NCBI RefSeq assembly: GCF_030028105.1
Contig: NC_092373.1
Location: 135,724,278 to 135,788,277, forward strand
DNA: 64,000 bases
Reading direction: 5' to 3'
Origin: Mobula birostris
Lineage: Eukaryota
Positions within the stretch are counted from its first letter, which is position 1. Every line of letters starts with the position of its first letter. This document shows positions 1-64,000 of this stretch, piece by piece. Under the pieces are notes generated by a model. That model made no database searches. It saw only the letters and a list, made by a program, of their open reading frames with translations, and had not been told where the DNA came from. Made by a program: the position numbers and the translations under genes.

Positions 1-250
1 CGGGGGATTGGAGTCAGGCCGTCGGGCCAGGGGATTGGAGTTGGGCCGTCGGGCCGGGGGATTGAAGTTGGGCCGGGGGATTGGAGTTTGGGCCGTTGGG
101 CTGGGGGATTGGAGTCAGGCCGTCGGGCCGGGGGACTGGAGTCAGGCCGTTGGGCTGGGGGATTGGAGTCAGGCCATCGGGCTGGGGGATTGGAGTTTGG
201 GCCGTCGGGCCGGGGGATTGGAGTTGGGCTGTCGGGCTGCAGGAGAAGTT
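1..250. repeat. G-rich tandem repeat, ~27-bp unit (CCGTCGGGCCGGGGGATTGGAG[TCAGG/TTGGG]), truncated by the window start
   Basis: About 9 imperfect copies are visible. ORFs 8..445, 81..272 and 88..357 are repeat translations. Confidence 0.85.
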
Positions 251-479
251 GGATTGGGTTTGGCAGTGCTGACCTGGGTGGAGACTGTGCCACTACCTGC
301 TGTTTGGAGACACCTGAGTTGGTGCCTTCAAGTTGCCACGCAGGCTGTGAACAGTGAAACCATGAGTGACTGTCTTGGACGTTTCTTTTGCGATTGCAAG
401 ACCCTGTTGGACATTGAGCGCCGCAGGCCTGCTTCCTTTGTTTGATGGTGAGGCAGCAGTGCCTCCTCGGTTATAGCTA

Positions 480-790
480 GGACTCGGCCTCAGTCCTCGG
501 GTTTGCGTTGTAGTGTGGAGTCCAGGCTCGGTTGGGGTTGGCCTCTCCTGTTGGTGCTGCCCTCCAGTGTTGGGTCAGTGGAATTACAGGCTGGGAGCCG
601 TCTATTTGCAGGACTTGTCAGTCAGGAACTTGGCCTAAAAATTTGTTTTCCTACATGACTATGCTTTTTCTACCTTTTGTGTTATTTTGACTGCATATGT
701 ATGTTTTTGCACCTTGGCCCCAGAGGAACACTGTCTCATTCAGCCATACCCATCTATAATTTGAATGACAATTAAACCAGATTTGATTTT
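480..790 (+). mobile_element. 3' UTR/tail of a non-LTR retroelement (Rex1/Babar- or L2-like)
   Basis: Ends in ...TTGCACCTTGGCCCCAGAGGAACAC...GAATGACAATTAAACCAGATTTGATTT, a tail style typical of these elements; no coding part recognised. Confidence 0.4.
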
Positions 791-923
791 TTGATTTTTA
801 ATACATCGCTGTTTTGGCAATTTCCAGAAGAGGGCAGTGCAAGACCACTGAAAGAGCAAAATAATAAACCTTGAAAAGGCACAGCGTTGGTCCAATAGAA
901 ATGAAGTGTGGATGATTGAAGCA

Positions 924-925
<2 letters not shown>

Positions 926-960
<35 letters not shown>
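926..960. repeat. (AC)n microsatellite
   Basis: Perfect AC run of 35 bp. Confidence 0.95.
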
Positions 961-963
<3 letters not shown>

Positions 964-1147
964 TCACATACCCTAAGCTGCACACTAACACAGACACACA
1001 GAAATGTGGATATCAGGCATGAATATACTTGCAAGATCAGACCCAGTGGTTGTGTCTGATTAAAAAAATTCTGACACTGCATGAGCTATGGCAATTTAGG
1101 TCATATCAAAGTTCAAAGTACATTTATTATCAAAATATGTATACTAT

Positions 1148-4100
1148 ATGACCATAAGACATAGGAGCAGAAATAGGCCATTTGGCCCATTGAGTCTGCT
1201 CCACCATTCAATCATAGCTGATCTTTTTATTCCTCATCAGCCCCACTCCCCGGCCTTGTCTCCATAACCCTTGATGCCGCGTCCAATCAAGAACCTATCA
1301 ATCTCTGCCTTAAACAACCTGGCCTCCACAGATGCCTGTGGTAATAAATTCCACAAATTCACCACCCTCTGGCTAAAGAAACTTCTCTGCATCTGTTTTA
1401 AATGGACACCCCTCTACCCTGTGACTATGCTGTCTTGTCCTAGACTCCCCAACTATGGGAAACATCCTTTCCACATCTACTCTGTCTAGGCCTTGCAACA
1501 TTTGAAACGTTTCAATAAGATCCCTCCTCATCCTTCTAAATTCCAGCAAGTACAGACCCAGAGCCATCAAACGTTCCTTATATGATAACCCTTTCATTCC
1601 ATGAATTATCCTTGTGAACCTCCTGTGGACCCTCTCCATTGACACCACATCTTTTCTAAGATGAGGGGCCCAAAACTGTTCACAATACTCAAGGTGAGGC
1701 CTCACCAGTGCCTTATAAAGCCTCAGCATCCCTGCTCTTGTATTCCAGATCTTGAAATGAATGTTAACATTGTATTTGCCTTCCTCACCACCGATTAAAC
1801 CTGCAAGTTAACATTTAGGGTGTTGTGCACACGGACTCCCAAGTCCCTCTGCATCTGATTTTTGGATTTTCTTCCTGTTTGGAAAATAGTCTGCACATTT
1901 ATTTCTACTATCAAAGTGCATAACCAAGCATTTTCCAACATTATATTTCATTTGCCACTCTCTGGTCCATTCTCCTAATCTGTCTAAGCCCTTCTGCATC
2001 CTACTTGTTTCCTCAACACTACCTGCCCCTCCACCAATCTTCATATCATCTGCAAACAAAGCCATCTATTCCATCAACTAAATCATTGATATACAGCATA
2101 AAAAGAAGTGGTCCCAATACCAACCCCTGTGGAACACCACTCGTCACTGGCAGCCAACCAGAAAAGGATCCTTTTATTCCCACTCACTGCCTCCTACCAA
2201 TTAGCCAATGTTCTAACCATGTTAGTAACTTTCCTATAATGCCATGGGCCCTTAACTTGGTGAGCAGCCTCATTTGTGGCATCTTGTCAAAGGCCTTCTG
2301 AAAGTCTAAATATACAACATCCACTACATCCCCTTTATTTATCCTACACGTAATCCCCTCAAAGAATTCCAACAGGTTTGTCAGGCAAGATTTCCCCTTA
2401 AGAAAACCCTGCTGACTTTGTCCTATCTTGTTCTGTGTCTCCAAGTACTCCATAACCTCATCCTTAACAATTGACTCCAACACCTTCCCATCTACTGAGG
2501 TCTATAATTTCCTTTCTGCTGCCTTCCTCCTTTCTTAAAGAGTGGAGTGACATTTTCAATGTTCCAGTCCTCTGGCACCATGCCAGAATCCAATAATTTT
2601 TAAAAGATTGGCGACATGATAGGGATATATAAGATGTTGAGGGGCATTGATTGTGTGGATAACCAGAGGCTTTTTCCAAGGGCTGAAATGGCTAACACGA
2701 GGGGGCATAGTTTTAAGATGCTTGGAAATAGGTACTGAGGGGATGTCAGGGGTAAGTCTTTCACACAGAGAGTGGTGAGTGCGTGGAATGCACTGCTGGC
2801 AGCGGTGGTGGAAGCGGATACAATAGGATCTTTTCAGACCCTCTTAGATAGGTACATGGAGCTTAGGGCTATGCGCTAGGGAAATTATAGGCATTCTCTA
2901 GCGTAGGTTACATGGTCGGCACAACATCTAAAGTAGGTTACACAGTCGGCTAGCATCTCCTTCCAGTAACACTCAATCCAGTATAACTGATCCCTAAGTA
3001 GGCTCAACAACAAACTGTTCTAAAAAGCCATCTCATAGGCATTCAACAAACTCATTCTTTTGGGATACATTTCCAACCTGATTTTTCCAATCGACCTGAA
3101 TGTTAAAATCTCCCATGACTATTATAACGTTGCCCTTTTGACATGCCTTTTCTATCTCCTGTTGTAATCTGTAGTCCACTTCCCAGCCACTGTTGGGAGG
3201 CCTGTATATAACTGCCATAAGGGTCCTTTTACCCTTGCAGTTTCTTAATTCAACCGATGAGGATTCAACAACTTCTGATTCTTTGTCACATCTTTCTACT
3301 GATTTGAAGCTATTCTTTACTAGCAGAGCCACGCCACCCCATCTGCCTACCATCCTACCCCTTTGATACAATGTGTAACCTTGGATATTCAGCTCCCAAC
3401 TACAACCATCCTTCAGCCACGATTCAGTGATGGCCACAACATTATACCACCTTATTTCTGATACTCCATGCACTGAGATATAATACTTTGAGTACTGTAT
3501 TTGCTACACTTATTGATTCTGCATCCCTAATGCACTGACACTCACCCTGCTGGCTGCAATTATGTCCATTCATTTGCCTGCCTTTCTTGACAGTCTGACT
3601 GCACGCTATCTTTGCTTTTATATCATCCATCCTATCCTGATTCCCTTCACTCCAGTTCCCACCCCCCTGCCAAATTAGTTTAAACCCTCCCCAACAGCTC
3701 TAACAACCTACCCACAAGAATATTGGTCCCCCTCAGGTTCAGGTGCAACCCATCACTTTTGAACAGGTCATATCCCATCCCCACACCCCAGAAAAGATCC
3801 TAATTATCAAAGATCCTGAAGCCCTGCCCCCTGCACCAGCTTCTCAGCCACGCATCTGCCAAATCATCCTGTTTCTACCCTCACCAGTGCGTGACACAGG
3901 CAGCAATCCAGAAATTACGACCCGGGTTGCCCTGCTTCTCAAATTCCTACCTAGTTCTCTAAATTCTCTTTTCAGGATCTCATTGCTTTTCCTTCCTATG
4001 TTATTGGTGCCAATATGTACCAATAGGTCTCCCTCCCCCTATAAAATGCTGTGATCGTGATCCGAGACGTCCCTGACCCTGGCACCTTGGAGGCAACATC

Positions 4101-4610
4101 CCATTCAGGTGTTCTCTTCATGTCCACAGTATCTCCAGTCTGTTTCCCTGACTATTGGGTCCCCTATCACTAGAACTCTGCTCTGATTGATTACTTGTCA
4201 CTCTCCCATGCAAGTCGAAGGTTATCCAGCTGCTGCTCCAGATCCCTAACACGGTCTTCAAGGAGCTGCAACTGGATGCACTTCATGCAGATGTAGTTCC
4301 CTGGGAGACTCTGGCACTCCCAGGACAATAACCTCCGGCATGAAGAACCCACAACGGCCATTTACTACACTAGGTACAGTAAGAGAGAGAAAAAAAGAAG
4401 CTTAACCAAAACTTACCCAGAGCTGAAGTCTCCTTTGAGCCAAAGCCTGATACTCCTACGCTGGCCTACTCCCAACAATGGCTGCCCCGACAATGGCTGA
4501 TCTGTCCCTTCTGTACCTTTAAACAAGCATTGCAGACCTGCGAGAAACCTCAGCACTGTGACCTGCTCTCGCCGCTGATTGGACTATCGGAATAAGCCTG
4601 AACGGCCACG
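1148..4610 (-). mobile_element. CR1 LINE, degraded and near full length (ORF1 SGNH-esterase region, APE endonuclease, RT), with internal deletion
   Basis: Minus-strand ORF pieces: [11 protein letters not shown] (RT), KSCLTNLLEFFE...VYLDFQKAFDK, IIVMGDFNIQVDW (EN). 3' end at ~1148 (ACCATAAGACATAGG). Confidence 0.92.
2612..2950 (+). mobile_element. CR1 3'-end fragment nested in the opposite orientation
   Basis: Encodes the ORF2 C-terminus (YKMLRGIDCVD...FFTQRVVSAWNAL-like) plus 3' UTR; interrupts the minus-strand CR1. Confidence 0.8.
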
Positions 4611-5129
4611 AAGCTCTCTTCTTAAACAAGCGTTGCTGACCTGCGAGAAACCTGTGACCTGCTCCTGCCGTTGATTGGACAGTCGGAATACAACCTTGAG
4701 ATTCATCTTCTTGCAGGCAGCCACAAAACAAAGAAATGCAATTAAAAAAAACTCCCACACTGCAAAGACCGTCAAACGTCCAATCTGTGATCAAATTGTA
4801 GCGCAGTCTCCGAAAGTGAATCGACAGCCATGGAGCCAGCTCTGAGCCAAACACCATTTTGGTTTTCGCTGTCAGGTCCAGGCTCTGCTGCTGTGATGCA
4901 GCCCCAAGTCTGTTCCAGCAATGGCCACCGTGACAACATCTGCATTCTTGCAAGTCCGGTTCACTGAATCATTCAGAATAGCACAAAAACGCGATGTCGT
5001 ACAGACGGTTCAAAGACAGAACTCGCAAAGGGAAATTACAGGCTACGGATTGCAATGGTCGTAGTCCATCAAAAGTGTAATTAATAGAATAGTGAGTGGT
5101 TTTGTTTGCTGCCTGGAAGGCATTACAAT

Positions 5130-5409
5130 GTCTCGCCAGAGCCACCTCTATCAGAACATAGGGGCAAAGGGAGGGAGGGGAGGGGAGGGAACACCGACTC
5201 AGACCATGAGAGGCCTGCGTCAGGCATTTTCGTGCCTTACAAGGCGCAGATTGGAAGTCTGTGTGGGGCGCCACTCCTCGCACAGACTAGAGCAATGTGT
5301 GATTAAGTGCCTTGCTCAAGGGCACAAAGACGCTGCCACAGCTGAGGCTCGAACTAGCGACCTTGAGATAACTAGACAAACGCCTTAACCACTTGGTCAC
5401 GTGCCCAAC
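5130..5409 (-). mobile_element. tRNA-derived SINE
   Basis: Minus strand starts GTTGGGCACGTGACCAAGTGGTTAAGG (A box) ... AGTTCGAGCC (B box). Possible ACAAT TSD at 5125-5129 and 5410-5414. Head shared with the SINE at 33404-33720. Confidence 0.8.
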
Positions 5410-5989
5410 ACAATAGAGGCAAAAATGAGGCAAAAATATATGAGGTCATTCTTACTCTCGGCCATTAGGCTCTATAATGAGTCAACCTATAGCTGGGAAG
5501 TGATGACCCCCTCCTGTTAAATTGTTTGTGGTAACTTATTTTTTAGTGTAAGGAATTGGTGCAAGGGGCAGTATTTGTGTCTAAGTGAAGGCTCTTTACC
5601 ACAGAATAATTGAGTTATGGTTTAAGCCACTGCCCACACTCATAGAGCAATCTTTACCTTCTACATTTCTGTTTTGCATTTGGGATTTTGTCCGTTTATT
5701 TGCAGAAATGTCTGATTAGATATTGTTCCCTGAAACATTTTTTTTATCACTAGTGACCACAGGTCAGTTTGATAGTTTGATAAAATTGAGTTTGAGCAAC
5801 AAGCAAGTTTATGCAACTTTTCAATATTTCGCTGAACATTAATTTTGAACTCTGCCTAACAATAGGATTTGAATTGAGTAACATCCCATACATTGTTCAG
5901 CTGTCAAGGTACCATCCTAAATGATATCCATGAGGTGACTGGCTTATATAGGCTGCTGCTGCCACTGACAATCATAACCTGTTCCTCAC

Positions 5990-8399
5990 CAGGACATAGG
6001 AGCAGAATTGAGGCCATTCAGCCCATTGAGTCTGCTCCACTGTTCCATCATGGCTGATCCCAGATCCCACTCAAGCCCATACACCCGCCCTCTCACCAGG
6101 TCCTTTGATGCCCTGGCCAATCAGGAAACTATCAACTTTCACTTTAAATATACCCACAGACTTGGCATCCACCACAGTCTGTGGCAGAGCATTCCACAGA
6201 TTTACTACTCTCTGGCTAAAAAAATGTCCTCATGCCTCAATTTTGAGGATGTGCCCTCTAGTTCTAGATACCCCCACCATAGGAAACACCCTCTCCACAT
6301 CCACCATATCTAGTCCTTTCAACATTCAGTAGGTTTCAATGAGATTCCCCCCCCCAATACGTCACATTCTTCTAAATTCCAGTGAGTACAGGCCCAAAGC
6401 AGCAAAAAACACTCCTCACATGTTAACCCCTTCATTCCTGGAATCATCGTCATGAACCTCCTCTGGATTCTCCAATGACAACACATTCTTTCTAGATATG
6501 GGGTCCAAAACTGTTGACAATACTCCCAGTACAGCCTGACTAGTGTCTTATAAAGGCTCAGTGTTACCTCCTTGCTTTAATATTCTATTCCCCTTGAAAT
6601 AAATGCCAACATTGCATTTGCCTTCTTTACCACAGACTCAACCTACACATTAACCTCCTGGGAGTCTTGCATGAGGACTCCTAAGTCCCTCTGCACCTCT
6701 GATGTTTGAACCTTCTCCCCGTTTAGATAATAGTCCGCACTATTGCTCCTTTTACCAAAATGCATTATCATACATTTCCCAACACTGTATTCCATCTGAC
6801 ACTTTTTGCCCCATTCTTCCAATTTGTCTAAGTCCTGCTGCAATCGCATTGCTTCCTCACCACCAACTACCCCTCCATCTATCTTCCGATCATCTGCAAA
6901 CTTTGCCACAAAGCCATTAATTCCATTATCCAAGCCATTGACAAACAATGTGAAAATCAGCAGTCCCAATACTGACCACTGAGGAACACTACTAGTCATT
7001 GGCAGCCAACCAGAAAAGCTCCCTTTTATTCCCACTCGCTGCATCCTGGCTGTCAGCCATTCCGCTATCCATGTCAGTATCTTTCCTGTAACGCCATAGG
7101 ATTTTGTCTTGTTAAGCAGCCTCGTGTATGGCACCTTATCAAATGCCTTCTGAAGATCCAAGTAAATGACATCCACTGCCTCTCCTTTGTTCACCTTGCT
7201 TGTTACTTCCTCAAACAACTCTCACAGATTTGTCAGGTAAGGTTTCCCTTTACGGAAACCATGCTGACTTTGACATATTTTATCATTAGTCTCCAAGTAC
7301 CTCAAAACCTCATCCTTAATAATAGACTCCAACACTTTCCCAACCACTGAGGTTAGGCTAACTGGCCTAATTTCCTTACTTTTGCCTTCCTCCCTTCTTA
7401 GAGTGAAGTGACATTTGCAATTTTCCAGTCCTCTGGGACCATGCCAGAATTCTTGAAAGACCATGACGAATGCATCCATTATTTCTTCAGCAACCTTTCT
7501 CAGGACTCTGAAATGTAGTCCATCTGGTCCAGATGACTCATCCAGCTTAAGACCTTTGAGTTTGCCGAGCACTATTTCCTTTGTAATAGCGATGGCATTC
7601 ACTCCTGCTCCCTGACGCTCATGTACCTTTGGCACACTGCTAGTGTCTTCCACAGTGAAGGCAGATGCGAAGTACCCATTAAGTTCATCTGCCATTTCTT
7701 TGTCCCCCATTACTACCTCACCAGCATCATTTTCCAGTGGTCCAAAATCAATTCTCACCTCTCTTTTACTCTTTATATAACTGACAAACTTTTGCTTTTC
7801 TGCTTCATATTATTGGCTAGTTGGCCCTCATATTTCATCTTTTCACTTCTTATCGCTTTATAGTTGCCTTTTGTTGGACTTTAAAAGCTTCCCACTCACT
7901 TTTGCTGTCTTATATGCTGTTTCCTTGGCTTTTATGCAGTCCTTAACTTCCCTTGTCAGCCACGGTTGCCTACCCCTGCCATTTGAGAACTTCTTCCTCT
8001 GTGGGACACATCTATCCTGTGCCTTGTGATCTATTCCCAAAAACTTCAGCCATCTCTGCTCTGCCATATAGTATCCTCCTCCCCCAATCCACCTAGGCAA
8101 GCTCCTCTCTCATGTCTCTGTAATTCCCTTTATTCCATTGCGATACTGATACATGTGACCTATGCTTCTCCCTCTCAGATTGTAGTATAAATTCAATCAT
8201 ATTATGATCCTCCTAAGAGGTCATTTACATTAAGCTCAGTAATAAGATCTGGGTTATTACACAACACCTAATCTAAGATGGTCTTTCCCTGAGTGTGCTC
8301 AAGCACAAGCTGCTCTATAAGCCATCTTGTAGACATTCAACAAATTCCCTCTCTTGTGATCCAACACCAACCTGATTTTCCCAATCCCCTATGATATTG
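5990..8399 (-). mobile_element. CR1 LINE (RT to EN), interrupted by the RTE insertion; resumes at 12458-12750
   Basis: ORFs 6643..7218 (VAKFADDRKI) and 7222..7758. The EN sequence continues exactly across the RTE. Confidence 0.9.
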
Positions 8400-11300
8400 G
8401 GTGGTCGTCTCTCGGGGTCCGAGGAAGACTAAACATTGTGCAGTCATCTGTGGATACGCAAGTGGCTTCGGAGGCTGAAGGCCGAAGCACACATGTGGTT
8501 GCAGGTTGGACATGGAATGGCGGTTGTTAGAACAGGTGCAGACACAGCTTTGTGGCGTCGGTCTCGTGCTGCTGCAAGGTGCTGATTTCGGTCATCCTCA
8601 GCGTCAGACGCAGCTTTTCTGGTCAGGGCGCGTCACGAAGCCCTGTTGACTGCAGACTCCTCAAGTTGTCGAGGCTGAAGGTCTGTCATTTGATGTACGA
8701 TTTCAGACTGTCTTTGAATCTTTTTTTGCGGGGGCCCTGATTGTGACTGCCATGCCCAAGCTCACGGTAGAGCAGCTGCCTGGTGATGCTTGTTTCACCC
8801 ATGCAGATTACATGGCCAGTCCAGCGTAGCTGGGCCTGGAGGATCCTTGCCTCAATGCTTGTGCTGTTGGCTCTGTCGAGGGCTTCCTGGTTGGTGATTC
8901 AGTCCTGCCATCGAATCCTCATGATCGACCGCAGAGAGCACATGTGAAACTGCTCCAGCTGCTTGATGTGCCTGCGGTACAGGGTCCAGGTTTCACAGCC
9001 GTACAGGAGAGAGGTGAGAACCACAGCCTTGTACACCCTGAGCTTGGTTGAAAGCTGAATGTTCTTGTGATCCAGAACTTTGACACAGAGTTTCCCGAGT
9101 GCCTGGCTGGCTTTCTGGATCCTTGCTATAATCTCTTTGTCAAGGGATCTGTCACTGGAGATGGAATTTCCTAGATACTTGAAGCTCTCCACATTCTTCA
9201 GGAAGCCGTTGATGGTGATACATGGCTGAGGAGGGTGACTGTTTGGTGCAGGTTGCAGGAGAACTTCTGTCTTACTGAGGCTAATTGTCAGGCAGAACAG
9301 CTTTGAGGCTGCGGAGAACTTGTCAACAATCGTCTGCAGGCAGTTCTCCTGGTGGGCCATGAGGGCACAGTCATCAGCAAACAGGGCTTCAGTGATGACC
9401 CTCAACGTTTTGGTCTTTGCAGCAAGGCGTTTCAGGTCAAACATCAATCTGTCTAGGCGATATCTTATGTAAATACCCAGGTCCAGGTCCTTAACAACAT
9501 GCTTTCAGCATCTGGGTGAAGAAGAGGTTGAAGAGCACTGGTGCTATAACGCACCCTTGCTTCTTGCCATTTGAGATGTTGAAAGTCTCAGATGGGGAAC
9601 CATCTGAGAACACGTCTCCTGTCAGGCCATCGTGGAGCAGGCGGATGTGTGTAGTGAATTTCTGCGGGCAGCCAAGCTCTCTAAGGATGATCCAGAGCGC
9701 GTTTCTGTTGACTGTGTCAAACGCCTTCATCAGATCAATGAAGACAGAGTATAATGTCATGTTCTGTTCCAGGCACTTCTCCTGTATCTGTCTCACTGCA
9801 AAGATCATGTCGACCGTGCTGCGTTCGGGACGAAAACCACATTGCGACTCGGGAAGGTTCTCTTCTGACTCTGTTGGAATCAGTCTGTTGAGGATGATGT
9901 AGGCGAGGATTTTTCCAGCAATGGAAAGTAGTGAGATGCCTCTAGTTCCCGTAGTCGGTCCTTGAACCTTTATTTTTGTAGAGAGCGATTATTGTTGCGT
10001 CTCTGAGGTTAGGGGGCATCTCTTCTTCTTCCCAAATGCTAGTCAGAGTGCTGTGGAAAGTCTCAAGTGACTCCGTGCTGAGTGCCTTGTACAGTTCAGC
10101 AGGTATCCATCCTTGCCGCTGCTCATCTGCGTAACAGCCTTCTTGACTTCATCTATCGAGGGAGGATCATCTAGTTCCTCGTGAATAGGCTGTTGGGGGA
10201 TTTGGTTCAGAGCAGACTAGTCGACCGATGAAGGGCGGTTCAGGAGCTGGCTGAAATGCTCTTTCCGTCTGTGTTGGATGCTCTCTTTGTCCTTTAACAG
10301 TGTGGTTCCATCAGCAGACAATAGTGGAGATGAGCTAGATCTTGAGGGGCCAAAGATCATCTTGATGGAGCTGAAGAGCAGCTTCAAGTTGTTGATGTCG
10401 GTGAAGCGTTGCACCTCTTCAGCTTTCCTATCCCAGCACAGGTCATGCATCTTGCGAATTTCCAGTTGGGCATGGGCCTGAAGGGACTTGAACCTCTCTT
10501 CTTTGGGAATGGAGCTTGGGTCGTTTTGCCACTCCATGAATGTTTTGTCCTTCCTGGCCAGGAGATCTTTGATGCCACTGTCATTCTTGTCGAACCAATC
10601 TTGATGATTCCGGTCCTTGGGGCCGAGGACTGACTTTGCTGTCTCCATCACCATCTCTTGAAACTGATTCCACTTCTGGGTTGGCCCACTAGTTAGTGGT
10701 CTGTTGGCAGACAGCTTCTCATCAAGGGTGGTCTGGAACTTGCGAAGATACAGCGGCTCTTGGAGTCTGGCGGTGTTAAAAGCTGTTCTGATGAACTTAG
10801 GGCGCTTGGGATGGTGGGGAGCAATACGTAGCTTCAGTGTGGTGCGGACAAGCCTGCGATCAGTCCAGCACTCCGCTCCTCGCATGGCTCTGGTGATGAG
10901 GACATCCCGGATTTCTCGGCGACATACTATAACGTAGTCAATCATGTGCCAATGTTTGAATCTTGGGTGCATCCATGTTGTCTTGTATTTGTTCACCAGC
11001 CTGAACACTGTTTGTGATGAGGAAGTCATATTCTACACTTTTGCTAAGGAGCAAGAGGCCGTTGCTGTTCATATTGCCAATAACATGTTTGCCTAGAACC
11101 CCTTCCCAGCGACTGTGATCGCAGCCTACTCGGGCATTAAAGTCACCGAGCAGGATTAGTTTGTCATTGGCAGAGTCTGAGCACAGAACAGAGCTAAGGT
11201 CGGCGTAGAACTGTTCAATGGTCTCGTATTTGCTGGTCACAGTGGAGGCAGAAGCACTGATGACTGTTGCGTAACGTTTGTGGCTGAGGGGCAGACGTAG

Positions 11301-12457
11301 CCACATAAGCTTTTCGTTGATTCCCACGGGCTGGTCAGAGAGTTGTTTCACGAAGCTCGACTTGACTGCAAATCCAACTCCATGAATCCTCTCTTCATAC
11401 TGCACTTTTCCTTTCCAAAAGAAAGTGTAGCCGCTGGTGGTTTCAGTCAAGGATCCTTCCTCCACAAGCCTGGTTTCACTGAGGGCTGCGATGTTGATGT
11501 TGTAGCGTGAAAGTTCCTCGGCAACAAGGGCTGTTCTTCTTTGGGACCTTGCTGAGTTCTCTCTGTCCGTGAGTGTACGGACGGTCCATGATCCTACCAG
11601 AACTTTCTTTCTTCTCCTTTGAGGGTAACCACACTGGTGGATGAACTGCCAGCTGCGGCAAGCTGGCCAGTTATCTGTCTGTAGAGCAGGCAATGTTTAG
11701 GCCACCTTTTCTAAGCCCCTCCCTATCAAAAGGTGACCAGTGCTGTCCTGAAAAGGGCTGCTCAGTCACCGTTGGTGCTGCCGGACTCCTCAGCTACCCT
11801 GGGTACAGAGAAGAACGACCACTTGTCCAAAGGCCGCCTACGTGCGGGTTTGTGACTACAATTCCCAGTGGTCACCTCCACCTGCTGCTTCGCCACTCCC
11901 CCATCGCCATAGGACTTGTAGGAATTGAAAGTTGGGAGATGAATGTTGCACAATGTAACCAGTGCGTGAAAGATATTAAAGAGAAAAAGCCTTGCACAGA
12001 GATGATCCCACTCTCTCGGCCTCAGAAGTCAGGATCCAGTGGCACGAAGAATCATTACGTCTGGCAACTTCCTTGGCTGCATTGGATGTCTGTGTCTTCT
12101 TAAATGCTCTGCCACGCCCTACGCACTCCACAATGCGCTGCTGCAACGCCTTCTCAGCCGTTGGACCGCTGGGGTTTCCTCCGCCTGATCCACCAAAGCA
12201 GTCTTCGCATGCTGGGATGAGCAAGTTCCTATCTCACCAAGGGTTTCAGACCCGTTGGCTACCCTCACCTGGTTTAGCTGGCCTGTCGAAACCATTGCCC
12301 GGGGTGTGGCCACTGTCACATGCAAACAGCTACGAGGAGCCACAGGTGAGAGTTGGGTGTTGGTGGGGACCAATAGATGACGAGCCACTCCAAGGAGTGC
12401 GACAAGCCCCCCATCTAGAGGTGCTACCCCTCCCACACACCCCATGCACCCTTCTAG
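8400..12457 (-). mobile_element. Full-length (~4.06 kb) RTE-clade LINE: 5' UTR, APE endonuclease, RT, C-terminal C2H2 finger; frameshifted
   Basis: EN: GSWTVRTL...AALSETRL...LLGDFNARVG (10938..11693). RT: FIDLMKAFDTVNR, KQGCVIAPVLF, LFADDCAL. C-terminal CPTCNHMCASAFSLRSHLRIH at ~8450-8520. 7-bp TSD GATATTG at 8393-8399 and 12458-12464. Confidence 0.92.
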
Positions 12458-12750
12458 GATATTGAAGCTCCCTATTACAACTGTGTCATCACTCTTATTA
12501 TAAGCCTTTTCCAGCTCCCTTTGCAATCTCAACCCCATATCTCGGCTGTTATTTGGAGGCCTGTATATGATTCCCATAATGGGTTTTTTACCCTTAACTC
12601 CACCCACAAGATTCGACATTCTCTGACCCTATGTCACCTCTTTCTAAAGATGTAATTCCGTCTCTTACCAACAGAGTAACACCACCGCCTATGCCTTCCT
12701 GCCTGTCCTTTTGATACCAAGTATATCCTTTGATGTTAAGCTCCCATCCT
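12458..12750 (-). mobile_element. CR1 endonuclease fragment (5' continuation of 5990-8399)
   Basis: GWELNIKGYTWYQKDRQEGIGGGVTLLVRD and IMGIIYRPPN motifs. Confidence 0.85.
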
Positions 12751-13648
12751 AGAATGAACGTGCATGTGCATCTACTGACCCTGTGTAACGTTTGAGCAGA
12801 GAATCGTGATATAGTAGTCTGCAATGTTGCTATCGAGACAACTCCAACAGAGCTCAGCAGTGAGACAATAGCAGCCCACACAATGTGTGTCAAGAAGAAG
12901 TTCTGAAAGGTTCCCTAATGGTGTTGCCTAGAAGGATCACACAATCCATAAGCGTAGAAATGACTGTTTATTCTGGCTTATTACAAAGGATGTGTTTTAG
13001 GGTTAGTGGAAATGTTAGTCTATGGGAGTGCTCCTAATCCTGCAATTGCTGTACTCTCTGGTGGCCAGCTTCCCTAACCCTCAGGATTGATTCACTGGAC
13101 ACCAGAGTGAAAAGGACCCTCGCCAGGAGACTCCACCGCACAGATTCCTCAAGGAGAATTTCCCCTGGTTCTTCCGGAATGGTAGTCGGCACACGTGGTA
13201 GCTTCACCCCACCAAGGAGATTCCCATGGAAGGTCACAGCTGCTGTTGACAGAAGAGCAGCCTCAAAGAAGGGGAAGAGAGAATTGTCTATATCTCTTAT
13301 AGATATTATTTCTTTAAGTGTCGGTGTGACAGAATAACTTCAGCGCCTGGAATGAGCAATTTTTCTATCATTTTCAAATGCACAGGCACTGCTATGGAAG
13401 GGAGGCTGCTAACGATCCCTATGTCAAAGGGACCAACAACAGTGCAGTGTGACATAGTATAAATGATATTACAGGCCCTGGCTCGTTTTCATGTAACTGA
13501 CACTACTCAACAAATTCTACAGCCTGGCATTGCTCTTGTACGTCTAAGAGGCTGAGCAATGGTGCTGCAGGAAAGAACAAGATAACAGAGGTGGGAAAGC
13601 TTGGAGGGAAGCTCTCTCAACAGGAAGCCCTATCCAAACTACATTTTT

Positions 13649-14960
13649 TGTCATAAGGTGGGCATTGATGGCGGACCCAAATGCAAGACATAGACACTGA
13701 GGTACTAGGAACAGGACAAGGTGTGTCAAGAAAGCAAGGGAAGTGGGGAAGAAATGATGCCGGACAAGACACAGGCCCTGGACGAGGCTAGGATACAGGG
13801 CCTGGGCTAGGACTAGACTACGAAAGCGTGACCTGGACAAGGAACTAGGAACTTGGAACCTGGACAAGGAGTCCGAGCCAGAGACTGGACAGGGACCCAG
13901 AACCTGGGTCTTGACTTGGGCTCGGACTCCGGATCTAGGCAAGGACAAGACGTGGCAAGGCAACAGGACTGGATGTAGGACCCCTGGGCAGGACGCGGGA
14001 CCAGAACTAGATGAGGACATGAAGCTCAGACTTGGTCTTGGGAGACAAGAACGTAGAACACAGAGCCTTGGTCTTGGGAGACAGGAATACAGAACACAGA
14101 GGCTTTGTCTTGGCAGACAGGAACGCAGAACACAGAGCCTTGGTCTTGGGAGGCAGGAAGGCAGAACACAGAGCCTTGGTCTTGAGAGACAGGAATATGG
14201 AACATAGAGCCGGGACTCCTCCTTGGGAACAGGACATAGGGCCAGGGCTCATACACAGTATGCTGAACACAATGAGACAGTTCCCAACACAAGGTAGCAA
14301 CAAACGGCTGGACCTACCTAGCGAAGGTGTGAACACAGAGGTGGTTCCCAACACTAGGTAGCTGCAAACGGCCGGACCTATCTAGCGAAGGCGTGAACAC
14401 AGAGGCAGTTCCCAACTCAAGGTAGCAGCAAACGGCTGAACCTACCTAGCAAAGGCGAGGACACAAAGGGACAGTTCCAAACAACGAAAGACAGTTCCTT
14501 ATCTAGACACAGCAAGGCTCTGGTCTTGCTCCAGTGGTAGAACTTGACGGCAAGAATAGGCGAGGACACAGGCGAGGCTTCAGGCGAAAGGTAGCAGGCG
14601 AGGTTTCAGCCAAGGGCTACAGAAGGAAGGGGAAGGGAAGGGAACAGTCCAGCCTCAGGGTAAGGGCAAAGACGGCCTGGCTTACCCAACATAGGCAAGG
14701 ACAGGAAGGGACAGATCCAACCGCAGGGTAACAGCAAAGATGGCCTGACTTACCCCACAGAGGCGAGTACGGGATACTGACAAGACGAACCAGCACTCAC
14801 ACTCGAACCCGGGGCCACTTATATTCCCAGCCCCAAGATGAGCATCAGGTACCTATGATTAAGCCCAACAGAAACAAGGGACAGCCGGAAGACCCAGAGT
14901 CCGTAATCCACGGACCAGACCGTGAGCCAAAACGCAGACTTCACAGACTGGACCATGACA
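13649..14960 (-). mobile_element. Solo LTR (or internally deleted LTR element), 1312 bp, with internal tandem arrays
   Basis: Termini TGTCAT...ATGACA (6-bp inverted repeat) with TTTTT on both sides (13644-13648 and 14961-14965). ~36-bp repeats at ~14030-14210 and ~65-bp repeats at ~14290-14470. Minus-strand TATAAG at ~14817-14822. Confidence 0.75.
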
Positions 14961-15169
14961 TTTTTAGGAGCACTTCATCAAATTAACTTTGACAGAAGAA
15001 TAATTCTTGAGTAGACATTACTTCTTCATGGGAGTTCCCATAGTGATCAGCCACTTCCTGCAGCCAGACATTCACCCGGTCAGCAAGGCAAAACCCTTCA
15101 GGCAGTAGCAGGCAAAGAGACTACCACACTGAATAAAGTCCGAGGAACCAGCTGAGTGAGTGGACTAGG

Positions 15170-17110
15170 GGCATATAGAACACTAGATTTCCAAGCGGAA
15201 AAAATACGGTGTGGTGTATTTTGGTATGAAAAATGAAGAATGATAAAAATCAAAATGACTGCAAAACAAAAGCGAGTGCATATAATATAGCAGAAATGAG
15301 TGGAAGGTTAGAGGGTCAGGAAGCTTTTAAAAACCAACTGAAGGCAACTAAAAAAGCAATAAGGAGAGAAAAGATTAAATACGAAGGTAAATTAGCCAAT
15401 GACAAATAAGAGATACCAAAGGTTTTATTTAGATATATAGAGAGTAAAGGAGAGGTATGAGTGGATATTGGATTGTGGTAAAATGATGCTGGAGAACAAA
15501 CAAATGGTGGACGAACAGAGTAAGTATTTTGCATCAGACTTCAGTGTAGAAGATGCAGTATACCAGAAATTAGAGAGTGTCAAGGGCAGAGGTGTGTGTA
15601 ATTGTTATTGCTAAGGGGAAGGCACTTGGGAAGCTAAAAGGTCTAAAGATAGAAAGTCACTTGGACCAGATGAATTATACCCAAGTGTTCTGAAAGAGAT
15701 AGTGAAGGCATTAAAAGTGAACTTACAAAAATCACTAAATGTTTCCAGAAAACTGAAAAATTGCAAATGTAACTCCACTCTTTGAGAAGGGAGGGAGGCA
15801 AAAGAAAGGAATTTATGGGCCAGTTACCATGACTTCAGTGGTTGGGAGATATTGGAGCCCTTTCTTAAGGATGAGATATCTTAGTTCTTGGAGGTACACG
15901 ATAAAATTAGCTAATCTCAGCATTGTTTGTTTACAGGGAAACCTTACCTGACAAATCTGTTAGAATTCTATGAGGAAATAACAGGCAGGATAGACAGAGA
16001 GTCAGTGGATGTTCAGAAAACTTGGATTTTTAGAAGGTCTTTGACAGGTTCTACACACAAGGCTGCTTAACCAGATAAGAGCCCATGGTATTACAGGAGA
16101 GATACTAGTATGGATAGAAGATTAGCTGACTGGTAGGAGACAAAGTGTAGGAATAAAAGTGGCCTTTTCTGGTTGATCGCTGGTGGTGTTTTGCAGGGGT
16201 AGGTGTTGGGACCATTTCTTTTCGTGTTATATGTCAGTGATTTTGATAATGGAATTGATGCCTTTGTGGACAAGGTTGCAGAAAATATGAAGGTGGATGG
16301 AGGGGCAGGAAGCATTGGGGTAGGAAGGAGTCTGCAGAAGGACTTAGACAGATTTGGATAATGGGCAAAGAAATAGCCGATGGAATAATGTTGGGAAGTG
16401 TATGGTTATGCTCGTTGGTAGAAGGAGTAAGACCATAGACTAGTTTCTAAATGGGAAGAAAATTCAGAAAATCTAGAGGTGCAAAGGGACTTAGGAGTCC
16501 TCATGCAGGATTCCCTGAAGGTTAACTTGCAGGTTGATTTGATGGTAAGGAAGGGAAATGCAATGTTAGCATTCATTTTGAAAAGACTAGAATATATAAG
16601 CAAGGATATAATGCTGAGGCTTTATGTGGCATTAGTCAGACTACACAAGGAATATTGTGAGCAGTTTTGGGCCCCTTATCTAAAAAAAGATGTACTGGTA
16701 TTGGGGAGGGTCCAGAGGAGTTTCACGAAAATGATTCTGGGAATGAAAGGGTTAAAGTTTGAGGAGCATTTGATGTCCTTGGGCCCCTACTCACTGGAGT
16801 TTATAAGAATGTGGGGTGTAGATAAGGTGGACGGACACAACCTTTTTTCCCGGGGTAGGAGAGTCTAAAGCCAGAGGATATAGATTTATAGTGAGAGGGG
16901 GAAGATCTAAAGGGGACCTGAGGGAATCATTTTCACACAGAGGGTGGTTGATACATGGAATGAGCTCCCAGATAAAAAAAAATGTATATTTATAAGGCAT
17001 TTAGACAGCAACAAGGATAGAAAAGTTTAACATGGATATGGACCAAATACAAGCAAATGGGATGAGTCTAGTTGGTATGGCTGAAGAGCATGTTTGTTGA
17101 CCCTATAATT
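15170..17110 (+). mobile_element. Degraded CR1 LINE (RT and 3' end)
   Basis: ORF 16479..16868 QRDLGVLMQDSLKV...YCEQFWAPYLKKD; the CR1 3' tail ends at ~17110. Confidence 0.85.
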
Positions 17111-17337
17111 TAAATGGTGAAAGACTTGTAGTGCAAACACACAAGAAGCTAACGTTGCTTTAGCAGTTGATATTATGGTCCTTATCATTTTGTTATCATT
17201 TTTTCAGCTTCTTTTTCTTTTAACGAATTTCAAATATTTATTTTGATATCATCTACAAATTTCAGCATGTATTTTTAAATTTACATTTCTGTAACTAACT
17301 ATCTGCCCTTCATCAGCAATTTCTGCTGCAACAGTGA

Positions 17338-17390
17338 TTGCAAAATCGTTGTTTTGCTTAACCGGGTTGTTCAGCTCGGATTATAAGTAT
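17338..17390 (+). promoter_or_regulatory. Candidate chemokine core promoter: C/EBP-like TTGCAAAATCGT (17338-17349) and TATA-like TATAAG (17382-17387)
   Basis: Motif match and position ~80-130 bp upstream of the ATG only; transcription start not known. Confidence 0.35.
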
Positions 17391-17468
17391 TGGTGTAAGG
17401 CAAACAGAAGACACAGAGGAAGAACCAGGCTGAATCAGAAAGGCAAGACGAAAAGACTCAAGCTCACA

Positions 17469-17532
17469 ATGAACTATAGCGTTAGCTTCATATTCTTGCT
17501 GCTCCTTGGAAATTATGCAGCTTTCTTTATGG
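17469..17532 (+). CDS. CXC chemokine exon 1 (signal peptide, 64 nt coding)
   Basis: MNYSVSFIFLLLLGNYAAFFM + G|GTGAG donor, phase 1. Confidence 0.88.
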
Positions 17533-19296
17533 GTGAGGAAAATACTCTACATTTTGAATTTCGTTGTCTTGATTAAGAATCAGCTTAATAGCACTCTGTT
17601 TAAGAAAAAATGCTGGTAACCTGCAATAACAGCAGAACATGTAACAAATACTCAACGGGTCAGTGAAATAGAGTTAGCATTTGTGGCCATGAGAAATGGA
17701 AAAATGTGAAAGTAAGTGTGTTTTAAGTAGAAATGAGGGAGAGAGTTCAAGAGAGCAAAGCAAATGCCTGCAAAAGAATGGAGACCATAAACTTAAAAGT
17801 TGTCCATAATAGACTTGACACTATTCTATTACATACATTTGCTTTGCTTTCCTATTTGTGGTTTAAACTTTGTGGATGTGAATACATAATCTATTTGATA
17901 TTTTGATGCAATACTGAGACCGCCACACTATAACAGTTGCCACATTTTGAGAGAGATGCTAAACCACAATAAATAGTTTCTCCAATTAACTCAATAAGCT
18001 CTGAAAATGCCATAAACATCTCAATTTGCTTCTCTTTCCAATTAGGAAGGTCCATACAACCGAGGTATGTACAAGTAGTCCGCAAAATTAATTCAATGAG
18101 CCTCATCATCAGGTGTATCTTTTAACTCTGCACTCAATCTGTTCTGAGAAAGCTAAGATCCCTGAGCAAACAACCTATATTTACTCCTATGGTTAGAACT
18201 GATATGACAGCTGATCCATAAACAGGAACAGATGTAGTGATATTCTGTACCATAAAGGATGCAGAAGGTACTTACTGGAATGGTTACAGGAATGATGCAT
18301 CTCAGAAAAAATAGTTAAATTGGAATGACTGGGCTTGTCAGTTTGGAGCAAGAAAGATTGAGAATTCTGCTAGAAGTGCACAATATTTCAGGTACAGGAC
18401 TTTCAACAAAACATCAAAAAAATCAATTTCGTCTGGGTCTCAGACCAATTTGGGACTACAGTGAGTTGATATGTTCAAATAATGTGACAATCAAGAGGCA
18501 ACTAAAACTGGATTCATCCAGTCTGTACAGTATGTTACCAGCAGGCCAGTCTATACAAAAAAAAGGGCAAAATAAAACGAATAGCAGACACAATTGGCCA
18601 GTGATTATGGCAATGGAAAGAAAGGTGAGCTTCACAAAGTTGAAACATTCACTGTTGAGTCATGTAGGCTACAAAGTGCACAGGCAGAAGTCGAGAAGTC
18701 TTTTCTCAAGCTTAACAATCAGTCTCATTGTAACAGTACAGAAAGTCATAGAGAAGGTCATATTACAAATACTGAACGCAATAAACCTCTATTATGGAAA
18801 ACAAATGTTTACAACATTTTATGCTTCATTTTACAGCTGCTCCTGTAAATGACAAGGTGAACTTAAAATGTCGGTGTGTGAAATATGAAAGTAAGGAGAT
18901 ACCCCGAAATCAGATCAGTAACATTGAAATCTTCAACATCAACGCAAATTGCCGCATTCCAGAGGTCATGTAAGAATTGTTCATGTACTTAAATACTCAT
19001 TCTTATATTTTATTGGGGCAATCCTGAAAATCTGGAAAAATTATGTGAATGATATTTGTATCTACAGATTATCTGTCAAAGGTAAAAGGGACAATCAAAA
19101 GAATTCTTTAAAAATTGACATTTTAAATCAAACAACATGGCAGTTCACCAAAAAAAATCAAAAAACTAAAGAGATAAAATTTTTCCTTCTTTCTTTCAGA
19201 GCTGATTTGAAGTCAGGCACTAAAGTCTGTTTACATGGGAAGAACAAGTGGGTGAAGGCTTTTATTGATGAATTACTGAAATCTACTTCAATGTAG
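17469..19296 (+). CDS. CXC chemokine, ELR-negative, 97 aa, 3 coding exons: MNYSVSFIFLLLLGNYAAFFMAAPVNDKVNLKCRCVKYESKEIPRNQISNIEIFNINANCRIPEVIADLKSGTKVCLHGKNKWVKAFIDELLKSTSM
   Basis: join(17469..17532,18837..18969,19200..19296); GT-AG introns, phases 1 and 2, frame intact. Signal peptide; C-x-C-x24-C-x15-C spacing as in CXCL8/CXCL10; Trp and C-terminal amphipathic helix. Orthology cannot be assigned by eye. Confidence 0.93.
18837..18969 (+). CDS. CXC chemokine exon 2 (133 nt; CRC motif and third Cys)
   Basis: TTTTACAG| acceptor; APVNDKVNLKCRCVK...NANCRIPEV; AT|GTAAG donor. Confidence 0.95.
19200..19296 (+). CDS. CXC chemokine exon 3 (fourth Cys, helix, stop)
   Basis: Polypyrimidine TTTTTCCTTCTTTCTTTCAG| acceptor; ADLKSGTKVCLHGKNKWVKAFIDELLKSTSM*. 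Confidence 0.92.
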
Positions 19297-21830
19297 AATA
19301 CCTTTTGAAGGACTTCAATGCTGCAACAATATCAAGAGGATATGAAACAGGCTCTCTAGCTATAAACTTTACCTTAATTGAAAGTCGTTAATTCTGGAAG
19401 AAGGACTGTATCTACAATATTAATAATGCTAAGCAAATGGCCTTCTAAATTAACATATGTTTTCCTAAATATAATACTGAATTGCCTTTCTCTTCTCTAT
19501 CAAGCAAAACCCTCCACCATAAACCCATAGAATGAGGATTGTAGCAGATTATTCTGTCCATTTATCCTTGATATTCGATTACTCACACTCTCGACTCTTC
19601 ATCTTCCTCCCATTCCCTCAAGACTCATTCATCTGCCACCCATTCCCTCACTTCAGCTGCTTTTCAAAACCACGCAGATTTCTCCATTTCTAAACTTCTT
19701 CCTAGAGCTTCAGTGAAAGTTACCATTTAATTTCCTTCTACTATATACTTTTCGGTAACACACTTTATATTAACAGCTTTCTCCCTTGTTTTGCATACGG
19801 TGCTTTTGCTAATTTCTTGAAATTGGTGCCCCCTTAGTTACTGACACTGCCACCGCTGGAAGCAGCTTTAGATTGCTTTTGTTATCATATACAGTAATTA
19901 ATGTTTCAAATCTCCCCATCCCTGTCTGTACAAGATGTACAAGATACTCCAGTTTCTCAATAAAACAGAAATTCCACAAATATTTCATTCTGTATTTCAG
20001 TAAAGGTACTACAGCTATTGGCAATTCAGGATGGAGATGAATGAATTACTATACCTTTCCTGATCTAATGACATTATGAATTCAAGAGCAAAAGACCACA
20101 GTCCTGCTCCAGCTTTTTCCAGCCACTGCTCCTTTCTTTTCTGTCATTTTCTGTTATTTCCCTTTTCTCTGCCAGTAACAGCACAAGAATTACTAAATTA
20201 ATGCACATATATAATGCTGGTAAATGGCCTTCACTTTGACAGTATGGCTTCATATAATTTTAAGCTATAAGCAATGTGGAGCAACAAGAAATATGCCTAG
20301 AAGCTTGCTGTATTTTCGATATGAAAACTTATGGATGTTTCAATAAACTGTTTTTGAATCCAGTTATTGTATCCTGGACATCATTTTGGAAAGAGACGGG
20401 GAGAGTGAACACAAGAATTAACTCAATTAGTCACAGAGCTGTACAAAACAGAAAGGCACCTTTCAGCCCATCACTTCCACACCATCCTGTGAAGGAGGGG
20501 AACTGTGTAGCCAGTGCAGAGTACATCTGCGGCCGTTCCCTCAATAATAATTATACAATTTCAGATACAATTGATGGGGAACAACCTACCGGGGGAGCCA
20601 CAGTGACTGAGCCTCTGGCGCTGAGTCTGGTGCTGTGGCTCAGAACAGCAGAGGGGTGAAGAGGACGGCAGTGTTGATAGGAGATTCCTTAGTCAGAGGA
20701 ACTGAGGTGAGGTTCCGTGGGTGTGATAGAGATACCTGGATGATATGTTGCCTCCCTGGTGCCAGGATCAGGGATGTCACAGATCGGGTCCTTGACATTC
20801 TCAAGGTGACAAGGTGAGGAGGTCCTGAAGAGAGATTTTAGGGAGCTAGGTAGGAAGCTGGGAAACAGGACCTCCAAGGTAGTAATCTCTGGATTGCTGT
20901 CTGTGCCATATGCCAGTGAGTGTAAGAATAGGATGCTTTGGCAGGTGAAGGTGTGGCTGAAGAACTGGTGCAGGGGACAGAGGTTCAGATTTCTGGATCA
21001 TTGGGATCTCTTCTGGGGAAGTTATGACCGGTACAAAAGTGTTGGGTTACACCTGGACCGCGGAGATCCAATATCCTTACGGGCAGGTTAGCTAGAGTTA
21101 TTGGGGTGTGTTTAAACTAATCTGGCAGGGAGATGGGAACTGAAATTTTAGTTTTGAAGATGAGGTAGTTGGTCTACAAATAGAGCCAATGGGTAGTGAG
21201 ACTCCTAGCAAGGAGAGGCTGATGATAGGGCAAAATTGCAGTCAACAGGATGAGCTGAAACATAAATTGCAGACAAAATTGAATAGGGTGAATACAGGAT
21301 TGCAGTTGTTATATTTGAATTTGTGCAGTATACAGAAGGTAGATGAATGTGTCGCACAGTTACAGATTGGCATGTATGATGCTGTAGCCATCACTGGATC
21401 ATGGCTGAAAGAAGATTACAGCTGGGAAGTTTATATCCAAGGATACACACTGTATCAAAAGTACAGGCAGAGAGGCGGTATTGCTCTGTTGGTAAAATTG
21501 AAATCAAATCATTAGGGTCAAAAGGTGTTGAATCATTGTGGATAGAGTTAAGGAACTGCAAGGATAAAAAGACCTTGATGGGAGTTGTATACAGAACCCA
21601 AACAGTAGTAAGGATGTGGCCTACAAATTACAATAAGAGATAGAAAATGCATGTCAAAAGGGCAATGTTATAATAGTCATGGGGGACTTCAATATGCAGG
21701 TAGATTGGGAAAATTAGATTGGTGCTGGATTCCAAGGGGGGAGTTTCTAGAATGCCTACGAGATGGCTTTTTAGAGCAACTCATGGTTGCGCTCACTAGG
21801 GGATCAGCTATTCTGGATTGGGTGTTGTGT

Positions 21831-22307
21831 GTTGGTTGTCCATGGTTTCCGACGATGACATAAACCTCTGCGGGAGGAGTTTTACGGTGGAAAAAGTAGT
21901 TGCACTGGGGCAGTTCCACTCTCTCGGTCTTAAAAATCTTGGTCCAAAGGTATGAAAAATCACCACGACTGGGGACTTCCTCGGCTGCAGTGGATGGCCA
22001 TGATGCCTTTTGTGCTTTGTCGTGCCCTTTGTTCTCCACAAAGTGTTGCAGCACCGCTTTCTTGGCCATTGGAAATGTAGTTGATCTCATCTGCCCAGTC
22101 CATCAGAACTGGCTTCGTATGCTGGGGTAAGCATATCCCTATCTCACTGGGGTGAAGTTTCCCAGCTACCCTCACCTGGCTTAGCCCGCCAGTCGACGTA
22201 GAGCCAGGGGGCAGGTGGGAACCAAAGGTGGACAGACTACCCTGGGCAGAGCATGACAAGCCCACCACCAGAGGTGCTATCCTTCCCTAGACACACCATA
22301 CACCCCA
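21831..22307 (-). mobile_element. Non-autonomous bipartite RTE-derived element (RTE 5' UTR fused to RTE 3' end), 477 bp
   Basis: TSD GGTGTT(G/A)TGT at 21821-21830 and 22308-22317. 5' part matches the 5' UTR of the RTE at 12240-12457. 3' end ...CATCGTCGGAAACCATGGACAACCAAC is RTE-like. Confidence 0.78.
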
Positions 22308-23148
22308 GGTGTTATGTAATGAACTGGAATTTGTTAGAGAGCTTAAGGTAAAAGAACCATTTGGGGCAAGTGATCATAATATGATTGAATTCACCCTGAG
22401 GAGAAAATAAAGTCAGATATTTCAGTATTACAGTGGAGTAAAGGAAATTACAGAGTCATGAGGAAGGAGTTGGCCACAATTGATTAGAAAAGAACAGTGG
22501 CAGGGATGGCTGGAAATTCTGGAAGTAATTCAGAAGGCACAGGATATATACATCCCAAAGAGGAAGCAGTATTTTAAAGGCAAGATGACACAACCGTGGC
22601 TAACAAGGGAAATCAAAGCCAACATAAAAGCCAAAGAGAGGGCATTTAATAGAGCAAAAATTAGTGGGAAGTTAGGAGATTGGGAAGCTTTTAAAAACCA
22701 ACAGAAGAAAGACAACTAAAAAAGTCATTAAGAAGGCAAAAACAGAGTACAAAAGAAAGCTAGCTTATAATATTAAAGAGGATACCAAATATTTCCTTGG
22801 ATACATAAAGTGTAAAAGAGAAGCGAGAGTGGATATTAGACCACTGGAAAACAATGCTCGAGAGATAGTAATGCAGGACAATGAAATAATGGACAAAAAG
22901 AAGTACTTTGCATCAGTCTTCACTGTGTAAGACAATAACAGTGTGGGGGAAGTTCCAGGTATCAGGGGTCATGAAGTGTGTGAAGTTACCATAACTAGAG
23001 AGAAGGTTCTTGGGAAACTGAAAGGTCTGAAGGTAGATAAGTCACCTGGACCAGATGGTGTACACCACAGAGTTCTGAAAGACATGGCTGAAGAGATTGT
23101 GGAGGCATTAAAGATCTTTCAAGAATCACTAGATTCTGGAGTGGTTCA

Positions 23149-24741
23149 TAGAAACATAGAAAATAGGTGCAGGAGTAGGTCATTCTGCCCTTCAAGCCTG
23201 TACCACCATTCAGTATGGTCATGGCTGATCATCCAACTCAGAACCCCGTACCAGCCTTCCCTCCATACCCCCTGATCCCTTTAGCCACAAGGGCCATATC
23301 TAACTCCCTCTTAAATATAGCCAATGAACTGGCCTCAACTGTTTCCTGTGGCAGAGAATTCCACAGATTCACCACTCTCTGTGTGAAGAAGTTTTTCCTA
23401 ATCTCGGTCCTAAAAGGCTTTCCCTTTATCCTCAAACTGTGACCCCTCGCTCTGGACTTCCCCAACATCGGGAACAATCTTCCTGCATCTAGCCTATCCA
23501 ATCCCTTTAGGATTTTATATGTTTCAATAAGATCTTCCCTCAATCTTCTAAATTCCTAATGAGTATAAGCCTAGTCGATCCAGTCTTTCATCATATGAAA
23601 GTCTTGCCATCCCAGGAATCAATCTGGTGAACCTTCTTTGTACTCCCTCTATGGCAAGGATGTCTTTCCTCAGATTAGGGGACCAAAACTGCACACAATA
23701 CTCCAGGTGTGGTCTCACCAAGGCCTTGTACAACTGCAGTAGCACCTCCCTGCTCCTGTACTCGAATCCTCTTGCTATGAATGCCAGCATACCATTCGCC
23801 TTTTTCACCGTCTGCTGTACCTGCATGCCCACTTTCCAATGACTGGTGTACAATGACACCCAGGTCTCGTTGCACCTCCCCTTTTCCTAATCGGTCACCA
23901 TTCAAATAATAATCTGTTTTCCTGTTTTTGCCACCAAAGTGGATAACCTCACATTTATCCACATTAAGTTGCACCTGCCATGAATTTGCCCACTCACCTA
24001 ATCTATCCAAGTCACCCTGCATCCTCTTAGCATCCTCCTCACAGCTAACACTGCTGCCCAGCTTCATGTCATCCGCAAACTTGGAGATGCTGCATTTAAT
24101 TCCCTCATCTAAATCATTAATATATATTTTAAACAACTGGGGTCCCAGCACTGAGCCTTGCGGTACCCCACTAGTCACTGCCTGCCATTCTGAAAAGGTC
24201 CCGTTTATTCCCACTCTTTGCTTCCTGTCTGCCAACCAATTCTCTATCCACATCAATACCTTACCCCCAATACCGCGTGCTTTAAGTTTGCACACAAATC
24301 TCCTGTGTGGGACCTTGTCAAAAGCCTTTTGAAAATCCAAATATACCACATCCACTGGTTCTCCCCTATCCACTCTACTAGTTACGTCCTCAAAAAATTC
24401 TATGAGATTCGTCAGACATGATTTTCCTTTCACAAATCCATGCTGACTTTGTCCGATGATTTCACCGCTTTCCAAATGTGCTGTTATCACATCTTTGATA
24501 ACTGACTCTAGCATTTTCCCCACCACCGATGTTAGGCTAACTGGTCTATAATTCCCCGGTTCCTCTCTCCCTCTTTTTTTAAAAAGTGGGTTACATTAGC
24601 CACCCTCCAATCCTCAGGAACTAGTCCAGGATCTAAGGAGTCTTGAAAAATTATCACTAATGCATCTACTATTTCTTGGGCTACTTCCTTAAGCAGTCTG
24701 GGATGCAGACCATCTGGCCCTGGGGATTTATCTGCCTTTAA
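23149..24741 (-). mobile_element. 5'-truncated, younger CR1 inserted into an older CR1
   Basis: 283-aa RT ORF 23675..24526 (SKFADDMKLG); 7-bp TSD TGGTTCA at 23142-23148 and 24742-24748. Confidence 0.92.
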
Positions 24742-26829
24742 TGGTTCAGAAAGACTGGAAAAGTGCAAATGTCACTCCACTCTTCAAGAGGGAGGGAGGC
24801 AGAAGAAAAGAAACTATAGGCCAGTCAGTCTGATATATCAGTGGAGTAAAGGAAATTACAGAGTCATGAGAGAGGAGTTGACCACAATTGATTAGAAGGT
24901 TGGAAAGATTTTGGAGTCAATTTGTAAGGATGTGGTTTCAGGTTACTTGGAGGCACATAATAAAATACAATAGACCATAGTCAGCATGGTTTCCTCAAGG
25001 GAAAATCTTGTCTGACAAATCTGCTGGAATTCTTTGAAGAAATAACAAGCACGATCGACAAGGGAGAATCAGCTGATGTTGTGTACTTGGATTTTCAGAA
25101 GACCTTTGACAAGGTACCAGACGTGAGTCTGCTTAACAGGCTATGAACCCATAGTATTACAGGAAAGATTCTAGCATGGATAAAGCAGTGGCTAACTGGC
25201 AGGAGGCAAAGAGTGGGAATAAAGGCAGCCTTTTCGGGTTGGCTGCTGGTGACAAGTGATGTTCCACAGGGCTCTGTGGTGGGACCGGTTCTTTTCACAG
25301 TTTAAGTTAATGATTTGGATGATGGATTTGTTGGCTTTGTTGCAAAATTTGTAGATGATATGAAGGTGGAGGGGCAGGTAGTTTTGAGGAAGTCGAGAGG
25401 TTACAGAAAGACTTAGGCAGATTAGGAGAATGGACAAAGAAGTGGCAGATGGAATACAGTGTATGGTCATGAACTTTGGTAAAGAATAAAAGGGTTGACT
25501 ATTTACTAAATGGAGAGAAAATACAAAAATCTGAGGTGCAAAGGGACTTGGGAGTCCTTGTGCAGGATACCCTAAGTGTTAATTTGCAGATTGAGTCTGT
25601 GGTGATGAAAGCGAATACAATGTTAGCATTCATTGCAAGAGGACAAAAATATAAAAGCAAGAATGTAATGTTCAGACTTTATAAAGCACAGCTGAGGCCT
25701 CACTTGGGAGTATTGTGAGTGGTTTTGAGCACCTTATCTTAGAAAGGATGTGTTGAAACTGGAGAGGGTTCGAAGAGGTTCACAAAAATGATTCCAGGGT
25801 TGAACAGCTTGTCATATGAAGAGTGTTTGATGGCTCTGGGCCTGTATACACTAAAAATCAGAAGAATGAGGGATGATTTCATATCAAATGGTGAAAGGCC
25901 TTGATAAAGTGGATGCGGAAAGGATGTTTCCTATGGTGGGAGAGTCTATGACCAGAGGACACAGCCTCAGCATAGAGGGCATCCTTTTAGAATGGAGATG
26001 AGGAGTAATTTCTTTAGCCAGATAGTAGTGAATCTGTGGAATTTGTTGCCCTAGGCAGTTTTGGAGGCCAAGTCGTTATGTATATTTAGGGCAGAGGTTG
26101 ATAGATTCTTGATTGGTCAGGGCATGAAGGGATATGGGGGCAAGGCAGGAGATCTTGTTGTCTCCCCAGCTCCTGAGACAACAAGCCTAGCCTTATCAAT
26201 CTCTCTTCATTATCGTAATTCTCCAGCCCAGATAACATCCTGGTGAAACCCTTCTTTACCTTTCCTGATGCAATCGTGTCCTTTGTAGAGTACTCACTAC
26301 TCCACCTGTATCCCTACTAAAGTACCATAATCTTACTGTTCTAATATTCTGTGCCCCAGTTACAGAAGGCAAGCATCCCATGGGCCTTCTTCACCATTTC
26401 ACTTCCTATGCTGCTACTTTCAGAGGTCCGCCATCTGTCCCTCAAAGCTCCCTAAAGCCCTGCCATTCATCATACATGTCCTACCATTACTTTTCCTTCT
26501 AAATATCAGCACTTCATATATAACAGCTTTTACTTCCATCAGTAATTCTTCCTGGCATGACAGCATCAGCTATTCTGATTGTATGAGAATCTACTGTTCA
26601 TCAAAGCTACAACAGCCTTGTTTAAAAGAACGTGAAAGTGGCAAGTGGTGTATAACCCCACCCTTACTCTGCACCTGGTCACGTTATAATTACGCAGAAT
26701 GGTGGAATACACCAGCCAACTTCGATAGTTACACTATATTGGGATATATGGCGGCACTGTATTAGATATACCGGTACGCCTACTTGTTAATCATTGTTAA
26801 TTAAGGGGCAGTGTTGGATCTTAATTGTT

Positions 26830-29175
26830 GGTTAAGTGTTGGATCTCCTGTTAGGGAATGAGACAGGGCAGGTGACGGAGGTATTTGTTGGGGAGCACTT
26901 CGGGTCCAGTGACCACAATACAATTAGTTTCAGAGTAATTATGGAGAAGGATAAGACTGGGCCTAGGATTGAGATTTTTGATTGGAGAAAGACTAACTCT
27001 GAGGAGATGCGAAAGGATTTAGAAGGAGTAGATTGGGAAAATTTGTTTTATGGGAAGGATGTAACAGAGAAATGGAGGTCATTTAAAGGTGAAATTTTGA
27101 GGGTTCAGAATCTTTATGTTCCTGTTAGGTTGAAAGGAAAGGTTAAAAGTTTGAGAGAGCCATGGTTTTCAAGAGATATTAGAAACTTGGTTCAGAAAAA
27201 GAGAGGGATCTTCAAAAAGTATAGGCAGCTTGGTGTTAATGAGGTACTCGAGGAATATAAAGAATGTAAAAAGAATCTTAAGAAAGAAATTAAAAAAGCT
27301 ATAAAGAGATACGAGGCTGCTTTGGCAAGTAAGGTGAAAATAAATCCAAAGGGATTCCACACTTATGTTAGTGGCAAAAGGATAGTGAGGGATAAAATTG
27401 GTCCCTTGGAGAATCAATGTGGATGGCTATGTGTGGAGCCAAAAGAGATGTGGGAGATTTTGAACAATTTCTTTTCTTCGGTATTCACTAAGGAGAAGGA
27501 TATTGAATTGTGTAAGGTAAAGGAAACAAGAACGGTAGTTATGGAAAGTATGACAATTATAGAAGAGGAAGTACTGGCACCTTTAAGGAATATAAAAGTG
27601 GATAAGTCTCCGGGTCCGGACAAGATATTCCCGAGGACCTTGAGGGAAGTTAGTGTAGAAATAGCAGGGGCTCTGACAGAAATATTTCAAATGTCATGAG
27701 AAACGGGGATGGTGTCGGAGGATTGGCATATTGCTCATGTGGTTCCATTGTTTAAAAAGGGTTCTAAGAGTAAACCTGGCAATTATCGGCCTGTGAGTTT
27801 GACATCAGTGGTGGGTAAATTGATGGAAAGTATTCTTAGAGATGGTATATATAATTATCTGGATAGACAGGGTCTGATTAGGAACGGTCAACATGGATTT
27901 GTACGTGGAAGGTCATGTTTGACAAATCTTATTGAATTTTTTGATGAGGTTACTAAGAAAGTTGACGAGGGTAAAACGCTGGATGTTGTCTATATGTTCT
28001 TCAGTAAGGCCTTTGACAAGGTTCCACACGGAGGGTTAGTTAGGAAGGTCCAATTGTTAGGCATTAATATGGAAGTAGTAAAATGGATTCAGCAGTGGCT
28101 AGATGGGAGACGGCAGAGAGTAGTGGTGGATAACTGTGTGTCAGATTGGAGGACGGTGTATAGCGGTGTGCCTCAGGGATCTGTACTGAGTCCAATGTTG
28201 TTTGTCATATATATTAATGATCTGGATGATGGGGTGGTAAATTGGATTAGTAAGTATGCAGATGATACTAAGATAGGTGGCGTTGTGGATGATGAGGTAG
28301 GTTTTCAAAACTTGCAGAGAGATTTAGGACAGTTAGAAGAGTGGGCTGAAAGATGGCAGGTGGAGTTTAATGCAGAAAAATGTGAGGTGCTATATTTTGG
28401 TAGGACTAATCAAAATAGGACGTACATGGTAAATGGTAGGGCATTAAAGAATGCTGTAGAACAGAGGGATCTAGGAATAATGGTGCATAGTTCCCTGAAG
28501 CTGGAATCTCATGTGGATAGGGTGGTGAAGAAAGCTTTTGGTTTGCTGGCCTTTATTAATCAGAGCATTGAGTATAGGAGTTGGGATGTAATGTTGAATT
28601 TGTATAAGGCATTGGTAAGGCCAAATCTGGAGTATTGCGTATAGTTCTGGTCACCGAATTATTGGAAAGATGCCAATAAAATTGAGAGAATACAGAGGAG
28701 GTTTACTAAAATGTTGCCTGGGTTTCATCTCCTAAGTTACAGAGAAAGGTTGAACAAGTTAGGTCTTTATTCTTTGGAGCGTAGAAGGTTGAGGGGGGAC
28801 TTGATAGAGGTGTTTAAAATTATGAGGGGGATTGATAGAGTTGCCGTGTTTAGACTTTTTCCATTGAGAGTGGGGAAGATTCAAACAAGAGAACATGAGT
28901 TGAGAGTTAAAGGGCAAAAGTTTAGGGGTAACATGAGGGGGAACTTCTTTACTCGGAGAGTGGTATCTGTGTGGAACGAGCTTCCAGTAGAAGTGGTTGA
29001 GGCAGGTTCGATGTTGTCGTTTAAAGTTAAATTGGATAGATATATGGATAGGAAAGGAATGGAGGGTTATGGGCTGAGTGCAGGTCGGTGGGACTAGGAT
29101 AGGGTAAGAGTTCGGCATGGACTAGAAGGGCCGGGATGGCCTGTTTCTGTGCTGTAATTGCTATATGGTTATATG
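26830..29175 (+). mobile_element. 5'-truncated CR1, the best-preserved copy in the window
   Basis: ORFs 26836..27699, 27709..28644 and 28711..29097 are all in one frame, split only by two nonsense codons; KYADDTKIGG; ATGGTTAT-type repeat tail. Confidence 0.93.
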
Positions 29176-29650
29176 GTTAATCAGCCAATCATCTGGCAGC
29201 AACTTCATGCATAAAAGCATGTCGACATGGTCAAGCAGTTCAGCTATTGTTCAAACCAAATCACAGAGTAGGAATAAATGTGATCTACGTGACTCTGACC
29301 ATGGAATAGTAATTGGTGCCAGACGGGGTGGTTTCAGTATCTCAGAAACTGCTGATCTCCTGGGATCTTCATGGACAGAAGGCTCTAGAGTTTGCAGAGA
29401 ATGATGTGAAAAGCAAAAAAAAAATCAATGAACGGCAGTTCTGTGGGTGAAAACACCTCGTTGATGAGAGAGGTCAGAGGAGAAGGGCCAGACTGGTTCA
29501 AGCCATGAGGAAGGCAACAGTAACTCAAATAACCATGTGTTAGAACAGTGGCATACAGAAGAGCTTCTCTAAACGCCAAGCATGTTGAACCTTGAAGTGG
29601 ATGGTCAACACCAGCAGAAGTCAATGACATGCACTCACCGTCCACATACA
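29176..29650 (+). mobile_element. Tc1/mariner transposase fragment (N-terminal HTH region)
   Basis: KCDLRDSDHGIVIGARRGGFSISETADLLG...SRVCRE followed by ERGQRR..RLVQA-type sequence. Confidence 0.8.
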
Positions 29651-30139
29651 GCTGCCAACTGTGCAATGAAGTTGCCTCCAGACCTATAGGCCCAGGAGTT
29701 TTAATGCATGCAGACATTTGTTAGATGGTCACAGCATCTTCATTTTAAGGACTACTTCAATTCTGGACATGCCAAGCTCTTGAGAGGTGTTGTGCAACTT
29801 CATTGTGGTAAATGTGGTGCCAAACAGCAAATTGGGTCCGGTAGTTAATGAGGGGGAGTGGGTCTATGACCATGGGCTGAGGACTGTGGTACTGGCTCAT
29901 GTAGAAGATCAAGGTTAGTGATTACAGACAGCAGGCATGGCTCTGCGAGAAAGCTAAGTTTAATTTCATACCTATGTAGGGTATAAATGCCATGAAAATT
30001 AGCTTTTTGCAGCAGTGCAGTAACACACATGACTGATATAACTAACATAAGCCTAAAGTAACAAAAATTATACGTAGCCTTCATAACAAAATAAACATAA
30101 TGAAATTTTCAGCAAAATTTTCAGAGATAAAGGAAATAG

Positions 30140-32075
30140 GACAAATGATCAAATGATACCATTTAGCCCATCAAGTCTGCTGCACTATTCCATCATGGAT
30201 GATTTATTTTCACCTTCATCCTCATTCTCCTGCCTTCTTCCCCAGTCCTTGAAGCCCTGGCTAATCAAGAACCTATCAACCTTCGCTTCATATATACCCA
30301 ACGACTTGGCCTTCACAGCCTTGTGTGTCACCACCATCTAGCTAACAAAATCCCTCCTCATCTCTATTCTAAAAGGATGTTCTTCTATTCTGAGACTGTG
30401 CTCTCCAGTCCTCGATTCACCACTGTAGGAAACATCCTCTCCACATCCACTCTATATCGGCCTTTCAATATTTGATAGCGCCCAATGAGCTCTTCCCGCA
30501 ATCTTCTAAAATCCAGTGAGTGCAGGCCCACAGCCTTCAAATGCTCCTCATACATTAACCCTTTCATTCCCACAATCATTCTCACGAACTTCCTCTGGAT
30601 CCTCTCCAATGCCTGAACATCCATTCTGATATAAGGGCCCCAAAACTGCTCTCAATACACAAAGTGCTGCCTGACCAATGTCTTATGAAGCCTCAGCATT
30701 ACATCCTTGCTCTTATATTCTAGTCCTCTCGAAATTAACGTTCATATTGCATTTGCTGTGCCAATCACCAACTCAACCTGCAGTTAACCTTTAGGGAATT
30801 CTGCACAGGATTCCCAAGTTCCTTTACACCTCAGATTTTTCAATTTTCTCCCTACTTAGATAATAATCTATGCCCTTATACCTTTTACCAAAGTGCACGA
30901 CCATATACTTCCCTACAATGTATTCCATCTGTCACATCTTTGCCCATTCTCCCAATCTGTCTAAGTCTAGGCTGCCACAGTAACACAGTGATTAGCGGGA
31001 CACTATTACAGCTCGGAGCGTTGGAGATTGCACTTCTATTCCACGTCATTTGTAAGGTGTCTCTTTATCCTTTCTGTCACCGTGTGAGTTTTCTCCAGGT
31101 GCTCTGCTTTTCTCCCACTCTCCACAGACGTACCGGTTGGGAGTTTAATTAGTCACTGTAAACAGTCCTGTGATTAGGCTGGGATTAAGTCGGTGGGTTG
31201 CTGGGCATATGGTCCCAAAGGCCGAAGAGCCTATTCCACACTATGTAAGACTCTCTGCTTCCTCAACACTGTGTGCCCCTTCACCTATCTTCCTATTATC
31301 CACAAACTTGGCCCTAAGCTATCAATTCTGCCATCCAAATCATTGACATGTAACGTGAAAAGAAGTGGTCCCAATACTGTCCCCTGCAGAACACCACTAG
31401 CCACTGGCTGCCAACCAGAATAGGTCTCCTTTATTCCAATTCTTTGCCTCCTACCAACCAGCCAATCTTCTATTGATACTAGTATCTTTCCTATAGTAAT
31501 ATGGGCTCTTATCTTGTCTAGCAGCCTCATGCAGCACTTTGTCAAATGCCTTCTGAAAATCCAAGTAAACAACATCCACAAAACTCCTTTGTCTATCCTG
31601 CCTCTGATTTCCTCAAAGAGTTCCAACAGATTTGTCAGGCATGATTTCCCTCAAGGAAACCATGCTGACTTGGACCTATTTGATCATGTGCCTCCAATTA
31701 CTCAGTAACCTCATCCTTAATAATGGACTCCAACATCTTCCCAACCACTGAAGTCAGGCTGCCTCGTCCATAATTTCCTTTCATCTGCCTCCCTCCCTTC
31801 TTAAAGAGTGGAGCGACATTTGTAATTTTCTAGTCCTCTGGAACCATTCCTCAATCTAGTGATTCTTGAAAGATCATTACTAATGTCTCCACAATCTCTT
31901 CAGCCATCTCTTTCAGAACCCTAGGGTGTAATCCATCTGGTCCAGGTGACTTATCTACCTTCAGTCCTTTCAGCTTCCCAGCACCCTCTCCTTAGTAATT
32001 GGAACCACCCTCACTTCTGCCCCCCTGACATTCTCAAATTTCTGGCATTCTGCTATGTTTCCACAGTGAAGACTG
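30140..32075 (-). mobile_element. CR1 LINE fragment (RT, 3' end)
   Basis: ORFs 30385..30624 and 31285..31626 (VASGVLQGTVLGPLLF). Confidence 0.87.
30968..31268 (+). mobile_element. HE1-like V-SINE nested in CR1
   Basis: tRNA-like head; V-domain GAGTTTTCTCCAGGTGCTCTGCTTTTCTCCCACTCTCCA...GTACCGGTTGG; CR1-type tail AAAGGCCGAAGAGCCTATTCC. Confidence 0.75.
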
Positions 32076-33244
32076 ATGCAAGTAGGTCCAGAGGGTTCTG
32101 AGAGAACATTCTGGGTGGTATTGGAGGCATTAAAAAGGTTCAAACCAGAAGTAGGGCTCTCCAGCAAATTCTGGATCAGGGCTCTTTGCTGCCATACTCA
32201 GTGAAACACTGACCCGACGTCAAGCACAAACACACACCTCATTTTTAGAATTCAGCCCTTCAGTCCATAGCTCTAACAAAGTCTTGGAATGAGTGGTCCT
32301 GACATAATCCAAAATACGTATCAATGGTGAGTTAGTGCTAGATTAGCTCTGTCAATGATACCTTCCATTAATGATAGAGAGAGCATGGTTTTGGCCCAGT
32401 TTTTGTGAAAAGAAGATAAATGAGCAGATATCTATATCATTGGGTAGATATCAAGAGTTGTACCTATATTAGAGTACCTTGGCCTGAGGCCTGGCTCATT
32501 CAGGAATACAAGTCTCCAATACTATAGCTGGAGTGTAGTATGGTCCCATAGTTTACATTCTAGCCAGTGCTCTCAGCAGTTTCTTGATATAATAGGGAGG
32601 GGATGAAATCGGCAGCAGGCTGGTTTAGCTGATGGTGGGAGGCATTATGGATCATTTATTCTGCACCACTCTGAACAGGGTAGTAAACGCTTCAACCTTC
32701 TCTTTCTGTCAGAGTGTATTATGACTGTATTTCTCAAAGTGTACAACCTCCCCTGTGTCTATGGAAGACTGGAATTGTACGGTTAGACCATGCGCCCACC
32801 TCCCTCTGTGAACCAGGATGCATCCCAGCAAGGCTATGTTCATTCTGAGCATAATCGGCATTGTTAATGCCTACTCCCTCAGTTTTCACCCACTCATTAT
32901 CCTCACTGTCTCCCAGTCATTTAACAGTTTGTTCTCTTCTGTGGCAGACTAATACAAAGCACTCCCTGGTAGTTAGTTCATCCTCCATTTACACCTTCTA
33001 CCATCTTTCCTTTTGCCACAGATCACCTTCCTTATACCTAATGAGCTCAACTTAATACTTACCTATAATATACATGCCAACAGAAAAGATTCTCCTTTTT
33101 TTATTCATTGCTATTTTCTCATTCTGTCTTTCCTTGCCTCACTTCTCTTTCTACTTTTTATCGTCACTTATTATATGCAGATCTGTAATCCCAATGTCTT
33201 TTCCCAGGATACATGTTTACAAATTGCAACTGTGAGAATGATAT

Positions 33245-35170
33245 ATGTTATATAGCTAATATTCAGCAATAGTTGAGTAATATTGTAAATATATTGTTTG
33301 ATTAAACATTCTTGTTTATTTAAAATATTTCATTACAGGTTATGTAAAAGTACATGAATGGCATACATCATCATGTCACCATATCATAAGCACATGCCTC
33401 AATCTTTTTTTAGGCATCTGTTAGCCTCGTGAGACCATGGATTTGCGCCTTGGAAGGTTTCCAGGGCGCAGGCCTGGCCAAGGTTGTATGGAAGATCGGC
33501 AGTTGCCCATGCTGCAAGTCTCCCCTCTCCACACCACCGATGTTGTCCAAGGGAAGGGCACTAGGACCGATACAGCTTGGCACCGGTGTCGTCGCAGAGC
33601 AATGTGTGGTTAAGTGCCGTGCTCAAGGACACAACACGCTGCCTCAGCTGAGGCTTGAACTAGCAACCTTCAGATCACTAGATGAACACCTTAACCACTG
33701 GGCCATGCGCCAACACCTCAATGCCTCAATTAAAAGTAAACAAAACTAAGAGTCGACAAATTCGTCCCAGCCCTGTGTTTTCCTTTCAATTATTTTTGTT
33801 TTGGAGTTACAAAACATACAGTGGCAACAAGTAAGTTTTAACTGAACCAGAGGCAACTACCTACCTGTTGAAGTACAGCAAGATGTTCAAGTTTTTAAAA
33901 AGCACAGCAAGATGTTAATTTTTTTTATAAAAAACTGCATAGCATATGCTGCTTCAGAAATGGTTGAGATTTAAAAAAGGGAGAAAGTGGACTAAATTCA
34001 TGGATTCATTAACCGCGAGTACTGGGTGATAATAATCATAACTAAACAAAGAGCAGAGATGCCTGGCGACATCAGAAAGATAGATGCACAATTGCACAAG
34101 AGATAACTGGATACTGTTTACAAAGCGAATTGTGATATATTTTGAAGCAAATGAAATAGCCAAGGAAAAGCAGTGCCAATTTTGCTGAGTGCATTGGTTT
34201 TAAAAACACACAGTTTGCTTTGAAGTATGACTGCTCCAACCAAATCAGCCAAAACTAGTTTTGTTGATATTGTGAAAGTAATGCAGGGGCATTTAGAACT
34301 GAAATCATTGCTGATTGCAGTATGCTTTAGGTTTCAGTGGAATCAAAAGGAAGAGGAGTCAATTTCAGCGCACATGGCTGAATTGAAGAAATTGTCTGAG
34401 CATTGTCAGTTCAGTGATGGGCTTAATGATACATTGAGAGATGGTTTAGTTCATAGAATCTTCCAATAAAGCATTCAAAATGGCTCCTAACTGAAGCTCT
34501 ACTTTCATTTAAAAGAGCAATTGGAATTGCTGTATCAATGGAAACTGCAGACAGAGACACAAATGAGTTGCAGTCAGGAATGAAAGTGGGCGTGAATAAA
34601 ATTGCAATATCTAAACAGAAATGGGCCTAGCTAAACAAAATGTGTTACTATTGTGGTAGGGGCTTACATACACTAGACCAATGCAGGATTAAAGGCAAAA
34701 CTTGCAGAAAATGCAAAAAAATAGGACACGTACAAAGAGCATGTTGAGCAGACAAAAATAAATGGACTGCACAAGGAAGAGAAAAAGCTAAAAAGTCAAG
34801 TTGCAGTTTCAAAAGACAACTAATCTGCATGCTGTTGATGAAAAATCTGGTAATGATGAGAGTGACACAGGAATAAGTAGCCTTGAGATTTACAACGTGA
34901 AAGCTAACTATAGATGAGCTATATGGCTTATACCAGAAGCGAACGATAAGTTAATTAAAATAGAGTTGGACACTGAATCAACTGTTTCTGTCATTCCACA
35001 AAATGAGTTTGAGTGGCATTTCAAAAATATTAAACTGAAGCCTGCAGATATCCAACTACAAACTTATACAGGAGGAAAGATAACTCCTGTGGGAATGACA
35101 GTGAAATACAACCACCAATGAGCCACATTGGGCTTCTATGTAGTAAAAAGAGAAGGGCCTTATAGTTCAG
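33245..35170 (+). mobile_element. Truncated Ty3/Gypsy (Mag/K02A2.6-like): 5' LTR, gag, CCHC knuckles, protease
   Basis: YFEANEI...QKEEESISAHMAELKKLSEHCQF...LRDGLV; CYYCGRGLHTLDQC and CRKCKKIGHVQRAC; ELDTESTVSVIP; PBS-like TGGCAACAAG at ~33822. Confidence 0.8.
33404..33720 (-). mobile_element. tRNA-derived SINE inserted in the Gypsy LTR
   Basis: 10-bp TSD ATGCCTCAAT at 33394-33403 and 33721-33730; A/B-box head like that of 5130-5409. Confidence 0.85.
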
Positions 35171-36329
35171 CTGTTTAGCTAGCCTTTTCAATTTCCTTCT
35201 TAAAGCCTTTCTCATCATTGTTACAATCTGGCTGTGTTCTTGTGAAATACTTTGACATGCTTTTCTCTATTACAGGCACACACTTGAATAATTTTGCCAT
35301 TTTCCATAAATTTGGAAACTTCTATTGGATCACTCTGTAACTAGAAAACCTGATAAAATTTAACTTCAGATTTTGTCCCAGGATTCTCACATGGAGATAT
35401 TTCATTCTTTTAGTCAGCAATAAATCTTCAATGAGGATTATGCAAAATGACAGGTGTCTAGGTTCAGAGAACTGTTATTTCCTGATTGTAACTGCTCAAG
35501 AGCCTTTCTGTAGATTACTTTTGGGTATCTAGCTATTTGCAAAGACTCCACACCTGCCAGAGTCAGAATGAAAGGACACAGGGTGTCATCTTACAACATT
35601 TAAACAATAAATATAACGAGAAGCAACTTAAAACTACACACAAAGCAAAAACAAATATGTGGGTGGTTAACTCTGCCTCAAGAAACAACTACTGAAGAGC
35701 CACTCACTTCCTGTGAGCTCTGATTTTAACTTGTGGTGGAGGGAGAAAAGAACTCATAATAGTTGACCGTAAACTTGATATATGGTTGCTTATCTCCTAC
35801 AGTATCACCTTGGCACAATCTCTGTTCTAACGAAAGCCAGCATGATGAAATGTTGGACCTTTTCAGCCTAGTCAGTGGGAAAAGGAGAAAGAACTATTAA
35901 AGATTAGTGAGAAATTCCTTTTATTTTTTCTTTGTGGGACCAAGAGAAGTAGAGAGCCCTACATGAAAGGTCTGGTCTTTTTGTCCAGGCTTCTCTCCCC
36001 CATCCTACCAATGAGTTAAAAAGCTCTCCTACCTCCTATTCTTTCCAGATAACTAGCCCGGATGACTTCCTCTGTATTTATTTTTTTTCTTTTTTCCATT
36101 ACATCATGCAGCTGTCACCACTTTCTGGTGAATTTGGGCAACGAACTGACTTGTTACAAAAAACCACACACTGTCCAGAGTTGATAAGGTTAGCTGTGCT
36201 GTTGGAATTGGTGCTATAAACAATTGTTAGTAGTAATAACATTCATTAACTTCCCAATAGCCTTGTGAATAAAGGCATTTCTAATGTCGCTTAAACCTGT
36301 TATTAAATGTGTTCCTGTTTTTAAAATGG

Positions 36330-36515
36330 CTCCCTCCCCCTCCTGTCTTCTATCATTTTGGATCTACCCCCCCCCCCATTTTCAAATCTCTTACTAGCTC
36401 TTCTTTCCGTTAGTCCTGACGAAGGATCTCGGCCTGAAACATCGACTGTACCTCTTCCTACAGATGCTGCCTGGCCCGTTGCGTTCACCAGCAACTTTTA
36501 TGTGTGTTGCTTTAA
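36330..36515 (+). mobile_element. Penelope-like element terminal repeat fragment
   Basis: ...TCCTGACGAAGGATCTCGGCCTGAAACATCGACTG...GATGCTGCCTGGCC...TGTGTGTTGCT; related to 53557-53733 and ~55720-55780. Confidence 0.7.
36411..36448 (+). ncRNA. Minimal type I hammerhead ribozyme remnant (Penelope-associated), probably inactivated
   Basis: Stem I TAGTC/GACTG, core CTGACGA, stem II AGG/CCT, GAAAC, then ATC where the ACGTC palindrome has decayed to ACATC. Confidence 0.6.
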
Positions 36516-38349
36516 AATGTGTGAGGTTGTTGATCTGGGCTAGGCAGTACTCAGGCATTAAGTACAATGATGAGTGTTTGTTTAAATCTATTTATCTTTT
36601 TCTCTGAACTTTATGATCTGACTGTCCACAAGGTTTAAGGTCAATACAACAAGCAATACCCATGACTCAATCATGGGGACTCATCTGCTTGTAAGTATTT
36701 AGGACAGAATCATTGTTGGAGTGAAGTATATTCAGCAACATTTCAAAATGTCGGAAAACCCCAGAACTTTTCCTATGTAAATATTCTTTTTTTCACAATG
36801 ATGCTCTAAACATCAAACAGGATGATATTCTCTTGAAATAGCAACAACTAACCACTGGTCCAAGAGTGAGAAATAACAAAGTAATCAAATTACAACAAGC
36901 AACATTAAGGTGATTCAATCAAGTATCACAACATGATCTTTGCATTATAAAATGGGGTATTTCTCTAGCAACTTTCAAGGGAACTATCGACAGAACTGAT
37001 CACCTGTACAGCTGGAAACAGACTTCTGAATGATCAAAATTAGATTTATTATCACTGAACCCAGTTGGCTAGCCCTCAAGAGTTAGTGATTGAAATACTA
37101 GAATATTTCTGTAAACAAAGGAGCACTTCCATGTTCATCAGATAAGAAGTCAGCAAAAAAAAGGACAAAACTAGGAAGAACTGGTACTTAAATACATTAT
37201 CCACCTGGTACCCTCTTATCAACGTATCCCACTGGAGTAATGTCTATGCAGACAAACCTCACACAAGGTAGTCCTCACTCAAATCTGTGATTCACCATAC
37301 CTCAAGCACAAGCTCACATGCGTGGCGCTGTTGCACTCAATGTCAAAGTCAAGGTCAGCTCACTTTCAGAAACATAGCCACAAAGCTCTGCAGGTATTTT
37401 CTGCCGATACACTCTATGTCTTAAATCACAGCTGCTTAACAAAGGCAAAGGAAGTCCTTTGCCTTTATGGTGTGGGATCTATGTGCTTTGGTTAATATGG
37501 CTTTACCATTCAGAGCTGGAAACTGTATTTGCAGCCTTTCCAGACTAGGCATTCAGAACAGCATCTAAACAGAGCCAGCATTTAAGAATAAACAGAGGCT
37601 ACACTGTAACATTCTAAAAGGAGTGTCCCTGGACAGGAGGAGATACCTCCTTCACTCACTATTCTTCACCAGCCTCAACAGCCAGTGTAGGTTTCCCTGC
37701 CTTCTCGATTATAGTATCTGCCAAAACATACACACCCACCCCTTTCCTCTCCCCAACCCATCCATAAAGGATTCATCCAGCTCTTGTCAACACTCCATAG
37801 TAGCTGGAAAATTCCTCCTTGCACTGAGGTGCAACTCTCTTAAGGCTGCCTCGTGAAGTCAGAGCCATGACGATAGATGACGGAAGAATGACAGTTAGAC
37901 TAGCAACCTCTTCGGTCCTTGAAACAGAGCAATATTTCATGAGCAAGATGATACAATTGTGTTCAAGCAGGCAGCAAGTACTCACTGAAATCGCTAATTC
38001 TGTTTTAAAACTAATAAGTACTATTAAAATGTATTAATTCTATTAAAAGCTCATTAGTTTCATCATTACTCTTCTTTCTTTTAAACTGTTAAGTTTCTTA
38101 ACTTGATTTATTTTTAGCTTTCCACATATCCCTATTGTGAGAATTTATAAAATTTTTCAACTACTGAGTTATACAAATTTGCATTTGTAATATCCCAAGC
38201 ATTTTTGGAGGACTGCCTATTTTCTTAGCAACCCACTTAATATACCTTCAGTTTTGTCCTTAATAAAACTTGTGTTTTTTTGATTATGCATTTTTTTCAG
38301 TTCTTATTACTATTTTATGCCATTTCACCACCACCTATTGACGGTTTTG

Positions 38350-38596
38350 TCAGACTCATGTTCCCCTGACCTTGAGCACCCGATGATCAAACGCCATCTG
38401 TTCTATTCACCAAGGGAGTCCTCTTCCATAATCCTGACCACAGTTTACATACCAGCAGAGGCCGACTATAATCAAGCACTTTAGATACTGCATGATGCCT
38501 TCTCCATACAAGAAGTAGTCCATCCTGACACATTTCAAATCATAGTTGGAGATTTCAACCAGGCTTGTTTGAAGAAAACCATGCCCATTTACCATC
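38350..38596 (+). mobile_element. Rex1/Babar LINE endonuclease fragment (5' part, split by the Gypsy element)
   Basis: TTVYIPAEADYNQAL...IIVGDFNQACLKK; continues at 44130. Confidence 0.75.
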
Positions 38597-41500
38597 TGTG
38601 AATGAAAGACCTAGGCCAGGATGGTTGAACCCAAGTGCTGGAGTGCTGGAGTATCTGAGGCCGGAATTGAGACACGAAGCGAGACTGAAATGAGAACAGA
38701 ACACAAAACTAGATGCTAGACAATAATCCAAGTAGAGCGGATGATTAATCACTGAACTTCCATTCAGGTGCTCTGGTGCGGTTGGGTTCGTATCATAACA
38801 GCCCCCACCCCCTTACAAACAAGTTCTGGCAGCTCTGGCTGCTCAGACAGACTGTGATGATAGTCATGGATGAGAGCTGGATCCAAGATGTTCTTTTCAG
38901 GAATCCAGCACCATTCCTCGGGTCCGAATCCTTTCCAGTCCACGAGGAACTGACAACCACCCTGTAAATGCAAATTCCTTCTAATGGTGAAGACCTTTTC
39001 CCCATTGACAAACCCGGGTGGCGACAGGACTGATGGTGATGGGGCTAAAGGACTGGAGATACCAGGTCTTAATTTGGAGATATGGAACGTGGGGTTGATC
39101 TAGAGGATCTTGGGGAGCTGCAAGGTGTAAGATTTACTTTATTTGAAAACCTTGAAGGGTCCAACAAACTTGGGCTCCAGTTTCCTAGACTCCACCTGGA
39201 GAGACAAATTCTGAGTAGACAGCCAGACATGTTGGCCAGACTGCAAAGTTGGTTGCTATCTTCTCTTGCAGATAGGCTTTACTTCAGCCTGCTGGGTAGA
39301 GGCCAACAAAATCTTACTTGTCCTCGTCCATTTCTCCTTGCCGCGTCGGACAAGATCTTTGGCTGCAAGACCCACATCCTCGGCCTCCTGCTGAGGGAAG
39401 AGTGGCAGGGAAGACCCAAGCAGAGACATCTTGTGCACCGAATGCTGTAAAGTGTTGTGGGCAACCTCTGCCCACATCAGTTGGTGGTCACACCACTCGT
39501 CTGGTCTTTCTGAGGCCAGGCATCTTAGGATTTATGCCAAATCTTGGTTCACCTGCTCTGTCTGGCCATTGAAACTGTGGGTGAAACCCAGAGGAACGAT
39601 TCGCTGTTGCCTCAATCAACTTACAGATTCCCTCCAAAATCGTGATATGAATTGGGGACCACAATCTGGACACGCTTGAAAACCATGGATCCCGAAGATC
39701 TGGTGCAGAATAACTTCAGCTGACTCCACCGCAGATGGTAGTCTTGATGCATCTGCAGGCCTTTGAAAACAATCAATACTTACCATGGTAATGGTCTTCT
39801 CCTTGGAAGGAGGAAGACCCATAACAAAGTCCATGGACATGTGCGCCCATGGTCTGACCAAAACAGGCAGGGGGTGAAGGAGGCCTTGAAGTTGGGTATG
39901 GGGCTCCTTGATCTAGTTGCACATCTCGCATGCCTGACCTGTCCGACCTCTCTCACCATTCCATGCCACCAGTATCTTCTCTTGATGACCTCAGGGGTCC
40001 TGGGTGAGCGGTCATTCCTGATGAGTGTCCCCATTGAAGAACCTGAGACTGGACAGAACATGGGATGAATAGCCAACCCAAAGGACTGTTCTTAGGGATC
40101 TCCCCTTGTGCCTGGGCCTTGTGAACAAGAGTGTTGATTCCCCAATGAGCTGGCACTCTCACCTTGGCTTGGGGCAAAATGGTGATAGGCTGCTCCTCTC
40201 ATTCAGGTTCATCGAGCAAATTGGGACAAGGCATCTGGTTTCTGTATTTTCTGGCCCGGTCGATAGGTCAGGATGAAATTAAAGCAGTTAAAGAAAAAAG
40301 ACTACTTAGCCTGCCTGAAATTCAGTCTCTTAGCCTCCTGAAGATAAGCCGGGTCCTTGTGGTCTGTCCAAACAATAAAAGAGTTCTTGGCCTCCATCAG
40401 GCCCGTGATGTCATTTCTCCAAAGTCATCTTGACAGTGAGCAGCTCTCTATTCCTATAGTTCACCTCTGCCGGGGATAGCCATCTGAAAAAAAATGCACA
40501 CGAGTGCAGTTTACTGTCCAAACATGTCCGTTGAGACAACATTGCTCCCCTACCAACATCTGAGTCGTCCACCCCCACACCATGAACTGCTGTTTGAGAT
40601 CTGCAAAAGTAGCCACCACTTCGGTAGTCCAAACAAAAGGACCTGTGGATTTCTTAGTTAGAGCTGTCAGCAGAGCCGCCACTGGGCTGAAGTTTATTAT
40701 GAACTTCTGGTTACGGTTGGCAAATCCCAGGAATCATTGGTTGTGGCCAGTCTCTGATTGCCTGGGTCTTAGTAGGCTCCACCTTGAGATTGCCATTAGA
40801 GATTATAAAACCCAAAAATTAAATGGTGGTCACATGAAATTCAGACTTACCCAGCTTGTGATATAAAGTCCATGATCTAAAAGCTTCTTTAAAATATCCC
40901 CGAAGTGAGCAGTGTGCTCCTCTGTGGGTTTCAAGAAGATTAGGATATCATCCAAACAGAGGAAGGCATACTTACGGACAGCATCCCTGAGCACGTCTTT
41001 CATAATGGCCTGGAAAACCGCTGGAGACTTGGCGAAGCCGAAGGGCATGTCCGGGTACTTGTAAAGCTCCATCAATGTGTTGAATGTAGCTTTCCACTCA
41101 TTGCCCTCTTGTATGCGATCAAATTGTACACGCTCTGCAGGTCTAGCTTCAAGACTACTCTTGCCGCTTGGAGAAACTCAAAGGCGGTATTCATGAGCAG
41201 AAGGCGGTAATGATTTTTGGCCATTGTGCGATTCAATCCTCTGTAATCAATGCTTGGCCGCAGGCTCCCACCCTTTTTCTGTACGAAGAAGAAACCCACA
41301 CTGGCTGGTGTGGTGGAGGGTTGAATGAATCCCTTTGCAAGAGCCTCCTTTATATACTCCTCCATAGCACTTCTCTCTGTGGGACTGAGAGTGCATATAA
41401 TCGACCCCATAGAAGACAAGTACCAGCTGGTAGATGTGTAGCACAATCGTAGAGTCGGTGCAGTGGAACAGTCGAGGCCTTCCCCTTGTTGAAGGTCTCT

Positions 41501-44129
41501 TCCAAATCCTTGTAGACAGAAGGGATTTGCACTGCTTTGGTTGTTGTAATTCACTCTGAACCTTTCTTCGAGGTTTCTCAGGTGGCAGGTGTGATTCGAC
41601 AGACCTCAGGGTCTCGTCCATAGGTTCACTAGAGTCTTTCATTGAAACAGAAACCAAATCAGAGTCCTAATCCTCATCCATATCCTCTGGCAATGGCAAC
41701 GAGGTGCCAAGGGTCTGCGTCTAAGAGTCTTTACTTTAGTTGAGACCTGGTGGCTGGATCCCTTAGGCTTAGCTGCTAGAGTTCCAGACTGCTCGGGCAC
41801 CTCCTTGGTTTGCTCCTGAACTAGAGATCCCCTCTCTCCGGTTCCGGTGCACCCTCAACTCGACAGCATCGGGACTCGCACAGTCCTGTTGGCCGGAGCC
41901 AGCCTGTCTGTCCTTGAGGGCGAAAATGGGTCTCCAAAAGGCTTCCGGTTATCCTGAACTGGTCTGCCCCTCATTGGTTGTTGGTCTCGAGAGAACCTGG
42001 GGGCCGGAACACCAGGTCGAAAACATACCCCCTTGCAATGACTGGACCAAGCAATGACCTTCCCTTCCTTCCAGTTCACAGAATGGTTATGCTGAGACTC
42101 CCAAGGGTACCCGAGATCAGGGTTATGAGAGGCGAATTGGGGATATAGAAACTAGTGTCCACCACGTGATCTTCAATCCTCATCCGCAAAGCCAACATCT
42201 GCCCGGACTCCAACAGACAGCCATCCAGGACAGTTGTGGGCATGGACTGGCTCAACTCCTGCAGCGATATGTTTAGCCAACAGGCAGTCCTCAGGTCCAG
42301 GAGATTAGCGGCTGTCCCAGAGTCCACAAAAGCATTCACCTCTCTTCGGTTCATACTCCAGGAGATTTCTGCCTTCAGTGTGAGACCAGAATCCCTGGGA
42401 TTGGGAGTAATGGCTGTTACCATCACAGTCCTCCCAACACTGGACGGTCTTAGCATTTCTTCCAATGGCTGCAGCTTCGGACATTCAGCCTGCAGCTTCC
42501 CTGCAGTAATAGCAGCCACCACGACTCCAACGCCGGAACCTCTCATCAGCAGAGATGCTTGTGCGGCTGATTTGCATGGGCTTGACAGGATCCTGAGCAG
42601 GAAACGGACTGGTCATTGTCCAAGGTCGGAGAGTGGAACTGTGATGCGTTGAGGCCAGGCTCAGGCTAGGCCTACTCGACAGGATCCTGAGCAGAAGACG
42701 GGCTGGTCGTTGTTCGAGGTCGGGGAGTGGAACAGCGTTGCGTTGAGGCCGGGCTTGGGCTAGGCCTCATCGACAGGATCCTGAGCAGGAGACAGGCTGG
42801 TCATTGTCTGAGGTCGGGGAGAGGAACAGCGATGCATTGAGGCCGGGCTCAGGCTAGGCCTACTCGACAGGATCCTGAGCAGGAGACGGGCTGGTCGTTG
42901 TCCGAGGTCGGGGAGTGGAACAGCGATGTGCTGAGGCCAGGTTTGGGCTAGGCCTCATCGACAGGATCCTGTGCAGGAGACGAGCTGGTCATTGTCCAAG
43001 GTCAGGGAGTGGAACTGCGATGCATTGAGGCCGGACTCAGGCTAGGCCTACTCGACAGGATCCTGAGCAGGAGACGGGCTGGTCGTTGTCCAAGGTCAGG
43101 GATTGGAACTGCGATGCATTGAGGCTGGGCTCGGGCTAGGCCTCCTCAATTTCCTGAAATAGTCCCACCCTCACTCCACCAGCTGATTATCAAGGTGGAT
43201 GGACTGCTTGATTGGAACCTCTAAGTCCTCTTCCAGCTCTCTCAAGGTGAGGGCATCCTTCAGATTGTCTCGTATTCCATGGCAGTATAGAGTGACCAAG
43301 ACATCCCCTTTCCAGCCACTCTCTTGGGCCAAAGTCCAAAACTCGATGGTGTAGTTGGCCACTGACCGTCTGCCCTGGCGCACCCTCATCAGGTTCGGCT
43401 TGCTCCAGCAGGGTGATGGAGCACTTCCCTCATGTCAGCCATGAATTCCTCTGGAATCTCCAGCCTGTGTTCCCAATGAGCAGTGGCCCAGGCCAGAACT
43501 TTCCCGGTCCGGAGAGAGATAATGAAGGCCACCCTCCCATGCTTTGATTGCATCCAGGATGGCTGGAGTTGGAACACCAATGAGCATTGAATGAGGAAGC
43601 CGCAGCAAGAACCCAGGTCACCATCGAATCTCTCCAGGGTTGGAAGATATACTGGCTCCACAGAGCAACCAACAGCCTCACCCTGAGTGACTCTGGCTTT
43701 CCCCCTTGCGAAAGTTGGCACACGGCGACCTGGAGGTCGTGTATCTCCGGGCCCTGTCTCGAAATCCTCTCACCATCTCTGGCCACAGCGGACAGGAGAC
43801 TCTGATGCCAGCAGAGTCCATGTCTGGCTCATTCATACTGTGACGAGAGACCAAGGTGAGGATGGTCGGACCCAAGTCCTGAATCCAGACATGATGCGAT
43901 ACTGAAATGAGTACAGAATACTAAACCAGACACTCAAGTAGAGCTGATGATTGAGCACCGAACCCCGGTTTAGGTGCTCCTTAAGTATTCAAATCCTGGC
44001 ACCAAAGCATGGCTGCCAATTAGCAAGACGGTCCTGAATCCTTGAAGGGACTGTGCTAACTATCCATATTCCAGAAAGTTAGAGCGTCTAAACCCCGGAA
44101 GCTGGTGCGGTTGGTTGGATATTGTAACA
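38597..44129 (-). mobile_element. Full-length degraded chromovirus (Sushi/Tf2-like Ty3/Gypsy): gag, protease, RT, RNase H, integrase, chromodomain
   Basis: Gag ERFDG...GFLIQCSLVF...LAWATAHWE (43389..43721); protease FVDSGTAANL; RT MPFGFAKSPAVFQ...CLDDILIF; chromodomain FLVDWKGFGPEEWCWIPEKNILDP. LTRs at 38597-38800 and 43839-44129 (TG..CA); polypurine tract at 38801-38815. Confidence 0.92.
42584..43147. repeat. Six 94-bp tandem units with 188-bp dimeric higher-order structure, inside gag
   Basis: GACAGGATCCTG at 42584, 42678, 42772, 42866, 42960 and 43054; odd and even units carry alternating diagnostic variants. Confidence 0.95.
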
Positions 44130-46410
44130 TCTTCAGCATATAATCTGCAACAATAAGAACTACCTCCCCGACCATGCCCAGACTGCATTTCAGTAAATCT
44201 GATCACTTGTCTGATCTTCTCCTACCTGCATACAGGCAGAGGCTGAAGAGCAAAGCGCCAGAGATTTGGACAACAAGTAGGAGGCTGTGCGATACAGAGG
44301 AGCACCTATGGGATTGCTTTGAGTCTGTGGACTGGGCCATGTTCAAGGACTCATCTGTGGATCTGAATGAATACGCCATGGTTGTAACAGACTTTATTAA
44401 AAGAGTTGTAGACAAGCACGTACCACAAAGTCAGTCAGAGTCTTCCCCAGTCAAAAGCCCTGGAAGAACTACGAGATCTGCAGTCTGCTGAGGGCCAGAT
44501 CAGAAGCATTCAAGTCTGGTGACCGAGAAAGTTACGAGAGGTCCAGCACGATCTCTGGAAATCCATCCCTCGGGTAAAGTGGTAATTCCAGACTAAACTT
44601 GAATCAGTGATGGATGCTTGACATTTGTAGCAGGGCTTGAATACTATCACCTCTTATAAAATTAAATCAAGCAACATATGTGACAGCAGGGGTTTGTTTC
44701 CTGATGAGCTCAATGCCTTCTATGCGCACTTTGATTGTCAAAACATGGAGGAGCCATTACAAACTCCCACTGGCCTTGATGATCCCTGATTCCAGTCTCT
44801 GAAGCCATCTTGTGAGCAGCCTTCAGGAGGGTGAAGCCATGAAGAGCATCCAGCACAGATGGGATACCTGACCAAATACTAAAGACCTATGCTGATCAAC
44901 TGGCTGGAGAGTCCACTGAAATCCTTAACCTCTTGCTTTGACAGTCTGAGGCACCCACCTGCTTCAAGCAGGCTTCAATTATACCAGTGCCCAAGAAGAG
45001 CGTAGTGTCGTTCAATAGCACTGACATCCACAGTGATGAAGTGCTTAAGAGGCTGATGATGAAACATATCAACTCCTGCCTGAGAAGTGACTTAGATCTG
45101 CTCCAATTTGCCTACTGTAGAAACAGGTCCAAGGCAGACGCCATCTCGCTACCTCCTCACTCAACCCTGGAACATCTGGACGGAAAAGATGCATACATCA
45201 GGATGCTGTTTATCGACTACAGCTCACCATTCAATGCCATCATCACTTCAAAACTAACCAATAAGCTCCTAGACCTTGGCCTCAATACTTCCTTCAGTGA
45301 CTGGATCCTCGATTTCTTCACTTGCAGACCCCAGTCAGTTCAGATTGTCAACAACATCTCCTCCACGATCTCCATCAGCACAGGTGCACCACGGCCTGTG
45401 TGCTTAGCCCCCCCTCAACTCATTGTACACTTATGACTGTGTGGCTAAGCACAGATCCAATGCCATATTGTTTGCTGACGACACCAGTGTCGTAGGCTGA
45501 ATCAAAAGTGGTGATGAATCAGCATACAGGAGGGAAATTGAAAATCTGGCTGAGCAGTGCCACAACAACAACCTCTCACTCAATGTCAGCAAGACCGGGG
45601 GCTGATTATTGACTTCAGGAGAAGGAAAACAGAGGGCCATGAGCCAGTCCTCACTGGAGGATCAGCAACTTTAAAGTCCTTGGTGTTATTATTTCAGATG
45701 GCCTGTCCTGGACTCTGCATATATGTGAATTACAAAGAAAGCACAGCAGCACTTCTATTTCCTTAGGAGTTTGTGGAGATTTGGCATGACATCTAAAACT
45801 TTGACAAACTTATATAGATGTGCAGTGGAGAGAACATTGGCTGCACCAGAGCCTGTTATAGAAACAGCAATGCCCTTGAACAGAAAATCCTGGATATGTT
45901 CCAGTCCATCACAGGTAAAGCCCTCCCCACCATTGAGCACATCTACATGGAATATTGCCACAGGAAAGCAGCACCCGTCATCAGGAACCCCACCACCGGG
46001 ACATACTCTTTTCTCACTGTTGCTGTCAGGAAGAAGGTACAGGAGCCTTAGGGCTCACTCCACCAGGTTCAGGAACAGTTACTACCTCTCAACAATCAAC
46101 TTCTTGGACCAACTCACTCAACTTCACCTGTCCCATCATTGAAATGTTCCACAACCTCTCAAAGACTTTTCATCTCATCTTCTCAATATTTATTGCCTAT
46201 TTATTTATTTATTATTATTTCTTTCTTTTTGTATTTGCGTAGTTTGTTGTCTTTTGCACACTGCTCGAACATTCAAGTCGGTGTGGTCTTTCATTGATTC
46301 TATTAGAATTACTATTCTATAGAATTATTGAGTATGCCCACAAGAAAATGAATCTCAGGGTTGTATATGGTGACATATATGTACTTTGATAATAAATTCA
46401 GTTTGAACTT
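44130..46410 (+). mobile_element. Rex1/Babar LINE (EN end, RT, 3' UTR)
   Basis: LQFAYCRNRSKADAI...YIRMLFIDYSSPFNAI (44987..45436); FADD-like motif at ~45470; tail AAGAAAATGAATCTCAGGGTTG...GATAATAAATT. Confidence 0.88.
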
Positions 46411-46519
46411 CGGACTTTCATATTTCATCCCACCAGTGGGACTCTATTGCTCCCTGCACTGCATAGAACCACACCAGCATTTTCCTACTCAGGAAAAAAA
46501 ACTCTTTGTAAGATATAGA

Positions 46520-46650
46520 ATTGTGGTTAAGTAAGTGTCTGAATTAATTTCAGATGCACCCTTTTGTCTTTTAAAATCTCCCTATTCAAAAGCAAGAGAG
46601 CTCGCATCTGGTTTCTGTACTGAAACTACTTCTTAAAATAGAACTGAAAA
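46520..46650 (+). promoter_or_regulatory. Candidate JCHAIN proximal promoter motifs: RUNX TGTGGTT, E-boxes CAGATG (46551) and CATCTG (46605), MEF2-like CTTAAAATAG (46632-46641), ISRE-like GAACTGAAA (46641-46649)
   Basis: Short motif matches clustered in the only unique sequence upstream of the ATG; not statistically tested. Confidence 0.3.
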
Positions 46651-46787
46651 TGATCTGGAGCTCTTTGAAGAAACAAATCACAAAACAGGCAAAATGGGTT
46701 GGTCTTTCATTTTGCTGAAGCTCACAAATCAGTCTAGGTGAGCACCGAGGGCACAAGAGGAGGATCGAGGAAGCTGACACTCCAGCT

Positions 46788-46851
46788 ATGAAGATCAAGC
46801 AAATGCTGAGACCTTTTGCAGCAATTCTCCTTTTCACTGTTCTTGTAACAG
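46788..46851 (+). CDS. JCHAIN: JCHAIN exon 1 (signal peptide, 64 nt coding)
   Basis: MKIKQMLRPFAAILLFTVLVT + G|GTGTGA donor, phase 1. Confidence 0.85.
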
Positions 46852-49800
46852 GTGTGATGTTTAATTATTACACTTTTCATTATGCAATGTGTCACGTAAA
46901 CATTTCCTCTTTTGTCTATCAATAGAGACTTGGGAAATGTAAAAACATAGAAAGCTGCTGAAGAATGAGAATTTTCTTCCTGATAATGAGAGATATGACT
47001 GATTGTACGTGGAGACATTGATAGAGTAGATGTTGATTAAGTTTGGTATGGATAGATTTGTAGGCAGTGATATTGTATTTATATGGTCATTCAATCTCTT
47101 TGCACATGGATAGGATTGCCTCAACATTTGGTGGTCCCATTGATTTAGCGATACTGTGTGTCATACCGTGTATTCCCCTTGGTCACGATGTGATCATCTT
47201 AGTCAAATTTTCATTGTTTTTCATTTGTTACTTATATTGTTCTGACCATACTTGAGTCTCTGTTACAGAATGTTTAATTTTTAATCACTATAAGTTAGTT
47301 AAAGATTAGCACTTGTAGCAGTCTGTCACATGTATGTCTATTGAGTGAGAGTGTCACCTCTTCACCAGAGACTCCTCAGTGGGTTCTTTATCTCCATTTG
47401 GTTATGTATACTGAGTGTCAGAACATGTTCTAAAACAAGCCAAATGATTTATCATAATTCCATATCCGAGCTACTACTGGGTCATAAACCAAGTGATTAA
47501 GGATTAATTATAACTCATAGTTTTATTGAAGTTTTATTTTTTTAAGTATCAAAGTTAATGGAAAGTTGAGAGTTGGAACATTGCGAGACCATTGTGAAAT
47601 ATAAAACTATGAGAGTACTCCAGGAGCAACAAAAAAGGATTAGACTTTAACAGTTCTTTTAGATTGTAAAAGATTAAATGATGTTACTATGGGTCCCTAT
47701 CAGACTGAAAATGGAAAAATTGTGTTGGATAACAAAGTAAACCCAGATAGAATAAACAAATATTTTGTGTCTGTAGTCACAGAATAATTCTCAGAAAACT
47801 ACGTGGAAATATAGAGTAATTGAGAATGAGTAAGGAGAAAAAGAACTTAACAAACTATCTTTTGTGGTGTATTTGCTATTTCAGAATTTAATCAATAAAG
47901 TATTGTAAAATAAAAAGATAATTAAATCCCACAGCATTGAAGGTAGTATTCTGGTTAATAGATAGAGAATTCATAAATAGGTTATTTTCGGGTAAAGTGA
48001 CAATGCAAGGTTCAGCGCTCGGGCAGCAGCTGTTGATAATCTACCACATTATGGCTGTAATGTAACATATTTAAATTTGCACTATATTGCTAAGAGGCAA
48101 TATTGGTTGTGAGAAGGGTGCAGAGAGACATCAGGGAGTTAGAGACAGATTACAAAAATAGACGAAGCATAATTGTGGCAGAATGTGATTTCATCCACTT
48201 AGATAGAAAAAAATATAGAAAGCCGGTGTTATCTTCAAAAAGTTGAAGATTGAATGGTTTTGCTGCTTTGAGGAACTTGGGTGCCTTCTTACATGAATTA
48301 CTAAAAATTCAGGAACAGCTTCTTCCCCTCTGCCATTTGATTTCTCAATGGACATTGAACCCATGAACACCACCTCACCTTTTATTATTTCTGTTTTTGC
48401 ACTACTGTTTTAATTTAACTATTTAATATACACTGAATAAGTATATATATATTTACTGTAATTTATTTTTCTATATTTTCATGTATTGCATTATACTGCT
48501 GCCACTAAGTTAACAAATTTCACAACATGTGCCAGTGATATTAAACCTGATTCTGATTCTGAAAAGTTAATGTGCAGGTAAAACAAGCATTGAGGTATGT
48601 TGGCTTTTATTGCAAAAAGACAGAAGCACAGGACCTAAAGATCTTTTAATGCAACTATGTAGACTTATTGAGACTGAACCTACAATATCTTGTACATATC
48701 CCCTTACGTAAGGCAGTATACATTTGCCATTCAGAAAATGCAACAAGATTCACCAGACTGATGCCAGTTTGAAGGGTTTGTTACACAAAGGGAGATTTTG
48801 GAGACTGAGGCTCTATTAAGATAGACTTATTAGAGGGCTCTATTGCATTGGACCTATTAGAGAGTGTGATGATTTTCCATATCTCATTGAGCTATGTGAA
48901 ATCCTTATGAGCTTGACAGGGTGGAATTAGGGATTATGTATCCTTTGACTAGAGTATCTATAACCAAGAGTTACATTCAAAAAAAGTTTGGCCATTCAGG
49001 AGAGATAAGAAAGGAACTCTTCACCCATGTTTGGAATTATCCATCTAAGGAATCTGTAGAAGTTTAGTCACAGAATATGTTCGAGACAGAGATCACTAGA
49101 TATCAAGGGAATCAAGAGAGATGGGGAAGGGAGGTTGAGGTGAAACTTCAGCTATGATCTTAATGCCTGGCAAGGGCACAAATGAACAAAAGGCCTACTT
49201 TTGCTTCAATTTCTTATGTTCTAATGTATTACAAGTTTGAGGACAAGAGTAAAGATAAAACAATTTCTATTTAAGATAATATGCTAAATGACTGTGGTCA
49301 TGGATTATATAATCCACAAGCCTTTCACCACATGTGACAATGACTTAAGTGAAACCTTTATTTTCAGAATAAACGTAGTTATATGATTTTGCAGAATAAT
49401 GCCCGCTGTGTGATAGGATATTATCTTGGGACAGCTTAGACGACAACAGCTCTTGATATGAAAGCTTGTTTCTAATTAGGCATTGCTGATGAGGTTTGGA
49501 CATTCAGGGATTGTGCTCACAGTCACTTAAAACTCAGATCGCTTGCTTTTCCTTTCCAATCCTCTTCTTGAGCCTGACCTCCAATTCCACACCAGTATCC
49601 TTTCATCAAAGGACATTTGTGCTTTATACTCCTCTCTTACAGCGATAGATTTAAAGCAGATAGAAAGCAGAGCTATCTTATCTTCACTTTCTGATACTAT
49701 AGATTTGCCTGTGCTAGGAAGCCAATTAACAGATATTTCGGTGAACACCCAGACTTGCTATACAGAAGGCACTACTTGCTCGTTTATAATAATATTGCTA

Positions 49801-52800
49801 CTGTCTGCTGTTTTATAGCCAATGCTGAAAGCCATCTTCTAGTTAAATCAAAATGTAAGTGCCTGACTGTGACGTCCAAAACAGTTGTTACCGAATTGCC
49901 TACTGGTGAACGTGTGGAGCAGCTTATGAGAGATATAAGAATTATGTAAGTAAATGCATTTTAATTTGATGATCACACTGCCTTATGCTAATTTTTGCTA
50001 CTAATTAGAAAGTGGTTGCAGATAATTTCGTTACTGTGGGTCACTGAATTAGTTTATCAGACGGAATCAGATCACATCCCCACATCTAACAATCGTTTTA
50101 TTTCCAAAATGAACATGGAAGCTTGAAAACTATAAAAGCTAAGATTCATTTCTAAGTGCAAGAACTCCATTGTTAACTTCCAGTAGGAAGAGAAGCATTA
50201 GTTAAGGTCCATTTATTAAAGTTGGTGCCTTTTTCACATAACTGTTGCTGCATTAAGCTAAAAACTGTATGTAGTGGTATCTGTAGTGAAGATATCTCAC
50301 ATAATGAATAGTTAGTTGTCGTTGCTGGGCAAAGAGCAGTCTATGAGCAATTCACAGGCTGAGTAGTGACTATAAGAAATACTGGGCTCATGGAAATGAA
50401 TAGACACCATCAACCCACATGTGGAAGTCTTATCTATCCCCAAAGGCACTAACGTAATGTGATTCCTATTTATTTCTTGACAACTATTTTATCTAAATTT
50501 CTCGAAATTGTTTCTAGATATTGAGATAATTAATTCATGTGCTGACATAAAAGCCTGCTGTGTATCCTTTTCTGGAGCAACCTTATGTCATCCAAAACTG
50601 ATTAATGTTCAACTTGATGTAATCATGCATCAGTTAAGTTTGCAAATTAACTGATGCAATAGATATGCTATTGTTATTGTTATTGCTACGTAGCTGATTA
50701 TTTTAGTTATTGACTGTTTCCTTTAATTAACAACATTACCCTAACCACATCAGCAATGATCTGTGCAGAATGATGGCAGGGCATTTAATTGCCTATCTCC
50801 AGCACTCCTAAAATGACTGCCAATTGTTCTTTTATTACAGCGTTCCTATGAGGAGCAGAGTGAACATGTCAGATCCAACCTCCCCTATTCGGACGAAGTT
50901 CGTCTACAAGATTTCTGATTTGTATGAAATTTATTTTTGTCTCTTTTTTTGCAATATATATTTAGAACGGGTTTCAGAATACACCCTACACCTGGCATCT
51001 GGTGTTTGTACTTCAATATATAGCACGCATGGTGTAACTAGGCCTGCTCAAGGCATGGCAGGTTACTCAGAAATGAATGGATAGCGAGGGCAGCACAGTG
51101 GAGTAATTAGTAGAGATGCTGCTGTGTTCTGCGTTTATTCCTCACCTCCAGTGCTGTTTTGTGGAGTTTGTACTTTCTCCTTGTAGCCAAGTGGAATCCA
51201 GGTTGGGAGACCATAAGACGTTGGAGTGGAATAAGACCAGCTGGCCCATCGAGTCTGCTCCATCATTCAATCATGGTGATCCTTTTTTTCATCTCCTCAT
51301 CAACCCCTGTTCCCAGCCTTCACCCTGTAACCTTTGATGCCATGTCCAATCAATAACCTATCAATCCCTGTCTTAAATACACCCAACGACCTGGCCCCCA
51401 CAGCTGTATATGGCAACAAATTCCACAAATTCAGCAGCCTTTGGCTAAAGAAATTTCTCCACATCTCTGTTTTGAAAGGGCACCCCTCTATCCTGATGTT
51501 GTGCCCTTTTGTCCTCGACTCCCCCACTATGGAAAACATCCCTTCCACATCGACTCTGTCTAGGCCTTTCAACATTCGAAAGGTTTCAATGAGATCCCCC
51601 GTCATCCTTCTGAATTCCAGTGAGTACAGAGCCATCAAAAGTTCCTCATATGATAACGCTTTCATTTCTGGAATCTTCCTTGTGAACCTCCTCTGGACCC
51701 TCTTCAATGCCAGCACATCTTTTCTAAGATGAGGGGCCCACAACTGTTCACAATACTCAAGGTGAGGCTCACCAGTGCCTTATAACGCCTCAGCATCACA
51801 TCCTTGCTCTTGTATTATAGACCTCTTGAAATGAATGCTAACATGGCATTTCCCTTCCTCACCACCAACTCGACCTGCAAGTTAATCCTTAGGGTGTTCT
51901 GCACAAGGACTCCCAATTCCTGGATTTTCTCCATGTTTAGAAAATAGTCTGCACATTTATTTCTACTATCAAAGTACATAACCATGCATTTTTCAACATT
52001 GTATTTCATTTGCCACTTTCTTACCCATTCTCCTAATCTATCTAAGTCCTTCTGCATCCTACCTGTTTCCTCAACACTACCTGCCCATCCACTAATCTTC
52101 ATATCATCTGCAAACTTGGCAACAAAGCCATCTATTCCATCATCCAAATCATTTATATACAGCATAAAAAGAAGTGGTCCCAACACTGACCACCAACACC
52201 ACTAGTCACTGGCAGCCAACTAGAAAAGGATCCTTTTATTCCCACTCGCTGCCTCCTACCAATCAGCCAATGCTCTAACCATATTAGTAACTTGCCTGTA
52301 ATATCATGGGCTCTTAACTTGGTGAGCAACCTCATGTGTGGCACCTTGTCAAAGGCCTTCTGAAAGTCCAAATATACAACATCCACTGCATCCCCTTTAT
52401 CTTTCCTACTTGTAATCTCCTCAAAGAATTCCAACAGATTTGTCAGGCAGGATTTTCCCTGAAGGAAACCATGCTGACTTTGTACTTACTACCTTTGCGG
52501 TCCTATATCCACTCTTATTTCTCTTTTATTTTTAACATACTTGAAAAAACTTCTAATATCCACTTTGATATTATTTGCTAGCTTGCTTTCATATTTCATC
52601 TTTTTCCTTCTAATGATTTTTTTAGTTGCTCTCTGCAGGTTTTTAAAAACTTCCCAATCCTCTACCTTCCTACTAATTTTTACCATGGTTGTGCTATTTT
52701 ATCATTCAAGTATTTCTTCATTTTTGGAATACACATGTCCTGCACCTTCCTCATTTTTCCCAGAAACGCACACCATTGCTGCTTTGCTGACAACCCTGCC

Positions 52801-55800
52801 AGCAGCTCCTTCCAATTTACTTTGACCAACTCCTCTGTCATACCACTGTAATTTTCCTTAATCCACTGAAATACTGCCATGTCAGACTTTACTTTCTCCT
52901 TATCAAAGTAATCACTGGTTCCTAAGGGTTCTTTTACCTTAAGCTCCCTCATCACCTCCAGTTCATTACATAACACCCAATCTAGTATAGCTGATCCCCT
53001 AGAAGGCTCAACGACAAACTGCTCTAAAAAGCTATCTCATAGGCATTGAACAAACTCATTCTCTTGAGATCCATTACCAACCTGATTTTCCCAATTGACT
53101 TGCATGTTAAAATCTCCCATGACTACCATAACGTTACCCTTTTGACTCGGCTTTTCTATTTCCTGTTGTAACCTGTGGTCCACCTTCCAGCCACTGTTGG
53201 GTGGCCATCAACGTCCTTTTACCCTTGTTGTTTCTTAACTCAACCCACAAGGATTCAACATCTTCTGATCCTATGTCACATCTTTCTACTGATTTGATGC
53301 CATTCTTTACCAGTAGAGCCACACCACCACCCCCCCCCCCCCGACTATCTTCCAATCTCTCCAGTGTAACGTGTAACCTTGGACATTCAGCTCCCAACTA
53401 CAACCATCCTTCAGCCACGATTCAGTGATGGCCACAACAACATACCTGGCAATCTGTAATAGTGTAACAAGGACAATAGAACACTGTAAATTGGCCTTAA
53501 TATACAGATGAGTGGTAAAAGTTAATAGTAAATGTGGAGAGAATAAAATGGTTTGAGCAAACACATACAAAATGCTGAAGGAACTCAGCGTGTCAGGCAG
53601 CATCAACGGAGGAGAATAAACAGTTGACATTTTGGGCCCGATGAAGGGCTTCATTCTGATTTGTCGACTGTTCAGTTCCCTCCAGAGACGCTGCCTGATT
53701 GCCTGAGCTCCTCCAGAATTTGGTGTGTGTTGCACAACATTTCCAGCATCTACAGAATCTTTTGTGTCTACAAAACTGCTTTGATTAGGATTAGTGTTCA
53801 AAATAGGTTGCTTGTTGGTTGCTGTAGACTTTGTGGGTCAGAGGGCTTGTTTCTGAGCCCGTTCTCTCTTTGACTCTGTAACTGTATGATTGCTTTAGTC
53901 ACACACTTTGGTGGAAAGGAAACCTAGTGTATGTTTTCAGAGCTACAATAGCGTTTCACAGTGCCAGAGGAACTCCCTTCTCCGATAAGTAAATGGGTAA
54001 ACCAGTCAAAACACCCAAATGGGATATTAGGAGAATGCTTTCATTCTGAGGATCATTAAGATTTGTGATCTGTAGTAAGAAAGAGGAGGAATAAATTCTC
54101 AGGCTTCCAGCCAGGTACAGGTGTTGATTATTTCTAGACGTTTTGATGACAAACTCTGCTGTCTTCTGGAATGATGCCTGGATAAGTCTAGTCCAGTGAT
54201 ATTTATACCCCTGTAGTCCATCCCTCTTAATTGGTTAGTCCTCATCCAAACAGGTTTCTGCTCTCCCACCTTCTTTACATTCAAATTTCAAGATCAATGA
54301 GCTCAGGAGATGTATCCGTTTGGGTTACCCTGAGGAAGTGGCGGTAGCAGAACATTGTATTCGCAATGGCCATAGAATTAACTTCGATGGCACAAAACTA
54401 CCGTGCCGCACCAATGACTTTTGGGACCGCCCAGTAAAGGAAGCTATTGAAAGAAAACTAGATGAAAATAACTTTAACAAGGATGAAGCACTCTAAGCAA
54501 CAGCTGGAATTTGATTCCAATCAGGAGGGATGGACTACAGGGGTATAAGTACCATAGGACTAGACATACCCAGGCATCATCCCTGAAGAAGATGGAAAAG
54601 TTTGTAATTGCAACATTGGTTATAAACAATACCTGTACCCAGCTGGAAGCCCAACAAGATGTTATTCATCATATGTGGCAGGAAAGCACTAAAACCTTTT
54701 TCATGAAAAAGGAGCTTTCAATAGACAATAAAATGTGTATTTAAAGAGGGCTAATTTGGGGGTAAAACTGGATGTAGAATTAACAGGATACCTATGTTGA
54801 AGCACTACAAACAACACTGTCTGAATGGTCTCTAACGTTCCAAAGCTTTGTTTAATGACATAATGACAAGAGAGGAAGAAGACAAGAATTAATTGCCAAT
54901 GTGTGGTTGACACTTAAACAAGAATTGTCCTCTAAACTGTTCATGTTCCCAAGACCCTGACATAACTTTGATGGAAGTTTAATGTAAGTTCCCTTTAAAC
55001 AGATAAATGGAGCTACAGTCTCCCAGCTCCTGTGACTCAGTGCAATGCTGACCTCTGCTGTAAAGTTTGCACATTCGCTTGTGACATTTTTTTTATTCCC
55101 GCGAATGCTCTGTTTTCCTCCTACTTCGCAAATGCATGAGGGTCAGTAGATTGTCAAACTCCTGCAAAGTGTGTAGTAGAATCCTGGGGGGGGGGGTGGA
55201 TGCTGGGAATCCAGGGAGAACCAGCTATAAGGAAAACTAGTGGGGAATGTGGACCAGCATAAGAACTCAAGTAGCTGAAACCGGGAGGCAGCAACTGTAC
55301 CTGCTAAACTATCCTCAACTACAACTCTTCACATTTACATCTTAGCACAGGAGAACAAGAGATAACTTCAAAAAAAAATTATAACATTTCAGTTCAGAAT
55401 TTGACATATTGCCACAAAAGACTATTGAAGGAGAAAAGAAATTATAAGTAGTCTTGAGGCCTGTTTGCACTATGATTGGAAGAGTATCAAGATTAATTTT
55501 TTAACTTTTACAACAGGGCTGGTTGTATTATTGATTAGAGATAAGTGGAACATGCTAAATCAATAGGAAAAGTAATTAACAAATCAGTGGAATTGTTTTG
55601 ACATGTTCCTGTCAGAACGAAGGGCAAAAGTGACACAAATAGAGACCCCTGGTTGACGAAGGATATCGATGCTCCAGTCAGGAAAAAGGACAATTAAGAG
55701 GCCCACATGCCAGCTGTTTATTTCCCTCCATAGATGCTGCCTGACATGCTGAGTTCCTTCAGCATTTTGTGTGTGTTGCAGCTGGGGTCAAGCAAATCCC

Positions 55801-57921
55801 TAAAGGAGTACAGAGATGTAGGACTGTAATGTAATTTTCCTTTAAACCTATAAGGATGCAGGCGTACACTGAATAGGGATATAGGAAGGGCAAAGAGAGC
55901 CTTGGCAGATAAGATAAAGGAAATTCATAACAGATTCTTTAACTATAACAAAGCAGTAACCAAAAAGAGAGTAAGATCCCCTTAAATATCAGTGTTCATC
56001 TATGGTGGAGCCATGAGATATGGACAATGTCTTAAGTCAATAGTTCCTGTCTGTATTTACCATGGAGAAGGTCGAGCAAGCTAGGGATTTCAGGGAAGAG
56101 AGCCAGAATGTCCTGAAACATATTGCTACCATGAAGGAGAAGGTGTTAGTAGATTTAAAGGTGAATAAATCCCTGGGGCCCGACCAAGTGGACATTTTAG
56201 GAATACAGGAATTTGCTAAGGCCCTGGCAGAGGTAGATATATCAGCATTGGGCTACAGCTGATTTTTTTACCCAAAAAAAAGGCTGTAAGGACAACCCAA
56301 TGAACTACAGGTGAAAAGCCAAACATCAGCAGTGGTAAAGTTACTGGAAGGAATTCCAACAGACAGGACTAGCTGCGTGGGTAAAAGAGAGGACTGATTT
56401 GAAATAGGTAATATGGTTTGTGCATGGAACAGTGTGTCTCAATTTGATTAAGTTTATTGAAAAGGAAACCAAGGGAATTGACAAAAGCAGGGCAGTAGAA
56501 GTTGTCTACGTGGACTTTCGCAAGGCTTTCACAGAGGCCCTGTGTGGTAGACTGGTCTGGCAGGTTAGATCACATGGAATCCAGGGTGAGCTAGCCAACT
56601 GGATACAGAATTTGCTTGTTGGTAGTAATCCAAAGATGAAAGTGGAGATTGTTTTTTTTAGTTTGGAGACAAGTGACCAGTGGCGTGCCGCAAAGATTGG
56701 CGCTGGGTTCCTTATTGCTGGCGGTTATATTATCAATTTGGATGACAGTGTAGTTGGAATAGTAAGCAAGTCTGCGGATGACACCAGAATTGGTGGCATG
56801 GTGAACAGTGAAGAAAGTTACCTAACATCACAACAAAATCAAGATAAACTGGGAAAATAGGCCAAGGACTGGCAGATGAAAGTGATGCATTTTGGGAAGT
56901 TTAACCAGAGCAGAACATACAGGCCAGAGGACTGGGTAGCGTAAGAGAATAAAGAGGCCGAGGGGGACAAATACATACCTCCCTGAAAGCGGTGACACAG
57001 ATAAATGAGGTTGTGAAGGAGGCATTTGGCATACTTACCTTCATCAGTCAGGACTTGGGATGTCACGTTAGAGCTGTAGAAAACTTTGAAACTGTACAGT
57101 GTGCAAATCTGGTACGTAGCTATAGACAAAATGTCATTACATTGAAGATTCACGGGGATATAACTGGGATTGGATCATGAGAAGAGAGTGGATAGGCTGG
57201 GGTTGTTTTCTCTGGCGTGTAGGAGGCCGAGGGTGACCTTTACAAGATCACGAGGGGCAAAGATAAAATGAATGCTCCGAGCCCTTTTCCCAGGGTGAGG
57301 GGAGTCTAAAAGTAGAGGGGAAAGATTTAGTGTGAAATGACAAAGATTTAAAGGAGGCCTAAGGATCACATTTTCCACACGGATGGCTGTGGGAATATTG
57401 AACAAGTTGCCAGAGGAAATGACAAAGGTGGGCACAATAACATTTGAAAGAAAGACAGGTACGTGAATAGGAAAGGGTTAGAGGGATATGGGCAACTGGG
57501 GCTAGCTCAGGTAGGCAACGTGTTTGGCCTGGACAAATTGGGGAGAAAAGAGCCTGCTTCAGTGCAGTAGAACTTTATAACTCTCTGAGAACACACTGTG
57601 ATTTTCAGAAGACAGCATTTCAAGTGCAATGGAAATTACATCTCTAATCAAATATTTTGTTACAGCTGCAAGAACTGCAACCAAGAACGAACCTTGCCTG
57701 GAGAACCCGAGTGCAAGCCCCCACCTCCTCCTGCAGATACCTGTTACAGCCGTCCCAGCACATGCCTGCACCAAACAATCGACATGGGAAATGGCATAAA
57801 AATGGACGCTATTCAGAATCCTGAGTGTCTCAACTATAAACCAAAACACTGGATCCCAAAGCCTACACTGACTCCTATTGAAACTACACGAGATTTTGCT
57901 TCCATGTCAGATGCTCCTTAG
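46788..57921 (+). CDS. JCHAIN: Immunoglobulin J (joining) chain, 175 aa, 4 exons: MKIKQMLRPFAAILLFTVLVTANAESHLLVKSKCKCLTVTSKTVVTELPTGERVEQLMRDIRIIVPMRSRVNMSDPTSPIRTKFVYKISDFCKNCNQERTLPGEPECKPPPPPADTCYSRPSTCLHQTIDMGNGIKMDAIQNPECLNYKPKHWIPKPTLTPIETTRDFASMSDAP
   Basis: join(46788..46851,49819..49945,50841..50921,57666..57921); GT-AG introns, phases 1/2/2, frame intact. The block RDIRIIVPMRSRVNMSDPTSPIRTKFVY matches human RNIRIIVPLNNRENISDPTSPLRTRFVY, including the N-glycosylation sequon. KCKC and all 8 Cys present; exon sizes 64/127/81 versus human 64/124/81. Confidence 0.96.
47590..49220 (+). mobile_element. Old, heavily decayed CR1 in JCHAIN intron 1
   Basis: Recognisable CR1 ORF2 remnants and a 3' tail (AAAAGGCCTACTTTTGCTTCAATTTCTTATG). 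Confidence 0.65.
49819..49945 (+). CDS. JCHAIN: JCHAIN exon 2 (127 nt, KCKC)
   Basis: TTTTATAG| acceptor; NAESHLLVKSKCKC...MRDIRI; AT|GTAAGT donor. Confidence 0.95.
50841..50921 (+). CDS. JCHAIN: JCHAIN exon 3 (81 nt, NMS glycosylation site)
   Basis: TTTTATTACAG| acceptor; VPMRSRVNMSDPTSPIRTKFVYKISD; TT|GTATG donor. Confidence 0.97.
51208..53475 (-). mobile_element. CR1 LINE in JCHAIN intron 3
   Basis: ORFs 51300..51743, 51815..52186 (VAKFADDMKI), 52153..52434 and 53134..53397 (EN). Confidence 0.9.
53557..53733. repeat. Fold-back palindrome of two head-to-head Penelope-type terminal repeats
   Basis: Left arm GCAAACACATACAAAATGCTGAAGGAACTCAGC...TCAGGCAGCATC is the reverse complement of the right arm GACGCTGCCTGA...CTCCTCCAGAATTTGGTGTGTGTTGC. 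Confidence 0.8.
54099..54654 (+). mobile_element. Penelope-like element remnant: GIY-YIG C-terminal fragment between inverted pseudo-LTRs
   Basis: CIRLGYPEEVAVAEHCIRNGHRINFDGTK...KEAIE...NFNKDE at ~54310-54490; 54099-54225 is the reverse complement of 54526-54654. Confidence 0.78.
55790..57585 (+). mobile_element. Old CR1 in JCHAIN intron 3, ending ~80 bp before exon 4
   Basis: ORF 56420..56860 (VYVDFRKAF...VSKSADDTRIGG) and a CR1 tail. Confidence 0.8.
57666..57921 (+). CDS. JCHAIN: JCHAIN exon 4 (six Cys plus C-terminal extension)
   Basis: TTTTGTTACAG| acceptor; CKNC...C...TCY...C...C pattern; TAG stop at 57919-57921; AATAAA at 58412 and 58612. Confidence 0.92.
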
Positions 57922-59175
57922 GTTGTTCTTCAAAGAACTGCATTTAATTCTTCAGAGAATGTCATTAGTACATTTTCCACTTTGACATTGTCACTGTTGC
58001 TTTTTGTCATCCCTAAACAGATCATAAAATGCTTCATAGCTTCAAAGCATGTTTTGTGCAAATCCTTTTCTTTACATTACAGCATCGTGTGCAATATGCC
58101 AATTTGCTTCTCTCTTTTGGGGACAAACAAAATTAAGCCAATGGATAAATCTGGCAGACTACCACTTAATAAGTTTTGTACAAAAAGGAATTGCAGAAGT
58201 ATATGAATATCTAACACTGAATTCTGTGGTCAGCATGTAACAATAACAATAACTATTCTAGGAAATCAAAGGCAGATGATGTCTTTAGCAGTCTGACCAC
58301 ATTCAATAATTCTTGTCGGCAACAAAAAAGTGGTGCACTTTTTGAGAAATATTTCAAACTAAACACAGAGCAAAGCTACATTATTACATAAGCATAGTAT
58401 AGGTGAAGTTTAATAAACATTTTAAAAATATTGCTTTCATTATTCCGAATTGCTAATATTTTCAAATACTTCACTGACAAAATCAAAATCCACAAACATA
58501 AAATTAATTCTTCAGGATTAAAGAATTACTTTAGTAATAATGAAGTTTAATATCTCATTAAAGATTGGTTATAAACTTTATTAAAAACATTTTTGCTGTG
58601 TTTTGCGTGAGAATAAAACATAAATCTTTGGTTATGAATCAATTGGTATGATCTACATTCAGATGGAGAAGAATTGAACAGTGAAGGAAGTGAAAGAGGA
58701 TGTAATAATGTACAGCAACTCTCCTTTGCTCATGTCGCATTATACAAATGCAGGAGTGCTGAAAATACCCCCAAACTCATTTCATATAAAGCAAAATCTG
58801 TCACCCTCATTGTAATAATAATGCCCTGGTTGTGAGTGGAACAGTGGAAAGAGCCTAGCCAGGAATGGTAAATGGCGAAGAAAGAGACAGGCTGAGGGAA
58901 GAGGGAGGAAGAGAAATATATATATATTGGGCATGGAGAGGTTTGTGGAGGGGAATAAGGGTGTTGGTGGATGGGAACTCATTGGATCATTATTGCAAAA
59001 TGAAGCTGAGGGCTTGAAGACCTTCCAAGTGGGGAATATAGCTGGTTAAAGACTGGGCAGCCATAGTGAGGTGGGAGTGGGAGCTCGGGAATTACGTTGT
59101 CAAAATAGAGGAGGGCATGCAAGATGTGCTGGATGTAGGTAGGAAAGAACTGGACAAGAGCTTCCAAGACTTAAT

Positions 59176-59345
59176 CTGATGCCACTGCTCTGCCACTAGG
59201 AGATGTGCCGGGGCTAAGGGAGTGAAACATCAATGAGTGGTGATCCCTGGCTGATGACCTTGCAGTTGACCTAAGGGCACTGTTGGGGGTGCAGTAGGCA
59301 GCAATGCCAAGCAGGAAACATCTTCCTGTAAACATCAATGAAACT
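59176..59345 (+). mobile_element. Short 3'-UTR fragment of the HERO-type element
   Basis: Aligns with 62950-63100 (GGAGATGTGCC.GGGCTAAG...GGCAGCAATGCCAAGCAGGAAACATCTT). Confidence 0.8.
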
Positions 59346-59619
59346 TCTGGGTATCCAGTGACTACTGTGAAAGGGCAGTTGGAGACCAGGGAAGAGCGGA
59401 AGGCATCCAGGAAAGACTGGATGACTGCAGGAAGGTCTGCACTGGGGGTGGGTGGCTACTCACCCAGCCCACTAGTTTCTTGTAGCGGAGACACCTGTCA
59501 ATGACTACAAAGACAAACAAGAGAAGACAACCTGAAGGACATCCGAGAGGGATGAAAAATGGCCCAAAAGGATGGATTACATGGGAGTGACCAGAACTAA
59601 TACAGAAGACGAGATAAAG

Positions 59620-60720
59620 ATCCTTCAGAAATCTCTCTTTGACATTTTAGATGTGTCCTCCACCCCGAAGACCGGCACAACATAGTCATTCAAAGCCTCT
59701 GCCTTTTCCTCGTTACCCAATATCAATTCCCCTTTCTTGTCCACCAAGGGACCTACATTCACTTTAGCCACCCTTTTCTGCTTTATATAATTATAAAAAC
59801 TTTTACTATCAGTTTTTATATTTTGTGCTAGTCTATTTTCACAATCTATCTTCCCCATCTTTATTACTCACTTTGTGGTTCTTTGCTGCTTTTTGAAGTC
59901 TTCCCAATCTTCCAGTTTCCCACTAGTCTTGGTGACTTTGTATGCACGAGCTTTTAGTTTAATGCCTTCTTTTATTTCCTTAGCTCTCCCCACCTTTACT
60001 GTCTTTGCTTTTAACTGGAATATACTTTTGTTGAGCACCGGGAAAAATCTCTTTGAAAGTCTTCCACTGTTCCTCAGCCGTCCCACCATGTAGCCTGTGT
60101 TCCCAGTCTACACTAGCCAAATCCTCCCTCATCCATTGTAGTCTCCATTGCTTAGACATAATACACTGGTTTTAGATCAAACTATTGCACCCTCAATTTG
60201 CATGAGAAACTCAGCCATACTGTGATCACTCTTTTCAAGAGGATCCCTAACTACAAGATCATTAATTTTACCTGTCTCGTTGCACAGGACCAGATCTTAA
60301 ATAGCACATTCCCTTGTAGGTTCAGTAACATGCTGTTCAAGAAAGCCATCATGGATGCATTCTATGAAGTCCTCCTCAAGACTGCCTCGACCAACTTGAC
60401 TATCCCAATCTATGTGCACGTTACAGTCCCCCATGATAAATGCTGTTGCATTCTTAAATGTGTCAGATATTTCTGTTTACTGCTTGTGCCACTGTAATGC
60501 TATTATTCAGTGACAGATAGACAACACTCACCAATGATTTTTTTCCCTTTACTATTACTAATCACTACCCAGATTATTCAACATTCTGCTCCTTAGATCT
60601 TATATCGTCTCTATCGCCCTGATCTCATCCTCAATTAAGAGTGCTACCCCACCTCCCTTACCTTCCTGCCTATCCTTCCATATTACCTTATATCCTTGGA
60701 TATTTAACTCCCAGTTCTCT
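59620..60720 (-). mobile_element. CR1 fragment (EN/tether region)
   Basis: ENRLAQNIKTDSKSFYNYIK and WELNIQGYKVIWKDRQEGKGGGVALLI. Confidence 0.85.
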
Positions 60721-63105
60721 CCACAGAGTGATGGGAAAGAGTGACAAAGAGCTGTGGTGGTGCTCATCCCCAAAGAGCAGAACTCCAGTTCAGGAGCATT
60801 GCACTGCTGAACGTCGAGGGGAAAATCTTCTCCTCTGTCATGGCTATGAGGATGACCATCTACCTCATGGGCAATGGATACATTGACACCCACTGCCAGA
60901 AAGCAGGCGTTCGAGACTTCCAGGGATGCATGGCGCATGCGTCGTTGATATAGGACCAGATCAAATGAGCCAAGAGTGAGGAAGGTGACCTACATGTTGT
61001 GTGGCTGGATCTTGCGAATGCCCATCGATCTGCGCCTCACCAGCTCATCAACTTTGCAATGGAGTTCTTTTACATTCCCCACTGCATTACAGGTCTGGTT
61101 TCCATTTACTTCAGTGACCTCCAGATGGGCTGCTCTTCTCACGACTTTACTACAGGATGGCAGCAGCTTGAAGTTGGCATGGCAATGGGGTGTTCCATCT
61201 CTCCTACCCTGTCTGTGGCAGTCTTCGAGATCATCCTTATTGGAGCAAGGCTGATGATTGGAGGATAAAGCTGCAGTCAGGACAGAGGCTCCTTCCACTG
61301 AGGAGCTACATGGATGATGTCACAAGCACTCTGCCGCCGGCTGCATGCATAAAAAGGCTGCCGAAGAGGCCGGATGTGCTAGTGACATGGGCAAGAGTGA
61401 AGATAAAGCTCTTCAAGTCACAAAGCCTATCCCTCAGAAAAGGGGTCAGAAGCAACCACGTCACCTTTGCTGTGGGGGGTGGGGGGGGGGTGCAAGGAAA
61501 TCCTATTGTTGGCCAGGCAGCCCATCCAAAGCCTTGGGAGGCAGTACATCACAGAACACTCTGACAGGAAAATGGGAAAAGCAGCACAAAAGAAACAGCT
61601 TGCAGAGTGCCTGGCCAGAACTGACCAGAGCCATCTACTGGGAAAGTATGAAGTGTGACGCTACCAGTTCATACTGTACCAAAGGGTGATGTGGCCCCTG
61701 AAAATGTGTGAAATTCCCTCATCAACACCCAGCAGAATGGATGAGATAGCCATGTCATATATTTGGAAACGGCTAGGGCTGCCTCGTGTTTCTCAGACAC
61801 TGGCCTCTTTGGGAAGAACATTTTGCAGCTCCCACTGAGATCCATCAGCCTGGGGTACAAGCAGAAGAAAAGCCGACTGACCGGTGTGTTGAGGGAGTCC
61901 AGTGACTCACTGGTGAGGAGTGCCAATGCCTCAATCCATACTGGCCATAAGTGGAGAGCTCAAGCTGAAGTAGACCAGGCCATCAGCAGGCTACAGCACC
62001 AAGAGGTTGTCCGCAGAGTCCAGGCTGGACTTGGCTGTAAGAAGGCAACACATTTCTGGTCCAAGGCCTCAAAGAAAGAGAGGAAAGCCATGGTGGTGGA
62101 GGAGCTGACAAAGACAGAGCAGGAGCACAATAGGGTGAAGGGCCGTGGCACAAGGCCTGCAGGGAAGATGGACAACATGGGAGGCCACCATAAACAGCTG
62201 GTCTGACCTGTGGAAGTTCCCACAAGCCAGATTCTGCTTCATCAGGATATTTTGCCCTGCCCCCTAAATCTTCTCCAGTAGTTTGGGGGTAGGTATAGCT
62301 GCCCCCCCCCATGTGATACCACTAATGCCAACCTCTAACACTTTCTGGCAGGATGCAAGACTGCGCTGTCTCAAGGGCTCTACAGGTGGTGGCACAATCA
62401 GGTCCTAAAGAAGCTGACAGAGATCCTGGGGACCTGCAGGCGGGTGCGAGAAGCAGCCTTTCCCTAGAAGGACGCCAACTCATCCCACTTGTTAAGGCTG
62501 GTAACAGCACTGAATGCACCCGCCCAAGAGCTCTTTCAAGCCTCCTCTGAGAGCAGATCTCAACAAACAGCTACAGTTCCTCACGGAAATCACCACCCCA
62601 TCCTTCCACCCAAAGTACTCTGGTCCATGGTTGCCAACAGAGTCCTCCTTATTGAGTTAACCATCCCATGGGAGGCTGCGCAAGAGCAGAAGAAGCTGAA
62701 GTACTCAGACATATGCTCAGGAAGCAGGCTGGAGGACCACCATCTACCCTGTGGAAGTTGGATGACGGGGCTTTGTCAGTGCATCGACAACAAGGTTGCT
62801 CCATGGTATGGCAGTGACTGGAGCGAGCCTCAGGAGGGCCACCAGGGAGTTGCCTGAAGAGGCAGAAATGGGCAGCTTTTGGCTATGGCTAAGGAGGAAG
62901 GACAGAAATTGGGAGACCGACAAACCACACTGCAGCTGCAGGGGGTGGCTGCTCTGCAACCAGGAGATGTGCCAGGGCTAAGCAAGTGAAACATCAGAGA
63001 GCCGTGGTCCCTGGTTGACAACCCTGCAGCTGGCCCAAGGGCACCGTTGGAGGTGCGGCAGGCAGCAATGCCAAGCAGGAAACATCTTGCTGTAAATCTC
63101 ATTAA
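60721..63105 (+). mobile_element. 5'-truncated HERO-type (R2-superfamily, RLE-encoding) non-LTR retrotransposon
   Basis: RSIALLNVEGKIF...WLDLANAH...GCSISP...SYMDDVT (61307-61318); CCHC-like region near 62310-62410; RLE-type VLW...LLIELTIPWE...KKLKYS and YPVEVG motifs. Confidence 0.82.
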
Positions 63106-63894
63106 TCGGGTTGAAACTGGATTGCTAAATATATGATTTAAATATGTTCTTCAAGACAGAATCGGGTTTATTATCACTGTCTTACATGACCTGAAATGTG
63201 CTGTTTTGTGGCAGCAGTACAGTCAAAGAAATAAAATTGCTATAAATTATGGAATAAATATAGTGCAAACAAAAAAGGAATAATGAGGTATTGTTCACAG
63301 AAATCTGAAGGCAGAGGGGAGGACACTCATTCTCAGACCATTACTGTGTAGATTTTGGAGAGCTGGCATGTCTCCTGGCAACCTTCTGATTCATCCGTTT
63401 AATCAGCATAACGGTCAGTCCAACCGCGCGATCTTAGTTACAGAAAACAGTGAGTCACTATTTACAATCATGCTTCAGCTAGACCACCAGCCACCCTGTT
63501 CCTTTCCCGCAGATGCACACACCTACCACTAGCCACTCTGCAGTACCAAATCAGTCCCCAGGATCCAAAGGCCCAATACCGTCCACAACACCATTTTTAA
63601 ATGGATTAAATGTCTCTGATAACAGTTCAGATTTAAGTAAAAAAACCAAAAAACCCACTGGCAATAATAAAAATGTCACTTAAAACATCTTAAAAAGTCT
63701 AGGAGTAAATTGCCATCATTGCAATGAGGCAAAATGTAATAAACAGATCACTTATTGCACCCAGATTTTAACTCACAGTCAGAAATCCTATTGAGCTGAA
63801 TGGGGTTGTCCAGCTTAAGTGAGGCTTAGCTGCTGTTAGAGACAAATTGCACCTGACTCCCTGCTTGCACACCAGCTCCCAGTGGCAGAGTGAG

Positions 63895-64000
63895 ATAGAC
63901 AATAGACAATAGGTGCAGGAGTAGGCCACTCAGCCCTTCGAGCCAGCACCACCATTCACTGTGATCATGGCTGATCATCCACAATCAGTACCCTGTTCCT
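63895..64000 (-). mobile_element. CR1 3' end, truncated by the window end
   Basis: ATAGACAATAGACAATAGGTGCAGGAGTAGGCCA..., similar to the tail at 23149. Confidence 0.8.

What the first reader, a model, noticed from the sequence alone, without database searches (positions are those of the whole stretch)
17469..57921. CXC chemokine and JCHAIN in tandem with mirror-image exon architecture
Seen in sequence: both genes are on the + strand, 27.5 kb apart, with only retroelements and a ~3 kb unique island between them. Both have a 64-nt phase-1 signal exon. Exon 2 is 133 versus 127 nt, with Lys-Cys-x-Cys starting at offset 32 versus 35. Both exon 2s end on a split Ile codon AT|GTAAG (phase 2). Established knowledge (recalled; verify): J chain has been proposed to be a co-opted CXCL chemokine linked to the CXCL cluster (Kawasaki, Ohta, Castro and Flajnik, PNAS 2024), so the linkage is not itself new. 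Inference: this window shows an adjacent CXCL-JCHAIN pair in a basal gnathostome, and the neighbouring chemokine is a candidate closest surviving paralogue of the duplication that produced J chain.
Basis: partly seen in the sequence, partly recalled or inferred. Interest (0 to 1): 0.85.

Follow-up and report, generated by a model that had tools for sequence, protein, structure and literature searches.

The report
Manta ray IL-8-like chemokine beside JCHAIN
An expressed interleukin-8-like chemokine gene lies 27.5 kb upstream of the immunoglobulin J-chain gene in the giant manta ray and shares its exon layout, but a 2024 paper already described this arrangement for cartilaginous fish, and nothing here shows this chemokine is J chain's closest relative.

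Summary
Two + strand genes lie 27,491 bp apart, with only decayed retroelements between them.

- **Chemokine gene:** a 97-aa CXC chemokine at 17469-19296.
- **J-chain gene:** JCHAIN at 46788-57921. Its protein is identical to NCBI's "immunoglobulin J chain-like [Mobula birostris]".

Kawasaki et al. (PNAS 2024) already reported that in sharks, rays and chimaera jchain lies downstream of cxcl genes, next to CXCL8-like genes, and shares the phase 1-2-2 layout and the CXC position. This window is one more instance of that.

The neighbour is CXCL8-like: its profile hits human IL-8 best. It has three exons rather than four, with the stop codon in exon 3. It was not found in the protein collections searched.

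The "closest surviving paralogue" claim is not supported. Similarity to J chain is weak (hhalign P about 0.001-0.003) and rests on the CXC block. Bowfin and catshark chemokines score as high as the manta neighbour.

The scan had not reported this arrangement on other DNA. The finding is real but mostly known, so interest is low to moderate.

The parts
17469..17532 (+). CXCL8-like chemokine, exon 1 coding part (signal peptide; 64 nt; phase-1 donor GG|GTGAGG). The 5'UTR starts somewhere in about 17400-17450. A TATAAG lies at 17383-17388.
   Evidence: Sequence. An RNA contig junction joins 17532 to 18837 with GT..AG ends. Depth begins in the bin 17350-17451. The TATA box and transcription start are inferred.
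18837..18969 (+). Chemokine exon 2 (133 nt). It encodes NLK-C-R-C and the third Cys, and ends on a split Ile codon AT|GTAAG (phase 2).
   Evidence: Pfam IL8 PF00048 scores 25 bits against a cut-off of 21.3. RNA junctions on both sides are confirmed.
19200..20294 (+). Chemokine exon 3, the last exon. The CDS runs to the stop at 19294-19296 and holds the fourth Cys and the K-W-V motif. An unspliced 3'UTR of about 1 kb follows. AATAAA signals lie at 19959 and 20342.
   Evidence: Contigs run unbroken from 19200 to 19704 and on to 20294 with no joint. Pfam IL8 scores 18.3 bits for the exon-3 piece.
20360..46700 (.). Intergenic interval made of decayed retroelements, with no other cellular gene detected. 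LINE RT ORFs lie at 23678-24526 (-), 26836-28641 (+), 31288-31626 (-) and 44987-45433 (+). A gag zinc knuckle plus protease remnant lies at about 34.2-35.1 kb (+). An LTR-element remnant with integrase, RT, protease and gag lies at about 39.8-43.8 kb (-). A 94-bp tandem array lies at 42584-43147.
   Evidence: Pfam RVT_1 at 1e-28 to 8e-32; Asp_protease, DUF4939 and Integrase_H2C2 as weak hits. ORF translations. Tandem repeats. No CXCL or J-chain exon by tblastn. NCBI calls no gene within 10 kb of JCHAIN.
46788..46851 (+). JCHAIN exon 1 coding part (signal peptide; 64 nt; phase 1). Transcript 5' ends lie at about 46722-46739.
   Evidence: Sequence. A junction joins 46851 to 49819 with GT..AG ends. 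Contig starts are preceded by sequencing-adaptor letters at 46722 and 46739.
49819..49945 (+). JCHAIN exon 2 (127 nt). It encodes K-C-K-C and ends on a split Ile codon AT|GTAAG (phase 2).
   Evidence: Pfam Ig_J_chain PF15097 scores 22.6 bits.
50841..50921 (+). JCHAIN exon 3 (81 nt, phase 2). It encodes the conserved DPTSPIRTKFVYKISD block.
   Evidence: RNA junctions are confirmed. The loose end behind 50921 equals the start of exon 4. Pfam PF15097 scores 36.6 bits.
57666..58430 (+). JCHAIN exon 4. The CDS runs to the stop TAG at 57919-57921 and encodes six Cys and the elasmobranch-type C-terminal extension ending SDAP. The 3'UTR follows, with AATAAA at 58412.
   Evidence: Sequence. The spliced protein is identical to P0001, NCBI 'immunoglobulin J chain-like [Mobula birostris]', 175 aa. 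The gene span of 11,134 bp matches the record. Runs hold 0.68-0.87 of this stretch's words.

Best explanation
The window is from the giant manta ray (Mobula birostris). It shows the 3' edge of the CXCL8-like ('cluster A') chemokine region followed by JCHAIN, as already described for cartilaginous fish.

The upstream gene encodes a secreted, basic CXC chemokine of 97 aa. The mature part is about 75 aa with pI about 9.2. It has four cysteines, NLK in place of ELR, and a K-W-V motif. It is transcribed and spliced from three exons.

The downstream gene is the ordinary four-exon J chain, which joins polymeric IgM. Its mature form has 8 Cys and pI about 8.6.

The shared layout is the family-wide CXCL/JCHAIN layout, and it fits J chain's origin from a CXCL gene by tandem duplication in the gnathostome ancestor. 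The shared features are a 64-nt phase-1 signal exon, a CXC motif early in exon 2, and a phase-2 Ile at the exon 2/3 boundary.

- **Shown here:** the gene models, their expression, the chemokine's subfamily, and the absence of other genes between them.
- **Inferred:** chemotactic function through a CXCR1/2-type receptor, and the common ancestry itself.
- **Not shown:** any special closeness of this particular chemokine to J chain.
For: - **Gene models and splicing:** searches give the exons. Spliced contigs confirm all five junctions.
- **Species and J-chain identity:** the window protein equals P0001 from Mobula birostris, and the 11,134-bp gene span matches. Pfam PF15097 hits exons 2 and 3. 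A profile of 14 chondrichthyan J chains hits solved J chains at 1e-29.
- **Chemokine identity:** Pfam IL8 hits both exon pieces. A profile of the manta pieces plus their nearest relatives hits human IL-8 best, at 76 bits. CXCL5, 6 and 7, PF4 and CXCL1-3 follow, then CXCL13 at 60, CXCL10 and 9 at 48, and CXCL12 at 34.
- **Published arrangement:** PMC10801876.
- **Weak direct similarity to J chain:** hhalign gives P 0.0013 and 0.0034. It aligns CXC with CXC and the split Ile with the split Ile. None of 300 column shuffles reached the real score.
Against: - The chemokine has three exons rather than four and lacks ELR, so it is not a textbook CXCL8.
- Its function was not tested.
- The runs are only guessed to be RNA. 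Intron-free GT..AG junctions make RNA by far the likeliest reading.
- The profile similarity to J chain depends on the CXC block, which is the feature that prompted the comparison.
- Synteny in other species could not be re-examined here, because no vertebrate DNA was served. That part rests on the paper.
Confidence: 0.85

Rival explanations
1. One reading: this neighbouring chemokine is the direct surviving descendant of the CXCL gene whose tandem duplicate became J chain. On this view it is J chain's closest living paralogue.
For: - It is the immediate upstream neighbour on the same strand, with no gene between.
- It shares the 64-nt phase-1 exon, and its CXC motif sits one codon from J chain's.
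- Both exon 2s end on a split Ile.
- Pairwise local alignment over the exon-2 peptides gives p about 0.002 against shuffles.
Against: - Against the J-chain profile the manta gene scores 18.5. Bowfin domain 2 scores 20.9 and catshark domain 3 scores 20.8. Bowfin has no J chain at all.
- The CXCL profile without the manta sequence scores the same.
- The signal disappears once the CXC block is removed.
- These architectural features are reported as shared by most CXCL genes.
- In sarcopterygians JCHAIN adjoins cluster B, not cluster A, so adjacency has been reshuffled by inversions.
- CXCL clusters turn over by gene birth and death.
- The gene has lost intron 3, so in that respect it is derived.
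Confidence: 0.1
2. The resemblance is coincidental. J chain is not derived from a chemokine, and the shared exon sizes, phases and CXC motif are chance features of small secreted-protein genes that happen to be linked.
For: - Ordinary HMM searches with the J-chain profile find no chemokine in the PDB sequences, even at E up to 10.
- hhalign probability is only 9-18%.
- Beyond the CXC block nothing is significant.
- The disulfide patterns differ completely.
Against: - The paper reports that, in the human secretome, only JCHAIN and CXCL genes combine four exons, phases 1-2-2 and a CXC motif in exon 2. It also reports that the linkage holds in all gnathostomes that have JCHAIN.
- Here the profile alignment places both the CXC motif and the exon-boundary Ile in register, with a net gap of three codons. 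That equals the observed difference in distance from the first Cys codon to the end of exon 2, 101 nt against 92 nt.
- None of 300 column shuffles reached the score.
Confidence: 0.05

Closest known systems
CXCL-JCHAIN linkage in chondrichthyans (Kawasaki, Ohta, Castro and Flajnik, PNAS 2024; PMC10801876)
   Same: - jchain lies downstream of a cxcl gene in the same orientation.
- The neighbour is CXCL8-like (cluster A).
- The signal exon ends in phase 1 and exon 2 ends in phase 2.
- The CXC motif sits at an equivalent place in exon 2.
- The J chain is basic to neutral (pI 8.6 here).
   Different: - Whether this species was in their data set is unknown, because the supplementary tables are not held.
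- The neighbouring chemokine here has three exons, with no intron 3. The paper says most CXCL genes have four.
- Nothing else differs in kind.
Human CXCL8 (IL-8) and the ELR+ CXC chemokines of cluster A
   Same: - Best profile hits are IL-8 at 76 bits, then CXCL5, 6 and 7, PF4 and CXCL1-3.
- It has four Cys with CXC spacing.
- It has a W-V motif in the C-terminal helix.
- The mature protein is basic.
   Different: - NLK replaces ELR before the first Cys.
- The stop codon lies in exon 3, so the gene has three exons.
- The nearest full-domain relatives found are only 35-46% identical: bowfin and cloudy catshark gene models that fuse two or three CXCL domains.
Immunoglobulin J chain (Pfam PF15097), elasmobranch type
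   Same: - The protein is identical to the annotated Mobula birostris protein.
- It is 87% identical to Hypanus sabinus and 74% to Pristis pectinata.
- It has eight Cys and the conserved exon 2-3 core.
- It has four exons with phases 1-2-2.
   Different: - The exon-4 part does not match the Pfam model, which is largely tetrapod-based.
- The C-terminus carries an extension ending SDAP, shared with other elasmobranchs and the chimaera.
- This C-terminal difference is already known for shark J chain.

Membership tests
CXC chemokine (IL8-like, Pfam PF00048) | Match to the family profile | tested here: met
   The exon-2 piece scores 25.0 bits against a cut-off of 21.3. The exon-3 piece scores 18.3 bits and covers profile positions 39-60.
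CXC chemokine (IL8-like, Pfam PF00048) | Four conserved cysteines, the first two as C-x-C, after a cleavable signal peptide | tested here: met
   The translation has C-R-C, then Cys in NANC and Cys in KVC, after a hydrophobic 21-residue N-terminus. The cleavage site itself was not predicted.
CXCL8-like / cluster A subgroup | Closest to IL-8 and other ELR+ chemokines rather than to CXCL9-14 | tested here: met
   Profile A2 against PDB sequences: IL-8 76 bits, CXCL13 60, CXCL10 48, CXCL12 34. The profile includes bowfin and catshark relatives, so it classifies the small group, not the manta sequence alone.
CXCL8-like / cluster A subgroup | ELR motif before the first Cys, and a WV motif | tested here: inconclusive
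   NLK replaces ELR. K-W-V is present. From general knowledge, not checked here, fish CXCL8-like genes often lack a strict ELR.
CXCL gene architecture (Kawasaki 2024) | Four exons with intron phases 1-2-2 | tested here: not met
   Phases 1 and 2 are present. However, RNA contigs run unspliced from 19200 through the stop to about 20294, so the gene has three exons. The paper says 'most', not all, CXCL genes have four.
Immunoglobulin J chain (PF15097) | Match to the family profile and to known J chains | tested here: met
   PF15097 scores 22.6 and 36.6 bits on exons 2 and 3. The protein is 100% identical to the NCBI Mobula birostris J chain. Profile A1 hits solved J chains at 1e-29.
Immunoglobulin J chain (PF15097) | Four exons with phases 1-2-2, and eight cysteines | tested here: met
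   RNA junctions confirm the exons. Exon lengths are 64, 127 and 81 nt plus the terminal exon. The mature protein has 8 Cys.
   hhalign scores against the J profile are manta 18.5, bowfin domain 2 20.9, catshark domain 3 20.8 and catshark domain 1 18.9. The panel was small, and no tree could be built for lack of sequences.
The paper's supplementary tables are not held.

The most novel reading that the evidence does not exclude
The manta CXCL8-like gene may be more than a bystander at the cluster edge. It could share a regulatory neighbourhood with JCHAIN and be co-expressed with it in lymphoid or plasma-cell tissue. It could also be the least-changed descendant of the gene that gave rise to J chain. 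In that case it would be a living model of the pre-J-chain chemokine. The only support here is anecdotal: both transcripts occur as spliced, very deep contigs in the same two runs, X2 and X1.
Probability: 0.1. Interest if true: 0.6.

Novelty: new member of a known kind. Interest (0 to 1): 0.27.

Why it matters
The origin of J chain from a CXCL chemokine is a recent and striking proposal, and cartilaginous fish are the key lineage for it. This window adds a clean, RNA-supported example in a batoid.

- The nearest upstream gene to JCHAIN is a single CXCL8-like gene with the same signal-exon length, the same phases, and a split Ile at the same boundary.
- A targeted profile-profile comparison puts the CXC motif and that Ile in register.

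That is modest corroboration, not a new insight. The linkage, the architecture and the CXCL8-like neighbourhood are all published.

Two practical points come out of it. The chemokine gene appears to be missing from the protein collections searched, although it shows very deep contigs. It has also lost the usual third intron.

Tried and rejected
1. **Word-indexed protein search.** A search with the stop-free stretch around chemokine exon 2 found no candidate.
2. **Exhaustive phmmer search.** The 43-aa exon-2 piece gave only three hits, at about 39 bits. One is a repetitive 672-aa protein and is spurious. The other two are fused multi-CXCL gene models from bowfin and cloudy catshark. A broad CXCL panel and a phylogeny were therefore out of reach.
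3. **Full-length chemokine as a query.** The spliced 97-aa chemokine has no reference form, so it was never sent whole to the database tools. Only its exon pieces were used.
4. **Neighbouring DNA in other species.** The look-up of encoding contigs for the J chains of Mobula, Hypanus and Scyliorhinus torazame returned gene spans but no DNA. The Callorhinchus protein is not on record. Cross-species synteny was not tested.
5. **Structure prediction.** AlphaFold2 on the manta J chain with 14 aligned sequences gave mean pLDDT 45. This is too poor for a fold search, so none was run.
6. **Possible chemokine pseudogene.** A cluster of weak tblastn hits to the chemokine at 34534-34938 looked like one. 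Reading the sequence showed a retroelement gag zinc knuckle and a protease remnant. blastn with the mRNA found nothing there. The idea was rejected.
7. **PDB search with exon 2 alone.** It gave only marginal hits to PF4 and CXCL13, E 0.025-0.07. This was superseded by the profile search.
8. **Supplementary tables.** Those of PMC10801876 are not held.
9. **Promoter motifs.** A scan found nothing beyond single ETS- and C/EBP-like words. No weight is placed on them.


Full report
**What is in the sequence**

Reading the window at the stated coordinates and translating the proposed exons gives two + strand genes.

| Gene | Exon | Coordinates | Length | Boundary |
|---|---|---|---|---|
| Chemokine | 1 (coding part) | 17469-17532 | 64 nt | donor GG\|GTGAGG, phase 1 |
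| Chemokine | 2 | 18837-18969 | 133 nt | ends AT\|GTAAG, phase 2 |
| Chemokine | 3 | from 19200 | stop at 19294-19296 | last exon |
| JCHAIN | 1 (coding part) | 46788-46851 | 64 nt | phase 1 |
| JCHAIN | 2 | 49819-49945 | 127 nt | ends AT\|GTAAG, phase 2 |
| JCHAIN | 3 | 50841-50921 | 81 nt | phase 2 |
| JCHAIN | 4 | 57666-57921 | stop TAG at 57919-57921 | last exon |

- The chemokine product is 97 aa. It has a hydrophobic N-terminus, the motif NLK-C-R-C, two further cysteines and a K-W-V motif. The mature part is basic, pI about 9.2.
- The JCHAIN product is 175 aa. The mature protein has eight cysteines and pI about 8.6.
- In both genes the split codon at the end of exon 2 is Ile, ATA in the chemokine and ATC in JCHAIN.
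- The first Cys codon starts at 0-based offset 32 in chemokine exon 2 and 35 in JCHAIN exon 2.
- The chemokine stop and the JCHAIN ATG are 27,491 bp apart.

**Transcript evidence**

Public runs of one coded organism hold both genes. They are kept as assembled contigs, and their RNA status is a guess by the tool.

For the chemokine:
- A single 684-nt contig lies on 17487-17531, 18836-18969 and 19200-19704 with no mismatches. Both skipped parts have GT..AG ends.
- Further contigs tile to about 20294 without any joint.
- The gene is therefore spliced from three exons. The stop codon and a 3'UTR of about 1 kb lie in exon 3. There is no third intron, unlike most CXCL genes.

For JCHAIN:
- The joints 46851 to 49819 and 49945 to 50841 are GT..AG.
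- A 1083-nt contig from a second coded organism, with four base differences, spans exons 1 to 3.
- The loose end behind 50921 reads the first 30 bases of exon 4.
- Contig 5' ends preceded by adaptor letters put the transcript start near 46722-46739.

Intron-free contigs at very high word depth make RNA the only reasonable reading. Depths were not used to rank expression, as the tool advises.

**Identity of the genes and the species**

- Pfam's Ig_J_chain model hits JCHAIN exons 2 and 3. It does not hit exon 4.
- The exon-4 stretch retrieved a 175-aa protein named "immunoglobulin J chain-like [Mobula birostris]". This protein is identical to the spliced window protein.
- The recorded gene span of 11,134 bp equals 46788-57921, and no other gene is called within 10 kb on either side. 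The window is therefore giant manta ray.
- Thirteen other chondrichthyan J chains were collected and aligned. The profile finds the solved tetrapod J chains at 1e-29 and nothing else of note.
- The chemokine's two exon pieces hit Pfam IL8 at 25 and 18 bits.
- Its nearest relatives in an exhaustive search are two gene models that fuse tandem CXCL domains, one from bowfin and one from cloudy catshark. They are 35-46% identical to it.
- A profile of the manta pieces plus those domains ranks human chemokines as follows: IL-8 first at 76 bits, then CXCL5, 6 and 7, PF4 and CXCL1-3, then CXCL13 at 60, CXCL10 and 9 at 48, and CXCL12 at 34. The gene is thus CXCL8-like, that is 'cluster A'.
- Neither search found the manta protein itself or a close orthologue. 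The J chain from the same assembly is present. The gene is therefore probably unannotated, although I could not look up the exact 97-aa sequence.

**What lies between and around**

- The 26 kb between the genes holds several LINE reverse-transcriptase and endonuclease ORFs on both strands.
- It also holds a gag zinc knuckle with a protease remnant at about 34.2-35.1 kb.
- An LTR-element remnant with integrase, RT, protease and gag lies at about 39.8-43.8 kb, next to a 94-bp tandem array.
- The 17 kb upstream of the chemokine is likewise LINE-derived.
- tblastn and blastn with both products found no further chemokine or J-chain exon.
- A cluster of weak hits near 34.5-34.9 kb proved to be the retroelement just mentioned.

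**Comparison with what is known**

Kawasaki, Ohta, Castro and Flajnik (PNAS 2024, PMC10801876) report the following.
- JCHAIN is linked to CXCL clusters in all gnathostomes that have it.
[quoted passage not shown] - Chondrichthyan J chains are neutral to basic.

The paper also infers that jchain adjoins cluster A in chondrichthyans but cluster B in sarcopterygians, because of lineage-specific inversions.

**Test of the "closest surviving paralogue" inference**

*Pairwise alignment.* The manta chemokine and J chain share only V-x-x-K-C-x-C-x-x-x-x-S-K. The p-value is 0.002 for the exon-2 peptides and 0.015 for the longer segments, against 5000 shuffles. The signal peptides show nothing.

*Profile against profile.*
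- The small CXCL8-like profile against the N-terminal J-chain profile scores 21.2, P 0.0013, probability 18%.
- With the full J-chain alignment, P is 0.0034.
- The alignment puts CXC on CXC and the exon-boundary Ile on the exon-boundary Ile. Its net gap of three codons equals the real difference in distance from the first Cys codon to the end of exon 2, 101 nt against 92 nt.
- None of 300 column shuffles reached the score: mean 10.2, SD 2.3, maximum 18.6. The reversed profile scored 10.7.

*Limits of that signal.*
- With the CXC block removed, the same register returns at only P 0.06-0.12. The signal therefore rests largely on the motif that motivated the comparison.
- Scored singly against the J profile, the manta neighbour gets 18.5. 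That is no better than bowfin domain 2 at 20.9, catshark domain 3 at 20.8 or catshark domain 1 at 18.9.
- The profile without the manta sequence scores 20.3.

The data are compatible with family-level kinship. They give no support for a special relationship of this particular gene.

**Limits**

- No vertebrate DNA other than the window could be fetched.
- The paper's supplementary tables are not held.
- The CXCL panel was six domains.
- The AlphaFold2 model of the J chain was too poor to use, with mean pLDDT 45.
- Function (chemotaxis, receptor) is inferred from family membership only.

**Verdict**

This is a real, RNA-supported CXCL8-like gene next to JCHAIN in a manta ray. It is a new example of a published arrangement. 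Two small additions are the three-exon structure of the chemokine and its probable absence from current annotation.

Noticed in passing
window 17469-20294: The CXCL8-like gene has very deep spliced contigs in two runs. Yet neither it nor any close orthologue turned up in the 5.8-billion-protein word search or in the exhaustive search of 1.84 billion representatives. The J chain from the same assembly is present. The gene is probably unannotated in the manta ray.
   Followed up: partly
window 19200-19296: There is no intron 3. At the point where a phase-2 donor would sit, 84 nt into exon 3 at about 19283, there is no GT, and the frame reads on for four codons (S-T-S-M) to the stop. This could be loss of the donor with read-through, or clean loss of the intron. 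Which one was not resolved.
   Followed up: no
alignment A1 (J chains P0001-P0014), around residues 34-36 of the window protein: The second Cys of the J-chain C-x-C is replaced by Leu (K-C-K-L) in the galeomorph sharks: Cetorhinus, Mustelus, Rhincodon and two Scyliorhinus species. It is kept in the rays and skates, in Heptranchias and Pristiophorus, and in the chimaera. Pristiophorus and Callorhinchus also lack the Cys in D-F-C-K.
   Followed up: no
window 57829-57921: The C-terminal tail beyond the last Cys is shared by most elasmobranch J chains and ends in an SDAP that is also present in the chimaera. Pfam's J-chain model does not cover exon 4.
   Followed up: partly
window 48261-48562 (JCHAIN intron 1): A segment of about 300 bp attracts hundreds of contigs at 95-99% identity from all four runs, including one that is probably DNA. 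Many different flanks run off both ends. It behaves as a high-copy interspersed repeat, SINE-like.
   Followed up: no
window 1-239, 14031-14764 and 42584-43147: Three sets of tandem arrays are present. A 27-bp G-rich unit lies at the window start. Units of 36, 64 and 68 bp lie upstream of the chemokine. A 94-bp unit repeated six times lies inside the LTR-element remnant.
   Followed up: no
P0016 (Amia ocellicauda, 217 aa) and P0017 (Scyliorhinus torazame, 249 aa): Both public gene models carry two or three complete CXC chemokine domains in a single protein. They are most likely tandem CXCL genes merged by automatic annotation, not true multi-domain chemokines.
   Followed up: no

Follow-up and report, generated by a model that had tools for sequence, protein, structure and literature searches.

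A conserved C-terminal tail of the J chain in the manta ray and other cartilaginous fishes, and its putative role as a linear motif accessory to IgM polymerisation

The J chain of the manta Mobula birostris ends in a transcribed tail of 30 residues beyond its last cysteine. We think it fairly probable (about 0.6) that this chondrichthyan tail consists of a linker and a short linear motif, is accessory to polymerisation and docks on a partner. Whether IgM forms pentamers depends on the J chain as adaptor, and in tetrapods this chain also enables carriage of polymeric antibody across epithelia by the polymeric immunoglobulin receptor (pIgR). Cartilaginous fishes have a J chain, and we know of no pIgR in them.

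The manta J chain gene and its transcribed tail

The window (the whole 64-kb stretch of DNA that was analysed) holds a manta J chain gene of four exons, the spliced translation of which is identical to the annotated protein P0001 ('immunoglobulin J chain-like [Mobula birostris]', 175 aa). Its introns are GT-AG with phases 1-2-2, the phases always found in JCHAIN (PMC10801876). The features are as follows, in positions of the window.

46788 to 46851, + strand: exon 1, coding part; signal peptide MKIKQMLRPFAAILLFTVLVT and first base of Ala22; donor GTGTGA
49819 to 49945, + strand: exon 2; KCKC motif; Pfam Ig_J_chain E=1e-4 for this exon alone
50841 to 50921, + strand: exon 3; VPMRSRVNMSDPTSPIRTKFVYKISD; N-glycosylation sequon NMS; Ig_J_chain E=5e-9
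57666 to 57921, + strand: exon 4, coding part with its TAG; holds CKNC, a Pro-rich stretch, the hairpin-3 equivalent and the tail
57826 to 57828, + strand: last-cysteine codon TGT (Cys145 of the precursor), equivalent of mammalian Cys134; AIQNPEC aligned to tetrapod ALTPD[SA]C
57829 to 57918, + strand: 30-codon tail LNYKPKHWIPKPTLTPIETTRDFASMSDAP; from frame translation, conservation and RNA-type contigs
57859 to 57918, + strand: conserved terminal motif K156-P175, KPTxxP[IV]ETTxDxxSxSDAP
57919 to 57921, + strand: stop codon TAG; position matches Pristis, Heptranchias (TAG) and Rhincodon (TAA)
57922 to 58376, + strand: 3' untranslated region; extent from RNA-type contigs; 78-79% identical to Pristis over 400 nt

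The manta protein scores 84.1 bits against Pfam PF15097 Ig_J_chain (curated cut-off 27) over residues 25-99, and J chains in the PDB align to its residues 12-125 with E values of 1e-15 to 3e-20. It carries KCKC (CxC, exon 2) and CKNC (CxxC, at the start of exon 4), has eight cysteines after residue 22, and shows in the exon 3 stretch NMSDPTSP the N-[ILM]-S-D-P glycosylation block of J chains. Neither the tail nor exon 4 on its own gave a Pfam match, and an Rfam search of the 64-kb window gave no match.

The first-pass annotation had followed the frame past the Cys134 equivalent for 30 residues to a TAG. Its coordinates are exact and its protein is P0001, and the equation with Cys134 is reasonable, given that A[IVL]xNPEC aligns to tetrapod ALTPD[SA]C. 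Its description of the tail as rich in Pro and Thr holds only to a moderate degree (5 Pro and 4 Thr in the 30 residues). An open frame of 30 codons is by itself within chance expectation, and the significance of the tail lies in its conservation among relatives rather than in the length of the frame.

In RNA-type contigs from four runs and several studies, the final 30 bases of exon 3 form the loose end directly 5' of 57666, and the contigs cross the tail and its stop codon and continue to 58370-58376, one of them finishing in adapter. No joint within exon 4 was seen in these contigs, and runs X1 and X3 have zero differing letters across the J chain coding sequence. The tail is thus a genuine transcribed C-terminus of the manta J chain. 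Two possibilities that the first-pass annotation had kept in mind, an assembly error that removed an earlier stop and splicing inside exon 4, are set aside by the same contigs, in which the frame through the tail is unchanged. Contig depth is very high on exon 4 only, which would fit a plasma-cell product.

Conservation among cartilaginous fishes

Alignment shows a tail built of two parts, a variable linker (the first ~10 residues, LNYKPKHWIP) and a conserved last 20. The latter form, at the free C-terminus, the motif K-P-T-x-x-P-[IV]-E-T-T-x-D-x-x-S-x-S-D-A-P-COOH, which the manta tail fits and in which the invariant residues are P157, T158, P161, D167, S172, D173, A174 and P175 (manta numbering). 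The SDAP terminus is present in 12/12 tail-bearing species, comprising batoids, squalomorph and galeomorph sharks and the chimaera Callorhinchus; frame and length are kept across these 12 species, back to the split of chimaeras and elasmobranchs, and the stop position is the same in 4/4 species with DNA. In 11 species, nine of the 20 terminal columns never vary, where simulation gave 2.4 on average (P<5e-5). Fitch changes per column number 2.05 in the last 20 residues, 1.95 in exon 2, 2.09 in the exon 4 core and 3.33 in the loop; the terminal 20 residues are therefore as conserved as exon 2. In the conserved tail codons, differences are synonymous and confined to third positions. Absence or lack of conservation in relatives, which would have spoken against the first-pass proposal, was not what the alignment of sharks, rays and chimaera gave. 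Because the end of the tail is conserved in all three groups, we take it for a putative functional add-on rather than an error or neutral read-through.

Galeomorph sharks and the chimaera keep the motif although the hairpin that precedes it lacks its cysteine or is deleted. Manta, stingray, sawfish and sixgill-type sharks retain all eight cysteines, and their hairpin-3 segment (GNGIKMDAIQNPEC in manta) is still recognisable, whereas the mature part of the galeomorph shark chain has six cysteines, the last one being absent along with part of that segment. Since the motif is kept where the hairpin is degraded, we infer that it may be a self-contained short linear motif, connected with the core of the J chain through a variable-length linker, and not part of a folded domain. 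An AlphaFold2 monomer from a 14-sequence alignment has a mean pLDDT of 47.6, with residues 148-175 below 50 and low confidence throughout; the low values in the tail might be compatible with disorder, and the monomer would be of low confidence in any case, as the J chain folds only inside IgM.

The manta gene shares structure and intron phases with that of tetrapods (human; PDB 6KXS, 6UE7 and 7K0C; PF15097), as well as the CxC and CxxC motifs, the eight cysteines and the N-x-S-D-P block. Tetrapod chains, in contrast, end in CYPD, CYE or CFAE and are acidic, while the manta chain, with a pI of 8.6, is basic and runs on for 30 residues. The first-pass statement that the mammalian J chain ends shortly after its last cysteine agrees with a wider sample, in which 60/67 non-chondrichthyan chains stop two or three residues beyond it. 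The 12 residues that follow the cysteine in the coelacanth J chain were considered as a counterpart of IETTRD and rejected, for the alignment places them at CY-x-YDRN after Cys6; the coelacanth J chain is simply truncated. Taken together, the sampled chains show that the tail is an extension specific to cartilaginous fishes, which starts after hairpin 3 has been closed by its cysteine.

Shark J chains (nurse shark; Rhincodon P0011, Hemiscyllium P0028, Scyliorhinus P0013) are orthologous to that of manta, have four exons, are basic or neutral, and resemble it in a conserved N-terminal half that includes the N-glycosylation block. In the C-terminal region they differ from tetrapod chains and end, like manta, in KPT..P..T.D..S.SDAP. 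The nurse shark J chain is reportedly the subject of Hohman et al. 2003, J Immunol 170:6016. The elasmobranch C-terminal region has been called unique (PMC10801876, PMC4279169) and unlikely to serve transport of the pIgR type (PMC10801876); in the part of Hohman 2003 that is relayed in PMC4279169, the shark J chain C-terminus is likewise held to argue against mammal-type transport. The novelty of the present observation is therefore modest, as the unusual elasmobranch C-terminus is already in the literature.

Lineages without the tail

The tail was lost through nonsense mutations in two batoid lineages, skates and a numbfish. The skate J chain (Raja eglanteria P0008, Amblyraja radiata P0003; 122 aa) is a batoid orthologue, 73-78% identical to that of manta over the common part, but it stops at a TAG that immediately follows CYGRNI/CYGRSI, so that hairpin 3 and the tail are missing. 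Downstream of this TAG a remnant of the tail can still be read as untranslated sequence. Once an upstream stop is present the remnant decays: it gains further stops, AP and the stop codon are missing through a 9-bp deletion, and Narcine carries a second stop. In Amblyraja the terminal J chain exon is present in at least seven tandem copies.

These losses show that the tail is dispensable in some lineages, namely skates and the numbfish. A human J chain without hairpin 3 (residues 108-139) still forms pentamers, with a hexamer shoulder, and is the engineered counterpart of the natural loss in skates (PMC11729874). The human deletion shows that the C-terminal module is non-essential for pentamer formation and makes it more efficient, although the mutant is a laboratory construct of a mammalian protein that has no tail past the hairpin (PMC11729874). 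Given both the nonsense losses and these human pentamers, we infer that the motif is accessory to IgM polymerisation and not required for it.

Possible function of the tail and alternatives

We suspect that the tail is exposed and probably extended, that it may carry O-glycans, and that its invariant positions dock on a partner; this is a committed guess. Among the tails PTxxP is invariant and TT nearly so, and the invariant P-T-x-x-P resembles what we take to be a favoured context for O-GalNAc. The most likely partner would be the IgM Fc platform, on the face that in mammals is used by domain 1 of pIgR, where docking would help to stabilise or cap the J-containing pentamer. Alternatively, the partner might be peculiar to cartilaginous fishes, either a receptor or a factor of the secretory pathway. 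It is a rather long shot that PTxxP...D..S.SDAP-COOH is a docking site for such a chondrichthyan-specific partner of J-containing polymeric IgM. If it were, the partner could serve as a receptor in transport or clearance or act in the secretory pathway, the oldest jawed vertebrates would have had a route for polymeric antibody independent of pIgR, and skates and numbfish would have abandoned that route.

The first-pass annotation suggested that the tail could be O-glycosylated, bind a different receptor or block the mammalian-type interface, all of which is speculative. That a dedicated chondrichthyan receptor (for transport or clearance, or Fc-receptor-like) binds the tail as its ligand, in place of the tetrapod pIgR interface, we find doubtful. 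A free C-terminus on a variable linker is typical of recognition motifs, and the tail emerges from the region that in mammals touches the secretory component. No candidate receptor is known, however, and the motif is missing from skates and the numbfish. Hohman 2003 is also said to have found nurse shark J chain transcripts abundant in spleen and absent from intestine, which counts against such a receptor. The first-pass annotation was right that the C-terminus of the mammalian J chain takes part in pIgR binding, for the C-terminal loop bridged by cysteines is needed to bind pIgR and secretory component (PMC11729874, PMC4279169), and right also that cartilaginous fishes appear to have no pIgR orthologue. 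Shark genomes yielded no pIgR homologue (PMC4016189), which leaves room for another receptor, but the role of the nurse shark J chain is regarded as polymerisation only (PMC10801876). Further from our preferred reading is mimicry of the immunoglobulin secretory tailpiece, with the tail inserting into the tailpiece beta-sandwich. It draws on a visual likeness, PTL...MSD.A being common to the tail and the human mu tailpiece PTLYNVSLVMSDTAGTCY (string from PMC10457309), yet the tail has no hydrophobic strand and no cysteine, and it has prolines. Local alignment of tail and mu tailpiece did not rise above shuffles (P = 0.05-0.76 across 11 tails), and a search of the PDB with the tail profile returned no IgM chain at E<=10; on these two results we rejected the idea, which is barely credible.

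The remaining alternatives deny the tail a function or deny that it is an extension at all. Neutral or weakly constrained read-through, in which an early cartilaginous fish lost the original stop and the residues persist only through slow genome evolution, seems to us improbable. Substitutions are strongly over-dispersed, with the neighbours of the invariant columns changed three to seven times (P<5e-5), and the constancy of frame, length and stop position, chimaera included, speaks against it, as do the stops and deletions that tail remnants gain once an upstream stop is present. Nor is the locus frozen, its synonymous tree length being ~2.4 per codon over four taxa. On the other side, the dN/dS comparison that had been proposed at first pass does not separate the tail from neutrality: in a four-taxon maximum-likelihood codon model (4 CDS, underpowered) omega was 0.80 (p=0.52) across the 30 tail codons and 0.58 (p=0.19) when the final 20 were taken alone, neither significantly below 1, and pairwise NG86 values for the tail ran from 0.17 to 2.25. 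DNA came from five relatives, with Hypanus, Scyliorhinus (two species), Cetorhinus and Mustelus outside the codon comparisons. Nucleotide identity of the tail is 0.63-0.77, no higher than that of the 3' untranslated region in the closest pair; the latter region and the skate pseudo-tail are still recognisable, as in a slowly evolving locus. Two lineages lost the tail and retained the gene, and AlphaFold2 gave the tail no structure in its low-confidence monomer. As for there being no real extension, MAFFT set tetrapod SCYPD beneath chondrichthyan MSDAP, as if the terminal SDAP were SCYPD and the extra length an upstream insertion. The same alignment also pairs A[IVL]xNPE with ALTPD, and in batoids and squalomorphs the cysteine comes directly next (NPEC versus TPDSC). 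The pairing of SCYPD with SDAP, which has neither Cys nor Tyr, is a terminal-gap effect, and we give this reading very little credence.

If the tail is an accessory linear motif, as we favour, its retention for approximately the whole history of the group would mean that the J chain has a second, lineage-specific job, or that the IgM pentamer is finished differently in these fishes. The motif would not depend on the hairpin through which the mammalian chain binds its receptor. In practice there is a modest gain: structural and binding studies of IgM from sharks and rays would have a 20-residue peptide of defined sequence and clear-cut deletion constructs to work with. Skates and the numbfish are natural knock-outs, which makes it a testable question what the motif may contribute to the antibodies of cartilaginous fishes.

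The manta ray J chain gene and its transcripts

On the forward strand, the reading frame at 57598-57921 runs ...CKNCNQERTLPGEPECKPPPPPADTCYSRPSTCLHQTIDMGNGIKMDAIQNPEC, then LNYKPKHWIPKPTLTPIETTRDFASMSDAP, then TAG, so that 30 codons follow that of the last cysteine (Cys145 of the precursor).

Features of the window (position, strand, feature, basis)
6643-11693, -, RVT_1 and endonuclease/exonuclease/phosphatase ORF fragments, domain matches
23675-28644, both strands, RVT_1 and endonuclease/exonuclease/phosphatase ORF fragments, domain matches
46788-46851, +, exon 1, motif and splice-site inspection
49819-49945, +, exon 2, motif and splice-site inspection
50841-50921, +, exon 3, motif and splice-site inspection
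57666, +, start of exon 4, motif and splice-site inspection
57826-57828, +, last Cys codon, reading frame
57829-57918, +, 30 tail codons, reading frame
57919-57921, +, stop TAG, reading frame

The window holds one copy of the gene. All of its introns are GT-AG (phases 1-2-2), and the spliced CDS encodes 175 aa identical to the annotated 'immunoglobulin J chain-like [Mobula birostris]' (P0001). Residues 25-99 match Pfam Ig_J_chain (84 bits), and solved J chain structures match the protein with E values down to 3e-20. Exon 4 by itself has no Pfam match, in agreement with the weak conservation known for the C-terminal half of J chains. The mature protein is basic (computed pI ~8.6), as reported for J chains of cartilaginous fishes (PMC10801876). 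The larger ORFs besides the J chain are reverse-transcriptase and endonuclease fragments; judging from their domains, they are LINE-type retrotransposon remnants lying upstream of the gene. An Rfam search of the window returned no family at threshold.

The public runs containing this stretch were small and labelled 'RNA?', and their contigs were placed on 56900-59100. RNA-type contig depth is ~10 within the intron and jumps to 1e5-6e5 at precisely 57666, and the loose end preceding this position is GACGAAGTTCGTCTACAAGATTTCTGATTT, the end of exon 3, in all four runs (three studies). These contigs represent spliced mRNA. The contigs extend to ~58376, and in runs X1 and X3 no CDS letter differs from the window. 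Run X4, from a related organism, differs once in the tail (Ala169 to Asp), where the species compared also vary. Thus the tail described in the first-pass annotation is real and transcribed, and the spliced contigs rule out an assembly error that deleted an earlier stop. Alternative splicing was likewise not seen, as the RNA-type contigs, which can miss rare forms, have no joints within exon 4. In intron 3, ~35-40 nt (57454-57492) recur in many unrelated RNA contigs from three runs and are flanked by loose ends; most likely, they are part of a repeat that is expressed.

Conservation of the tail in cartilaginous fishes

Protein searches returned 15 cartilaginous-fish J chains, which were compared in two alignments (A1, A2) and a listing of tails. 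The tail is present in 12 species, namely Mobula, Hypanus, Pristis, Heptranchias, Pristiophorus, Cetorhinus, Mustelus, Rhincodon, Hemiscyllium, two Scyliorhinus and the chimaera Callorhinchus, and in 12/12 it terminates in SDAP. Its last 20 residues (K156-P175), hereafter the motif, have the consensus KPTxxP[IV]ETTxDxxSxSDAP, in which P157, T158, P161, D167, S172, D173, A174 and P175 are invariant. In DNA from four species (Mobula, Pristis, Heptranchias, Rhincodon), all differences within the fixed codons are synonymous and at third positions, and the position of the tail stop is identical.

When Fitch changes were counted on the accepted species tree (11 species), the last 20 tail columns averaged 2.05 changes per column, compared with 1.95 for exon 2, 2.09 for the exon 4 core, 0.78 for exon 3 and 3.33 for the loop before the last Cys. 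Nine of the 20 columns never change, versus a mean of 2.4 if the 41 changes were spread evenly (P<5e-5), and the tail is thus a mixture of fixed and hypervariable positions. Neutral read-through past an ancestral stop would be compatible with the averaged omega: pairwise NG86 values range from 0.17 to 2.25, and maximum likelihood on four taxa, which are too few, yields 0.80 (p=0.52) over the 30 tail codons, 0.58 (p=0.19) when restricted to the final 20 and 0.67 (p=0.055) across the complete exon 4, which evolves fast as a whole. However, the over-dispersed substitutions and the maintained ORF oppose this explanation, which we consider unlikely. The tail is common to cartilaginous fishes, and its conservation is position-specific.

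Over 400 nt, the Mobula 3'UTR (57922-58320) has 78-79% identity to that of Pristis, equalling coding exon 4, and it can also be aligned to that of Heptranchias (60-64%). This suggests that the 3'UTR is regulatory and conserved, or else that the region evolves very slowly.

Cysteines, other vertebrates and losses in batoids

Among 67 retrieved non-chondrichthyan J chains, 60 terminate 2-3 residues past the last Cys; those that do not are fragments, odd isoforms or the coelacanth chain. The last Cys had been equated with mammalian Cys134, and this assignment stands, given that A[IVL]xNPEC lies opposite tetrapod ALTPD[SA]C (alignment A3). The MAFFT placement of tetrapod SCYPD against chondrichthyan MSDAP in A3 was attributed to a terminal-gap effect. 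The Latimeria chalumnae chain (P0021) terminates soon after its Cys6 equivalent, where ACYNLDTDRNLTQQ aligns with tetrapod TCYAYDRNKC (ACYNLDTDRN being the corresponding stretch). It thus lacks hairpin 3, the C-terminal segment closed by the last Cys, as in skates, and has no related tail. Coelacanths have lost IgM (PMC10663602).

In galeomorph sharks (P0009, P0010, P0011, P0012, P0013, P0028), exon 2 encodes KCKLL rather than KCKC and the last Cys is missing, leaving 6 cysteines in the mature part, whereas batoids and Heptranchias keep 8. The published statement that shark J chain lacks cysteines is therefore true of one shark clade, not of elasmobranchs generally.

In the skate Amblyraja radiata, a TAG stands straight after CYGRNI in every exon 4 copy, and a Raja eglanteria entry stops at the same place (122 aa). 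The former loop and tail can still be read in frame 3' of the TAG (...HWNPQPTAPSTETTHDSASMSDV), but some copies have gained further stops, and a deletion of 9 bp has taken away Ala-Pro-stop. In the numbfish Narcine bancroftii (L004:17283-17500, a single assembly), the Glu codon of IETT has changed from GAA to TAA, and the remnant is decaying (THDSV, then TGA; small deletions). Batoids have thus lost the motif on two occasions, with the gene intact. Amblyraja has one set of exons 1-3 followed by at least 7 tandem exon 4 copies, 1.9-3.7 kb apart and all with the same premature TAG (L002:17725-23242, L003:1205-15395). Tandem terminal exons of this kind are unusual and raise the question of alternative last exons.

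Possible role of the motif

Given that galeomorph sharks and the chimaera keep the motif despite the lost Cys or deletion of the hairpin, and that the preceding spacer differs in length among species, it appears to behave as an autonomous short linear motif at the free C-terminus. Human J chain without hairpin 3 (residues 108-139) leaves pentamers largely intact, with a hexamer shoulder, and the Cys-bridged loop is the part needed by pIgR/secretory component (PMC11729874), as is the C-terminal region (PMC4279169). From this mutant and the batoid losses we infer that the motif is accessory to polymerisation. Its docking site might be the IgM Fc platform, bound in cis, or else a partner specific to the lineage. 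GalNAc-transferases favour P-T-x-x-P contexts, and this pattern is invariant in the motif, so that the O-glycosylation suggested earlier is plausible. An AF2 monomer of the manta protein had low confidence throughout. Resemblance of the tail to the mu tailpiece (human PTLYNVSLVMSDTAGTCY, PMC10457309) was not above chance.

That the shark J chain diverges at its C-terminus, which implies transport unlike that of mammals, was published in 2003 and is repeated in reviews (PMC4279169). Elasmobranch J chain has been described as unique in its C-terminal region and as serving polymerisation only (PMC10801876), and shark genomes yielded no pIgR homologue (PMC4016189). In the J chain literature searched, we found no description of a terminal SDAP motif common to the whole group or of its being independent of hairpin 3, nor of the eight cysteines retained in batoids and squalomorph sharks or the two nonsense-mediated tail losses. 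The observation of the tail is thus correct and concerns a known protein family, to which these comparisons add a modest new angle, and the function of the tail is testable.
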